Shown: positions 1 through 64,000 of the stretch, piece after piece | How positions within the stretch are numbered: position 1 is the first letter of the stretch | How the letters are laid out: each line of letters opens with the position of its first letter | Assembly (NCBI GenBank): GCA_035084275.1 | Contig: CM068771.1 | Span: 4,216,001 to 4,280,000 of the forward strand | Origin: Hydrolagus colliei | Taxonomy: Eukaryota | Length of the DNA stretch: 64,000 bases | Direction: 5' to 3' | The notes under the pieces: model-generated | What the model saw: the letters and a program-made list of their open reading frames with translations, nothing else | What the model was told of the DNA's origin: nothing | The model's database searches: none | Translations under genes and position numbers: made by a program

Positions 1-419
1 GTTCATTTCCGTCCGCCGGGAAATGTCCGGGAAGTGTCTGGTTCCTTCCCGAAGCGGTCGATGTCCCGCCCCCTTTCCCCCCCTCCCGCTGGCTGCTGAT
101 TGGCCGCCCCCAGGGAGCTTCAGCGAGTGGCTTACTGGAACAGACCAGGTTTGAGGCAGGAGGAAACACACACACACTTTATCTGCCGTGTTAGTATTAG
201 TGCCCAGTCCCTCTTCACAAGTACCACTTTACCCTCTTTTCCCCCTTTCTCCCCCGGCCCCGATTTGGCTGCCGCGTTTCGCCCACAAACGTACAGTCAA
301 TTCTCCTACCCTCCTTCATCCCACCCCGACCCCTCCCCATCACCCCTGCTCTTGTCCCTACCTGTCTGTACAGCTCCTCGGGACGTCCCCTCGACGCGAA
401 AGGCGATATATAAACGTAC

Positions 420-640
420 GTTTTGATTGATTTAGTGGATGAAACGTGGCAGCCATTTGCACACGGCAGTGTCCCACAAACAGCCGTTGATTGGGTGACC
501 CACAATCGAGTAACACGGGCATTCCTACTTACCACTAGTTAAACAGAGGCATGCGAAGGTACTTCCCTGCCCAGGAATCGACTCTGGGTCCTCTCGCTCG
601 AGAGGCGAGAGAGCTAACCACTGAACTGCAAGACTCCACA
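420..640 (-). mobile_element. tRNA-derived SINE (paralogs ~23135-23352, ~51815-52032)
   Basis: Minus-strand head GGAGTCTTGCAGTTCAGTGGTTAG...GAGTCGATTCC with A/B boxes. Confidence 0.6.
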
Positions 641-774
641 AACTCAACGGTGCTCGATTGCCTTTGCAATCTGCACACCAACTGATTCACTGGGACTATT
701 TAAGCTGTTGTTGGCTGAATGAGAATATTGGTCATGTATTGCAGAATGCACAGCTTTGAATATACATCTTGAAA

Positions 775-1135
775 TACAATAATAATAATAATAATCCTTG
801 CATTTGACGCAGCGCTTTTCACACTTCATCGTCTTAGAGATTTTTCAAAGCGCTTCACGGAATATACTGTGAAGTGAAGCGACTGTATATATTTGTGGGC
901 GAAACGCAGCAGCCAATTGCGCACAGCAGCGTCCCCCACACACAGTCGTGGATTGAAATGACAAATTTCTTTATTGTGTTTATTTGGAGGGATTATTATT
1001 GTGTGTGTGTGTGTGTCTGTGTGTATGTGTGGAGTAAGGAAACTTGCCCAAGGTTTCGCCCTGACCTGCCTGGATTTGAACACAGGTCTCACGCTCGTGA
1101 AGGCGAGTGCTCTAACCACTGAGCTACAGGAGCTA
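775..1135 (-). mobile_element. tRNA-derived SINE with L2-like tail and (TTA)n end (paralogs ~23488-23848, ~52168-52528)
   Basis: Head gtagctcagtggttagagcactcgcc...gtgttcaaatcc; tail gtgaaaagcgctgcgtcaaatgcaaggattattatt. Confidence 0.7.
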
Positions 1136-2564
1136 CAGAATATAATATATTATGTTATAACGAGGGCTGGTTTAAAGCAAAATCTCAGAAGTATCCAATA
1201 CCAATGCCATTTTAGAAACTAAATTTAAAAATTTTGTTTAATTAAATTTAAAATATCTCCCCGAGAGCCAACCCCCTCCCGCCCGATCTAAGCCTGCTCT
1301 TCCCTTGTGGAGAGGTGCAGCCATGTGGTCGGTGACTGAGAGTGAAACTCGTCTCTTCGCTTCTCACACGATTGCAAACAGTGGCTCCAACGCGCCCCTC
1401 ACTGGCCAGCCTTAACACACAGCTTCCAATTGTGTGTGTGTGTGCACAGTCAGTATGTGTGTGTGCGTGTGTGTGTGTGTGTATGTAAAGTCTATGTGTA
1501 TGTATCTGTGTGTATGCAGACTGTGTGTTTGTAGTCTGTGTGTACAGTATGTGTGTGGGCGTATATACATTCTGTGTGTGTACAGTATATTGACTACAAA
1601 CACTGACTACACACATACACTACAGTGTGTGAAGTATACAGTAGTTTACGGTGTGTGAGTGTATGTACGATCAGTGGATATACACAGTCACTGTGGGTCT
1701 AAATAAATGCAAACTAAGAATAAGAATAATCCTCGCATTTGGTACAGCACCTCATTAGGTCTTTGAGACGTCTCAAAGCCAGAGTACACTGTAACAGACT
1801 GTACATTTTGTGGGCAAAATGCTGTAGCCAACTGCGCACAGCAGCGTCCCCCCAAAAGGTAGTGGATCGAGGGACCAAATTCTTATAGTTTTTTATTTTT
1901 TAAGGGATTATTACTCCCGAAAATGGCAACTCGCCAATCGACAGGTTTCTACTTGCTGCTAGGCATATAGAGGCCCCATCCTACTTAACCAATCTACTCT
2001 CCCCCTACACGCCCACCCGGACCCTCCGTTCAACAGGACTTGTCCTGCTCCAAGCCCCCCGCCCGAACCGCCCCACCATCGGAGGCCGGGCCTTCAGTTT
2101 CTCCGCTCCCACCCTATGGAATGCCATCCCTCAATCCCTCCGTTTCGTCTCTTCCCTTTCCTCTTTCAAGGCCGGTTTGAAGACTTTCCTCTTCGATCGT
2201 GCCTTTTGTTCCACCCCGAACTCTTTTACCTCCCCTTCGTGTTTCACCCCTTCCCAAACACTCCCCTCCCAGCTCGGGTCACACGCCTCCTGTTCAGCGC
2301 CTTGGGACGTCCTCCCGACGTGAAAGGCGCTCTATAAATGTAAATATAAAATTGTTGTTGTTGTTGAGTGAGGAAACTTGCCTCACTTTTCGCCCTGTGT
2401 GTGTACAGTCAGCGTATGACTGCCCCTGACTGTTTCTCTCTCTCGTGTCTTCTCCCCACAGCTGCCTCACTCCCTGCGCAGCCTCGACGAAGTCACATAC
2501 GCAGAGATCAACTGGACCCCGATGAGGAGACCCAGCCCACAGCCCAGGGCTCTGTGTGCACACA

Positions 2565-3681
2565 CTGACTACATACACACTGAGTACAGCAGCATCNNNN
2601 NNNNNNNNNNNNNNNNNNNNNNNNNNNNNNNNNNNNNNNNNNNNNNNNNNNNNNNNNNNNNNNNNNNNNNNNNNNNNNNNNNNNNNNNNNNNNNNNNNNN
2701 NNNNNNNNNNNNNNNNNNNNNNNNNNNNNNNNNNNNNNNNNNNNNNNNNNNNNNNNNNNNNNNNNNNNNNNNNNNNNNNNNNNNNNNNNNNNNNNNNNNN
2801 NNNNNNNNNNNNNNNNNNNNNNNNNNNNNNNNNNNNNNNNNNNNGAGTACAGCAGCATCCGAACTGACACACTGACACACACACTGACACACACACACAC
2901 TGACACACACACACACTGACCACATACACACTGACACACACACACACTGACCACATACACACTGAGTACAGCAGCATCCGAACTGACACACTGACACACA
3001 CACTGACACACACACACACTGACACACACACACACTGACCACATACACACTGACACACACACACACTGACCACATACACACTGAGTACAGCAGCATCCNN
3101 NNNNNNNNNNNNNNNNNNNNNNNNNNNNNNNNNNNNNNNNNNNNNNNNNNNNNNNNNNNNNNNNNNNNNNNNNNNNNNNNNNNNNNNNNNNNNNNNNNNN
3201 NNNNNNNNNNNNNNNNNNNNNNNNNNNNNNNNNNNNNNNNNNNNNNNNNNNNNNNNNNNNNNNNNNNNNNNNNNNNNNNNNNNNNNNNNNNNNNNNNNNN
3301 NNNNNNNNNNNNNNNNNNNNNNNNNNNNNNNNNNNNNNNNNNNNNNNNNNNNNNNNNNNNNNNNNNNNNNNNNNNNNNNNNNNNNNNNNNNNNNNNNNNN
3401 NNNNNNNNNNNNNNNNNNNNNNNACAATCTAAGTACACCAGCATCCGAGGTTGCAAAAACACACACACACATTCACTGAGTACACGAGCATCTGAACTGA
3501 CACACATGTGGAACACACACATTAGCATTCANNNNNNNNNNNNNNNNNNNNNNNNNNNNNNNNNNNNNNNNNNNNNNNNNNNNNNNNNNNNNNNNNNNNN
3601 NNNNNNNNNNNNNNNNNNNNNNNNNNNNNNNNNNNNNNNNNNNNNNNNNNNNNNNNNNNNNNNNNNNNNNNNNNNNNNNNN
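2565..3681. repeat. CA-rich composite simple repeat with N gaps (paralogs 25265-26873, 56255-56922)
   Basis: (CACTGACACA..)n arrays interrupted by N runs. Confidence 0.9.
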
Positions 3682-3759
3682 AATTTAATGTAATTTAATT
3701 AACAGTAATTTAAAAAATGAAAAATAAAATTTTAATTAAAAAAACTTTTGGTGCAATGT

Positions 3760-4092
3760 ATGAGCTCCTGTGGCTCAGTGATTAGAGCACTTGTCTTGCA
3801 AGGCTGGGGAGACCTGTGTTCGAATCCAGGCAGGTCAGGGCAAAACGTCAGGCAAGTTTCCTTACGCCACACGCCTAATAATAATCCCTGCAACAAAAAA
3901 AACACAACAATAAAGTTGGTCATTTCAATCCACGACTGTGTGTGTGGGGGACGCCGCTGTGCGCAATTGGCTGCCGCGTTTCACCCACAAATATATACAG
4001 TCACTTCACTTTACAGTGTAGTCTGTGAAGCGCTTTGGGACGTCGATAAGATGTGAAAAGCGCCGTATCAAATGCAAGGATTATTATTATAT
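3760..4092 (+). mobile_element. tRNA-derived SINE of the same family (paralog ~26959-27290; split by insertions in unit C)
   Basis: gagctcctgtggctcagtgattagagcac...gtgttcgaatcc head; aaatgcaaggattattatt tail. Confidence 0.7.
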
Positions 4093-4434
4093 ATATATGA
4101 CCGAGTGAGACACCATTGTCCACGCAATTTAATAAATAATAATCCCTGTTTGACACACATACCTTCTCGTGTCTGGGGGACGTCTCAAAGCGCTTCACAG
4201 GATTCATCCCCCCTACCTCGTCTCTCCTCACAGCAGTACTGCTGCTTCCGCTCTACTGGGTCTGGCCTCCTCCTTGTCCCCCCGAATCCTATGCTCTACC
4301 ATCGGCAGCCGTGCTTTCCACCACTGTGCCCTGAAACTTTGGAGGTTGGAACTCCCTCCCTCAACCCCTTCACCTCAAACCCTCCTTTCCACCATCTTCA
4401 GGTGGCACCTGAGACCTTTCTCATTGACTTGAGC

Positions 4435-5055
4435 CATACGGACATGGAGGTGCAGAGGGACTGAACGTCCAGTGTGAAAAGGAGACGTTCAGGACCGTGC
4501 AACTGGAAATTGTCGAAATGTCGGAGGGCGTCCGACGAGTCATGGATATAGTTGGGTAGGGATTGGACGAGGGGAGCAAAAATGTAGTCTAAATATGATG
4601 AAATGAATTCAGTGGGACAGGAGCAGGCTGAGACAACGGGTCTGCCAGGACAGTCCTGTTTAGGAATCTTGGGGAGAAAGTGTAGGCGGGCTGTGCGGGG
4701 TTGGGTGACTATGAGGTTGGACGCAGTAGGAGGAAGGTCACCAGCGGAGATGAGGTTATTAACTACCTCAGTGACGGAGGCTTGGTGTTGAGCTGTGGGG
4801 TCATGGTTGAGTGGAAGGTAGGCGGAGTTGTCGGAGAGCTGGCGTTTGGCCTCTGCCAGATACGGCTCCTTACGCCAGACAACGACAGCAGCACCCTGGT
4901 CAGCTGGTTTGATGATGAAATCAGGGTTGGCCCTGAGGGAGTGGAGTGCAGTGCGTTCAGAGGGAGAGAGGCTGTTGTTTGCTGTTGGACTGAAGGTGAG
5001 GCTCTGACCAGACTCAGACAACAATATGTGAGGAGCTACCGTCAACACTCGCAGT
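4435..5055 (-). mobile_element. Penelope-like retroelement reverse-transcriptase fragment, unit A
   Basis: IIKPADQGAAVVVW, LHFLPKIPK...PGRPVVSACSCPTE and LFTLDVQSLCTS are PLE RT motifs. Confidence 0.85.
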
Positions 5056-5348
5056 GAACATCACAGGACTGTTGCCCACTCTATGATGTAGGGAATATTT
5101 GAACTGTTTGTGTGTGTTTTCATGTGATTCCCACAAACCAGGAAATCAGCAGGAAACCAAAACCAGAAATAGTCTCTGAACATTGCCATCTTGGGACACA
5201 AGTTCAATTCACTTCTAACAGTGAAGATTCTTCTCTTTCAGGACAAACCCAAACAGGTCAGTGTCAGAAATTGTTTCCTGAAATAAAATTAGACAGTGAT
5301 ATAAAAACAATCATACTTTTACATTATATCGCAGTTACAGGATTGACT

Positions 5349-5360
5349 GGTTTCACTTTC
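5349..5360. promoter_or_regulatory. IRF-binding element / ISRE GGTTTCACTTTC upstream of BTN (also 28547-28558 and 61627-61638)
   Basis: Reverse complement GAAAGTGAAACC matches the IRF1/2 consensus; identical in all three units. Confidence 0.65.
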
Positions 5361-5866
5361 GCACCCTGTGATGTTGAGTTTAACTGTGAAATAAATGTTC
5401 TCCATTGTCAGGTTTGTGTAAATAGTAAAGCGGGAGCGGCTGCTGTGAGTTTATTCCCAGTTTGTTGTTTAAACGCTGAGAATTGGAGGCCAGTGAGGAG
5501 TGAGGGGAATGGGAGCCTCGTCTCTGACCTGCACCTTGTTGGGGGTGAATAAGGAGCAGCTCTGAGGAGAGGGAGGGGAGGAGCACATAGAGCAGTCACA
5601 CACAACATGTTTCTTCCCCAAAACTACCTCATGGAGACCCCCCAGTGTGGGGCTGGGGGGGGCCTCACTGTCACAGTTAAACTTCCCAAATCATTATTCC
5701 GACAGAGATGGCAGTTTGTTCTGCTGTGTGTGTGTAAATGTTGTAAGATCGCAGAATTATTCATTAGGTTTTTTATTTTGACCAATTATGTACAAACACA
5801 AATCTCTGTAATTATCTGATTTGCTGTTGCAACCAGATGTGATCTCAATGTGAAGGCCCGAAGAAG

Positions 5867-5924
5867 ATGATCTGGAAACGCTGTATTCAGGTCCTGTGGC
5901 TTGTGCTCCCCCTCTCTCTGGCTG
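5867..5924 (+). CDS. BTN-A signal-peptide exon ([20 protein letters not shown])
   Basis: Hydrophobic leader ending GCT G|gtaagg; upstream acceptor caaccag at 5836; conserved in copies B and C. Confidence 0.8.
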
Positions 5925-8900
5925 GTAAGGAAACACGTTGAATCTGTTTGGTTTCTGCTGATGGTAAAGGGAGGACCTCTCCATTCTGGTTCGTGTCCAT
6001 AGGAAAGTGTAAAAGTTCCAAATGACATTTGTGTCTATTTGCGGCCAGGGCTCACTATGTCTCCTCATCCTTCTTGATCTTCCCACGGCCACTAACATGG
6101 TTGACCACTTTATCCTTCTCCACTCCCTTTCCTCTCAGCTCCACGTTCGTGGCTCTGTCCTTTCCTGGTTCTGTTCTTACCTTTCCCATCGTCTCCACTT
6201 TGTTTCCACCAATGACTTCTCCTGTATCCCACGCTCCATCACATGTGATGATATCCAGGGTTCTTTACCTGGTCCTACCCTTTTTAATATTTACATTCTC
6301 TCGCTTCCGGATGTGGGTGACAATCAACTCTGTCTCTCTGCCTATACCCCCAACTCCAGGAACAATGCTGTCCTGATAGATTGTCGGTCAGACAAGGCTT
6401 GGATGAGACCCAATTTCCTAACTATAAATGTACAAGACTAAGGCTCTCCATCACCATCCTTTCCTTCCATCAGCATCTCTGCACCCCGGGCACTGACGGC
6501 ATCAATATTCGTGGATGTACTCTCCACCACCAATACATAAGAACTTAAGTATTAGGCGCAGGACTAGGCCATTTGGCCCCTCAAGCCTGCCCCGCCATTC
6601 AATAATACCATGGCTGATCTTCAAATCTAACTCCACCTATGCGCCTCATTTCCATATCCCATAATCCCTTTGTCCAAAGAAATCTATCAATTTCAGTCTT
6701 GAATATGCTAAAGGATTGAACATCTACAGTTTTTTGGGTTAGAAAATTCCATAAATTCACTAGCCTCTGAGTGCAGAAGTTTTCCCTCAACTCATTGTGA
6801 AAAGGCTGACACCTATTCTTAAGACTATAACCCCAACCAGGATCACCAACCAGGGGAAACAGTCTCCCACTGTCTACTCTGTCATGGCCCTTAATAATCT
6901 TATAGGTTTCTTTCATGTCACCTCTCATTCTTCAAATGCAAGGATTATTATTATAGTTCAATTGCGGCTGCCAAAGGGAACTTCTACTTTATGTTAGTAT
7001 GTCACTAACTTTCTGTTGATAGTTATTCTGAGACAATGTGACTGAAAATCCTAACTATTGTCGATTGTTTGTTACTGAACAGAGAGATTCACAGTCAATG
7101 TTCCCAGTCACCCTGCCCTAGCCATTGCTGGTTCAGATGTTGTCCTGGACTGTAAGTGTTCCACAAAGCTGCCATTAGAGGGTGTGGAGGTGAGATGGTT
7201 CAGGGTGAGATTCGACTCCCCTGTGCACTTATTTAAAGAGGGACATCATCAACTGGATATACAGGATGAAGCCTATAGACACAGAACACAACTGTTTGAA
7301 GAGAAGTTTATCAATGGTGATGTGTCTCTCAGACTGGAAGATGTACGGGTGACAGATCATGGAGAGTACACATGTTTCGTCGAGTACGACGGATCGTATG
7401 AACAGGGAGTGATAGAGTTGAAAGTTATAGGTCAGTAATGTTTCCAATTCATTTTATTACATGTAATCTGTGTGTGCAAGAATTCACTCATCTTTAATAA
7501 GTTCAAAGTACAATAATTTCTATGAACAAGAATGTCCGTTTATTCAGAATGTTGTAGATGTGTTTTTGTTAAGTTACTGCACTGTAATGTCCCGGGTAAA
7601 ATATTGTCTGATTCATGTCTCCTGTCTCTTCCAGGCCTTGGCAGTCAGCCTTGGATTCATGTTGATGGACAACACAATGGTGGTGTGATGCTATTGTGTG
7701 AATCCAGTGGATGGTTCCCAGCACCAGAGGTTCTGTGGTTTGATGATCAGGGAAACAAATTATCAACACTCAGTAACTGGACAGTCAAACAGGATTCTAA
7801 AGGTCTCTTCAGTGTTCAAAGCCAAATAGAAATAATCCATTCAACCAACAAGATCAAGTGTCTGATTCATAATTCAGAAAATGAACAAGAAGGAAAACTC
7901 CAAATCTTGGGTTGGTAAACACAGTAAATATTAATGTTGGTCTGAAAAATATGATGTAGATTTATTATAATAATTCTTGCATTTGAAATAACACTTTTCA
8001 CGTTTTCTATGCATCTCAAATTGCTTCACAGAATATACTGTAAAATATATTGGCTGTGTATACATGGGCGAAACGTGGCAGAAAGTTGCGCACAGCAGTG
8101 TCCCTCAAACAGCTGTGTATTAAAATAACCAATTATTATTGTGTCTTTTTGAGGGACTATTATTAGCTGTGCAGAGTAAGGAAACTTGCCCAAAGTTTCA
8201 CCCCACCGGGAATCAAACTCACGTCTCGCGCTTGTCAGGGGAGTGCTCTAATCACTGAGCTACAGGACTCCATAAAGTATTGTACAGGACTTCACTTGAT
8301 GTGTTGTACAACACATGAAGTGAATACATATCGGTCTGGATGATACGGTCTATCTAATTTCATCCTTTCAAAATATGAAACTCGTAAGAATTAGGAGCAG
8401 GAGTAGGCCACTCGGTCGCTCGAGCCTGCCCCACCATTCAATAAGATCATGGCTGATCTATTCTAACTCCATCTACCCGCGTTATCCCCATATCCATTCA
8501 TCATCTCCTTTATCTCTCTATTATCCCTCTCATCATCTTTAATAACAACTATTTACATTTGTAAATTGCCTTTCACATCGAGACAACGTCCCAATGTGGA
8601 AGATGCTATAAAACGTCAAAGATTTGGTCATCAGCTGGGGGATAGGGTCAAGAAGGATGGAAGGCAGGTGGGTGGGAGTAGGTGGGTGACCGAATGTATG
8701 GTCAAAGTGGTGGGTGTTGAAGGTGAGAAGGGACAGCCCGAGGTGGAGGGACTGTGGATGGGGTTCCAAAAATACCTCCGTACTCCAGCCCACCCAACCT
8801 TCCTGTTAATTATTCAAGCTGCTTATTATGTTAGGAATGAATCAATACTGAATGTCAACGTGACTGAAGCTCTCCTGATTAGCTCCAGTCAGCGCCTTCA

Positions 8901-11900
8901 CATCTCAGGTACTGGCAGCATCAACAACAACAACAAATTACATTTATAGAGCGCCTTTCACGTCGGGAGGACGTCCCAAGGCGCTGAATGTACAACCTCC
9001 ATGGTTGTACATTCCATATCAACAAACCAGTCAGGAACCTAGATGTCTTGTTCTATCCTCAACTGTCTTTCCTCCCCCACTTACAAGCCGTGACTCATTC
9101 TGCCTTCAATCACCTCCGCAACATTGCCCAACTCCGCCACTAGGTCACCCCTCAGGCCGCTGAAACTGTATCCAATATGATACCAGGCTTCACTTTGATT
9201 GAAGCCTGTGGTAGCGACTGAGCTATTGTGTGTAATACAGTAACATGGGGGTAAATGTAGGCATTTAGTGTTTGATATCAGAATAGATGTTTGAATGTAT
9301 ATTTACATTTCTTGACAGATGAGTTCTTCCCCAAAGTGCCAGTGGGTTTGGTGGTCTCCTCACTGCTCTTAGGACTTGCCATAATAGTGCTGAGTGTTCT
9401 TGTCGTCTACAGTGTAAAACAGCACCGAGAGATCAAAGGTACGTTTCCGTCAGTAACATCCCTCAACTTAACACTGTGTTACTGTTTGTGTGAGAATATG
9501 CAAGTTCTATAAATCAATTGCTTTCTCCCTTCACTCAGTAACCACCTGGCCTGTTTCATGTCACTGCCCTATTCTTCCCCCCCATCAGCAAGTTAGGCTT
9601 TCAACCTATCTGTCCCCACTCTCTGGAACTCAATCCAACTGTCTTTTCGAATCAGTCTTTCCAAATCACTGCCACATCATCCCATTCTGAAAGATGCTCT
9701 ATAAATGTCATTTTGTTGTTGTTGTTTAATAGGCCCCCTCTCCCCACTCTCACTGACTCACTGGAGACAATAAAACAGCATCTTAGACTACCACAGCTTG
9801 GCTAAATTATTAATTATTGCAGTATTATCTCATCGCTCGCTCCTCTCTCCCTTCTCTCGTTGAACGCTCCACTCCACTCTTCTCTTATCACTCGCTCCAC
9901 TCTCCCTTCTCCGCCTAAGGGTGCATCGCGCGAGGGCGGTGAACTCCCATATGCAGACCAGCCAGCCAGCGCATATACGCACGTTATTCAATAAAGTCAC
10001 GCATTTTTTTCTTCGCGCATGTTTGAGTTCACAATTGAGAAAGATGCGATCGACGAGTGCCTACTGTAACTGAGTTGAGCTTTATTCTGTGTAGTTTATC
10101 GCTTGTTATTGTTGTAAACAGGTAGTTTGACCACTAAATAATACTGTATTCAATATTGGTTTCTAACAGTTTTGCTTTGTATCCTCCAGATCTTGAGAAG
10201 ACAGTTGGTAAGTCATCAAAGTAAAATAACAATCTCATATTATGATTACTCTCACTCACAAGGTTCACACAAATCAGACGTAAGGTGGTGTTACAACACT
10301 TCTGTTTGCCAACAAAAGGCAAAGTTGCTACACTCTCCTGTCAACCTGGGGAAATGCTCATGGGGAGCCAAATCAAATTCAAGGATTATTATTGTGGTAT
10401 AAGGTTAACTTGCAATTCTTTAGCGCTCTCCACGCAGGGTAGCATCTCAAAGCACTTAAGAATGGCGGAGCCTGACTGTGGTCTGGGGGGGAGGTTGGGC
10501 CGTAAGCATGTAGGAAAAGGAATGTTTTAAGGCAGGTCTTAAGGGGAGATGGGGAGAAAGGCAGAGGGATTGAAGGAGAGAATCCATTGTTTCGGGGGTC
10601 GGTCGCTGAATGTATAAAGGTGGAGAGGAGGGAAAGTTCGCTGGGAAGTTGACATGTATATGAGATACATGATAAGAGACTTGAAGGAGTATATGGATAG
10701 GGCAGAACAGCTGCTGTAAGAAAAGATTGCTTTAATAACTCTTGCAAACTAGATATTTCACATCATTAACTGTTCATTTTCTTCGCTTAGACAACAGTGG
10801 CTTGTCAATATACACACATTTCAGGGAGGGGGTGGGGTGGATAGAATGAGCAAGCTTGTCAGTAACACAGGGAGTGAGTCAATGATGGAGGGATGGAGGA
10901 AATGAAAGAAGAAGGTATTGAGAGAGAACAACAACAATATTGCACTTATATAGCGCTTTTCACGTCGGGAGGACGTCCCAAAGCGTCTCCCAAAACAAGG
11001 GAGTGATTTTGGAGCTACATAAGGTTTGATCACTTCTCTCTTGGTTCTAGGGTGGAAGAGGATTTGTAGGTGTGCAGGTAAGAGTCTAACTGCTAAAGGA
11101 ACCTGACTCCCCCCCAACGACCCCGCCACACACTCACATTCCCTCCCCACCCCCCACCCACCCCCCACACACATGGACTCAATCCCACCCACACACATAC
11201 TCCCGATGAGGGTGGTGTGGGGGTATGTGATGGTATCTCACACACCATCACATACCCCCACACCACTCACACACACTCACATCTCTCTCCCACACACACC
11301 ATCAAATCCCCCCGACACACACATCACCTCACACCACACCCCCCACACAACAACAAATATTACATTGATAGAGCGCCTTTCACATTGGGAAGATGTCCCA
11401 AGGCGCTGAACAGTCGGGTCAGGACCCGAGCAAGGGGGAGGGGCAAGGTGGGTGGGGGGAGGGGAGGGAGAGAGTTGGGAGGGCAGCTGAAGGCACTGAC
11501 CAAGAGGAGAGTCTTGAGACTGGCCTTGAAGGAGGTGAAGGGGAAGTGAGGTGAAGGGACTATGGGATGGAGTTTCAGAGTGTGGGGGCAGAGGCTGAAA
11601 GCCCGGCCACCAATGGGAGGGCAGATCAAGCGGAGAACATGGAGCAGCCTGCAGCCTGGGGTGGGCAGGTTGATAGGATGTCAGCCGGTCAGAGAGATAG
11701 GAGGGGGCAAGGTAGTGAAACGTCTTGAAAGTGAGGACAACCCCAAACACCCCCTCCCCACAATGCACATAACCTCACAAGCCTCCAACACAACTCTCCC
11801 TCCTCCCCCCGCCCCCCCCCCCCACACACACACACCCACAAACACCCTGGCATTCCCTCCCAACACACGCCCTCACATCTTCCCTCTGGCCCCCCCACCG

Positions 11901-13236
11901 CCGCACACATCCTCACTTCCCCTCACCTCCACACACCCTCATGTCTCCCCCCACAACACACATAGTCACATCTCCCGCACACACCCTCAAACAACACTCC
12001 TCACACAAACCTCCACATAACCCACAAACACCCTTACAGCTCTCCCCCACACACCTGCAAATTGCTCAGCCAAACACACCCTCATATTCCCCCCACCAAA
12101 CACACTCACACCCGAACCCTACACACCCTCAGTCACAACTCCCCCACCACACACATCCTTGCATTCCTCACCCACACATATCCCCCCATACACACCCTCA
12201 TATCGCCTCCACACACGTCAAACTCCACCCACTAAACCCTCACATAACCCTCACATCCCCCTCCACAAACACACCCTCATATTCCCCCTCCACACTGACA
12301 CACCCCAGTCCACACACATTCCCCCCTCCTCCTCCCCCCCAACACACACCCTCACATCCCATCACACACTCATCCCCAACACACACATTTCCCACCCCCA
12401 CACATGCTCATAATCCCCTCCAGACTTATATCATCCCCACACACCCTCACATCCCACCCCTCACACACACCCTCACAAACTCCCACCCCTCACACACATG
12501 CACATCACCCCCTCTTCCTCTCCCCTCCACACACACCCCCACATCACCCCCCCCCCCCCCCCCCCCCCCACACCCACAGACTCTGAGCCTATGTGTTGGA
12601 TTCTGTTCCCAGGAGATGTCAGTGTTTGACACAAAGGCTTCTCTCCCGAAGCTGAAGATCATCTTATTGATAATTGTCAATGTGTCCGACATTAATGGTC
12701 TGGTTCTCACTCTAGTTACAGTCACTCTGGATCCTGACACAGCCCATCCCTGGCTCATCCTGTCTGAGGACCTGACCAGTGTGAGAGATGGAGACACATG
12801 GCAGCCGCTCCCTGACACCCCAAAGAGGTTTAGTAAAGATCCCATTGTCCTGGGGTCTGAGGGCTTCACATCAGGGAGACATTACTGGGAGGTGCAGGTG
12901 GGGAACAAGACACAGTGCATTGTGGGATTGGCCAGAGAGTCTGTCAACAGGAAACAATGGATCACATGGTCACCAGAGGGCGGGGTCTGGGGGGTGGAGC
13001 TGTGGGGCGGGGCCTATGAGGCTCTGACGTCACCCCGCACCCCCCTGCCCCTGACAGTGAGACCCGGGAAGGTCGGAGTTCACCTGGACTATGAGGGGGG
13101 ACAGGTGTCAGTTTACGACGCTGATCACATGTCTCATCTCCACACCTTCACCCAAACTTTCACTGAGAAACTCTATCCTCTCTTCTATCCCGGGTTTGAT
13201 TCTGAGCCTCTGACAATCTGCCCAGTGACTGGTTAA
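5867..13236 (+). CDS. Butyrophilin-like protein, copy A (intact, ~455 aa). Exons 5867-5924, 7083-7430, 7635-7910, 9319-9438, 10190-10207, 11051-11077, 12716-13236
   Basis: All introns GT-AG and phase 1; exon lengths sum to 1368 nt with no internal stop; SP-IgV-IgC-TM-short exons-B30.2 is the canonical BTN/BTNL architecture. An additional mini-exon cannot be excluded. Confidence 0.88.
6536..6930 (-). mobile_element. Older CR1 3' fragment (paralog 34630-35025)
   Basis: Translation [18 protein letters not shown]...[11 protein letters not shown]...FKTEIDRFL is a CR1 ORF2 C-terminus followed by the shark-type 3' tail. Confidence 0.8.
7083..7430 (+). CDS. BTN-A IgV exon
   Basis: ERFTV...VVLDC...EVRWFR...[21 protein letters not shown]...; flanked by ag| and |gtcagt; 348 bp. 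Confidence 0.92.
7635..7910 (+). CDS. BTN-A IgC exon
   Basis: GLGSQPWIH...[16 protein letters not shown]...[10 protein letters not shown]...KCLIHN; ccag| and |gttggt; 276 bp. Confidence 0.92.
7965..8272 (-). mobile_element. tRNA-derived SINE in a BTN intron (paralog ~36060-36363); many further SINE/L2 3' fragments occur throughout the window
   Basis: Same head and tail motifs as the other SINE copies. Confidence 0.6.
8385..8500 (-). mobile_element. CR1/HE1-type 3' tail fragment (paralog ~36473-36590)
   Basis: taagaattaggagcaggagtaggcc...ccattcaataagatcatggctgatc motif typical of chondrichthyan CR1/HE1 ends. Confidence 0.65.
9319..9438 (+). CDS. BTN-A transmembrane exon
   Basis: [40 protein letters not shown]; gacag| and |gtacgt. 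Confidence 0.88.
10190..10207 (+). CDS. BTN-A 18-bp juxtamembrane mini-exon (DLEKTV)
   Basis: Pyrimidine tract + cctccag| and |gtaagt; phase-1 frame preserved; conserved in B (DLEKTI). Confidence 0.7.
11051..11077 (+). CDS. BTN-A 27-bp mini-exon (GWKRICRCA) preceding B30.2
   Basis: ttggttctag| and |gtaaga; resembles the W-R/K-R-containing 27-bp exon typical of butyrophilins; identical in B. Confidence 0.78.
11740..12575. repeat. C/A-rich low-complexity intron tract before the B30.2 exon; expanded in B (39990-41235) with ~24-bp (CACACACACCCTCACATCCCCCTA)n units
   Basis: Visible low complexity; the apparent ORFs over it are P/H/T-rich artefacts. Confidence 0.85.
12716..13236 (+). CDS. BTN-A B30.2 (PRY-SPRY) terminal exon
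   Basis: [12 protein letters not shown]...[18 protein letters not shown]...[16 protein letters not shown]...KLYPLF; acceptor tctag at 12715; stop TAA 13234-13236. Confidence 0.93.
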
Positions 13237-14247
13237 TCAGGAGGAAAACGCTGAGACATTGACTAGGTTCACAGGTTGGTGGAGTGGGGCTGGGGTGGGG
13301 GGGGAGGGGGTTGAGTGGCCACTTTAAGATGAGAGTTGGCTTTGGGTCAGTATCAATGGGGGGGGGGGGGGGGCTTGTCCATCGCCTTGGCAACCAACCG
13401 CTGACAGGGTGTGAGAGCGGCAAGAGGGCCCCATGTGTTGCGGTTGCTGGGAGGACTGACTGAGGTCCTCCTCATGGCTTTCCCTCCCATCTCTCATTAA
13501 ATGGTGAGGGGGCGGGGGGAGATAGGGACTGAGCCCCCACCAGCCCTCACCACCCACCGTCTATTTGACTGTTGTAACCGCGAGGTTTGGATGGAGCCGA
13601 GTGTTTGATTCTGGGCTTTTCCCCCAGTTTTGAGCTGAGTCTGAGACAGGAATCAATTACAATGAAAACTTCATCACCAGCTGGTCTCTGGGCTTGTGCT
13701 GAGAGAATCTGAGCTTCCATCAGTGTGTGAGCTCACACGGTCTGAGACAGGGATATCGGCTGATATCTTCCTCTTCAGCAATGCCCAGTCTCACAGTCGG
13801 GGGCTGGGCTCAGAATCTCACTGAAATCTCCCAAATCACTTTAGTGTCTATAAACAAGGTGACACATTCTACTCTAGCGTCAGCCTCGTCTCACTGTGTA
13901 TAAACAATGTGTAATGTGTATTTTCAGTGACTACTTTTATAATCTGTGTAACATTTCTCATTCACTGTAACAATCACTCAAGACCTTTAACCCTCATTAA
14001 ATCAATGTCCCGTTGTCTAGTCAAGTTGATATTATTACAGAAAATATTGTCATTGATTTGCAAAATACAAGAGCAATTAACAATAAATCATGTTATGTCA
14101 TTATTTTATGCCCAATGATTATACACACTCTACACACTCTCCTCGCCCTCCCCCTCCCTCTCCCATCCCCACCACCCCCGAAACACTCAGACACTGATAC
14201 ACACACCACTGACCATCAACCCCTGATACAAGAACACAAACAAGTTA

Positions 14248-14771
14248 CAGGTAGACCCCACTTAACGTCGCCTCGGTTAACGTACTTTCGTTATTACATT
14301 GCTGATACATTGGAAACACACAAATATCCCTCCCCGACCGTGGAGGATACGTTCCTGAATCCCCCGCCCCCCCCCCCCAAGTGATTAGTAAAACCATGGT
14401 TGGCAAATACAAGGCCAACCGCGTGTCTGGTTGATGTAACTGGGTCATCGCACCAAACTCTAGTGTTAGTGTTGAAACCCATGGATGCGCAAAATTCACT
14501 GCCGCGGTTGGCAAAGGTTGTCGCAGAGAGGAAACCACGGATACGGAGTGGGCAGCGAGAGAGATCATCAGTGAGTGAGTGAGCCAGGAAGGCAGTCAGG
14601 GAGTGAGTGTAATGGGTTTGTTTTTGGAAATTTTTGACGAAAAATGTCCAAAATAACCTAAATCCAGTTTTAACATTCATTCTTATGGGAAACATGTAAT
14701 CACTTAACGTTGTTTCGCTTAAAGTCGCACTTTTCAAGAACCAAACTACGATGTTAAGCGGGGTCTACCTG
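14248..14771. mobile_element. Tigger/pogo-type MITE with TA TSD, unit A
   Basis: TA|CAGGTAGACCCCACTTAACGTCG ... CGATGTTAAGCGGGGTCTACCTG|TA. Confidence 0.9.
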
Positions 14772-16203
14772 TACATTTTCACAGCATCTTTCATGTCAGG
14801 AGGACGTCCCTAGGCGCTGACAATCAGGGATCCCCACCTGATCTGGTGTTTGGGATCAGGAGGGGTGGAGGACAGGGAGGGGAGGGTAAGAGGTTTACCA
14901 ATGGCACGGTTGAATAGGGGGGTCTTCAGATGCGGCTTGAAGGAAGCAATGGAGGGCGTGAGGTGGAGAGACTGAGGGTGCGTGCAGAGAGGTTGATAGT
15001 TCACCTGCCAATGAGAGGGCGGAGCAGTTGATCGAGTTGTTATTACTGTATCATTGTCTTCAAGCTACTTGTGCACTTCTTATGAAGCTTTGCCTGATTT
15101 TCTGCTGTTTCCCACCCTTTTCCCCAAAAATGTCAGTTCACATTACAAACCGTTTGATTTGTATTTCTAACTAACCCCAGCACTTTCCGGAAGTTTATTT
15201 GATGTTTTAAGCTTTTTTCCAGCACTTTCTAGAAGTTGATCACCAGTAGGCACCTTCACGTGAACGTTTGGCTAATTTCCATCTGCACTTCCATCTTGAA
15301 ACATCCGTTGATTTGTATAAATTTCACACATGTTCACATTGAAATAATAATAACTTCACATTAACTTACGTTCAACGTCAAGGTGTTTTGAACAATTTTA
15401 ATGAAGATTTGGCTGATTTCCAGCTGTGTCTTAAAACGTTCCCAAAATTTCAACAAATATTCAGAACAATTTGATCTGAATTTCCAGTTTATTAGAGCAC
15501 TTTCCAGGAGTTTCAGCGAATTTTCAGCTGTTTTTCCAGCACTTTCTAGAAGTTACAGTAGTCATCAGTAGTGCCCAGCCCACTTTCATGTGAACTTTTG
15601 GCTCATTTCCAGCTGCATATTTTTTAAATATGTGTTGATTTCCATCAATTTAGCACATTTCAATTCACTTTACAGTATATTCTGTGAAGCGCTTTGTTAC
15701 GTCGATAAGACATGAAAAAGCGCTGTATCAAATGCAAGGATTATTATTATTATTTTTATATTAAACTTACATTCGACTTCAAGATGTTTGTTACCCATTT
15801 ATATTACCCATTTCTGACACATAATGAATATCTGTCTGATTTCCGAAAGTGTCTTAACACTTTCTTCAAGTTTCAACAAAAGTTCCAAGCAATTTCCCTC
15901 TTTTCCCCCCTTTCTCCCTTGACCCCACTTCCGTGACTGTTTATCGGACGCTGCCGTGCGCAGTTTGGCTGCCACGTTTCGCCCACAAATATAGTCAATT
16001 CTCCTCTCCTTCATCCTACCCCAACCCCTCCCCCCCTTCTCTTGTCCCTACCTGACTGTACAGCGCCTTGGGATGTCCTCTCAATGTGAAAGGCGCCACG
16101 TAAATGTAAGTTTTGATTGATAGATTGATTGTTTGTTTGATTGATTGATTGATTGATTGATGGATCAATCAATCAATCGAATGAATGAATGAATGTCCAA
16201 TGG

Positions 16204-16227
16204 TTTCCAGAACTTTCTAGAAGCTTT
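16204..16227. promoter_or_regulatory. Perfect heat-shock element TTCcaGAActTTCtaGAA (copy B 44864-44887)
   Basis: Four contiguous inverted nGAAn units; further HSEs at ~16647-16671 and ~16688. Confidence 0.8.
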
Positions 16228-16969
16228 AACACATTTTCAGCTGTTTTTCCAGCACTTTCTAGAAGTTACAGTAGTCACCAGTAGTGCCCAGCCCACTTTC
16301 ACGTGAACTTTTGGCTCATTTCCAGCTGTACATTCTTGAAATATCTGCTGATTTCCATTAATTTAGCACATTTCAATTCACTTTACAGTACATTCTGTGA
16401 AGCGCTTTGTGACGTCGATAAGACGTGAAAAAGCACCAGATCAAATGCGAGGATTATTATTATTATTTTCATATTAAGATAATAATTACAACTTCACGCA
16501 AACTTACATTCAACTTCAAGATGTTTTTGACACATTTACACATTTACATTGCACATAATGAATCTCTGGCTGATTTCCCAAAGTGTCTTAACTCTTTCCC
16601 CAGTTTCAGCAAAAGTTCCAAGCAATTGTATCTGAACGCCCGATGGTTTCCAGAACTCTCCGGAAGCTTTCGCACACATCCAGCACTTTCCAGAAGCTAC
16701 TGGCCGCGCCTGGTAATTTCGCATGAACCTCTGGCACGTGGCCAGCTGATCGTTCTGGAAGTTTAACCCGATTCCCGTTGATCCCGGACGTCTCCGCACA
16801 ATCACAACAACAACAATAATAATAATTCCACACGAATTCGCGGTTGATTCCGGCTGTTTTTCCCGCTAATTTTCAGCAGATTGCCAGCAGTTTGGAGGCA
16901 TTGTTTTTTTACTGAAGTTTGGGGCAGATTTTCAGGTGTTTGAGCCCCTTTTCCCTGTTGACCCCCACA

Positions 16970-17103
16970 GGTCTGAGCCCCTCCCCCAGGTCTGAGCCCC
17001 TCCCCCAGGTCTGAGCCCCTCCCCCAGATCTGAGCCCCTCCCCCAGGTCTGAGCCCCTCCCCCAGGTCTGAGCCCCTCCCCCAGATCTGAGCCCCTCCCC
17101 CAG
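16970..17103. repeat. 19-bp minisatellite (GGTCTGAGCCCCTCCCCCA)~7 upstream of HSP70-A; ~9 units in B (45627-45799)
   Basis: Visible tandem units; copy number differs between copies. Confidence 0.9.
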
Positions 17104-17109
17104 GTCAGA

Positions 17110-17370
17110 TCTCCCAGAGCTGGGAATGAAGTTCCTCTGATTTCCAGCTGTTTCTGGACTGGGTTCCTTCCTGAAGTCTCCACAACGTTCCACGCGCTCC
17201 GATTGGCCGCCGACCAGGAAGCGGCCGGGGGCGTCCTCTTTGTGACATCACCTTGACGCCCTCTGATTGGCCCCCCTCCACCCCCCCCCCCCCCCCGAGG
17301 CCGCCAGGCCCCGCCCACAACCAAGAAACCAGCCTTTATATACAGGGCGAGGAGTGAAGCCAGGCTCAGA
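17110..17370 (+). promoter_or_regulatory. HSP70-A core promoter: degenerate HSE (17168-17190), two inverted CCAAT boxes (~17202, ~17266), GC box (~17310), TATA (tttatata ~17335), probable Inr ~17366
   Basis: Motif set and order typical of vertebrate hsp70 promoters; same in copy B (45790-46070). Confidence 0.75.
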
Positions 17371-17615
17371 CACTGAGACAGACTGAGAGTCAGACTGACA
17401 CTGAGACAGACTGACACTGAGACAGACTAACACTGAGACAGGCTGACACTGAGACAGACTGACACTGAGACAGACTGACACTGAGACAGACTGACACTGA
17501 GACAGACTGACACTGAGACAGACTGACACTGAGACAGACTGACACTGAGACAGACTGACACTGAGACAGACTGAGAGTCAGACTGACACTGAGACAGACT
17601 GACACTGAGAGGGGC
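17368..17615 (+). repeat. 16-bp minisatellite (CACTGAGACAGACTGA)~15 in the HSP70-A 5' UTR; copy B ~46066-46300
   Basis: Visible tandem units between the TATA box and the ATG. Confidence 0.9.
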
Positions 17616-17819
17616 TGAGAGACTGAAAGCCTGAGAAACAAGAAGGGAGAGCGAGAGAAAGAAGAGAGAGAGCGAAGGACGGAGCTACAAGAAGAAGACA
17701 TAAAGAGGAAAACACCTTCGCGGCGACTTCAGTCCAAGACTCACTGACATTGGGACAGCGATTCGGAGCCAAAGGATCTAAGTCACGTACAGACGCGCTC
17801 ACGTACAGACGGCAGGACA

Positions 17820-19673
17820 ATGGCCCCAGCGATTGGCATCGACCTGGGCACCACCTACTCGTGTGTGGGTGTGTTCCAGCACGGCAAGGTGGAGATCATC
17901 GCCAACGACCAGGGCAACCGCACCACACCCAGCTACGTGGCCTTCAACGACACCGAGAGGCTGATCGGCGAAGCCGCCAAGAATCAAGCAGCCCTCAACC
18001 CCCCCAACACCGTCTTCGATGCCAAGAGGCTGATCGGGAGGAAGTTCGATGACCCTGTGGTGCAGGCGGACATGAAGCACTGGCCTTTCCAGGTGGTGAG
18101 CCAGGGGGGCAAGCCCAAGGTGCAGGTTGAGTACAAGGGAGAGTCCAAGACGTTCAACCCCGAAGAGATCTCGTCCATGGTTCTGACCAAGATGAAGGAG
18201 ATCGCCGAGGCTTATCTGGGCTCCAGAGTCACCAACGCTGTCATCACGGTGCCCGCTTACTTCAACGACTCCCAGCGCCAGGCCACCAAAGACGCCGGGA
18301 TGATCGCGGGGCTCAACGTCCTTCGCATCATTAATGAGCCCACGGCAGCCGCCATCGCCTACGGTCTGGACAAGAAGGGCCAGGGGGAGAAGAACGTCCT
18401 GATCTTTGACCTGGGTGGAGGCACCTTCGACGTGTCCATCCTCGCCATCGACGGCGGGATCTTTGAGGTCAAATCCACAGCCGGTGACACCCACCTGGGG
18501 GGCGAGGACTTTGACAGCCGTATGGTCGACCACTTCATCCAGGAGTTCAAGAGGAAAAACAAGAGGGACATCAGCCAGAACAAGAGAGCAGTCAGGAGGC
18601 TGAGGACAGCCTGCGAGAGAGCAAAGAGGACTCTGTCTTCAAGCACCCAAGCCAGCATTGAGATCGACTCACTGTTTGAGGGAATTGACTTCTACACCTC
18701 CATCACCAGGGCACGGTTTGAGGAGCTCAATGGAGACCTGTTCAGAGGAACCCTGGAGCCAGTGGAGAAAGCGTTGACAGACGCCAAGCTGGACAAGTCT
18801 CAGATCCACGAAGTTGTCCTCGTCGGTGGCTCCACTCGCATCCCGAAGATCCAGAAGCTTCTACAGGATTTCTTCAACGGCCGAGAGCTGAACAAGAGCA
18901 TCAACCCGGATGAGGCAGTGGCCTACGGGGCAGCTGTGCAAGCCGCCATCTTGATGGGCGACAAGTCTGAGAATGTGCAGGATCTGCTCCTGCTGGACGT
19001 GACTCCTCTGTCCCTGGGTCTGGAGACAGCGGGAGGCGTCATGACCTCCCTCATCAAGAGAAACTCAACCATACCCTCCAAACAGACCCAGGTCTTCACC
19101 ACCTACTCCGACAACCAGTCCGGTGTCTTGGTGCAAGTCTACGAGGGCGAGAGAGCCATGACCAAGGACAACAACCTCCTGGGCAAGTTTGAGCTGAGTG
19201 GAATCCCCCCGGCTCCCCGCGGGGTCCCGCAGATCCAGGTTACCTTCGACATCGATGCCAACGGCATCCTTAGTGTCTCGGCCGCTGACAAGAGCACTGG
19301 TAATGAGAACAAGATCACCATCACCAACGAGAAGGGCCGGCTGAGCAAGGAGGAGATCGAGAGGATGGTGCAGGAGGCTGAGAGGTACAAGGCGGATGAT
19401 GAGACGCAGCGGGAGAGGGTGATGGCCAAGAACAAGCTGGAGTCATTCGTCTACACAGCCAAATGTGCGATGGAGGACAAGAGCATGGAGGGCAAGGTGG
19501 GAGAGGAGGACAGGCGGCAGGTGCTGGACAAGTGCAAACAGGTCATCAACTGGCTGGATGGAAACCAGACAGCGGAGAAGGAAGAGTTTGAGCACCAGCT
19601 GAAGGAGCTGGAGAGGGTGTGCAGTCCTGTCATGGCCAGGCTGAGGCAGGGAGGGGCAGAGGGCGGTCAGTGA
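17820..19673 (+). CDS. hsp70: Intronless inducible-type HSP70, copy A, truncated at R618 (617 aa, lacks C-terminal EEVD)
   Basis: [38 protein letters not shown] and [14 protein letters not shown] signatures; no introns; no GGMP repeats; TGA at 19671 replaces CGA of copy B; the downstream frame still encodes [16 protein letters not shown]. Confidence 0.95.
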
Positions 19674-19832
19674 TCAGGCAAGAGCTGCCCATCTACCGGC
19701 CCAACCGTGGAGGAAGTCGATTAAACGTCAGCCGATGGACTTCCTGCCCCTTTGGCTTTTCTGTACCTGCTCAGGTGTTAACCTTTCCCACCTTCAGACA
19801 CTTTGGGATATATGTATAAATGATAAACGTAT

Positions 19833-19950
19833 AGGGCTATGGGTTAAGAGTAAGGGTGTGGGACTGATTGGGTAGATCTTTCAAACAGCCAGCGCAGATA
19901 CAATGGGCCTAATGGTCTACTTATTTGCGGTAAGATTGAATGATTCTATG
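19833..19950 (+). mobile_element. Decayed CR1 3' end inside the HSP70 3' UTR (paralog ~48520-48640)
   Basis: Resembles the CR1 3' UTR and ends in tgattctatg. Confidence 0.5.
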
Positions 19951-20021
19951 TATATTTTGAACTAATGATCTGCTATGAATGTATGTCACAGCGACAGCAG
20001 CTGGACTCCGAATTTTATTTT

Positions 20022-20027
20022 ATTAAA
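20022..20027 (+). terminator. Probable HSP70-A polyadenylation signal ATTAAA followed by a GT-rich tract (copy B 48708-48713)
   Basis: ATTAAA ~300 bp after the ancestral stop, with (TG)n downstream. Confidence 0.45.
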
Positions 20028-20046
20028 CTGTTTGTACCCGATGTAC

Positions 20047-20077
<31 letters not shown>

Positions 20078-21058
20078 AGATTCATACTGGCTCAAACACT
20101 GGGGCCCTCAACTCTGAGTCAGAAGGTTGTGGGTGGAAGCCACACACTGGGCCGTGGAACCACAGTCTACCATGACACTTGAATGCAGGCGCTGGGTGGG
20201 GAGGGGGGCGTTGGGTGGGGGAGGGGGAGGGTGGAGTGTGGGGTTTGCGACATCGTCAGAACTGGCATCCTTCAAACGAAACATTAAAGTGAGCTCCCGT
20301 CAGCGCAGTGTTTCACAAACAGTTGTGGATTTCGTGAGCAAATGTTATTATTGTTAAGGGATTGTGACCCCAGTAAAGTGATCGGAAATCGCCCTAGAAC
20401 TGTGGTCCTTTTCCCTGCTGGATAAACAGAGGCTTGTGGAATGGCGGTGTTGATGGGGAAACTTCACCCTATTGTTCACAGTAAAACATTAATAATAATC
20501 CTGACGTTTGAGAAGCACCTTTCGTGTCAGGTGGACATCTCAAAGAGGTTACACCATAAACATAAGAGCTGAGAACTTCTAGGACATGGTTATACAGTAA
20601 AATTCACATCAGTATTATTGCTAACATCACACCTGGACCCGAGTAAATTTACCTTTCCCTCGTGTCTCCCGATGTAGGTAAGTTAGAGTGCGATATCAGA
20701 AACAGAATCATTTACTGAGGGTTAAATTGACCGGCTGGGTGGATACAATGGACGCCGGTTAAATCGGACACGAAAGGGCCGAGCATTTAATCTGAAATAA
20801 GCAGCTTCTGAGGCTGACCGCTATCGATGTATTAAATCTCATCCTTTGTTTTAACCCAATTACTGACAACATAGTAACGCCAATTACTACAACATATAGC
20901 GCCTCTGACGTCAGGAGGAAGTCCCGAGGCACTGTCACCAATTGCTGATGTGTAAAGCCCTGAACACAATGCTCACTGTCATTTACAAACTAAGAAGGTG
21001 ATTGATACCTTGATAAATAGTGTTCACAGAAAACGGGTAAAAAAAAAGTGACAGAAAT

Positions 21059-22578
21059 TTAAACTTTTTTATTGAAAAGTTCTCTCAAGTCGGACTGTAC
21101 GAGATCAGCGTGGCGTCGCTCTCTGATGCTCGCAACGATGTCGTTAAGTGCGTTCGAAAACTTGTTGTAGAGTCCGCTCTTTAGTAAGAAGCGTTCAGCC
21201 TCTCGCAGGCCAGTCAGAGCTGTGCTGGCTGTCACAGGCGAGGCCCCATTGTCCTCAGAGTCGCTGTCGCTGCTGTTCTCGACTAGTAGGCGCTCGGCGG
21301 CAACAGCTTCGGCCACGATATTCTCCTGACCTTGCGGATCACGGCAAGGTAGATCAGAGTCAATGTCCAGGAACTGGTCAGCGATCTGCCTCTCGCCCTC
21401 GGCCTCTGTGCTTGTCTTCTCGTCAGCCTCAGCACGGGGAGCAGCGTCACCAGACGCAAACCCTGCCTTTGCGAAGCAATTGGATATCATCGCAGGCTCC
21501 ATGCTCTCCCAGGCCCTGGCAGCCATGCCGATGGCATCCAGCAGGCTGATGTGTCTGGCCATCTTTCCCACCGAGGCCTGGGGGATGATGGTGTTGCTGT
21601 CAATGGCGTCGAGGAGGCGATTCCGTAGCTCCTCGCGGTAGGAAAGCTTCAGGTGTCGGATGATTCCTTGACCCATGGGTTGGATCATGGTGGTGTCCGG
21701 GGGAATCAGCTCCAGGCAGATGTTCTTAAGCGTTGGGACGGTCAGATGACACGGTGCGCTGTCCATGAGAAGAAGAATTTTACGCCCCAGGTTGACCAGC
21801 TCTGTGTCCCACTGCACCAGCCACTCCTTAAATATCGTTCCTGTCATCCACGCCATTTTGTTGGCCTTATAGGTGACAGGCAGAACGGCGCAGTCGACTC
21901 CCTGCATACAGCGAGGGCGCTGGCTCTTCCCGATGACCAGCAGTTTGCGCCGGTCATGTTGGCGCAGACCATCAGCGTGACACTGTCCGTCGCTCCCTTT
22001 ACACCACTCGGCTCAGTCGGGTGCAAATACGAGCCGTTGGGCACCGCGCGATAGCGCAGCCCCGTTTGCTCCGCGTTGTAGATGGCATCGGGGGCATAGG
22101 AAGAGAGCAGCACGGTGCGGGAGTTAGCGCCCTCTAGGCCAGCGCTCCTCAGCTCTCCGGGAAACAGCCTGTACACTATGTTGTTACGTGCCTTCCAGCG
22201 GCTAAACCAGCCGTCGGTCACGGTGAACCCCGGCTTCCCGAGCTCGTGCGCCAGGCTCTGCGCCTTGGCTTTGAGGATGGGCCCATTGAGCGGCTGCCCC
22301 TCGGTGGACGCCCTTTGGAACCACAGGAGGAGAGCGAGCTCCACCTGGGGATCTTTGCCTTTGCGATCCCTCTTCTTACGCAGACCCACGTCGCCCTCGG
22401 CCAAGGTGGCCGCTGTCCGGCGCAGCTTCGTCTCACTGGCGACGAGGTCACCCAGCGTCGACTTCTTGACCCCGAGCCTCCTGGCCAGTTCTCGCAGGGG
22501 AGTCCCCCGCGGCTCCAACTTGACCCTGTCTAACACTTCTATCTTCTCCAAAAGTGTCCGGGACATTTTCTTCGACAT
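21059..22578 (-). pseudogene. Tigger/pogo transposase-derived (TIGD-like) gene, copy A, frameshifted by a 10-bp deletion at ~21955
   Basis: N-terminal HTH (psq-like, CENP-B-type) and DDE_1-like halves split over ORFs 21844-22578 and 21059-21907; ccggtc-gcag-ccggtc of copy B collapsed to one ccggtc. Confidence 0.88.
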
Positions 22579-22699
22579 TATGGCTTCTTATGTGTTGAGA
22601 GGATGACACAAGTTTAACAATAGAAAATAATACTTCCGATGTCTCAAATGGCTTCACAGGTCTTTTTTTTTGGGGGGGGTGGGGTGGGGGGGCGGGAAG

Positions 22700-22830
22700 G
22701 GAGGAAATGTCTGGTTCATTTCCGTCCGCCGGGAAATGTCCGGGAAGTGTCTGGTTCCTTCCCGAAGCGGTCGATGTCCCGCCCCCTTTCCCCCCCTCCC
22801 GCTGGCTGCTGATTGGCCGCCCCCAGGGAG
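22700..22830 (-). promoter_or_regulatory. CpG-rich promoter-like region upstream of TIGD-A (also at 1-120 and 51380-51510)
   Basis: Tandem ETS-like ggaaat/ggaagt cores, GC-box-like cccgcccc and gattggc (CCAAT) within ~130-250 bp of the TIGD ATG. Confidence 0.5.
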
Positions 22831-25800
22831 CTTCAGCGAGTGGCTTAATGGAACAGACCAGGTTTGAGGCAGGAGGAAACACACACACACTTTATCTGCC
22901 GTGTTAGTATTAGTGCCCAGTCCCTCTTCACAAGTACCACTTTACCCTCTTTTCCCCCTTTCTCCCCCGGCCCCGATTTGGCTGCCGCGTTTCGCCCACA
23001 AACGTACAGTCAATTCTCCTACCCTCCTTCATCCCACCCCGACCCCTCCCCATCACCCCTGCTCTTGTCCCTACCTGTCTGTACAGCTCCTCGGGACGTC
23101 CCCTCGACGCAAAAGGCGATATATAAACGTACGTTTTGATTGATTTAGTGGATGAAACGTGGCAGCCATTTGCACACGGCAGTGTCCCACAAACAGCCGT
23201 TGATTGGGTGACCCACAATCGAGTAACACGGGCATTCCTACTTACCGCTAGTTAAACAGAGGCATGCGAAGGTACTTCCCTGCCCAGGAATCGACTCTGG
23301 GTCCTCTCGCTCGAGAGGCGAGAGAGCTAACCACTGAACTGCAAGACTCCACAAACTCAACGGTGCTCGATTGCCTTTGCAATCTGCACACCAACTGATT
23401 CACTGGGACTATTTAAGCTGTTGTTGGCTGAATGAGAATATTGGTCATGTATTGCAGAATGCACAGCTTTGAATATACATCTTGAAATACAATAATAATA
23501 ATAATAATCCTTGCATTTGACGCAGCGCTTTTCACACTTCATCGTCTTAGAGATTTTTCAAAGCGCTTCACGGAATATACTGTGAAGTGAAGCGACTGTA
23601 TATATTTGTGGGCGAAACGCAGCAGCCAATTGCGCACAGCAGCGTCCCCCACACACAGTCGTGGATTGAAATGACAAATTTCTTTATTGTGTTTATTTGG
23701 AGGGATTATTATTGTGTGTGTGTGTGTGTCTGTGTGTATGTGTGGAGTAAGGAAACTTGCCCAAGGTTTCGCCCTGACCTGCCTGGATTTGAACACAGGT
23801 CTCACGCTCGTGAAGGCGAGTGCTCTAACCACTGAGCTACAGGAGCTACAGAATATAATATATTATGTTATAACGAGGGCTGGTTTAAAGCAAAATCTCA
23901 GAAGTATCCAATACCAATGCCATTTTAGAAACTAAATTTAAAAATTTTGTTTAATTAAATTTAAAATATCTCCCCGAGAGCCAACCCCCTCCCGCCCGAT
24001 CTAAGCCTGCTCTTCCCTTGTGGAGAGGTGCAGCCATGTGGTCGGTGACTGAGAGTGAAACTCGTCTCTTCGCTTCTCACACGATTGCAAACAGTGGCTC
24101 CAACGCGCCCCTCACTGGCCAGCCTTAACACACAGCTTCCAATTGTGTGTGTGTGTGCACAGTCAGTATGTGTGTGTGCGTGTGTGTGTGTGTGTATGTA
24201 AAGTCTATGTGTATGTATCTGTGTGTATGCAGACTGTGTGTTTGTAGTCTGTGTGTACAGTATGTGTGTGGGCGTATATACATTCTGTGTGTGTACAGTA
24301 TATTGACTACAAACACTGACTACACACATACACTACAGTGTGTGAAGTATACAGTAGTTTACGGTGTGTGAGTGTATGTACGATCAGTGGATATACACAG
24401 TCACTGTGGGTCTAAATAAATGCAAACTAAGAATAAGAATAATCCTCGCATTTGGTACAGCACCTCATTAGGTCTTTGAGACGTCTCAAAGCCAGAGTAC
24501 ACTGTAACAGACTGTACATTTTGTGGGCAAAATGCTGTAGCCAACTGCGCACAGCAGCGTCCCCCCAAAAGGTAGTGGATCGAGGGACCAAATTCTTATA
24601 GTTTTTTATTTTTTAAGGGATTATTACTCCCGAAAATGGCAACTCGCCAATCGACAGGTTTCTACTTGCTGCTAGGCATATAGAGGCCCCATCCTACTTA
24701 ACCAATCTACTCTCCCCCTACACGCCCACCCGGACCCTCCGTTCAACAGGACTTGTCCTGCTCCAAGCCCCCCGCCCGAACCGCCCCACCATCGGAGGCC
24801 GGGCCTTCAGTTTCTCCGCTCCCACCCTATGGAATGCCATCCCTCAATCCCTCCGTTTCGTCTCTTCCCTTTCCTCTTTCAAGGCCGGTTTGAAGACTTT
24901 CCTCTTCGATCGTGCCTTTTGTTCCACCCCGAACTCTTTTACCTTCGTGTTTCACCCCTTCCCAAACACTCCCCTCCCAGCTCGGGTCACACGCCTCCTG
25001 TTCAGCGCCTTGGGACGTCCTCCCAACGTGAAAGGCGCTCTATAAATGTAAATTGTTGTTGTTGTTGTTGAGTGAGGAAACTTGCCTCACTTTTCGCCCT
25101 GTGTGTGTACAGTCAGCGTATGACTGCCCCTGACTGTTTCTCTCTCTCGTGTCTTCTCCCCACAGCTGCCTCACTCCCTGCGCAGCCTCGACGAAGTCAC
25201 ATACGCAGAGATCAACTGGACCCCGATGAGGAGACCCAACCCACAGCCCAGGGCTCTGTGTGCACACACTGACTACATACACACTGACACACACACACTG
25301 ACACACACACACTGACACACACACTGACACTGACACACACACTGACACTGACACACACACTGACACTGACACACACACTGACACACACACACACTGACAC
25401 ACACACACACTGACACACACACACACACACTGACACTGACANNNNNNNNNNNNNNNNNNNNNNNNNNNNNNNNNNNNNNNNNNNNNNNNNNNNNNNNNNN
25501 NNNNNNNNNNNNNNNNNNNNNNNNNNNNNNNNNNNNNNNNNNNNNNNNNNNNNNNNNNNNNNNNNNNNNNNNNNNNNNNCACACTGACACTGACACACAC
25601 ACTGACACACACACACTGACACACACACACTGACACACACACACTGACACACACACACTGACACACACACTGACACTGACACACACACTGACACTGACAC
25701 NNNNNNNNNNNNNNNNNNNNNNNNNNNNNNNNNNNNNNNNNNNNNNNNNNNNNNNNNNNNNNNNNNNNNNNNNNNNNNNNNNNNNNNNNNNNNNNNNNNN

Positions 25801-27631
25801 NNNNNNNNNNNNNNNNNNNNNNNNNNNNNNNNNNNNNNNNNNNNNNNNNNNNNNNNNNNNNNNNNCACACTGACACTGACACACACACTGACACACACAC
25901 TGACACTGACACACACACTGACACTGACACACACACTGACACTGACACACACACTGACACACACACACACTGACACACACACACACTGACACACACACAC
26001 TGACACACACACACTGACACACACACACTGACACTGACACNNNNNNNNNNNNNNNNNNNNNNNNNNNNNNNNNNNNNNNNNNNNNNNNNNNNNNNNNNNN
26101 NNNNNNNNNNNNNNNNNNNNNNNNNNNNNNNNNNNNNNNNNNNNNNNNNNNNNNNNNNNNNNNNNNNNNNNNNNNNNNNNNNNNNNNNNNNNNNNNNNNN
26201 NNNNNNNNNNNNNNNNNNNNNNNNNNNNNNNNNNNNNNNNNNNNNNNNNNNNNNNNNNNNNNNNNNNNNNNNNNNNNNNNNNNNNNNNNNNNNNNNNNNN
26301 NNNNNNNNNNNNNNNNNNNNNNNNNNNNNNNNNNNNNNNNNNNNNNNNNNNNNNNNNNNNNNNNNNNNNNNNNNNNNNNNNNNNNNNNNNNNNNNNNNNN
26401 NNNNNNNNNNNNNNNNNNNNNNNNNNNNNNNNNNNNNNNNNNNNNNNNNNNNNNNNNNNNNNNNNNNNNNNNNNNNNNNNNNNNNNNNNNNNNNNNNNNN
26501 NNNNNNNNNNNNNNNNNNNNNNNNNNNNNNNNNNNNNNNNNNNNNNNNNNNNNNNNNNNNNNNNNNNNNNNNNNNNNNNNNNNNNNNNNNNNNNNNNNNN
26601 NNNNNNNNNNNNNNNNNNNNNNNNNNNNNNNNNNNNNNNNNNNNNNNNNNNACACACAATCTAAGTACACCAGCATCCAAACTGACACACATGTGGAAAC
26701 ACACACATTANNNNNNNNNNNNNNNNNNNNNNNNNNNNNNNNNNNNNNNNNNNNNNNNNNNNNNNNNNNNNNNNNNNNNNNNNNNNNNNNNNNNNNNNNN
26801 NNNNNNNNNNNNNNNNNNNNNNNNNNNNNNNNNNNNNNNNNNNNNNNNNNNNNNNNNNNNNNNNNNNNNNNNNCAGTAATTTAATGTAATTTAATTAACA
26901 GTAATTTAAAAAATGAAAAATAAAATTTTAATTGAAAAAAACTTTTGGTGCAATGTATGAGCTCCTGTGGCTCAGTGATTAGAGCACTTGTCTTGCAAGG
27001 CTGGGGAGACCTGTGTTCGAATCCAGGCAGGTCAGGGCAAAACGTCAGGCAAGTTTCCTTACGCCACACGCCTAATAATAATCCCTGCAACAAAAAAAAC
27101 ACAACAATAAAGTTGGTCATTTCAATCCACGACTGTTTGTGGGGGGGACGCCGCTGTGCGCAATTGGCTGCCGCGTTTCACCCACAAATATATACAGTCA
27201 CTTCACTTTACAGTGTAGTCTGTGAAGCGCTTTGGGACGTCGATAAGATGTGAAAAGCGCCGTATCAAATGCAAGGATTATTATTATATATATATGACCG
27301 AGTGAGACACCATTGTCCACGCAATTTAATAAATAATAATCCCTGTTTGACACACATACCTTCTCGTGTCTGGGGGACGTCTCAAAGCGCTTCACAGGAT
27401 TCATCCCCCCTACCTCGTCTCTCCTCACAGCAGTACTGCTGCTTCCGCTCTACTGGGTCTGGCCTCCTCCTTGTCCCCCCGAATCCTATGCTCTACCATC
27501 GGCAGCCGTGCTTTCCACCACTGTGCCCTGAAACTTTGGAGGTTGGAACTCCCTCCCTCAACCCCTTCACCTCAAACCCTCCTTTCCACCATCTTCAGGT
27601 GGCACCTGAGACCTTTCTCATTGACTTGAGC

Positions 27632-28252
27632 CATACGGACATGGAGGTGCAGAGGGACTGAACGTCCAGTGTGAAAAGGAGACGTTCAGGACCGTGCAAC
27701 TGGAAATTGTCGAAATGTCGGAGGGCGTCCGACGAGTCACGGATATAGTTGGGTAGGGATTGGACGAGGGGAGCAAAAATGTAGTCTAAATATGATGAAA
27801 TGAATTCAGTGGGACAGGAGCAGGCTGAGACAACGGGTCTGCCAGGACAGTCCTGTTTAGGAATCTTGGGGAGAAAGTGTAGGCGGGCTGTGCGGGGTTG
27901 GGTGACTATGAGGTTGGACGCAGTAGGAGGAAGGTCACCAGCGGAGATGAGGTTATTAACTACCTCAGTGACGGAGGCTTGGTGTTGAGCTGTGGGGTCA
28001 TGGTTGAGTGGAAGGTAGGCGGAGTTGTCGGAGAGCTGGCGTTTGGCCTCTGCCAGATACGGCTCCTTACGCCAGACAACGACAGCAGCACCCTGGTCAG
28101 CTGGTTTGATGATGAAATCAGGGTTGGCCCTGAGGGAGTGGAGTGCAGTGCGTTCAGAGGGAGAGAGGCTGTTGTTTGCTGTTGGACTGAAGGTGAGGCT
28201 CTGACCAGACTCAGACAACAATATGTGAGGAGCTACCGTCAACACTCGCAGT
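27632..28252 (-). mobile_element. Penelope-like RT fragment, unit B
   Basis: Near-identical paralog of 4435-5055. Confidence 0.85.
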
Positions 28253-29066
28253 GAACATCACAGGACTGTTGCCCACTCTATGATGTAGGGAATATTTGAA
28301 CTGTTTGTGTGTGTTTTCATGTGATTCCCACAAACCAGGAAATCAGCAGGAAACCAAAACCAGAAATAGTCTCTGAACATTGCCATCTTGGGACACAAGT
28401 TCAATTAACTTCTAACAGTGAAGATTCTTCTCTTTCAGGACCAAACCCAAACAGGTCAGTGTCAGAAATTGTTTCCTGAAATAAAATTAGACAGTGATAT
28501 AAAAACAATCATACTTTTACATTATATCGCAGTTACAGGATTGACTGGTTTCACTTTCGCACCCTGTGATGTTGAGTTTAACTGTGAAATAAATGTTCTC
28601 CATTGTCAGGTTTGTGTAAATAGTAAAGCGGGAGCGGCTGCTGTGAGTTTATTCCCAGTTTGTTGTTTAAACGCTGAGAATTGGAGGCCAGTGAGGAGTA
28701 AGGGGAATGGGAGCCTCGTCTCTGACCTGCACCTTGTTGGGGGTGAATAAGGAGCAGCTCTGAGGAGAGGGAGGGGAGGAGCACATAGAGCAGTCACACA
28801 CAACATGTTTCTTCCCCAAAACTACCTCATGGAGACACCCCAGTGTGGGGCTGGGGGGGGGGCCTCACTGTCACAGTTAAACTTCCCAAATCATTATTCC
28901 GACAGAGATGGCAGTTTGTTCTGCTGTGTGTGTGTAAATGTTGTAAGATCGCAGAATTATTCATTAGGTTTTTTATTTTGACCAATTATGTACAAACACA
29001 AATCTCTGTAATTATCTGATTTGCTGTTGCAACCAGATGTGATCTCAATATGAAGGCCCGAAGAAG

Positions 29067-32000
29067 ATGATCTGGAAACGGTGTATTCAGGTCCTGTGGC
29101 TTGTGCTCCCCCTCTCTCTGGCTGGTAAGGAAACATGTTGAATCTGTTTGGTTTCTGCTGATCATAGAATCATAGAATTTTACGGCACAAAAGGAGGCCA
29201 TTCGGCCCATCTAGTCTGTGCCGGCTCTTTGAAAAGAGCGATTCAATCCCATTACCCTGCCCGCTCCCCATAGCCTAATAGACCCGTTCTCCCTAAATAA
29301 AGATCTAATTCCCTTTTAAAAGTTGTTATCGAATCAGCCTCCACCACCTTTTCAGGCAATGCATTCCAGATTCGAACAACTCGCTGAGTGAAAAAATTTC
29401 TCCTCAGCTCCCCTCTACTGCGCCTTGAAACTATTTTAAATCTGTGACCACGAGTCACAGATTCACCCACGAGTGGAAATAGTTTTTCTCTATTTGCCCT
29501 GTCGAAACCCCTCATGATCTTATAAACCTCTATTAGGTCTCCCCTCAATCTTCTCTGCTCCAGAGAGAATAACCCTAGCCTATCTAGCCTCTCCTCATAG
29601 CTGAAGTCCCTCAATCCTGGCACCATCCTAGTAAATCTCCATTGTACCCTTTCCAATGCCTTCACATCCTTTCTGTAGTGTGGTGACCAGAATTGAACAC
29701 AGTATTCCAGCTGAGGCCTCACCAAAGTCCTATAGAGGTTAGTCAGCACTTCCTGACTTTTGTACTCTATACCCCTATTTATAAAGCCTAGTATCCCATA
29801 TGCCTTCTTAACAGCCTTGTCTACCTGTCCTGCCACCTTCAACGAGTCACTAACACAAATCCCCAGGTCTCTCTGTTCCTTCACACCATTTAAAATTGTA
29901 CTATCTAGCCTATATTGCCTCCCTTCATTTCTTCTCCCAAAATGCATCACCTCACACTTCTCTGCATTAAACTTCATCTGCCATGTGTCTGCCCACTTTA
30001 CCAATTTGTCTATATCCTCTTGCAGATGGCTACTATCCTCCTCACTGTTTACTATTCTCCCTAACTTAGTGTCATCTGCAAACTTGGAAACTGTACTCCG
30101 TACACCCAAGTCCAGATCATTGATGTAGATTACAAACAGCAATGGTCCCAAAACCGATCCCTGTGGCACACCACTGCTCACTTCCCTCCAATCTGAAAAA
30201 CAGCCGCTCACTACAACTCTCTGCTTTCTGTCTCGCAGCCAGTTGTGGATCCACGCTGCCACTGTCCCTTTTACGCCATGGGCCTTTAATTTCATAATAA
30301 GTCTCTCATGTGGCACTTTGTCAAATGCCTTTTGAAAGTCCATGTAAACTACATCAACTGCGCTACCATTATCAACCCATTCCGTTACCTCATCAAAAAA
30401 TTCTATCAGATTTGTAAGGCAAGATTTGCCTTTAACAAATCCATGTTGACTGTCCTTTATTAGCCTATATCTTTCTAAGTGAAGATCTACCTTGTCCCTG
30501 ATTATGGACTCTAGAAGTTTGCCCACTACCGACGTTAGACTGACTGGTTTGTAGTTACCAGGCTTGTCCTTCTGCCCCTTTTTATACAAGGGAGTAACAT
30601 TAGCTATCCTCCAGTCCTCTGGCATGACCCCTGTGTCCAAGGAAGATTGAAAGATCGTGGCCAGAGTCCCTGCTATTTGCTCCCGTGCCTCACTTAGTAA
30701 CCTAGGGTGCATCCCATCCGGACCAGGTGACTTATCCACCTTGAGCGACGTCAACCTTTTTAGCACTTCCTCTCTGGTTATAATTATTCTATCCATTTCT
30801 CCTACCCTCTCCTCTAATACCATGGCATTGGCTGTATCATTTTCTTTTGTGAAGACAGAGGCGAAGTACTCATTCAGTACATCAGCCATGCCCTCTGCCT
30901 CCACAATGAGATTTCCTCCTAGGTCCCTAATTGGCCCCACCCTCTCCTTGACCAACCTTTTACTCTTAATATGTTGGTAAAAAACCTTAGGGTTCCCCTT
31001 AATCTTACTCGCTAATTGTTTTTCATGCAGTCTCTTTGCCCCTCTAACTTCCTTTTTTAGTTCTATCCTACACTTCCTATATTCTGCTTGGTTCCCTTCT
31101 GAATTTTGAGCCTGACACTTATCATAAGCCTCTTTTTTTTGTTTGATTTTGGCCCCGATTTCCTTAGTCATCCAGGGAGGTTTGGATGCCTTACATTTCA
31201 CCTTTGTGGGGATGCTTTTGACCTGTGCCTGAACTATCTCCTCTTTGAACGCTGCCCACTGCTCGTTAGTTGTCTTACCTGCCAATTTTTCTTTCCAATC
31301 CACCTTGGCTAGGTCCCACCTCAACTCATTGAAATTAGCCCTTTTCCAGTTGAGTGTCCTCACCTGTGATCGTTCCTTATCCCTTTCCATAATTATTCTG
31401 TATCTAACGATATTGTGGTCACTATTCCCTAGATGCTCACCTACAGAAACCTGTTGAACTTGCCCTACCTCATTTCCCAAAACTAGATCCAGCAATGCTT
31501 CTTTCCTCGTTGGACTGGAAAAGGGAGGACCTCTCCATTCTGGTTTGTGTCCATAGGAAAGTGCAAAAGTTCCAAATGACATTTGTGTCTCTTTGCGACC
31601 AGGGCTCACTATGTCTCCTCATCCTTCTTGATCTTCCCACGGCCACTAACATGGTTGACCACTTTATCCTTCTCCACTCCCTTTCCTCTCAGCTCCATGT
31701 TCGTGGCTCTGTCGTTTCCTGGTTCCGTTCTTACCTTTCCCATCGTCTCCACTTTGTTTCCACCAATGACTTCTCCTGTATCCCACGCTCCATCACATGT
31801 GATGATATCCAGGGTTCTTTACCTGGTCCTACCCTTTTTAATATTTACATTCTCTCGCTTCCGGATGTGGGTGACAATCAACTCTGTCTCTCTGCCTACA
31901 AGGCCGTACGCAGGGGGGGTGCGACGGGTGCGTACGCACCCCCCCAAATTATAAAAGGTCCACATTTTCCGGGGAAGAGAATTGCATTTTTTTATCAAGT

Positions 32001-35000
32001 TTAAATACCAAGTAAATTTATTGAACATTTGAGTAACAATCAGTTCTTCAAAACTATATATAAATTATAAACTCACATCTTTGAATGATTTAGTATTAAT
32101 ATAAAATTATCGAGTCGCACACCAGAATCGGCGTCTACGCCAAAACATACCGCGTCGATAGACCAGTCCATGACGTGGCGAGTCTGTGACTCATGATTGG
32201 ATAAACATAGGCGCCAAGACTCAAATCCTCGTTTGGAAATCATCCCGTAAACAGCCACAAGGGGCAGCACCAATTCTGGAGTTAAAATCATCTTTTCATC
32301 TGATCACCGTAAGTAAAAATGACTCAAGTTTTGAGAGGTGTGACTGTAATGCTAGCAAACAATGACAACATATTTACAAGCTTCTGAGAAATTAAAGCTT
32401 TTGAGAACCCAACAAAAAAGTTATATGCTGGACGGGAATGCCTATCTTTAAAAAAAATACTCATGGACATAGACCTATGCTTTAGCGCCTATTCCACGTG
32501 GTGTGTCAATCGGAAATCATCCCGTATACAGTCACTACATAAAAAGGTAGCACCACTTTGTGGAAGCTGAAATCGTATTTTAATCTGATAATGTTAGCAA
32601 TTGATAATAGTGCCTTAGTACATTGTCAGACAGCTCAGAGCGCTTCACAGAACGTACTGTAAAGTGGCCAGTTTTTGCCCAGGATTGTCCCACAAACACC
32701 GATGGAGTGAGTCACCGATTTTATTTGGGGGCGTTTGTTGGCCAGGACAACAGGAGAGAGACTTCCCTCCGCTTTTCGAGTAGTGTCAGAGGATCTTTTC
32801 ACATCCATCTAAACAGACGGATCAGACCTCGGTTCAGCATCTCAACCAAAAGAACAGCCTCTAACCCCCCCCCCCCCCCCCCACAGCACCACATTGAAGT
32901 GTCAGCTTCCTCTGTGTGATACCGAGTGCCGACGTGGGGTTTGAACCCACAACTTTCTGACTCAGAGGCCAGAGTGCTATTCACTGTGCCAGGCGACTCG
33001 CCAGGTGATGCTGCTGTCTTCTATCACCTGTGGGAAACTTTCTTTCCCTCCTACTCAGTGCCTCTGAATCTGAAGACATTCCCAAGGTCGAGGTTGCATA
33101 TCTGACTGATTGACAACTGAGATTTATTTTCAGGGTTTGTGGGCAGTGTCACGTAATTGGCTATAACTTAAAGGATTGTTAACCTGCACCTGTTAGAGTT
33201 GAGGTCCCCAGAACTGCTGCCTCACACCAGCGGGATATAAAGGACAGGTGCAGTCGAGTCTGCAAAGCAACAGCTCTTCCTACACAAATCTCTTCAACGT
33301 GACTCCTCTGAAAGTCACTCTTTCTCTCTTTGAATAATAATATAATCCGTGCATTTCATGTATCGATGTAGGTTAGGGTCGGTCTACCTCGTGTTCTGTG
33401 ACCGTGCAATGGTTCCCATAGGATAGTAGGACTATGGACAGTTTCCTCCCGGCTTCTCCAGCTATGTCCGCTAAACCTAAGACGCCTCTGCGGTAATGTC
33501 TGTGATACCAGTGTGGTAGTGTACCATATAGCTCACTATTTGTCAGATGCTGTCGCCAGTAAACGTTCAGGGCGTCTCTTAGAAGCCTGGTATGTACCTC
33601 ACGAGTCACCTAATCTCCTGGGTTTGCCTAAGTGTCCAGCATTCTGCTCCGTATAGGAGCGACTTTCAGCCCTCGCGTTAATGCACATTCATTATAATAT
33701 GGAAATCGATATTGGTAGAGCGGTTGACGTATTGGCTTCAAAGCGACCAAGGCGTCTCGAATACGGAACGCTATTAAAGAATTAATTTCCCCTCCCTTAT
33801 TTTTTCAAGTATTTTTTCGTCAGATCAGTATTGCTTGATGGGTCACTGCCTTTCATTTTGATTCTAAATAAATAAATAAAAACTAACTACACTATTGCTC
33901 ACAGTTCAACGATATTTTCAGGATAATGCTGATAACAGGCTTGTAACACGTGTGAATTAACTGTTTGACACTGATTTTCAGTATCTGTATATTTTCTTGT
34001 CTTTTATAAAATTTGCTTTGCTGGAATATCTGAGCACATCATTCATACTTTACTCTTACATTATTGTTCATTACAGTCCGAAAGAAGTTTAGTCTTAGGA
34101 TAACAATGCAGAACAACTTATTAATTACCGTCAATCTGTAGTTTATGATCATTTTCTCTATACGCATACATTTATCAAGCATTCGTCATTGTACTGTGTT
34201 AATTGGATTGTAATTTACTTTATCGTTCGCATTCCTTACATCATCGAGTCAACAATCGTGTTGGCTTTTATCGGCGAACACATTCGACCTTCCCAATTAG
34301 ACACGGACTACCGGGGAAAATAAAAACACTGAATAAATAATGATGCTCTTAAACACCAAGGGCATAAATACAGTTCATATTGGATCTTCTGAATCGATTA
34401 AATAAGACCTCAAACTGTGTAAAACGTCGGAGCCTTGAGGGGGCTTCGGGGGCAGCCCGCAAGCCCCCGGCCATTGTTGGTCCCATCACTAGCAATTCGC
34501 ACCCCCCCAAAAAAAATCCTGCGTACGGCCCTGACAAGACCAATGCTCTACTCCTTTGCTTCCATCAGCATCTCTGCACCCCGGGCACTGACGGCATCAA
34601 TATTCGTGGATGTACTCTCCACCACCAATACATAAGAACATAAGTATTAGGCGCAGGACTTGGCCATTTGGCCCCTCAAGCCTGCCCCGCCATTCAATAA
34701 TATCATGGCTGATCTTCAAATCTAACTCCACCTATATGCCTTATTCCCATATCCCTGAATCCATTTGTCCATAAGAAACTGTCAATTTCAATCTTGAATA
34801 TGCTAAGGGATTGAACATCTACAGTCTTTTGGGGTAGAAAATTCCATAAATTCGCTAGCCTCTGAGTGCAGAAGTTTTCCCTCAACTCAGTGTGAAAAGG
34901 CTGACCCCTATTCTTAAGACTATAACCCCAACCAGGATTACCAACCAGGGGAAACAGTCTCCCACTGTCTACTCTGTCATGGCCCTTAATAATCTTATAG

Positions 35001-38000
35001 GTTTCTTTCATGTCACCTCTCATTCTTCAAATGCAAGGATTATTATTATAGTTCAATTGCGGCTGCCAAAGAGAACTTCTACTTTATGTTAGTATGTCAC
35101 TGACTTTCTATTGATAGTTATTCTGAGACAATGTGACTGAAAATCCTAACCATTGTCTATTGTTTGTTACTGAACAGAGAGATTCACAGTCAATGTTCCC
35201 AGTCACCCTGTCCCAGCCATTGCTGGATCAGATGTTGTCCTGGACTGTAAGTGTTCCACAAAGCTGCCATTAGAGGGCGTGGAGGTGAGATGGTTCAGGG
35301 TGAGATTCAACTCCCCTGTGCACTTATTTAAAGAGGGACATCATCAACTGGATATACAGGATGAAGCCTATAGACACAGAACACAACTGTTTGAAGATAA
35401 GTTTATCAATGGTGATGTGTCTCTCATTCTGGAAGATGTACGGGGGACAGATCATGGAGAGTACACGTGTTTCGTCAAGTACGACGGATGGTATGAACAG
35501 GGAGTGATAGAGTTGAAAGTTACAGGTCAGTAATGTTTACAATTCCTTTTATTACATGTGATCAGTGTGTGCAAGAATTCACTAATCTTTAATATGTTCA
35601 AACTACAATAATTTCTATGAACAAGAATGTCCGTTTATTCAGAATGTTGTAGATGTGTTTTCAATAAGTTACTGCACTGTAATGTCCCGGGTAAAATATT
35701 GTCTGATTCATGTCTCCTGTCTCTTCCAGGCCTTGGCAGTCAGCCTTGGATTCATGTTGAAGGACAACACAATGGTGGTGTGAGGCTGTTGTGTGAATCC
35801 ATTGAATGGTTCCCAGCACCAGAGGTTCTGTGGTTTGATGATCAGGGAAACAAATTATCAACACTCAGTAACTTGACAATCAAACAGGATTCTAAAGGTC
35901 TCTTCAGTGTTAAAAGCCAAATAGAAATAATCCATTCAACCAACAAGATCAAGTGTCTGATTCATAATTCAGAAAATGAACAAGAAGGAAAACTCCAAAT
36001 CTTGGGTTAGTAAACACAGTAAATATTAATGTTGGTCTGAAAAATATGATGTAGATTTATTATAATAACTCTTGCATTTGAAATAACACTTTTCACATTT
36101 TCTATACATCTCAAATTGCTTCACAGAATATACTGTAAAATATATTGGCTGTGTATACATGGGCGAAACGTGGCAGAAAGTTGTGCACAGCAGTGTCCCT
36201 CAAACAGCTGTGTATTAAAATAACCAATTATTATTGTGTCTTTTTGAGGGACTATTATTAGCTGTGCAGAGTAAGGAAACTTGCCCAAAGTTTCACCCCA
36301 CCGGGAATCAAACTCACATCTCGCGCTTGTCAGGGGAGTGCTCTAATCACTGAGCTACAGGACTAAAGTATTGTACAGGACTTCACTTGATGTGTTGTAC
36401 AACACATGAAGTGAATACACATTGGTCTGGATGATACGGTCTGTCTAATTTCATCCTTTCAAAATATGACACGTAAGAATTAGGAGCAGGAGTAGGCCAC
36501 TCGGTCGCTCGAGCCTGCCCCACCATTCAATAAGATCATGGCTGATCTATTCTAACTCCATCTACCCGCGTTATCCCCATTCCATTCATCATCTCCTTTA
36601 TCTCTCTATTATCCCTCATCATCTTTAATAACAACTATTTACATTTGTAAATTGCCTTTCACATCGAGATGACGTCCCAATGTGGAAGATGCTATAAAAA
36701 GTCAAAGATTTGGTCATGAGCTGGGGGATAGGGTCAGGAGGGATGGAAGGCAGGTGGGTGGGAGTAGGTGGGTGACCGAATGTATGGTCAAAGTGGTGGG
36801 TGTTGAAGGTGAGAAGGGACAGCCCGAGGTGGAGGGACTGTGGATGGGGTTCCAAAAATACCTCCGTACTCCAGCCCACCCAACCTTCCTGTTAATTATG
36901 CTAGTTGCTTATTACGTTAGGAATGAATAAATACTGAATGTCAACGTGACTGAAGCCCTCCTGTCAACGCCTTCACACCTCAGGTACTGGCAGCATCAAC
37001 AGCAACAACAAATTACATTTATAGAGCGCCTTTCACGTCCCAAGGCGCTGAATGTACAACCTCCATGGTTGTACATTCCATATCAACAAACCAGTCAGGA
37101 ACCTAGATGTCTTGTTCTATCCTCAACTGTCTTTCCTTCCCCACTTACAAGCCGTGACTCATTCTGCCTTCAATCACCTCCGCAACATTGCCCAACTCCG
37201 CCACTAGGTCACCCCTCAGGCCGCTGAAACTGTATCCAATACGATACCAGGCTTCACTTTGATTGAAGCCTGTGGTAGCGACTGAGCTATTGAGTGTAAT
37301 ACAGTAACATGGGGGTAAATGTAGACATTTAGTGTTTGATATCAGAATAGATGTTTGAATGTATATTTACATTTCTTGACAGATGAGTTCTTCCCCAAAG
37401 TGCCAGTGGGTTTGGTGGTCTCCTCACTGCTCTTAGGACTTGCCATAATAGTGCTGAGTGTTCTTGTCGTCTACAGTGTAAAACAGCACCGAGAGATCAA
37501 AGGTACGTTTCCGTCAGTAACATCCCTCAACTTAACACTGTGTTACTGTTTGTGTGAGAATATGCAAGTTCTATAAATCAATTGCTTTCTCCCTTCACTC
37601 AGTAACCACCTGGCCTGTTTCATGTCACTGCCCTATTCTTCCCCCCATCAGCAAGTTAGGCTTTCAACCTATCTGTCCCCACTCTCTGGAACTCAATCCA
37701 ACTGTCTTTTCGAATCAGTCTTTCCAAATCACTGCCACATCATCCCATTCTGAAAGATGCTCTATAAATGTCATTTTGTTGTTGTTGTTTAGTAGGCCCC
37801 TTCTCACTGACTCACTGGAGAAAATAAAACAGCGTCTTAGACTACCACAGCTTGGCTAAATTATTAATTATTGCAGTATTATCTCATCGCTCGCTCCTCT
37901 CTCCCTTCTCTCGTCGAACGCTCCAGTCTTCTCTTATCACTCGCTCCACTCTCCCTTCTCCGCCTAAGGCTGCATCGCGCAAGGGCTGTGAACTCCAATA

Positions 38001-41000
38001 TGCAGACGAACCAGCCAGCGCGTGTACGCACGTTACTCAATAAAGTCACGCATTTTTTCCTTCGCGCATGTTTGAGTTCACAATTGAGAAAGTTGCGATC
38101 GACGAGTGCCTACTGTAACTCTGTTGAGCTTTATTCTGCGTAGTGTATTCCTTGTTGTTGTTGTAAACAGGTAGTTTGACCACTAAATAATACTGTATTC
38201 AATATTGGTTTCTAACAGTTTTGCTTTGTATCCTCCAGATCTTGAGAAGACAATTGGTAAGTCATCAAAGTAAAATAACAATCTCATATTATGATTACTC
38301 TCACTCACAAGGTTCACACAAATCAGACGTAAGGTGGTGTTACAACACTTCTGTTTGCCAACAAAAGGCAAAGTTACTACACTCTCCTGTCAACCTGGGG
38401 AAATGCTCATGGGGAGCCAAATCAAATTCAAGGATTATTATTATGGTATAATGTTAACTTGCAGTTCTTTAGCGCTCTCCACGCAGGGTAGCATCTCAAA
38501 GCACTTAAGAATGGCGGAGCCTGACTGTGGTCTGGTGGGGCGGTTGGGCCGTAAGCATGTAGGAAAAGGAATGTTTTAAGGCAGGTCTTAAGGGGAGATG
38601 GGGAGCAAGGCAGAGGGATTGAAAGAGAGTGTTCCATTGTTTCGGGGATCGGTCGCTGAATGTATAACCGCCAAAGGTGGAGAGGAGGGAAAGTTCGCTG
38701 GGAAGTTGACATGTATATGAGATACATGATAAGAGATTTGAAGGAGTATATGGAAAGGGCAGAACAGCTGCTTTAAGAACAGATTGCTTTAATAATTCTT
38801 ACAAACTAGATATTTCACATCATTAACTGTTCCTTTTCTTCGCTGAGACAACAGTGGCTTGTCAATATACACACATTTCAGGGAGGGGGTGGGTTGGATA
38901 GAATGAGCAAGTTTGTCAGTAACACAGGGAGTGAGCCAATGATGGAGGGATGGAGGAAATGAAAGAAGAAGGTATTGAGAGAGAACAACAACAATATTGC
39001 ACTTATATAGCGCTTTTCACGTCGGGAGGACGTCCCAAAGCGTCTCCCAAAACATTGCCTGAAAAGGTGGTGGAGGCTGATTCGATAACTTTTAAAAGGG
39101 AATTAGATCTTTATTTAGGGAGAACGGGTCTATTAGGCTATGGGGAGCGGGCAGGGCAGTGGGATTGAATCGCTCTTTTCAAAGAGCCGGCACAGACTAG
39201 ATGGGCCGAATGGCCTCCTTTTGTGCCGTAAAATTCTATGATTCTATGATTCTAAGGGAGTGATTTGGGAGCTACATAAGGTTTGATCACTTCTCTCTTG
39301 GTTCTAGGGTGGAAGAGGATTTGTAGGTGTGCAGGTAAGAGTCTGACTGCTAAAGGAACCTGACTCCCCCCCAACCACCCCGCCACACACTCACATTCCC
39401 TCCCCACCCACCCCCCACACACATGGACTCAATCCCCACCCACACACATACTCCCGCTGAGGATGGTGTGGGGGTATGTGATGGTATCTCACACACCATC
39501 ACATACCCCCACACCACTCACACACACTCACATCTCTCTCCCACACACACCATCAAATCCCCCCGACACACACATCACCTCACTCCACACCCCCCACACA
39601 ACAACAAATATTACATTTCAAGATCGCCTTTCACATTGGGAAGATGTCCCAAGGCGCTGAACAGTCGGGTCAGGACCCGAGCAAGGGGGAGGGGCAAGGT
39701 GGGTGGGGGGAGGGGAGGGAGAGAGTTGGGAGGGCAGCTGATGGCACTGACCAAGAGGAGAGTCTTGAGACTGGCCTTGAAGGAGGTGAAGGGGAAGTGA
39801 GGTGAAGGGACTATGGGATGGAGTTTCAGAGTGTGGGGGCAGAGGCTGAAAGCCCGGCCACCAATGGGAGGGCAGATCAAGCGGAGAACATGGAGCAGAC
39901 TGGAGCCCGGGGTAGGCAGGTTGATAGGATGTCAGCTGGTCAGAGAGATAGGAGGGGGCAAGGTAGTGAATCATCTTGAAAGTGAGGACAACACAAACAC
40001 CCCCCCCACAATGCACATAACCTCACAAGCCTCCAACACAACTCTCCCTCCTCCCCCCGCCCCCCCCCACAAAAACACACACACCCACAAACACCCTCGC
40101 ATTCCCTCCCAACACACGCCCTCACATCTTCCCTCTGGCCCCCCCACCGCCGCACACATCCTCACTTCCCCTCACCTACACACACCCTCATATCTCCCCC
40201 CACAACACACATAGTCACATCTCCCGCACACACCCTCAAACAACACTCCTCCACATAACCCACAAACACCCTTACAGCTCTCCCCCCCACACCTGCAAAT
40301 TGCTCAGCCAAACACACCCTCATATTCCCCCCACCAAACACACTCACACCCGAACCCTGCACACCCTCAGTCACAACTCCCCCACCACACACATCCTTGC
40401 ATTCCTCACCCACACATATCCCCCCATACACACCCTCATATCCCCTCCACACACGTCAAACTCCACCCACATAAACCCTCACATAACCCTCACATCCCCA
40501 CACACACAGCCTCACATTCCCCCTCACCCACACACCCTCACATCCCCCCTACACACACACCCTCACATCCCCCTACACACACAGCCTCACATCCCCCCTA
40601 CACACACACACCCTCACATCCCCCTACACACACACACCCTCACATCCCCCTACACACACACCCTCACATCCCCCCTACACACACACACCCTCACATCCCC
40701 CCTACACACACACACCCTCACATCCCCCTACACACACACACCCTCACATCCCCCTACACACACAGCCTCACATTCCCCCTCACCCACATACCCTCACATC
40801 CCCCCTACACACACACACCCTCACATCCCCCCTACACACACACACCCTCACATCCCCCCTACACACACACACCCTCACATCCCCCCTCCACACTGACACA
40901 CCCCAGTCCACACACACCCTCACATTCCCCCCTCCTCCCCCCCCCCAACACACACCCTCACATCCCCCCCCAACACACACCCTCACATCCCATCACACAC

Positions 41001-41813
41001 TCACCCCCAACACAAACATTTCCCACCCCCACACATGCTCATAATCCCCTCCAGCCTTACATCATCCCCACACACCCTCACATCCCACCCCTCACACACA
41101 CCCTCACATCCCACCCCTCACACACATGCACATCACCCCCTCTTCCTCTCCCCTCCACACACCCCCCCCACATCACCGCCCTCCTCGTCCCCCCCCCCCC
41201 CCCCACATCACCCCCCCCCCCCCCCCCCCACCCACAGACTCTGAGCCTTTGTGTTGGATTCTGTTCCCAGGAGATGTCAGTGTTTGACACAAAGGCTTCT
41301 CTCCCGAAGCTGAAGATCATCTTATTTATAATTGTCAATGTGTCCGACATTAATGGTCTGGTTCTCACTCTAGTTACAGTCACTCTGGATCCTGACACAG
41401 CCCATCCCCGGCTCATCCTGTCTGAGGCCCAGACCAGTGTGAGATACGGAGACACATGGCAGCCGCTCCCTGACACCCCAAAGAGGTTTAGTGTCTATGC
41501 CATTGTCCTGGGGTCTGAGGGCTTCACATCAGGGAGACATTACTGGGAGGTGCAGGTGGGGAACAAGACAAGGTGGATTGTGGGATTGGCCAGAGAGTCT
41601 GTCAACAGGAAACAACCGATCACATGGTCACCAGGGGGCGGGGTCTGGGGGGTGGAGCTGGGGGGCGGGGCCTATGAGGCTCTGACGTCACCCCCCACCC
41701 CCCTGCCCCTGACAGTGAGACCCGGGAAGGTCGGAGTTCACCTGGACTATGAGGGGGGACAGGTGTCAGTTTACGACGCTGATCACATGTCTCATCTCCA
41801 CACCTTCACCTAA
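29067..41813 (+). CDS. Butyrophilin-like protein, copy B, C-terminally truncated (~428 aa). Exons 29067-29124, 35178-35525, 35730-36005, 37383-37502, 38239-38256, 39308-39334, 41374-41813 (ancestral stop at 41892-41894)
   Basis: Same exon lengths and splice sites as copy A; CAA->TAA at 41811 removes the last 27 aa of B30.2; the intron between SP and IgV exons carries CR1 and hAT-like insertions. May be a pseudogene. Confidence 0.82.
29163..31519 (-). mobile_element. Young 5'-truncated CR1 LINE with an uninterrupted ORF2 fragment (C-terminal endonuclease region + RT), present only in unit B
   Basis: ORF 29252-31609 contains [31 protein letters not shown] and FADD; (ATTCTATG)n 3' tail at 29163; absent at the matching site 5962 in unit A; ~3-bp target deletion, no TSD. 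Confidence 0.95.
31899..34533 (+). mobile_element. Non-autonomous hAT-like DNA transposon (2.6 kb), unit B; replaces ~90 bp of flank, no TSD
   Basis: TIRs CAAGGCCGTACGCAGG ... CCTGCGTACGGCCCTG; absent in unit A at 6345-6430; carries a DeuSINE and an RTE fragment. Confidence 0.9.
32600..32997 (-). mobile_element. tRNA-derived DeuSINE (SacSINE1/AmnSINE1-like) carried inside the hAT-like element (also 54563-54960 and ~59083-59480, + strand)
   Basis: A/B-box head (TGGCACAGTGAATAG, GGTTCAAACCC), Deu-like core ggatcttttcacatccatc...gacctcggttcagcatctc, L2-like tail. Confidence 0.7.
35178..35525 (+). CDS. BTN-B IgV exon
   Basis: 348-bp paralog of 7083-7430, open frame. Confidence 0.9.
35730..36005 (+). 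CDS. BTN-B IgC exon
   Basis: 276-bp paralog of 7635-7910, open frame. Confidence 0.9.
37383..37502 (+). CDS. BTN-B transmembrane exon
   Basis: Same translation as copy A TM exon. Confidence 0.87.
39054..39253 (+). mobile_element. 200-bp 3' fragment of the same young CR1 family, unit B only
   Basis: Nearly identical to the 3' end of the 29163 element, ends attctatgattct; unit A has the empty site caaaac|aagggag at 10996. Confidence 0.92.
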
Positions 41814-41894
41814 ACTTTCACTGAGAGACTCTATCCTCTCTTCTATCCCGGGTTTGATTCTGAGCCTCTGACAATCTGCCCAGTGACTGGTTAA
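41374..41894 (+). CDS. BTN-B B30.2 exon with premature stop at 41811-41813
   Basis: acc taa act in B versus acc caa act in A; the downstream frame still encodes [26 protein letters not shown]. Confidence 0.9.
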
Positions 41895-42910
41895 CGAGGA
41901 GGAAAACGCTGAGACATTGACTAGGTTCACAGGTTGGTGGGGGGGGGGGGGGGGGGGGGGGGCTGGGGTGGGGGGGGAGGGGGTTGAGTGGCCATTTTAA
42001 GATGAGAGTTGGCTTTGGGTCAGTATCAATGGGGGGGGGGGGGGAATCAATCGCCTTGGCAACCAACCGCTGACAAGGTGTGAGAGCGGCAAGAGGGGCC
42101 CATGTGTTGCGGTTGCTGGGAGGACTGACTGAGGTCCTCCTCATGGCTTTCCCTCCCATCTCTCATTAAATGGTGAGGGGGCGGGGGGAGATAGGGACTG
42201 AGCCCCCACCAGCCCTCACCACCCACCGTCTATTTGACTGTTGTAACCGCGAGGTTTGGATGGAGCCGAGTGTTTGATTCTGGGCTTTTCCCCCAGTTTT
42301 GAGCTGAGTCTGAGACAGGAATCAATTACAATGAAAACTTCATCACCAGCTGGTCTCTGGGCTTGTGCTGAGAGAATCTGAGCTTCCATCAGTGTGTGAG
42401 CTCACACGGTCTGAGACAGGGATATCGGCTGATATCTTCCTCTCCAGCAATGCCCAGTCTCACAGTCGGGGGCTGGGCTCAGAATCTCACTGAAATCTCC
42501 CAAATCACTTTAGTGTCTATAAACAAGGTGACACATTCTACTCTAGCGTCAGCCTCGTCTCACTGTGTATAAACAATGTGTAATGTGTATTTTCAGTGAC
42601 TACTTTTATAATCTGTGTAACATTTCTCATTCACTGTAACAATCACTCAAGACCTTTAACCCTCATTAAATCAATGTCCCGTTGTCTAGTCAAGTTGATA
42701 TTATTATAGAAAATATTGTCATTGATTTGCAAAATACAAGAGCAATTAACAATAAATCATGTTATGTCATTATTTTATGCCCAATGATTATACACACTCT
42801 ACACACTCTCCTCCCCCTCCCTCTCCCACCCCCACCACCCCCGATACACTCAGACACTGATACACACACCACTGACCATCAACCCCTGATACAAGAACAC
42901 CAACAAGTTA

Positions 42911-43427
42911 CAGGTAGACCCCACTTAACATCGCCTCGGTTAACATACTTTCGTTATTACATTGCTGATACATTGGAAACACACAAATATCCCTCCCCGA
43001 CCGTGGAGGATACGTTCCTGAACCCCCCCCCCCCAAGTGATTAGTAAAACCGTGGTTGGCAAATACAAGGCCAACCGCGTGTCTGGTTGATGTAACTGGG
43101 TCATCGCACCAAACTCTAGTGTTAGTGTTGAAACCCATGGATGCGCAAAATTCACTGCCGCGGTTGGCAAAGGTTGTCGCAGAGAGGAAACCACGGATAC
43201 GGAGTGGGCAGCGAGAGAGATCATCAGTGAGTGAGTGAGCCAGGAAGGCAGTCAGGGAGTGAGTGTAATGGGTTTGTTTTTAGAATTTTTTGACTAAAAA
43301 TGTCCAAAAGAACCTAAATCCAGTTTTAACATTCATTCTTATGGGAAACATGTAATCACTTAACGTTGTTTCGCTTAAAGTCGCACTTTTCAAGAACCAA
43401 ACTACGATGTTAAGCGGGGTCTACCTG
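42911..43427. mobile_element. Tigger/pogo-type MITE with TA TSD, unit B
   Basis: Paralog of 14248-14771 with the same TIRs. Confidence 0.9.
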
Positions 43428-45789
43428 TACATTTTCACAGCATCTTTCATGTCAGGAGGACGTCCCTAGGCGCTGACAATCAGGGATCCCCACCTGATCT
43501 GGTGTTTGGGATCAGGAGGGGTGGAGGACAGGGAGGGGAGGGTAAGAGGTTTACCAATGGCACGGTTGAATAGGGGGGTCTTCAGATGCGGCTTGAAGGA
43601 AGCAATGGAGGGCGTGAGGTGGAGAGACTGAGGGTGCGTGCAGAGAGGTTGATAGTTCACCTGCCAATGAGAGGGCGGAGCAGTTGATCGAGTTGTTATT
43701 ACTGTATCATTGTCTTCAAGCTACTTGTGCACTTCTTATGAAGCTTTGCCTGATTTTCTGCTGTTTCCCACCCTTTTCCCCCCAAATGTCAGTTCACATT
43801 ACAAACCGTTTGATTTGTATTTCTAACTAACCCCAGCACTTTCCGGAAGTTTATTTGATGTTTTAAGCTTTTTTCCAGCACTTTCTAGAAGTTGATCACC
43901 AGTAGGCACCTTCACGTGAACGTTTGGCTAATTTCCATCTGCACTTCCATCTTGAAACATCCGTTGATTTGTATAAATTTCACACATGTTCACATTGAAA
44001 TAATAATAACTTCACATTAACTTACGTTCAACGTCAAGGTGTTTTGAACAATTTTAATGAAGATTTGGCTGATTTCCAGCTGTGTCTTAAAACGTTCCCA
44101 AAATTTCAACAAATATTCAGAACAATTTGATCTGAATTTCCAGTTTATTAGAGCACTTTCCAGGAGTTTCAGCGAATTTTCAGCTGTTTTTCCAGCACTT
44201 TCTAGAAGTTACAGTAGTCATCAGTAGTGCCCAGCCCACTTTCATGTGAACTTTTGGCTCATTTCCAGCTGCATATTTTTTAAATATGTGTTGATTTCCA
44301 TCAATTTAGCACATTTCAATTCACTTTACAGTATATTCTGTGAAGCGCTTTGTTACGTCGATAAGACATGAAAAAGCGCTGTATCAAATGCAAGGATTAT
44401 TATTATTATTTTTATATTAAACTTACATTCGACTTCAAGATGTTTGTTACCCATTTATATTACCCATTTCTGACACATAATGAATATCTGTCTGATTTCC
44501 GAAAGTGTCTTAACACTTTCTTCAAGTTTCAACAAAAGTTCCAAGCAATTTCCCTCTTTTCCCCCCTTTCTCCCTTGACCCCACTTCCGTGACTGTTTAT
44601 CGGACGCTGCCGTGCGCAGTTTGGCTGCCACGTTTCGCCCACAAATATAGTCAATTCTCCTCTCCTTCATCCTACCCCAACCCCTCCCCCCCTTCTCTTG
44701 TCCCTACCTGACTGTACAGCGCCTTGGGATGTCCTCTCAATGTGAAAGGCGCCACGTAAATGTAAGTTTTGATTGATAGATTGATTGTTTGTTTGATTGA
44801 TTGATTGATTGATTGATGGATCAATCAATCGAATGAATGAATGAATGAATGAATGTCCAATGGTTTCCAGAACTTTCTAGAAGCTTTAACACATTTTCAG
44901 CTGTTTTTCCAGCACTTTCTAGAAGTTACAGTAGTCACCAGTAGTGCCCAGCCCACTTTCACGTGAACTTTTGGCTCATTTCCAGCTGTACATTCTTGAA
45001 ATATCTGCTGATTTCCATTAATTTAGCACATTTCAATTCACTTTACAGTACATTCTGTGAAGCGCTTTGTGACGTCGATAAGACGTGAAAAAGCACCAGA
45101 TCAAATGCGAGGATTATTATTATTATTTTCATATTAAGATAATAATTACAACTTCACGCAAACTTACATTCAACTTCAAGATGTTTTTGACACATTTACA
45201 CATTTACATTGCACATAATGAATCTCTGGCTGATTTCCCAAAGTGTCTTAACTCTTTCCCCAGTTTCAGCAAAAGTTCCAAGCAATTGTATCTGAACGCC
45301 CGATGGTTTCCAGAACTCTCCGGAAGCTTTCGCACACATCCAGCACTTTCCAGAAGCTACCGGCCGCGCCTGGTAATTTCGCATGAACCTCTGGCACGTG
45401 GCCAGCTGATCGTTCTGGAAGTTTAACCCGATTCCCGTTGATCCCGGACGTCTCTGCACAATCACAACAACAATAATAATAATTCCACACGAATTCGCGG
45501 TTGATTCCGGCTGTTTTTCCCGCTAATTTTCAGCAGATTGCCAGCAGTTTGGAGGCATTGTTTTTTTACTGAAGTTTGGGGCAGATTTTCAGGTGTTTGA
45601 GCCCCTTTTCCCTGTTGACCCCCACAGGTCTGAGCCCCTCCCCCAGGTCTGAGCCCCTCCCCCAGGTCTGAGCCCCTCCCCCAGATCTGAGCCCCTCCCC
45701 CAGGTCTGAGCCCCTCCCCCAGGTCTGAGCCCCTCCCCCAGGTCTGAGCCCCTCCCCCAGGTCTGAGCCCCTCCCCCAGGTCTGAGCCC

Positions 45790-46070
45790 CGCCCCCAGGT
45801 CAGATCTCCCAGAGCTGGGAATGAAGTTCCTCTGATTTCCAGCTGTTTCTGGACTGGGTTCCTTCCTGAAGTCTCCACAACGTTCCACGCGCTCCGATTG
45901 GCCGCCGACCAGGAAGCGGCCGGGGGCGTCCTCTTTGTGACATCACCTTGACGCCCTCTGATTGGCCCCCCTCCACCCCCCCCCCCCCCCCCCCGAGGCC
46001 GCCAGGCCCCGCCCACAACCAAGAAACCAGCCTTTATATACAGGGCGAGGAGTGAAGCCAGGCTCAGACA
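45790..46070 (+). promoter_or_regulatory. HSP70-B core promoter
   Basis: Near-identical to 17110-17370. Confidence 0.75.
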
Positions 46071-46505
46071 CTGAGACAGACTGAGAGTCAGACTGACACT
46101 GAGACAGACTGACACTGAGACAGACTGACACTGAGACAGACTGACACTGAGACAGACTGACACTGAGACAGGCTGACACTGAGACAGACTGACACTGAGA
46201 CAGACTGACACTGAGACAGACTGACACTGAGACAGACTGACACTGAGACAGACTGACACTGAGACAGACTGACACTGAGACAGACTGACGCTGAGAGGGG
46301 CTGAGAGACTGAAAGCCTGAGAAACAAGAAGGGAGAGCGAGAGAAAGAAGAGAGAGAGCGAAGGACGGAGCTACAAGAAGAAGACATAAAGAGGAAAACA
46401 CCTTCGCGGCGACTTCAGTCCAAGACTCACTGACATTGGGACAGCGATTCGGAGCCAAAGGATCTAAGTCACGTACAGACGCGCTCACGTACAGACGGCA
46501 GGACA

Positions 46506-48410
46506 ATGGCCCCAGCGATTGGCATCGACCTGGGCACCACCTACTCGTGTGTGGGTGTGTTCCAGCACGGCAAGGTGGAGATCATCGCCAACGACCAGGG
46601 CAACCGCACCACACCCAGCTACGTGGCCTTCAACGACACCGAGAGGCTGATCGGCGAAGCCGCCAAGAACCAAGCAGCCCTCAACCCCCCCAACACCGTC
46701 TTCGATGCCAAGAGGCTGATCGGGAGGAAGTTCGATGACCCTGTGGTGCAGGCGGACATGAAGCACTGGCCTTTCCAGGTGGTGAGCCAGGGGGGCAAGC
46801 CCAAGGTGCAGGTTGAGTACAAGGGAGAGTCCAAGACGTTCAACCCCGAAGAGATCTCGTCCATGGTTCTGACCAAGATGAAGGAGATCGCCGAGGCTTA
46901 TCTGGGCTCCAGAGTCACCAACGCTGTCATCACGGTGCCCGCTTACTTCAACGACTCCCAGCGCCAGGCCACCAAAGACGCCGGGATGATCGCGGGGCTC
47001 AACGTCCTTCGCATCATTAATGAGCCCACGGCAGCTGCCATCGCCTACGGTCTGGACAAGAAGGGCCAGGGGGAGAAGAACGTCCTGATCTTTGACCTGG
47101 GTGGAGGCACCTTCGACGTGTCCATCCTCGCCATCGACGGCGGGATCTTTGAGGTCAAATCCACAGCCGGTGACACCCACCTGGGGGGCGAGGACTTTGA
47201 CAGCCGTATGGTCGACCACTTCATCCAGGAGTTCAAGAGGAAAAACAAGAGGGACATCAGCCAGAACAAGAGAGCAGTCAGGAGGCTGAGGACAGCCTGC
47301 GAGAGAGCAAAGAGGACTCTGTCTTCAAGCACCCAAGCCAGCATTGAGATCGACTCACTGTTTGAGGGAATTGACTTCTACACCTCCATCACCAGGGCAC
47401 GGTTTGAGGAGCTCAATGGAGACCTGTTCAGAGGAACCCTGGAGCCAGTGGAGAAAGCGTTGACAGACGCCAAGCTGGACAAGTCTCAGATCCACGAAGT
47501 TGTCCTCGTCGGTGGCTCCACTCGCATCCCGAAGATCCAGAAGCTTCTACAGGATTTCTTCAACGGCCGAGAGCTGAACAAGAGCATCAACCCGGATGAG
47601 GCAGTGGCCTACGGGGCAGCTGTGCAAGCCGCCATCTTGATGGGCGACAAGTCTGAGAATGTGCAGGATCTGCTCCTGCTGGACGTGACTCCTCTGTCCC
47701 TGGGTCTGGAGACAGCGGGAGGCGTCATGACCTCCCTCATCAAGAGAAACTCAACCATACCCTCCAAACAGACCCAGGTCTTCACCACCTACTCCGACAA
47801 CCAGTCCGGTGTCTTGGTGCAAGTCTACGAGGGCGAGAGAGCCATGACCAAGGACAACAACCTCCTGGGCAAGTTTGAGCTGAGTGGAATCCCCCCGGCT
47901 CCCCGCGGGGTCCCGCAGATCCAGGTTACCTTCGACATCGATGCCAACGGCATCCTTAGTGTCTCGGCCGCTGACAAGAGCACTGGTAATGAGAACAAGA
48001 TCACCATCACCAACGAGAAGGGCCGGCTGAGCAAGGAGGAGATCGAGAGGATGGTGCAGGAGGCTGAGAGGTACAAGGCGGATGATGAGACGCAGCGGGA
48101 GAGGGTGATGGCCAAGAACAAGCTGGAGTCGTTCGTCTACACAGCCAAATGTGCGATGGAGGACAAGAGCATGGAGGGCAAGGTGGGAGAGGAGGACAGG
48201 CGGCAGGTGCTGGACAAGTGCAAACAGGTCATCAACTGGCTGGATGGAAACCAGACAGCGGAGAAGGAAGAGTTTGAGCACCAGCTGAAGGAGCTGGAGA
48301 GGGTGTGCAGTCCTGTCATGGCCAGGCTGAGGCAGGGAGGGGCAGAGGGCGGTCAGCGATCAGGCAAGAGCTGCCCATCTACCGGCCCAACCGTGGAGGA
48401 AGTCGATTAA
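46506..48410 (+). CDS. hsp70: Intronless inducible-type cytosolic HSP70, copy B (634 aa, ends GPTVEEVD)
   Basis: Full HSP70 signatures, single exon, cytosolic EEVD terminus, HSE/TATA promoter. Confidence 0.97.
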
Positions 48411-49863
48411 ACGTCAGCCGATGGACTTCCTGCCCCTTTGGCTTTTCTGTACCTGCTCAGGTGTTAATCTTTCCCACCTTCAGACACTTTGGGATATATG
48501 TATAAATGATAAACGTATAGGGCTATGGGTTAAGAGTAAGGGTGTGGGACTGATTGGGTAGATCTTTCAAACAGCCAGCGCAGATACAATGGGCCTAATG
48601 GTCTACTTATTTGCGGTAAGATTGAATGATTCTATGTATATTTTGAACTAATGATCTGCTATGAATGTATGTCACAGCGACAGCAGCTGGACTCCGAATT
48701 TTATTTTATTAAACTGTTTGTACCCGATGTACTTCTGTGTGTGTGTGTGTGTGTGTGTGAGATTCATACTGGCTCAAACACTGGGGCCCTCAACTCTGAG
48801 TCAGAAGGTTGTGGGTGGAAGCCACACACTGGGCCGTGGAACCACAGTCTACCATGACACTTGAATGCAGGCGCTGGGTGGGGAGGGGGAGGGGGAGGGT
48901 GGAGGGTTTGCGACATCGTCAGAACTGGCATCCTTCAAACAAAACATTAAAGTGAGCTCCTGTCAGCGCAGTGTTTCACAAACAGTTGTGGATTTCGTGA
49001 GCAAATGTTATTATTGTTAAGGGATTGTGACCCCAGTAAAGTGATCGGAAATCGCCCTAGAACTGTGGTCCTTTTCCCTGCAGGATAAACAGAGGCGTGT
49101 GGAATGGCGGTGTTGATGGGGAAACTTCACCCTATTATTCACAGTAAAACATCAATAATAATCCTGACGTTTGAGAAGCGCCTTTCGTGTCAGGTGGACA
49201 TCTCAAAGAGCTTCACAGGTTACACCATAAACATAAGAGCTGAGAACTTCCAGAACATTATTAAACAGTAAAATTCACATCAGTATTATTGCTAACACAC
49301 CTGGACCCGAGTAAATTTACCTTTCCCTCGTGTCTCCCGATGTAGTTAAGTTAGAGGGCGATATCAGAAACAGAATCATTTACTGAGGGTTAAATTGACC
49401 GGCTGGGTGGATACAATGGACGCCGGTTAAATCGGACACGAAAGAGCCGAGCATTTAATCTGAAATAAGCAGCTTCTGAGGCTGACCGCTATCGATGTAT
49501 TAAATCTCATCCTTTGTTTTAACCCAATTACTGACAACATAGTAACGCCAATTACTACAACATATAGCGCCTCTGACGTCAGGAGGAAGTCCCGAGGCAC
49601 TGTCACCAATTGCTGATGTGTAAAGCCCTGAACACAATGCTCACTGTCATTTACAAACTAAGAAGGTGATTGATACCTTGATAAATAGTGTTCACAGAAA
49701 ACGGGTAAAAAAAGAAGTGACAGAAACTTAAACTTTTTTATTGAAAAGTTCTCTCAAGTCGGACTGTACGAGATCAGCGTGGCGTCGCTCTCTGATGCTC
49801 GCAACGATGTCGTTAAGTGCGTTCGAAAACTTGTTGTAGAGTCCGCTCTTTAGTAAGAAGCGT

Positions 49864-51258
49864 TCAGCCTCTCGCAGGCCAGTCAGAGCTGTGCTGGCTG
49901 TCACAGGCGAGGCCCCCATTGTCCTCAGAGTCGCTGTCGCTGCTGTTCTCGACTAGTAGGCGCTCGGCGGCACCAGCTTCGGCCACGATATTCTCCTGAC
50001 CTTGCGGATCACGGCAAGGTAGATCAGAGTCAATGTCCAGGAACTGGTCAGCGATCTGCCTCTCGCCCTCGGCCTCTGTGCTTGTCTTCTCGTCAGCCTC
50101 AGCACGGGGAGCAGCGTCACCAGACGCAAACCCTGCCTTTGCGAAGCAATTGGATATCATCGCAGGCTCCATGCTCTCCCAGGCCCTGGCAGCCATGCCG
50201 ATGGCATCCAGCAGGCTGATGTGTCTGGCCATCTTTCCCACCGAGGCCTGGGGGCTGATGGTGTTGCTGTCAATGGCGTCGAGGAGGCGATTCCGTAGCT
50301 CCTCGCGGTAGGAAAACTTCAGGTGTCGGATGATTCCTTGACCCATGGGTTGGATCATGGTGGTGTCCGGGGGAATCAGCTCCAGGCAGATGTTCTTAAG
50401 CATTGGGACGGTCAGATGACACGGTGCGCTGTCCATGAGAAGAAGAATTTTACGCCCCAGGTTGACCAGCTCTGTGTCCCACTGCACCAGCCACTCCTTA
50501 AATATCGTTCCTGTCATCCACGCCATTTTGTTGGCCTTATAGGTGACAGGCAGAACGGCGCAGTCGACTCCCTGCATACAGCGAGGGCGCTGGCTCTTCC
50601 CGATGACCAGCAGTTTGCGCCGGTCGCAGCCGGTCATGTTGGCGCAGACCATCAGCGTGACACTGTCCGTCGCTCCCTTTACACCACTCGGCTCAGTCGG
50701 GTGCAAATACGAGCCGTTGGGCACCGCGCGATAGCGCAGCCACGTTTCCTCCGCGTTGTAGATGGCATCTGGGGCATAGGAAGAGAGCAGCACGGTGCGG
50801 GAGTTAGCGCCCTCTAGGCCAGCGCTCCTCAGCTCTCCGGGAAACAGCCTGTACACTATGTTGTTACGTGCCTTCCAGCGGCTAAACCAGCCGTCGGTCA
50901 CGGTGAACCCCGGCTTCCCGAGCTCGTGCGCCAGGCTCTGCGCCTTGGCTTTGAGGATGGGCCCATTGAGCGGCTGCCCCTCGGTGGACGCCCTTTGGAA
51001 CCACAGGAGGAGAGCGAGCTCCACCTGGGGATCTTTGCCTTTGCGATCCCTCTTCTTACGCAGACCCACGTCGCCCTCGGCCAAGGTGGCCGCTGTCCGG
51101 CGCAGCTTCGTCTCACTGGCGACGAGGTCACCCAGCGTCGACTTCTTGACCCCGAGCCTCCTGGCCAGTTCTCGCAGGGGAGTCCCCCGCGGCTCCAACT
51201 TGACCCTGTCTAACACTTCTATCTTCTCCAAAAGTGTCCGGGACATTTTCTTCGACAT
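49864..51258 (-). CDS. TIGD-like pogo-derived protein, copy B (464 aa). A +1 C near 49913-49917 shifts out the ancestral last 61 aa (ancestral ORF ~509 aa ending at 49728)
   Basis: MSKKMSRTLLEKIEVL...GVKKSTL; ALLLWF...PLNGPILKAKA...GWFSRWKARNNI; YNAEET, LLLMDSAPCH and QPMGQGII correspond to pogo DDD motifs with D1->E and D3->G; no TIRs found. Confidence 0.85.
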   Translation of the reverse strand: MSKKMSRTLLEKIEVLDRVKLEPRGTPLRELARRLGVKKSTLGDLVASETKLRRTAATLAEGDVGLRKKRDRKGKDPQVELALLLWFQRASTEGQPLNGPILKAKAQSLAHELGKPGFTVTDGWFSRWKARNNIVYRLFPGELRSAGLEGANSRTVLLSSYAPDAIYNAEETWLRYRAVPNGSYLHPTEPSGVKGATDSVTLMVCANMTGCDRRKLLVIGKSQRPRCMQGVDCAVLPVTYKANKMAWMTGTIFKEWLVQWDTELVNLGRKILLLMDSAPCHLTVPMLKNICLELIPPDTTMIQPMGQGIIRHLKFSYREELRNRLLDAIDSNTISPQASVGKMARHISLLDAIGMAARAWESMEPAMISNCFAKAGFASGDAAPRAEADEKTSTEAEGERQIADQFLDIDSDLPCRDPQGQENIVAEAGAAERLLVENSSDSDSEDNGGLACDSQHSSDWPARG

Positions 51259-53032
51259 TATGGCTTCTTATGTGTTGAGAGGATGACACAAGTTTAACAA
51301 TAGAAAATAATACTTCCGATGTCTCAAATGGCTTCACAGGTCTTTTTTTTTGGGGGGGGTGGGGTGGGGGGGCGGGAAGGGAGGAAATGTCTGGTTCATT
51401 TCCGTCCGCCGGGAAATGTCCGGGAAGTGTCTGGTTCCTTCCCGAAGCGGTCGATGTCCCGCCCCCTTTCCCCCCCTCCCGCTGGCTGCTGATTGGCCGC
51501 CCCCAGGGAGCTTCAGCGAGTGGCTTAATGGAACAGACCAGGTTTGAGGCAGGAGGAAACACACACACACTTTATCTGCCGTGTTAGTATTAGTGCCCAG
51601 TCCCTCTTCACAAGTACCACTTTACCCTCTTTTCCCCCTTTCTCCCCCGGCCCCGATTTGGCTGCCGCGTTTCGCCCACAAACGTACAGTCAATTCTCCT
51701 ACCCTCCTTCATCCCACCCCGACCCCTCCCCATCACCCCTGCTCTTGTCCCTACCTGTCTGTACAGCTCCTCGGGACGTCCCCTCGACGCGAAAGGCGAT
51801 ATATAAACGTACGTTTTGATTGATTTAGTGGATGAAACGTGGCAGCCATTTGCACACGGCAGTGTCCCACAAACAGCCGTTGATTGGGTGACCCACAATC
51901 GAGTAACACGGGCATTCCTACTTACCGCTAGTTAAACAGAGGCATGCGAAGGTACTTCCCTGCCCAGGAATCGACTCTGGGTCCTCTCGCTCGAGAGGCG
52001 AGAGAGCTAACCACTGAACTGCAAGACTCCACAAACTCAACGGTGCTCGATTGCCTTTGCAATCTGCACACCAACTGATTCACTGGGACTATTTAAGCTG
52101 TTGTTGGCTGAATGAGAATATTGGTCATGTATTGCAGAATGCACAGCTTTGAATATACATCTTGAAATACAATAATAATAATAATAATCCTTGCATTTGA
52201 CGCAGCGCTTTTCACACTTCATCGTCTTAGAGATTTTTCAAAGCGCTTCACGGAATATACTGTGAAGTGAAGCGACTGTATATATTTGTGGGCGAAACGC
52301 AGCAGCCAATTGCGCACAGCAGCGTCCCCCACACACAGTCGTGGATTGAAATGACAAATTTCTTTATTGTGTTTATTTGGAGGGATTATTATTGTGTGTG
52401 TGTCTGTGTCTGTGTGTGTGTGTGGAGTAAGGAAACTTGCCCAAGGTTTCGCCCTGACCTGCCTGGATTTGAACACAGGTCTCACGCTAGTGAATGCGAG
52501 TGCTCTAACCACTGAGCTACAGGAGCTACAGAATATAATATATTATGTTATAACGAGGGCTGGTTTAAAGCAAAATCTCAGAAGTATCCAATACCAATGC
52601 CATTTTAGAAACTAAATTTAAAAAATTTTAGTAATTAAATTTAAAATATCTCCCCGAGAGCCAACCACCTTCCGCCCGATCTAAGCCTGCTCTTCCCTTG
52701 TGGAGAGGTGCAGCCATGTGGTCGGTGACTGAGAGTGAAACTCGTCTCTTCGCTTCTCACACGATTGCAAACAGTGGCTCCAACGCGCCCCTCACTGGCC
52801 AGNNNNNNNNNNNNNNNNNNNNNNNNNNNNNNNNNNNNNNNNNNNNNNNNNNNNNNNNNNNNNNNNNNNNNNNNNNNNNNNNNNNNNNNNNNNNNNNNNN
52901 NNNNNNNNNNNNNNNNNNNNNNNNNNNNNNNNNNNNNNNNNNNNNNNTCTGTGTGTATGCAGACTGTGTGTTTGTAGTCTGTGTGTACAGTATGTGTGTG
53001 GGCGTATATACATTCTGTGTGTGTACAGTATA

Positions 53033-55660
53033 CAGGGCCGTACGCAGGATGTTTAATGGGGGGGTGCGAATTGCTAGTGAAGGGACCAACAATGGCCGGG
53101 GGCTTGGGGGCTGCCCCCGGGGCCCCCTCGAGGCTCCGACGTTTTACACAGTTTGAGGTCTTATTTAATCGGTTCAGAAGATCCAATATGAACGGTATTT
53201 ATGCCCTTGGTGTTTAAGAGCATCATTATTTATTCAGTGTTTTTATTTTCCCCGGTAGTCCGTGTCTAATTGGGAAGGTCGAATGTGTTCGCCGATAAAA
53301 GCAAACACGATTGTTGACTCGATGATGTAAGGAATGCGAACGATAAAGTAAATTACAATCCAATTAACACAGTACAATGACGAATGCTTGATAAATGTAG
53401 GCGTATAGAGAAAATGATCATAAACTACAGATTGACGGTAACTAATAAGTTGTTCTGCATTGTTATCCTAAGACTAAACTTCTTTCGGACTGTAATGAAC
53501 AATAATGTAAGAATAAAGTATGAATGATGTGCTCAGATATTCCAGCAAAGCAAATGTTATAAAAGACAAGAAAATATACAGAAACTGAAAATCAGTGTAA
53601 AACAGTTAATTCACACGTGTTACAAGCCTGTTATCAGCATTATCCTGAAAATATCGTTGAACTGTGAGCAATAGTGTAGTTAGTTTTTATTTATTTAGAA
53701 TCAAAATGAAAGGCAGTGACCCATCAAGCAATACTGACCTGACGAAAAAATACTTGAAAAAATAAGGGAGGGGAAATTAATTCTTTAATAGCATTCCGTA
53801 TTCGAGACGCCTCGGTCGCTTTGAAGCCAATACGTCAACCGCTCTACCAATATCGATTTCCATATTATAATGAATGTGCATTAACGCGAGGGCTGAAAGT
53901 CGCTCCTATACGGAGCAGAATGCTGGACACTTAGGCAAACCCAGGAGATTAGGTGACTCGTGAGGTATATACCAGGCTTCTAAGAGACGCCCTGAACGTT
54001 TACTGGCGACAGCATCTGACAAATTGTGAGCTATATGGTACACTACCACACTGGTATCACAGACATTACCGCAGAGGCGTCTTAGGTTTAGCGGACATAG
54101 CTGGAGAAGCCGGGAGGAAACTGTCCATAGTGCTACTATCCTATGGGAACCATTGCACGGTCACAGAACACGAGGTAGACCGACCCTAACCTACCTCGCT
54201 ACATGAAATGCACGGATTATATTATTATTCAAAGAGAGAAAGAGTGACTTTCAGAGGAGTCACGTTGAAGAGATTTGTGTAGGAAGAGCTGTTGCTTTGC
54301 AGACTCGACTGCACCTGTCCTTTATATCCCGCTGGTGTGAGGCAGCAGTTCTGGGGACCTCAACTCTAACAGGTGCAGGTTAACAATCCTTTAAGTTATA
54401 GCCAATTACGTGACACTGCCCACAAACCCTGAAAATAAATCTCAGTTGTCAATCAGTCAGATATGCAACCTCGACCTTGGGAATGTCTTCAGATTCAGAG
54501 GCACTGAGTAGGAGGGAAAGAAAGTTTCCCACAGGTGATAGAAGACAGCAGCATCACCTGGCGAGTCGCCTGGCACAGTGAATAGCACTCTGGCCTCTGA
54601 GTCAGAAAGTTGTGGGTTCAAACCCCACGTCGGCACTCGGTATCACACAGAGGAAGCTGACACTTCAATGTGGTGCTGTGGGGGGGGGGGGGGGGTTAGA
54701 GGCTGTTCTTTTGGTTGAGATGCTGAACCGAGGTCTGATCCGTCTGTTTAGATGGATGTGAAAAGATCCTCTGACACTACTCGAAAAGCGGAGGGAAGTC
54801 TCTCTCCTGTTGTCCTGGCCAACAAACGCCCCCAAATAAAATCGGTGACTCACTCCATCGGTGTTTGTGGGACAATCCTGGGCAAAAACTGGCCACTTTA
54901 CAGTACGTTCTGTGAAGCGCTCTGAGCTGTCTGACAATGTACTAAGGCACTATTATCAATTGCTAACATTATCAGATTAAAATACGATTTCAGCTTCCAC
55001 AAAGTGGTGCTACCTTTTTATGTAGTGACTGTATACGGGATGATTTCCGATTGACACACCACGTAGAATAGGCGCTAAAGCCTAGGTCTATGTCCATGCG
55101 TATTTTTTTTAAAGATAGGCATTCCCGTCCAGCATATAACTTTTTGTTGGGTTCTCAAAAGCTTTAATTTCTCAGAAGCTTGTACATATGTTGTCATTGT
55201 TTGCTAGCATTACAGTCACACCTCTCAAAACTTGAGTCATTTTTACTTACGGTGATCAGATGAAAAGATGATTTTAACTCCAGAATTGGTGCTGCCCCTT
55301 GTGGCTGTTTACGGGATGATTTCCAAACGAGGATTTGAGTCTTGGCTCCTATGTTTATCCAATCACGAGTCACAGACTCGCCGCGTCATGGACTGGTCTA
55401 TCGACGCGGTATGTTTTGGGGTAGACGCCGATTCTGGTGTGCGACTCGATAATTTTATATTAATACTAAATCATTCAAAGATGTGAGTTTATAATTTATA
55501 CATAGTTTTGAAGAACTGATTGTTACTCAAATGTTCAATAAATTTACTTGGTATTTAAATTTGATAAAAAAATACAATTCTCTACCCCGGAAAATGTGGA
55601 CCTTTTATAATTTGGGGGGGTGCGTACGCACCCGTCGCACCCCCCCTGCGTACGGCCTTG
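53033..55660 (-). mobile_element. Same hAT-like element in opposite orientation, unit C, with 5-bp TSD GTATA
   Basis: gtata|CAGGGCCGTACGCAGG ... CCTGCGTACGGCCTTG|gtata; unit A empty site tacagtatattgac (1580-1593). Confidence 0.92.
53880..54205 (+). mobile_element. RTE-clade LINE ORF C-terminal fragment inside the hAT-like element (also 33365-33690 -, 58554-58722 +, and the next segment at 57481-57600 +)
   Basis: [27 protein letters not shown] / [11 protein letters not shown]...[19 protein letters not shown] resembles RTE-type C-termini. Confidence 0.65.
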
Positions 55661-57219
55661 GTATATTGACTACAAACACTGACTACACACACACACACAC
55701 ACACTACAGTGTGTGAAGTATACAGTAGTTTACGGTGTGTGAGTGTGTGTACGATCAGTGGATATACACAGTCACTGTGGGTCTAAATAAATGCAAACTA
55801 AGAATAAGAATAATCCTCGCATTTGATACAGCACCTCATTAGGTCTTTGAGACGTCTCAAAGCCAGAGTGTAACAGACTGTACATTTTGTGGGCGAAATG
55901 CTGTAGCCAACTGCGCACAGCAGCGTCCCCCCCAAAAGGTAGTGGATCGAGGGACCAAATTCTTATAGTTTTTTATTTTTTAAGGGATTATTACTCCCGA
56001 AAATGGCAACTCGCCAATCGACAGGTTTCTACTTGCTGCTAGGCATATAGAGGCTTGTTGAGTGAGGAAACTTGCCTCACTTTTCGCCCTGTGTGTGTAC
56101 AGTCAGCGTATGACTGCCCCTGACTGTTTCTCTCTCTCGTGTCTTCTCCCCACAGCTGCCTCACTCCCTGCGCAGCCTCGACGAAGTCACATACGCAGAG
56201 ATCAACTGGACCCCGATGAGGAGACCCAGCCCACAGCCCAGGGCTCTGTGTGCACACACTGNNNNNNNNNNNNNNNNNNNNNNNNNNNNNNNNNNNNNNN
56301 NNNNNNNNNNNNNNNNNNNNNNNNNNNNNNNNNNNNNNNNNNNNNNNNNNNNNNNNNNNNNNNNNNNNNNNNNNNNNNNNNNNNNNNNNNNNNNNNNNNN
56401 NNNNNNNNNNNNNNNNNNNNNNNNNNNNNNNNNNNNNNNNNNNNNNNNNNNNNNNNNNNNNNNNNNNNCGAACTGACACACTGACACACACACTGACACA
56501 CACACACTGACACACACACACACTGACACACACACACTGACACACACACACTGACACACACACACTACACTGACTGAGTACACACAATCTAAGTACACCA
56601 GCATCCAAACTGACACACATGTGGAAACACACACATTANNNNNNNNNNNNNNNNNNNNNNNNNNNNNNNNNNNNNNNNNNNNNNNNNNNNNNNNNNNNNN
56701 NNNNNNNNNNNNNNNNNNNNNNNNNNNNNNNNNNNNNNNNNNNNNNNNNNNNNNNNNNNNNNNNNNNNNNNNNNNNNNNNNNNNNNNNNNNNNNNNNNNN
56801 NNNNNNNNNNNNNNNNNNNNNNNNNNNNNNNNNNNNNNNNNNNNNNNNNNNNNNNNNNNNNNNNNNNNNNNNNNNNNNNNNNNNNNNNNNNNNNNNNNNN
56901 NNNNNNNNNNNNNNNNNNNNNNATTTAATGTAATTTAATTAACAGTAATTTAAAAAATGAAAAATAAAATTTTAATTGAAAAAAACTTTTGGTGCAATGT
57001 GAGTGCGTGTACGATCAGTGGATACACTGTGTATATCCACTGATCGTACACGCACTCACACACCGTAAACTACTGTGGCTCAGTGATTAGAGCACTTGTC
57101 TTGCAAGGCTGGGGAGACCTGTGTTCGAATCCAGGCAGGTCAGGGCAAAACGTCAGGCAAGTTTCCTTACGCCACACGCCTAATAATAATCCCTCCAACA
57201 AAAAAAACACAACAATAAA

Positions 57220-60186
57220 CAGGGCCGTACGCAGGATTTTTTTTGGGGGGGTGCGAATTGCTAGTGATGGGACCAACAATGGCCGGGGGCTTGGGGGCTG
57301 CCCCCGAAGCCCCCTCAAGGCTCCGACGTTTTACACAGTTTGAGGTCTTATTTAATCGATTCAGAAGATCCAATATGAACGGTAAATGTTTCATGCCCTT
57401 GGTGTCTAAGAGCATCATTATTTATTCAGTGTTTTTATTTTCCCCGGTAGTCCGTGTCTAAATTTTTTTGGAAGGTCGAATACTCGATACTCTGGAGCGC
57501 GATTGGGGTATTGGCAGGCGGGAGTTGTCAGGCTGCATGGAGAGAAGGGATCAGTGGAGAAGTGTGGTTGTCAATGCCCGAGTTCGCTTGATCAGATGAC
57601 GGTGAAACTATTTTTATGCCAAATTCGTGCGACATTGATGTTTTTTCACTCTGGGTACAAAACTGAATGTGAAATAAAGTAGCACTGTTTATCTTTGCGG
57701 TCATATGTTTTTTGCATGCCAGTGGACGTCTCTAAAAGCAATTTTTAATTACAGGAATACATTTTTAATAATATAAATCAAATGTGATAATCAAGACAAA
57801 ACAAGAAACATGATATTTCAGAAACACGCCTATCAAAACATAAGTCATTTTTACTGACATTTATCAGATTAAAATATGATTTCAGCTTCCACAAAGTGGT
57901 GCTACCTTTTTATGTAGTGACTGTATACGGGATGATTTCCGATTGACACACCACGTGGAATAGGCGCTAAAGCCTAGGTCTATGTCCATGAGTATTTTTT
58001 TTAAAGATAGGCATTCCCGTCCAGCACATATAACTTTTTTGTTGGGTTCTCAAAAGCTTTAATTTCTCAGAAGCTTGTAAATATGTTGTCATTGTTTGCT
58101 AGCATTACAGTCACACCTCTCAAAACTTGAGTATTTTTTACTTACGGTGATCAGATGAAAAGATGATTTAACTTCCAGCAGTGGTGCTACCCTTGTGGCT
58201 GTTTACGGGATGATTTCCAAACGAGGATTTGAGTCTTGGCGCCAATGTTTATCCAATCACGAGTTACAGACTCGCCGCGTCATGGACTGGTCTATCGACG
58301 CGATATGTTTTGGGGTAGACGCCGATTCTGGTGCGCGACTCGATAATTTTATATTAATACTAAATCATTCAAAGATGTGAGTTTATAATTTATACATAGT
58401 TTTGAAGAACTGATTGTTACACAAATGCTCAATAAATTTACTTGGTATTTAAACTTGATAAAAAATACAATTCTCTACCCCGGAAAATGTGGACCTTTTA
58501 TAATTTGGGGGGGTGCGTACGCACCCGTCGCACCCCCCCTGCGTACGGCCTTGTATATGGTACACCACCACACTGGTATCACAGACATTACCGCAGAGGC
58601 GTCTTAGGTTTAGCGGACATAGCTGGAGAAGCCGGGAGGAAACTGTCCATAGTGCTACTATCCTATGGGAACCATTGCACGGTCACAGAACACGAGGTAG
58701 ACCGACCCTAACCTACCTCGCTACATGAAATGCACGGATTATATTATTATTCAAAGAGAGAAAGAGTGACTTTCAGAGGAGTCACGTTGAAGAGATTTGT
58801 GTAGGAAGAGCTGTTGCTTTGCAGACTCGACTGCACCTGTCCTTTATATCCCGCTGGTGTGAGGCAGCAGTTCTGGGGACCTCAATTCTAACAGGTGCAG
58901 GTTAACAATCCTTTAAGTTATAGCCAATTACGTGACACTGCCCACAAACCCTGAAAATAAATCTCAGTTGTCAATCAGTCAGATATGCAACCTCGACCAT
59001 GGGAATGTCTTCAGATTCAGAGGCACTGAGTAGGAGGGAAAGAAAGTTTCCCACAGGTGATAGAAGACAGCAGCATCACCTGGCGAGTCGCCTGGCACAG
59101 TGAATAGCACTCTGGCCTCTGAGTCAGAAAGTTGTGGGTTCAAACCCCACGTCGGCACTCGGTATCACACAGAGGAAGCTGACACTTCAATGTGGTGCTG
59201 GGGGGGGGGGGGTGTCCCATTGTTAGAGGCTGTTCTTTTGGTTGAGATGCTGAACCGAGGTCTGATCCGTCTGTTTAGATGGATGTGAAAAGATCCTCTG
59301 ACACTACTCGAAAAGCGGAGGGAAGTCTCTCTCCTGTTGTCCTGGCCAACAAACGCCCCCAAATAAAATCGGTGACTCACTCCATCGGTGTTTGTGGGAC
59401 AATCCTGGGCAAAAACTGGCCACTTTACAGTACGTTCTGTGAAGCCTCTGAGCTGTCTGACAATGTACTAAGGCACTATTATCAATTGCTAACATTATCA
59501 GATTAAAATACGATTTCAGCTTCCACAAAGTGGTGCTACCTTTTTATGTAGTGACTGTATACGGGATGATTTCCGATTGACACACCACGTAGAATAGGCG
59601 CTAAAGCCTAGGTCTATGTCCATGCGTATTTTTTTTAAAGATAGGCATTCCCGTCCAGCATATAACTTTTTGTTGGGTTCTCAAAAGCTTTAATTTCTCA
59701 GAAGCTTGTACATATGTTGTCATTGTTTGCTAGCATTACAGTCACACCTCTCAAAACTTGAGTCATTTTTACTTACGGTGATCAGATGAAAAGATGATTT
59801 TAACTCCAGAATTGGTGCTGCCCCTTGTGGCTGTTTACGGGATGATTTCCAAACGAGGATTTGAGTCTTGGCTCCTATGTTTATCCAATCACGAGTCACA
59901 GACTCGCCGCGTCATGGACTGGTCTATCGACGCGGTATGTTTTGGGGTAGACGCCGATTCTGGTGCGCGACTCGATAATTTTATATTAATACTAAATCAT
60001 TCAAAGATGTGAGTTTATAATTTATACATAGTTTTGAAGAACTGATTGTTACTCAAATGTTCAATAAATTTACTTGGTATTTAAATTTGATAAAAAAATA
60101 CAATTCTCTACCCCGGAAAATGTGGACCTTTTATAATTTGGGGGGGTGCGTACGCACCCGTCGCACCCCCCCTGCGTACGGCCTTG
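57220..60186 (-). mobile_element. Composite hAT-like element: 1.33-kb variant (57220-58553) fused to a partial second copy (58554-60186), with 5-bp TSD ATAAA
   Basis: ataaa|CAGGGCCG... ; internal TIR ends at 58553; outer TIR ends at 60186|ataaa; unit A empty site acaacaataaagttgg (~3904-3919). Confidence 0.9.
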
Positions 60187-60711
60187 ATAAAGTTGGTCAT
60201 TTCAATCCACGACTGTGTGTGGGGGGGACGCCGCTGTGCGCAATTGGCTGCCGTGTTTCGCCCACAAATATATGCAGTCACTTCACTTTACAGTGTGGTC
60301 TGTGAAGCGCTTTGGGACGTCGATAAGATGTGAAAAGCGCCGTATCAAATGCAAGGATTATTATTATATATATATGACCGAGTGAGACACCATTGTCCAC
60401 GCAATTTAATAAATAATAATCCCTGTCTGACACACATACCTTCTCGTGTCTGGGGGACGTCTCAAAGCGCTTCACAGGATTCATCCCCCCTACCTCGTCT
60501 CTCCTCACAGCAGTACTGCTGCTTCCGCTCTACTGGGTCTGGCCTCCTCCTTGTCCCCCCGAATCCTATGCTCGACCATCGGCAGCCGTGCTTTCCACCA
60601 CTGTGCCCTGAAACTTTGGAGTTTGGAACTCCCTCCCTCAACCCCTTCACCTCAAACCCTCCTTTGCACCATCTTCAGGTGGCACCTGAGACCTTTCTCA
60701 TTGACTTGAGC

Positions 60712-61332
60712 CATACGGACATGGAGGTGCAGAGGGACTGAACGTCCAGTGTGAAAAGGAGACGTTCAGGACCGTGCAACTGGAAATTGTCGAAATGTCG
60801 GAGGGCGTCCGACGAGTCACGGATATAGTTGGGTAGGGATTGGACGAGGGGAGCAAAAATGTAGTCTAAATATGATGAAATGAATTCAGTGGGACAGGAG
60901 CAGGCTGAGACAACGGGTCTGCCAGGACAGTCCTGTTTAGGAATCTTGGGGAGAAAGTGTAGGCGGGCTGTGCGGGGTTGGGTGACTATGAGGTTGGACG
61001 CAGTAGGAGGAAGGTCACCAGCGGAGATGAGGTTATTAACTACCTCAGTGACGGAGGCTTGGTGTTGAGCTGTGGGGTCATGGTTGAGTGGAAGGTAGGC
61101 GGCGTTGTCGGAGAGCTGGCGTTTGGCCTCTGCCAGATACGGCTCCTTACGCCAGACAACGACAGCAGCACCCTGGTCAGCTGGTTTGATGATGAAATCA
61201 GGGTTGGCCCTGAGGGAGTGGAGTGCAGTGCGTTCAGAGGGAGAGAGGCTGTTGTTTGCTGTTGGACTGAAGGTGAGGCTCTGAGCAGACTCAGACAACA
61301 ATATGTGAGGAGCTACCGTCAACACTCGCAGT
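60712..61332 (-). mobile_element. Penelope-like RT fragment, unit C
   Basis: Near-identical paralog of 4435-5055. Confidence 0.85.
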
Positions 61333-62927
61333 GAACATCACAGGACTGTTGCCCACTCTATGATGTAGGGAATATTTGAACTGTTTGTGTGTGTTTTCAT
61401 GTGATTCCCACAAACCAGGAAATCAGCAGGAAACCAAAACCAGAAATAGTCTCTGAACATTGCCATCTTGGGACACATGTTCAATTCACTTCTAACAGTG
61501 AAGATTCTTCTCTTTCAGGACCGAACCCAAACAGGTCAGTGTCAGAAATTGTTTCCTGAAATAAAATTAGACAGTGATATAAAAACAATCATACTTTTAC
61601 ATTATATCGCAGTTACAGGATTGACTGGTTTCACTTTCGCACCCTGTGATGTTGAGTTTAACTGTGAAATAAATGTTCTCCATTGTCAGGTTTGTGTAAA
61701 TAGTAAAGCGGGAGCGGCTGCAGTGAGTTTATTCCCAGTTTGTTGTTTAAACGCTGAGAATTGGAGGCCAGTGAGGGGTGAGGGGAATGGGAGCCTCGTC
61801 TCTGACCTGCACCTTGTTGGGGGTGAATAAGGAGCAGATCTGAGGAGAGGGAGGGGAGGAGCACATAGAGCAGTCACACACATGTTTCTTCCCCAAAACT
61901 ACCTCATGGAGACCCCCCAGTGTGGGGCTGGGGGGGGGCCTCACTGTCACAGTTAAATAATAATAATAATCCTTGCATTTGATATGGCACTTTTCACATC
62001 CTCTAGACGTCTCAAAGCGCTTCACAGAATATACTGTAAAGTGAATTGACTGTATATTTGTGGGTGAAACGTGGCAGCCAATTGCGCACAACAGCGACCC
62101 CCATAAACAGTCGTGGATTAAAATGACCAATTTTATTATTGTTTTTTTTGGAGGGATTATTATTATGCGTGTGTGTGTGTGTGTGTGTGTGTAGAGCAAG
62201 AAAACTTGCCCAAGGTTTCGCCCTGACCTGCCAAGATTCGAACGTAGGTTCAATTCCCTCGTCCTCACTTTCAAGGCCATTCACGGCCTTGCCCCAGCCT
62301 ATCTCTCTGACCTGCTGTCTCCCTATCAGCCTGCCCGCACCCTCCGTTCAGCATACTCAGGCCTGCTCCGCGTCCAACCATCGGTGGCCTGGCTTTCAGC
62401 CTCTCTGCTCCCACACTGTGGAACTCCATCCCGCAGCCCCTCCGCCCTCGCTTCCTCCCTTTCCTCCTTCAAAGCCGATCTCAAGACCTTCCTCTCGACC
62501 GCACCTTTGGCTCCCCTACTAACTCTCCTTCCCCTACCCCGACCCTCCCCCACCCCCCACTCGGGTTCCTACCTGACTGTTCAGCGCTTTGGGACATCCT
62601 CCCAATGTGAAACGTACTCTATAAGTGCAATTTTATTGTTGTTGTTGTAGGTCTCACGCTTGTAAGGCAAGTGCTCTAACAGGACTTCCCAATAACCATC
62701 TTAAGCAAGATTAAGCATCTGAACCAAATCAGTCAGGTAATGCAGCATGTAAAATTTTAACTGAAACACTGGACGCTGATAGGAAAGTGCACAGGAGGGA
62801 GGGAGGGAGGGATGCATGCATGCATATTAGGAAGGGCGATTTCGTAAGAAAAAAAGCATTTTAAAGATCCCAGATCACTATTCCAACAGAGAAGCCAGTT
62901 TGTTCTGCTGTGTGTAAATGCAAAGTA

Positions 62928-63413
62928 CAGTAAAAGCCCGTTTATCCATGACCCGATCAACCATAACTTCCGCATAACCGGCACCGAAAAAAAAAGGTCC
63001 CCATTCAAATAACTAGATCTCGTCCGGTACAATCACGGTAGGGCATCTTTTTCCCTCATATCGGTATTTTGGAATGCTGCTAATAGTGCCTGAAGGTGGT
63101 GCTGTCATTTTTTCCCCTCGCATCGGTATTTCGGTTTTGCTGCCGTTTTGTTCCCTCACATCAGTCATTGTAGAAGATAGACTGTACACCTCTACTCCAG
63201 CATCATGGCTTCAAACCAGGCATCTACCAGCAAAGATGATTTTTAGCTGAATAATAAAGGTCTGTTATTACCTGTCTTTATTTAGTCTATCATTAATATG
63301 GTATGTGTTAAAATAAGTTAATTTTGGGGGAGTTGGGTTTTCGGTGTCGAATCCGCCCGAATATCCGGCATGTCGTTTAACCAGCATTGGCCAGGTTCCG
63401 AGGGTGCCAGATA
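62928..63413. mobile_element. Tigger-type MITE, right TIR apparently lost, in the diverged BTN paralog intron
   Basis: Starts TA|CAGTAAAAGCCCGTTTATCC; Tigger-like subterminal ...ccaggttccgagggtgccagata; absent from A and B at 5740. Confidence 0.65.
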
Positions 63414-63548
63414 CATGTTGTAAGATCACAGAATTATTCATTATGTTTTATAGTTTGCTAATTATGTCCAAACACAAATCTCTGTGTGTAATTATCTGAT
63501 TTGCTGTTGTAACCACAGATGTGATCTCCATGTGAAGACCCAAAGAAG

Positions 63549-63606
63549 ATGATCTGGAAACACTGTATTCAGGTCCTATGGCTTGTGCTCCCCCTCTCAC
63601 TGGCTG
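63549..63606 (+). CDS. Signal-peptide exon of a third, more diverged BTN paralog ([20 protein letters not shown]); rest lies beyond the window
   Basis: Homologous to 5867-5924 with the same G|gtaagg donor; flanks visibly more diverged (roughly 85% by eye). Confidence 0.75.
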
Positions 63607-63699
63607 GTAAGGAAACACGTTGTATCTGTTTGATTTCTGTTGGTGTTAAATTGATGAAGGCAAAGGGAGAAACTCTTCAATCTGGGTTGTGACCTGATA

Positions 63700-63730
<31 letters not shown>

Positions 63731-64000
63731 CCTTGCATTTAATATAGTGCTTTTCACATCTTATCGACATCTCAAAGCGCTTCACAGACTATACTGTAGA
63801 GTGAATTGACTGTATATTTGTGGACGAATCACGGCAGCCAATTGTGCACCGCAGGGTCCCACAAACAGTCATGGATTGAAATGACCAATTTTATTATTGA
63901 TATACAGATATATCTTAACATTATAACCTGCTTAACATTGCCTCATCTCAAAGCGCTTCACAGAATATACTGTAAAGTTAATTGACTGTATAATTGACTG

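Follow-up and report, generated by a model that had tools for sequence, protein, structure and literature searches.

A head-to-tail butyrophilin, HSP70 and pogo-type gene repeat in a holocephalan, probably a slice of an expanding butyrophilin cluster

The 64-kb stretch of holocephalan DNA analyzed here (the window) is probably a slice of a butyrophilin (BTN) multigene cluster, shaped by ordinary gene-family expansion with passengers and not a purpose-built stress cassette. Its module is an old three-gene neighborhood, present in at least three head-to-tail copies and made up of a BTN1A1-like gene, a presumably inducible HSP70 that lacks introns and a convergent, catalytically dead, pogo-derived TIGD gene. 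We infer that the present copies were recently created or homogenized through unequal crossover or gene conversion among adjacent BTN paralogs, whereby HSP70, TIGD, the spacer and the promoter of the next BTN would have been dragged along as passengers. Redundant passengers and some of the BTNs would now be decaying, while each gene would have kept its own control elements. Selection appears to keep every gene represented by one or more functional copies in the cluster, and not to preserve a functional trio in each unit.

Self-BLAST and windowed identity across the window reveal a head-to-tail repeat of a block of ~23-29 kb, BTN(+)-HSP70(+)-TIGD(-), and two full units and the beginning of a third are present (Table 1). 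The sequence-only reading had given the same count, on which self-BLAST, the identity profile and the gene models agree. With at least two colinear units of high identity arranged head to tail, the repeat is a tandem segmental duplication. Unit 2 is longer than unit 1 because of three unit-specific insertions (29162-31516, 31899-34533 and 39054-39254), and all three of these TE insertions fall within the BTN body. Two stretches of unit 3 match unit 1 in self-BLAST, 51394-52802 with 1-1409 at 99.1% identity and 60187-61957 with 3910-5681 at 98.8%. The array probably extends upstream as well, since the start of the window lies 136 bp past the expected start codon of a preceding TIGD.

Table 1. 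Positions of the repeat units, genes, regulatory elements and gaps in the 64-kb window
Feature	Position	Strand	Evidence or remark
Repeat unit 1 (spacer, BTN, HSP70, TIGD)	1-22713	.	self-BLAST, identity profile
Repeat unit 2, 28.7 kb	22714-51393	.	self-BLAST, identity profile
Repeat unit 3, partial (spacer containing additional repeat insertions; BTN promoter; leader exon)	51394-64000, past window end	.	self-BLAST
BTN unit 1, intact 455-aa ORF	5867-13236	+	7-exon model, AG/GT at every junction
BTN unit 1 exons	5867-5924 leader; 7083-7430 IgV; 7635-7910 IgC; 9319-9438 TM; 10190-10207; 11051-11077; 12716-13236 B30.2
BTN unit 2, same 7 exons	29067-41894	+	gene model
BTN unit 3 leader exon, more divergent, remainder past window end	63549-63606	+	92.8% identity to unit 1 over 153 bp
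ISRE (GAAAGTGAAAC), ~510 bp upstream of BTN unit 1 ATG	5350-5360	-	motif search
ISRE (GAAAGTGAAAC), further copies	unit 2: 28548-28558 (~510 bp upstream of ATG); unit 3: 61628-61638	-
LINE, unit 2-specific, BTN intron 1	29162-31516	-	intact 785-aa reverse-transcriptase ORF (29252-31609)
HSE array upstream of HSP70 unit 1	15180-17180	.	25 trimer sites, at most 1 mismatch; unit 2 copy 43836-45875
Perfect four-pentamer HSE	16205-16222 (unit 1); 44865-44882 (unit 2)
Proximal HSE, imperfect, unit 1	17168-17180
HSP70 core promoter, unit 1	17202-17343	+	inverted CCAAT 17202-17206 and 17266-17270; GC box near 17309; TATATA 17338-17343; read by eye from sequence
HSP70 unit 1, intronless, 617 aa	17820-19673	+	Pfam HSP70 E about 1e-260
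HSP70 unit 2, intact, 634 aa, EEVD terminus	46506-48410	+	Pfam HSP70 E about 1e-260
TIGD unit 1, frameshifted	21059-22578	-	10-bp deletion at about 21948, between direct repeats of GCCGGTC
TIGD unit 2	49720-51258	-	ORF 49864-51258 (464 aa)
N-run cluster within (ACACACACACTGAC)n spacer minisatellite, TIGD-to-BTN spacer, unit 2	25442-26873	.	self-BLAST, repeat inspection
Equivalent N-run clusters	unit 1: 2597-3681; unit 3: 52803-52947 and 56262-56922

The identity between units 1 and 2 is a mosaic. It amounts to ~99.5% over HSP70, TIGD, the spacer and the BTN promoter, versus 95-97% in the BTN body. At a resolution of 500 bp, nearly all windows in the segments 13600-22713 and 1-5962 reach 99.2-100% identity (one is at 97.6%), and the BTN body (6457-13600) stays at 95-97% with a single window at 99.2%. 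The mosaic thus places the limits of the young or homogenized tract immediately 3' of one BTN and within intron 1 of the following BTN. Because the passengers, spacer and promoter are so much more alike than the BTN body, unequal crossover between BTNs is favored. The sequence-only reading had mentioned such an origin, with HSP70 and TIGD as passengers, as its alternative, and the mosaic fits it. The same pattern could equally come from array-wide homogenization with BTN bodies held apart by diversifying selection. No constraint is apparent between the two BTN copies: their dN/dS is 1.56, a value that does not differ significantly from 1 (p = 0.26). Similar features characterize the segmental-duplication arrays that evolve by non-allelic homologous recombination and concerted evolution, such as the MHC class I duplication blocks and the KIR/LILR clusters. 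These also have large units of high identity, mosaic tracts, passengers and pseudogenes accompanying a core gene, and a variable unit content. Only the gene content of the array in the window is new.

The BTN is a true butyrophilin-type gene, and its complete spliced ORF in unit 1 is comparable to annotated family members. The encoded protein contains an N-terminal signal peptide, IgV and IgC ectodomains with paired cysteines visible in both, a single TM segment and a cytoplasmic B30.2 (PRY/SPRY) domain. Pfam recognizes V-set (E = 8e-11), C2-set_3 (BTN3A2-like IgC, E = 7e-23), PRY (E = 1e-24) and SPRY (E = 7e-21). The unit 1 protein is 76% identical to the BTN1A1-like P0149 of Callorhinchus milii (453 aa), and two short exons are common to both. 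The order of signal peptide, IgV, IgC, TM, short heptad exons and B30.2 is the same as in the butyrophilin/BTNL clusters of jawed vertebrates, exemplified by the human extended-MHC BTN cluster and the BTN1A1-like cluster of Callorhinchus (MU249860.1), and the top solved-structure matches are BTN3A3, BTN2A1, BTN3A1 and BTNL8/3. Those clusters likewise comprise numerous tandem paralogs on a single scaffold that expanded through segmental duplication. Unlike in known clusters, however, the block described here regularly carries two unrelated passengers. No MHC gene was found in the window or in the ~20-33-kb Callorhinchus loci that were fetched, and the butyrophilins of Callorhinchus are reported to lie apart from MHC class I, on a different chromosome (PMC12841164).

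An ISRE upstream of the BTN had been pointed out in the earlier reading and was recovered in all three BTN promoters. As copies of one repeated segment, the three sites amount to one independent occurrence, to be compared with a chance expectation of 1.4 per 64 kb. In Callorhinchus, three BTN promoters contain the identical 11-mer, which forms part of a 150-bp block conserved at 89% identity. On the basis of this conserved element, the BTN is probably IRF/ISGF3 responsive.

The HSP70 coding region is one uninterrupted ORF, in which the Pfam HSP70 domain (NBD plus SBD) covers residues 4-609. The intact unit 2 protein is 94% identical to Callorhinchus XP_007909996, and in the tree HSP70 is sister to Callorhinchus milii with 100/100 support. 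Together they sit on a long holocephalan stem branch inside a chondrichthyan HSP70 clade (96/88), which the tree joins firmly to neither HSPA1 nor HSPA2. The search against solved structures gave HSPA1A as top match, tied with HSPA2. In mammals, HSPA1A and HSPA1B are located in MHC class III.

The HSEs noted for HSP70 proved to form dense arrays upstream of both intronless genes, accompanied by CCAAT and TATA elements. Trimers with at most one mismatch are concentrated there: of the 57 in the window, 50 fall in the ~2.7 kb that precede the two HSP70 ATGs and 7 lie elsewhere. In the Callorhinchus locus L001, 12 of 19 sites occupy the equivalent region. The HSEs are arranged in a ~710-bp module that is repeated three times, 0.65-2.2 kb upstream of HSP70, and there is one proximal site only. 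Given the HSE array, CCAAT boxes and TATA box, HSP70 is probably HSF1 responsive. The known inducible intronless genes (mammalian HSPA1A/HSPA1B and the tandem hsp70 pairs of fishes and sharks) share the intronless ORF, the EEVD tail (seen in unit 2) and the HSE/CCAAT/TATA promoter, and the window HSP70 is duplicated just like HSPA1A/B and the pair of the shark Heptranchias. It differs from them in the thrice-repeated distal HSE module, the minisatellites in the promoter and 5'UTR, the long stem branch and the copy without EEVD.

Judged by its domains, catalytic residues and conservation, TIGD is a real domesticated pogo-type gene of the holocephalan lineage, predicted to be catalytically dead. 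Pfam detects DDE_1 (E = 1e-37) and HTH_Tnp_Tc5 (E = 8e-15), with CENP-B_N just under the cutoff, and the promoter is GC-rich. The catalytic DDD triad has become E-D-G in both species, whereas coelacanth and invertebrate relatives keep D-D-D. Although NCBI and UniProt name the matches 'TIGD4-like' and 'TIGD6-like', the search with TIGD returned no mammalian TIGD among its matches. For cartilaginous fish, the survey of Gao et al. (2020, PMC7386202) reports JRK, TIGD5, TIGD7 and POGZ as pseudogenes only, and the origin of TIGD3/4 was dated to lobe-finned fish and that of TIGD6 to therians. Because the survey lists only pseudogenes in these fish and places the origin of TIGD3/4 in lobe-finned fish, the TIGD of the window is probably a separate domestication. 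It resembles the domesticated pogo transposases (TIGD2-7, JRK, JRKL, CENPB, POGK and POGZ; PMC7386202) in its CENP-B_N/HTH_Tnp_Tc5/DDE_1 architecture of ~510 aa, degraded triad, purifying selection and stationary syntenic locus without TIRs. Unlike these, it is so far found only in holocephalans and is multicopy via segmental duplication, with the majority of copies dead.

Every full copy of the block seen in the window has at least one broken gene. In unit 1, a CGA to TGA change at 19671 removes the last 17 residues of HSP70 including EEVD, and TIGD carries a 10-bp slippage deletion. In unit 2, codon 429 of BTN (41811-41813) has turned from CAA into TAA, so that SPRY lacks its last 26 residues, and a 1-bp C4 to C5 homopolymer insertion at 49913 frameshifts TIGD, by which its conserved last ~63 residues are lost. 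We infer that these are genuine lesions rather than assembly errors. The TIGD change in unit 2 is a homopolymer length change that could be a sequencing error, and the two nonsense codons are single-base calls. An HSP70 without EEVD or a BTN without its last 26 residues might still function. Neither of the two TIGD copies in the window has an intact ORF; an intact one may be present beyond its borders.

The trio is also present in Callorhinchus milii. On scaffold MU249860.1 it occurs at least twice in full, within a large BTN cluster. L001 comprises a BTN, an intact HSP70 and a truncated TIGD. The L002 copy is inverted, lies 113 kb away and is 97.6% identical to L001; besides a BTN, it has an intact 510-aa TIGD and a frameshifted HSP70. 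A further locus (L005) contains BTN and a frameshifted TIGD without HSP70, and another (L006) is BTN-BTN only, with neither passenger. Three units on this scaffold are colinear with the window in both coding and non-coding DNA, the latter at 70-85% identity, and TIGD adjoins HSP70 and BTN colinearly at three Callorhinchus loci. The non-coding alignment and the HSP70 tree support the cartilaginous-fish host that had been suspected from the sequence. Complementary decay of the trio genes is thus common to the window and Callorhinchus.

The copy number in the window is read from one assembly, and N runs bound each unit, leaving about one unit per gap-free contig, a pattern that retained haplotigs also give. 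The units might accordingly be allelic haplotypes, or a repeat collapsed or expanded and mis-set in tandem over minisatellite gaps, so that the true locus would hold one unit or some other number. The N runs do occupy the same relative position in every unit, the background divergence of 0.5% falls within the range of heterozygosity, and the more divergent BTN body could represent MHC-like allelic polymorphism. All N runs are confined to the spacer minisatellite, with none within genes. The gap flanks of unit 2 match unit 1 colinearly at 99.4%, the left one (22714-25287) over 1-2583 and the right one (26878-29162) over 3682-5962. The order of the flanks is consistent in three instances; the length of the spacer, and hence of the unit, is not fixed by the assembly. 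No genuine gene or reading frame crossing a gap was found in the 64-kb window, and long ORFs that had been called across gaps were rejected as X-translation artefacts. What makes an assembly artefact unlikely is that three distinct spacer/promoter/leader-exon copies (at 5867, 29067 and 63549) can be told apart by their substitutions, their TE insertions and the copy numbers of their minisatellites, which exceeds the two haplotypes of a diploid, and that multiple units also occur in the independent assembly of another species. A doubt of another kind is whether TIGD is a host gene at all, or a dead pogo/Tigger transposon copy that landed beside HSP70 by chance and was then co-duplicated. Such an origin would agree with the frameshifts in both TIGD copies of the window, with truncation or a frameshift in two of the three copies of Callorhinchus, and with the coelacanth relatives (57-61% identity), which are multicopy and retain the DDD triad. 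This is nevertheless most improbable. TIGD occupies an orthologous position in two species with identical catalytic substitutions, and it is under purifying selection between them (dS 0.29, equal to that of HSP70 at 0.30; dN/dS 0.35-0.40; Fisher p = 1e-10 against neutrality). Neither terminal inverted repeats nor a TSD were found around it, the best inverted pair being two SINE copies. In the tree, the copies group by species, with the pseudogenes on longer branches and the intact 510-aa Callorhinchus copy on a very short one. This intact protein also has a separate submitter accession, AFK11349.1, presumably a cDNA-derived record. The domesticated pogo gene of the sequence-only reading therefore stands.

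That reading had further interpreted the block as a functional infection- and fever-responsive cassette amplified as a unit. Co-amplification of an infection- or stress-responsive trio would then itself have been selected, e.g. through a benefit of dosage or of a coordinated presentation of BTN and HSP70 to gamma-delta T cells. The three genes do occur together in two species, the ISRE and the HSE arrays are conserved, and in the shark Heptranchias HSP70 adjoins B30.2-domain genes (TRIM-HSP70-HSP70). Yet none of the window units has three intact genes, and Callorhinchus has units without HSP70 or TIGD or with pseudogenes of these. The regulatory elements are separate and different in kind, with no sign of shared control, and we know of no immune or stress role of TIGD. 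The cassette is thus distinctly unlikely, and the claim could not be upheld. A wider version, which we hold to be very unlikely, would see the BTN-HSP70 adjacency and the TRIM-HSP70 of the shark as remnants of a primordial stress-sensing neighborhood that later became the MHC class III/BTNL2 region. The dead holocephalan pogo transposase would have been recruited as a DNA-binding factor that regulates the cluster or promotes its recombination, and the trio would be functionally coupled, with the dead copies reflecting birth-and-death turnover.

The expansion of a butyrophilin cluster with passengers leaves the present understanding of MHC or HSP70 biology unaltered. It provides a clean case of an immune family, the butyrophilins, growing, probably by unequal crossover, with hitchhikers, with complementary passenger decay in two species. 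It also suggests that a pogo transposase was domesticated in chimaeras, an event that the systematic survey of vertebrate TIGD genes does not list. Finally, the conserved ISRE-bearing BTN promoter block offers a route to testing whether interferon controls butyrophilins in the oldest lineage of jawed vertebrates.

Self-comparison of the window shows a head-to-tail repeat. The sequence-only reading had proposed two full units of a butyrophilin (BTN), an HSP70 and a pogo-type transposase-derived gene (TIGD), with part of a third; this arrangement is borne out, and the genes lie where it had placed them. Three insertions found in unit 2 alone make it 6 kb longer than unit 1. All N runs fall within the TIGD-to-BTN spacer, in a (ACACACACACTGAC)n minisatellite, and at the matching relative place in every unit (2597-3681; 25442-26873; 52803-52947 with 56262-56922). 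On the left flank of the second gap cluster, 22714-25287 is colinear with 1-2583 of unit 1 (99.4%), and on the right flank 26878-29162 is colinear with 3682-5962 (99.4%). Three instances thus back the sequence order at this gap; the assembled spacer length may not be the true one. No gene or reading frame crosses an N run, and long ORFs spanning them were rejected as artefacts of X translation. As far as a single assembly can show, the repeat structure is real, and copy number is a main uncertainty. All three spacers also keep a 216-aa ORF on the minus strand (4398-5048, 27595-28245, 60675-61325) that has no Pfam match and may be akin to the N-terminal region of retroelement polyproteins.

Features of the repeat units (window positions; units delimited by self-comparison)
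Feature	Position	Strand	Unit	Remark
Unit 1	~1-22713
Unit 2	22714-51393
Unit 3	51394 to beyond window end			partial
ISRE GAAAGTGAAAC	~510 bp upstream of BTN ATG	-	1 and 2
BTN exon 1	5867-5924	+	1	leader
BTN exon 2	7083-7430	+	1	IgV
BTN exon 3	7635-7910	+	1	IgC
BTN exon 4	9319-9438	+	1	TM
BTN exon 5	10190-10207	+	1	short exon
BTN exon 6	11051-11077	+	1	short exon
BTN exon 7	12716-13236	+	1	B30.2
HSP70 proximal site	17168		1	imperfect HSE; adjoins two inverted CCAAT boxes, GC box, TATATA at 17338
HSP70	17820-19673	+	1	single uninterrupted ORF
HSP70	46506-48410	+	2	single uninterrupted ORF
TIGD	21059-22578	-	1	CENP-B_N, HTH_Tnp_Tc5, DDE_1
TIGD	49864-51258	-	2	CENP-B_N, HTH_Tnp_Tc5, DDE_1
Insertion	29162-31516		2 only	LINE with intact reverse-transcriptase ORF
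Insertion	31899-34533		2 only	2.6-kb non-coding repeat
Insertion	39054-39254		2 only	200-bp LINE tail

The BTN model was guided by the nearest protein of the holocephalan Callorhinchus milii (P0149, 453 aa), which is 76% identical, against ~40-45% for the shark BTNs among those listed. In unit 1 the gene has seven exons with canonical AG/GT sites and encodes an intact 455-aa protein. Splicing of the TM exon straight to an acceptor near 12640 was dropped, as the P0149 alignment leads to two short exons and the acceptor at 12716. A 431-aa ORF (11941-13236) is likewise an artefact, in which CA-rich low-complexity intron sequence runs into the B30.2 exon. The CA/CCC-rich arrays of this last intron (11100-12700, 40300-41250) create long spurious proline/histidine/threonine ORFs, and unit 2 has the larger array, with 18.8 copies of a 27-mer (40499-40991). 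Pfam assigns V-set, BTN3A2-like C2-set_3, PRY and SPRY domains, and among solved structures BTN3A3, BTN2A1, BTN3A1 and BTNL8/3 match best. Of 455 residues, 31 differ between the proteins of units 1 and 2, in addition to a stop. A dN/dS of 1.56 between the copies does not exceed 1 significantly (p = 0.26), and positive selection was not accepted; diversifying selection is possible. The promoter and leader exon of a third BTN stand at the window end (ATG at 63549), this leader exon being more divergent than those of units 1 and 2 (92.8% identity).

An ISRE upstream of BTN and HSEs at HSP70 had been noted, and both motifs are found. In unit 3 the ISRE lies ~1.9 kb upstream of the ATG because of an extra insertion. 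The copies in the window count as one independent occurrence of an 11-mer that is expected 1.4 times per 64 kb. Three Callorhinchus BTN promoters have the identical 11-mer at the corresponding position. Between the species, the surrounding 150-bp block is 89% identical, compared to 70% for the adjacent 120 columns and 79% for the whole 960-bp promoter alignment. The weight of the ISRE comes from this cross-species conservation, not from its occurrence in the window alone.

For HSP70, a perfect four-pentamer HSE is present at 16205-16222 and 44865-44882, and 50 of the 57 HSE trimer sites in the window (<=1 mismatch) fall within 2.7 kb upstream of either start codon. The HSEs sit in a ~710-bp module with three tandem copies that are 83% identical to each other (15180-16770; 43836-45430). 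This enhancer is unusual in being distal and multiplied, whereas the HSP70 genes of the shark Heptranchias carry proximal HSEs at 240-330 bp; a single, imperfect proximal site is found in the window (Table). The Callorhinchus HSP70 control region has the same arrangement. From these motifs, BTN and HSP70 may be inducible by interferon and heat, respectively. Two minisatellites accompany the control region: a 19-mer that separates the HSE array from the CCAAT boxes (16964-17106 / 45621-45801, 7.5 vs 9.5 copies) and a 16-mer in the presumed 5'UTR (17369-17610 / 46067-46296, 15.6 vs 14.6 copies). The HSP70 itself matches that of Callorhinchus at 94% and every shark and ray HSP70 at 82-84%, and the two holocephalan genes are sisters in the tree with 100/100 support. 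The stem branch of this pair (window 46506-48410 and Callorhinchus P0041) measures 0.19 substitutions per site. Neighboring branches of the chondrichthyan HSP70 clade are several times shorter, a sign of faster protein evolution in the holocephalan lineage.

The TIGD is 79-80% identical to that of Callorhinchus, where it holds the equal genomic position; the next best match (57-61%) is from the coelacanth. A search for pogo terminal inverted repeats in 19700-24500 gave only weak pairs, the longest of which (42 nt, 76% complementary) consists of two oppositely oriented SINE copies. Between window and Callorhinchus, dN/dS amounts to 0.35-0.40 (p = 1e-10 against neutrality). Both holocephalans have E-D-G as the catalytic triad, against D-D-D in coelacanth and invertebrate relatives. 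In the TIGD tree, the intact Callorhinchus TIGD has a very short branch compared to its two dead paralogues. Its protein is also found under a separate submitter accession (AFK11349.1), presumably a cDNA-derived record. By these features, TIGD behaves as a host gene in the holocephalan lineage. In a survey of pogo domestication, only pseudogenes of JRK, TIGD5, TIGD7 and POGZ were reported for cartilaginous fish, and TIGD3/4 were dated to lobe-finned fish (PMC7386202). The holocephalan domestication is therefore probably a separate and undescribed one.

Several mobile elements are found among the genes. The LINE of unit 2, which lies in intron 1 of the BTN, contains an uninterrupted 785-aa reverse transcriptase (29252-31609, minus), and a 200-bp 3' tail from this family lies in BTN intron 5 of that unit, shortly before exon 6. 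The family seems to have been active recently. The 2.6-kb repeat occurs in ~98% alike copies (31899-34533, plus; 53033-55660 and 58554-60186, minus; 57851-58557) at differing places in units 2 and 3; it is unclassified, with no ORF >100 aa, TIR or LTR found in 31899-34533. A single SINE family, which looks to us like the Deu-core type, has many copies (778-1131, 3766-4090, 7964-8272, 15660-15754, 16373-16467, 61956-62249, 63716-63899). It is common to all Callorhinchus loci and is the source of most short cross-matches in the window.

The colinear trio recurs on the 4.1-Mb Callorhinchus scaffold MU249860.1, which carries at least eight BTN1A1-like genes. The locus at 2.10 Mb (L001) comprises BTN, an intact HSP70 and a TIGD without its first ~200 codons. 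Inverted relative to it and 97.6% identical over 9 kb, the locus at 2.22 Mb (L002) holds an intact 510-aa TIGD, a frameshifted HSP70 and BTN. At 0.74 Mb (L005) BTN and a frameshifted TIGD occur without HSP70, and a further locus (L006) has BTN genes only. Introns and intergenic DNA align between the species at 70-85%, and synonymous divergence is 0.29-0.30 for TIGD and HSP70 alike. Together with the protein identities and the HSP70 tree, this marks the window as most likely derived from another holocephalan. Since the module is common to both, it is old. The TIGD copies group by species, so the amplifications were independent or have been homogenised within each lineage. In Heptranchias, a tandem HSP70 pair adjoins a TRIM gene (RING, B-box, B30.2), and no TIGD was found within 10 kb of the pair. 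A TRIM gene (RING, B-box, PRY/SPRY) also comes after the trio in L001 (16530-21743); its B30.2 exon shares 80.6% nucleotide identity with that of the window BTN, a sign that TRIM and BTN genes of the Callorhinchus cluster may have shared exons recently. No description of a BTN-HSP70-TIGD unit was found in the open-access literature searched, which is weak evidence of absence.

Two explanations of the amplified trio can be weighed. The sequence-only reading favored an infection- and fever-responsive functional cassette, with the ISRE and HSEs as its responsive elements. No unit in the window, however, has all three genes intact. In unit 1 the BTN is intact, the HSP70 loses its last 17 residues including EEVD (CGA to TGA at 19671) and the TIGD has a 10-bp deletion between GCCGGTC repeats. 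In unit 2 the HSP70 is intact, the BTN loses its last 26 SPRY residues (CAA to TAA at 41811) and a C4 run of the TIGD has gained one C, at the cost of the conserved last ~63 residues. Sequencing error may account for this homopolymer change but is unlikely for the slippage deletion of unit 1; beside copy number, the reality of the single-base lesions is the other main uncertainty. Callorhinchus shows complementary decay too, and some of its units are without one or both of HSP70 and TIGD.

The same reading had offered as its alternative that HSP70 and TIGD are passengers of BTN-BTN unequal crossover, and it is this alternative that fits both the lesions and the mosaic of identity. Units 1 and 2 are 99.2-100% identical from ~13600, just past the BTN stop, to ~5962 (one 500-bp window: 97.6%), a tract that takes in HSP70, TIGD and the spacer as well as the promoter and leader exon of the following BTN. 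Identity falls to 95-97% over the exons and introns of the BTN body (6457-13600), which contains all three unit-specific insertions. A young or homogenised tract that starts and ends within BTN genes is expected from unequal crossover between diverged neighboring BTN paralogues. The functional cassette finds no support in this mosaic, in the decay in Callorhinchus or in the lack of an intact unit. The passenger explanation is the best one: birth-and-death evolution of the BTN family would carry along HSP70 and a domesticated transposase, each gene being separately controlled. The novelty is modest and lies in a conserved BTN-HSP70-TIGD neighborhood and the holocephalan pogo domestication.

What the first reader, a model, noticed from the sequence alone, without database searches (positions are those of the whole stretch)
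12716..41894. B30.2 domains of the two BTN copies differ only at amino-acid-changing codons
Seen (by-eye alignment of 12716-13236 vs 41374-41894): about 20 substitutions in 15 codons, none silent. Changes are W/R, DL/AQ, D/Y, KDP/VYA, QC/RW, W/P, E/G, W/G, R/P, Q/stop and K/R, several with 2-3 base changes per codon. The neighbouring HSP70 copies differ at only ~4 of ~1900 nt. Known: B30.2 variable loops are ligand-binding and positively selected in TRIM5alpha; BTN3A1 B30.2 binds phosphoantigen; human BTN3A3 restricts avian influenza. Inference: diversifying selection, or conversion from other paralogs, on an intracellular sensor domain.
Basis: partly seen in the sequence, partly recalled or inferred. 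Interest (0 to 1): 0.8.

Follow-up and report, generated by a model that had tools for sequence, protein, structure and literature searches.

The report
Butyrophilins and TRIMs share sensor domains
In what is likely a chimaera (cartilaginous fish) genome, most of eight tandem butyrophilin immune genes have near-identical outer parts but differ in their inner B30.2 domain at the predicted ligand-binding face, and that domain is up to 98% identical to the one in neighbouring TRIM ubiquitin-ligase genes, likely because the two gene families swap it by gene conversion while selection diversifies it.

Summary
Observation confirmed: 20 substitutions in 15 codons, none silent (14 missense, 1 stop). 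The HSP70 yardstick misleads: in this pair IgV, IgC and introns differ as much (2-5%). The pair belongs to an array of 8 butyrophilin+HSP70 units. Five units have identical IgC and TM exons and 0-5 nt IgV differences, yet 2-25 nt B30.2 differences. Of 25 variable codons among 7 array B30.2 exons, 22 change the amino acid, 1 is a stop, 2 are silent. Variable sites map to TRIM21-Fc and BTN3A1-pocket positions (7 of 12, p=1.6e-4). Site models (own code) give omega about 4.5, also in TRIMs alone and per segment; a tree-free test agrees. New: the array's B30.2 core is 94-98% identical to that of three neighbouring RING-Bbox TRIM genes whose flanks do not align, closer than to other butyrophilins (70-91%); butyrophilin monophyly is rejected (AU p=0.002); 41 of 45 array codon variants occur in TRIM-type exons. 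Best reading: a shared, positively selected B30.2 pool exchanged between the families. Unresolved: selection on the butyrophilins themselves versus passive import. The phosphoantigen pocket is absent; expression and read support are untested.

The parts
5867..5924 (+). BTN copy 1 (array unit 4) leader exon
   Evidence: tblastn with C. milii BTN proteins; GT donor, frame checked
7083..7430 (+). BTN copy 1 IgV exon
   Evidence: Pfam V-set; AG/GT ends
7635..7910 (+). BTN copy 1 IgC exon
   Evidence: Pfam C2-set_3, butyrophilin IgC; AG/GT
9319..9438 (+). BTN copy 1 transmembrane exon
   Evidence: spliced model, hydrophobic stretch matching C. milii BTN
10190..10207 (+). BTN copy 1 18-nt juxtamembrane exon
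11051..11077 (+). BTN copy 1 27-nt juxtamembrane exon
12716..13236 (+). BTN copy 1 B30.2 (PRY-SPRY) exon, intact; predicted 455-aa protein in all; core 98.0% identical to a TRIM exon at G000:C38:4495649
   Evidence: Pfam PRY+SPRY; model pLDDT 93.9, TM 0.96 to TRIM21 2iwg
17820..19724 (+). intronless HSP70, copy 1; stop at codon 618 removes the last 17 residues including EEVD
21059..22587 (-). Tigger/DDE_1 transposase remnant carried in the repeat unit
   Evidence: Pfam DDE_1; repeated in all 8 units
29067..29124 (+). BTN copy 2 (unit 5) leader exon
29252..31618 (-). LINE-type reverse transcriptase ORF inserted in intron 1 of copy 2 only
   Evidence: Pfam RVT_1; single in the array
35178..35525 (+). 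BTN copy 2 IgV exon (13 nt from copy 1)
35730..36005 (+). BTN copy 2 IgC exon (8 nt from copy 1)
37383..37502 (+). BTN copy 2 transmembrane exon (identical)
38239..38256 (+). BTN copy 2 18-nt exon
39308..39334 (+). BTN copy 2 27-nt exon
41374..41894 (+). BTN copy 2 B30.2 exon with premature stop at B30.2 codon 146 (window 41811), which cuts off the last two predicted strands; probable pseudogene or truncated form
46506..48410 (+). intronless HSP70, copy 2, full length ending EEVD
   Evidence: Pfam HSP70
49728..51267 (-). Tigger/DDE remnant, copy 2
63549..63606 (+). leader exon of the next BTN unit (unit 6), which continues beyond the window

Best explanation
These are two of eight tandem butyrophilin genes whose cytosolic B30.2 exon varies mainly at the predicted ligand-binding face and is up to 98% identical to the B30.2 exon of neighbouring TRIM genes, likely because gene conversion keeps exchanging short tracts of that exon between the two families while positive selection retains new binding-face residues. 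Shown: the array, the gene models, the divergence pattern, the exon-limited BTN-TRIM identity, omega above 1 at a small site class. Inferred: conversion as the exchange route (the array exons keep butyrophilin-type first codons, last codons and flanks, so the swapped part lies inside the exon); the duplication and homogenisation that keep IgC, TM and HSP70 near-identical; pathogen pressure as the selective agent. Proposed function (untested, about 0.35): an inside-out sensor, with a variable cytosolic domain that binds pathogen-derived molecules and a constant ectodomain read by a fixed partner such as a gamma-delta T-cell receptor, so that one repertoire of binding surfaces feeds two outputs, ubiquitination by TRIMs and a surface signal by butyrophilins. 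HSP70 is probably a passenger of the duplicated unit.
For: Array of 8 BTN+HSP70+Tigger units, 22-34 kb apart. Units 1-4 and 8: IgC 0 nt, TM 0 nt, IgV 0-5 nt, B30.2 2-25 nt apart; 25 variable B30.2 codons among 7 exons, 22 missense, 1 stop, 2 silent-only; HSP70 of the same units 9 of 11 variable codons silent. M2a vs M1a on 47 exons LRT 307, omega2 4.5; TRIM-type exons alone LRT 236; 9 non-array BTNs LRT 29; three segments with their own trees LRT 107, 105, 7. Tree-free: in the array pN 0.161 at six TRIM21-contact positions vs exon pS 0.017 (bootstrap 0.015); 10 of 17 variable sites fall in the top 20 sites learnt from 27 distant TRIM-type exons, p=1.7e-6. 7 of 12 literature contact positions vary in the array, p=1.6e-4. 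Exchange: copy 1 vs TRIM at 4495 kb 98.0% in the core and identical over 126 framework codons, flanks unalignable; other BTNs 70-91% although their upstream intron aligns at up to 94%. Two TRIMs with RING exons 72% alike have B30.2 96.9% alike. BTN monophyly rejected, AU p=0.002 (core) and 0.015 (framework only). 41 of 45 array codon variants present in TRIM-type exons; identical tracts 147-169 nt with TRIMs vs at most 68 nt with non-array BTNs. A silent change at codon 162 is shared within a 15-nt motif by unit 1 and the TRIM at 4424 kb; a shortened C-terminal loop is shared by 10 BTN and 8 TRIM-type exons. 73 of 253 site pairs fail the four-gamete test.
Against: Site models are my own code (fixed branch lengths, NEB, single-step codon model) and are inflated by recombination and multi-nucleotide changes; the third segment is weak (p=0.03). 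The 26 'hypervariable' codons removed for the framework comparison were chosen after seeing the data. Monophyly of the 7 array exons is not rejected (AU p=0.097), so repeated exchange rests on shared motifs, and convergence at selected sites can mimic it. Within the hypervariable codons pN does not clearly exceed pS in the array alone (bootstrap 0.05). The array's share of variants at hypervariable sites is not significantly above that of the TRIMs (25:8 vs 16:11, p=0.26; vs 53:39, p=0.09). Copy 2 carries a stop. Direction of exchange is not established. No expression, read or population data; no ligand known. C. milii proteins intermingle only with weak support.
Confidence: 0.75

Rival explanations
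1. Passive import: selection acts on the TRIM genes; the butyrophilin copies only receive variants by conversion. Because the donors differ almost only at binding-face codons, neutral import would look like 'no silent changes'.
For: 41 of 45 array codon variants occur in TRIM-type exons; TRIMs alone give omega2 4.8; variant composition not distinguishable from donors; copy 2 has a stop.
Against: 6 of 7 readable array exons are intact; diversity persists where IgC, TM and HSP70 are homogenised; 9 non-array BTNs, which share only short tracts with the array, show omega2 2.7 at codons 24, 81, 94, 101; trend towards enrichment in the array (odds ratio 2.1-2.3, not significant). This rival keeps the exchange and drops only BTN-specific selection.
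Confidence: 0.35
2. One recent replacement of the exon core in the array's ancestor by a TRIM-derived sequence, followed by independent point mutation and convergent selection, with no ongoing exchange.
For: Array monophyly not rejected (AU p=0.097); framework tree unresolved.
Against: Multi-base motifs and a silent change are shared between particular array copies and particular TRIMs; units 3 and 4 group with two TRIM-type exons with starred support; identical codons rather than only identical residues are shared.
Confidence: 0.12
3. Assembly or polishing artefact: reads from TRIM paralogs were mixed into BTN exons, or the array is falsely duplicated.
For: Near-identical repeats; a 200-N gap in unit 7; no read check was obtained.
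Against: Units differ in length and insertions; each exon has its own combination including rare variants, the opposite of majority polishing; independently assembled C. milii BTN and TRIM domains are also about equally close across families (framework 89-93%).
Confidence: 0.06
4. Relaxed constraint or local mutation hotspots in decaying duplicates.
For: Stop in copy 2; stop in 5 of 8 HSP70 copies.
Against: Framework under purifying selection (omega0 0.14-0.28); variable sites recur across 47 genes and match known contact positions; silent sites nearly invariant in the array.
Confidence: 0.04

Closest known systems
Zebrafish NLR-B30.2 family (bioRxiv 10.1101/027151; passages read)
   Same: B30.2 exon under positive selection and converted across gene groups whose other domains stay distinct; short tracts proposed to reshuffle substitutions.
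   Different: There the conversion runs between groups of one family, and most NLR B30.2 domains are closer to each other than to TRIMs; here the exchange crosses families (membrane receptor vs E3 ligase) at up to 98% nucleotide identity.
Teleost finTRIM, btr and trim35 expansions (PMC2657112, PMC3137616; passages read)
   Same: Expanded RBCC-B30.2 genes near MHC-type genes, positive selection in the variable loops, recombination breakpoints; an exon shuffle between finTRIM and NLR inferred.
   Different: The shuffle is described as an event in the families' ancestry; no butyrophilin partner in the passages read. Here the exon ends and flanks stay family-specific, pointing to conversion inside the exon.
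Human BTN3A1/BTN2A1 phosphoantigen sensor (PMC4303140 passage; PDB matches)
   Same: IgV-IgC-TM-short heptads-B30.2 layout; same fold (TM 0.94 to 4n7i); the pocket positions are among the variable ones.
   Different: The basic pocket is absent (positions carry C/D/Y, I, T, E, P/R, Y/S); hypervariable rather than conserved.
Chicken BG genes (PMC8813856; passages read)
   Same: Butyrophilin-family tandem array with copy-number change, recombination hybrids and selection for diversity in the intracellular part.
   Different: BG lacks IgC and B30.2; its selected part is a coiled-coil tail.
Callorhinchus milii butyrophilin-like and TRIM (A33/NF7-like) genes
   Same: Nearest named relatives (IgV 56-77%, RING-Bbox up to 83%), same architecture; three BTNs look orthologous across the two species.
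   Different: Automatic annotations only; not the same species (best IgV 77%); no selection or conversion analysis found in print in my searches.

Membership tests
Butyrophilin (BTN) | Leader, IgV and IgC ectodomain | tested here: met
   Pfam V-set and C2-set_3; leader by C. milii homologs
Butyrophilin (BTN) | Single TM, short juxtamembrane exons, B30.2 in one exon, open spliced frame | tested here: met
   7 exons with canonical splice sites, 455 aa in copy 1; stop at residue 429 in copy 2; C. milii relatives 452-459 aa
Butyrophilin (BTN) | Expressed at the cell surface, engages gamma-delta TCR or a partner BTN | not testable with these tools
   No RNA holder listed; no binding data
BTN3A1-type phosphoantigen sensor | Basic pocket H351, H378, K393, R412, R418, R469 | tested here: not met
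   Residue list from PMC4303140, mapped through a C. milii BTN to BTN3A3 alignment to positions 41, 68, 83, 101, 107, 157, which hold C/D/Y, I, T, E, P/R, Y/S
TRIM21-type Fc receptor | W299, D355, W381, W383, F450 contact set | tested here: not met
   Equivalent positions 12, 68, 94, 96, 160 hold W/R, I, E/W, W/V/G/R, F/Y/S; the D355 equivalent is Ile in all 7
Class IV TRIM (RBCC-B30.2), for the neighbouring donors | RING, B-box, coiled coil, B30.2 | tested here: met
   Pfam RING and B-box and colinear exons against C. milii P0079 for the genes at 4424, 4487, 4495 kb; several other 'TRIM-type' exons (e.g. 2214-2315, 3560, 5225 kb) are classed by splice-acceptor type only
Positively selected B30.2 recognition modules (TRIM5, finTRIM, NLR-B30.2 type) | omega above 1 at a minority of sites on the binding face | tested here: met
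Positively selected B30.2 recognition modules (TRIM5, finTRIM, NLR-B30.2 type) | Binds or restricts a pathogen | not testable with these tools
   No ligand known
MHC-linked region | Linkage to classical class I/II, TAP, PSMB, class III genes | tested here: inconclusive
   7 of 11 MHC-I family matches lie on the same contig, 1.9-3.2 Mb away, and 9 near-identical HSP70; class (classical or not) and other markers not tested

The most novel reading that the evidence does not exclude
Chimaeras keep one germline repertoire of pathogen-binding B30.2 surfaces that is continually shared by gene conversion between TRIM ubiquitin ligases and butyrophilins, so that a specificity won in one family is wired both to intracellular destruction and to an inside-out surface alarm through a constant ectodomain: diversified butyrophilins as polymorphic cytosolic pathogen sensors for T cells, an MHC-like logic with the variable site inside the cell.
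Probability: 0.3. Interest if true: 0.85.

Novelty: new variant of a known kind. Interest (0 to 1): 0.64.

Why it matters
What butyrophilin B30.2 domains bind outside the primate phosphoantigen case is open (PMC12841164 argues for unknown partners). Here near-identical paralogs differ at about 20 binding-face codons on a constant scaffold and share alleles with TRIM ligases, which gives a natural panel for ligand discovery and a test of whether butyrophilins were variable cytosolic sensors in early jawed vertebrates. It also shows that B30.2 trees can mislead BTN/TRIM orthology, and that dN/dS above 1 in one family can be imported from another.

Tried and rejected
HSP70 as neutral yardstick: rejected for this pair. 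Loss of B30.2 in unit 7: cannot be claimed, a 200-N run lies where the exon should be. Loop clustering by secondary structure: no enrichment (64% of variable sites in coil vs 54% overall); several selected sites are on strands, and coordinates of the model were not available for a 3D clustering test. Expression and second-individual evidence: no RNA holder listed and no read lay was obtained, so both stay open. Array monophyly test: not rejected. Test for BTN-specific selection: not significant. C. milii protein tree: mixing of families but mostly unstarred; several C. milii models have gaps or errors. First gene model had three exon borders mis-set by me and was corrected. Earlier findings of the scan: none. 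Complex prediction not run: no candidate partner. Phosphoantigen and Fc binding rejected on residue grounds.
Full report
Observation. Randomly placed substitutions rarely give this (no silent codon 0.28%, 15 or fewer codons 0.024% of 100,000 draws), but counted as 11 events the pair alone gives p=0.03 and Nei-Gojobori counts p=0.11. The HSP70 figure is right (4 of 1905) but is not the yardstick: between the same two copies IgV differs 3.7%, IgC 2.9%, introns 2.1-4.9% and B30.2 3.8%, while the 3' flank differs 0.7%. Copy 2 has a divergent 5' half, a LINE-type insertion in intron 1 and a stop in B30.2.

Anatomy. Each copy is a seven-exon butyrophilin: leader, IgV, IgC, TM, 18-nt and 27-nt exons, B30.2, with canonical splice sites and 455 codons in copy 1. 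All 36 proteins found with the IgV exon are from Callorhinchus milii, at 56-77% identity, so the genome is likely another holocephalan (inference). The window is G000:C38:4216001-4280000. Neighbouring stretches show 8 units of BTN, intronless HSP70 and a Tigger remnant, 22-34 kb apart. Unit 7's B30.2 falls on a 200-N run and was not readable; unit 6 has a different IgV (81%). The contig also holds 7 of the genome's 11 MHC class I family matches, 9 near-identical HSP70 genes and dozens of further B30.2 exons (309 candidates, 150 scored genome-wide).

The real contrast. Units 1-4 and 8 have identical IgC and TM exons and IgV exons 0-5 nt apart, yet their B30.2 exons are 2-25 nt apart. Among the 7 readable array exons 25 codons vary: 22 change the residue, 1 is the stop, 2 are silent only. 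In the HSP70 of the same units 9 of 11 variable codons are silent.

Selection. I aligned 48 B30.2 exons from C38: 16 tied to butyrophilins by Ig/TM exons or acceptor type and 32 with a TRIM-type acceptor; one disrupted TRIM-type exon was dropped, and split or partial exons were left out. My own M1a/M2a implementation (fixed branch lengths, F3x4, NEB) on 47 exons, codons 5-156, gives LRT 307, omega2 4.5, sites 12, 24, 28, 40-42, 66, 81, 88, 94, 96, 101. It holds for 31 TRIM-type exons alone (LRT 236), 9 non-array BTNs (29), the array (68) and segments with their own trees (107, 105, 7). Recombination inflates such tests, so I added tree-free ones: 10 of 17 array-variable sites, and 8 of the pair's 14, fall in the 20 most variable sites learnt from 27 distant TRIM-type exons (p=1.7e-6, 4e-5); at six positions fixed beforehand from TRIM21-Fc contacts array pN is 0.161 against exon pS 0.017 (bootstrap 0.015); within the top-20 codons pN exceeds pS only marginally in the array alone (0.05) and clearly with four close TRIM-type exons added (0.008).

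Where the sites lie. The model is confident (pLDDT 93.9) and matches TRIM21 and BTN3A1 B30.2 (TM 0.96, 0.94). Mapping TRIM21-Fc contacts (PMC4670481, passages; alignment) and the BTN3A1 pocket (PMC4303140, one passage; alignment to BTN3A3 through a C. milii BTN) gives 12 positions, 7 of which vary in the array (p=1.6e-4) and 4 in the pair (p=0.011). The pocket's basic residues are absent, so this is not a BTN3A1-type phosphoantigen sensor. There is no simple loop enrichment.

Exchange with TRIM genes. The closest B30.2 exons outside the array belong to RING-Bbox-coiled-coil genes at 4424, 4487 and 4495 kb. Copy 1 is 98.0% identical to the 4495-kb exon over codons 5-156, more than to five of its six array siblings (95.0-96.3%), and identical over 126 framework codons (set chosen after seeing the data); introns and 3' flanks do not align. 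Other butyrophilins are 70-91% identical in the core although their upstream intron aligns at up to 94%. Two TRIMs with 72% identical RING exons have 96.9% identical B30.2. Butyrophilin monophyly is rejected (AU p=0.002; framework only 0.015). 41 of 45 array codon variants occur in TRIM-type exons, identical tracts reach 147-169 nt with TRIMs against at most 68 nt with non-array BTNs, a silent change sits in a motif shared by unit 1 and one TRIM, and a shortened C-terminal loop is shared by 10 BTN and 8 TRIM-type exons. The array exons keep butyrophilin-type first and last codons, which favours conversion inside the exon over exon shuffling. Against: array monophyly is not rejected (p=0.097); direction is unknown; C. 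milii proteins mix across families only with weak support, while three BTN lineages look like stable orthologs outside the exchanging pool.

What stays open. Because TRIM donors differ almost only at binding-face codons, neutral import could by itself give the no-silent pattern in butyrophilins; the array's variant composition does not differ significantly from the TRIMs' (p=0.26, 0.09). Expression, read support and population variation are untested (one search lists no RNA holder). The functional model, a variable cytosolic sensor behind a constant ectodomain, is inference from BTN3A1 inside-out signalling and from TRIM-type B30.2 evolution.

Comparison and novelty. Selection plus conversion of B30.2 exons is described for zebrafish NLR-B30.2 genes, within that family (10.1101/027151, passages); selection, recombination and an ancestral finTRIM-NLR shuffle for teleost TRIMs (PMC2657112, PMC3137616, passages); intracellular diversification for chicken BG (PMC8813856, passages). 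PMC12841164 (first quarter and passages) lists chondrichthyan butyrophilins and has no occurrence of TRIM, positive selection or conversion in its main text. Searches (listings only, open-access library; supplements not read) showed no paper on BTN-TRIM B30.2 conversion; subscription papers are not covered. Verdict: a real feature, a new variant of a known kind; interest 0.64.

Noticed in passing
window 17820-19724; G000:C38 HSP70 at 4186605, 4211097, 4233820, 4295125, 4318895: 5 of the 8 array HSP70 copies share a stop at codon 618 that removes the last 17 residues including the EEVD co-chaperone motif (role of EEVD recalled), while the rest of the frame varies almost only silently: a spreading truncated variant or young pseudogenes.
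   Followed up: partly
G000:C38:5354192-5361151 (L088, L089): A butyrophilin (IgV, IgC, TM) is followed by a B30.2 exon with a TRIM-type acceptor; C. milii P0029 and P0030 show the same junction residues: likely an older capture of a TRIM exon by a butyrophilin.
   Followed up: partly
G000:C38:2214000-2331000: TRIM-type B30.2 exons alternate with MHC class I alpha2-like exons (5 matches), suggesting a co-duplicated class I + TRIM unit.
   Followed up: no
G000:C38:4040169-4045369 (L107): A butyrophilin with IgV and TM but no IgC match; its C. milii counterpart P0007 (365 aa) also lacks IgC.
   Followed up: partly
G000:C38:4283951-4284298 (unit 6, just beyond the window): Unit 6 joins a different IgV exon (81% identical) to array-type IgC, TM and B30.2: a recombinant ectodomain.
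   Followed up: partly
G000:C38:4622261-4622945, 4647281-4648234, 4666185-4666957: Three B30.2 exons are split at about the same place (near codon 25) by inserts of different length: insertion or new intron.
   Followed up: no
G000 contigs C265, C36, C336, C509 and others: A second large group of B30.2 exons (about 72-76% amino-acid identity) on many other contigs; gene type not examined.
   Followed up: no
window 31899-34533, 53033-55660, 57851-60186: A 2.6-kb element occurs in inverted orientation in intron 1 of copy 2 and downstream, with partial tandem copies.
   Followed up: no
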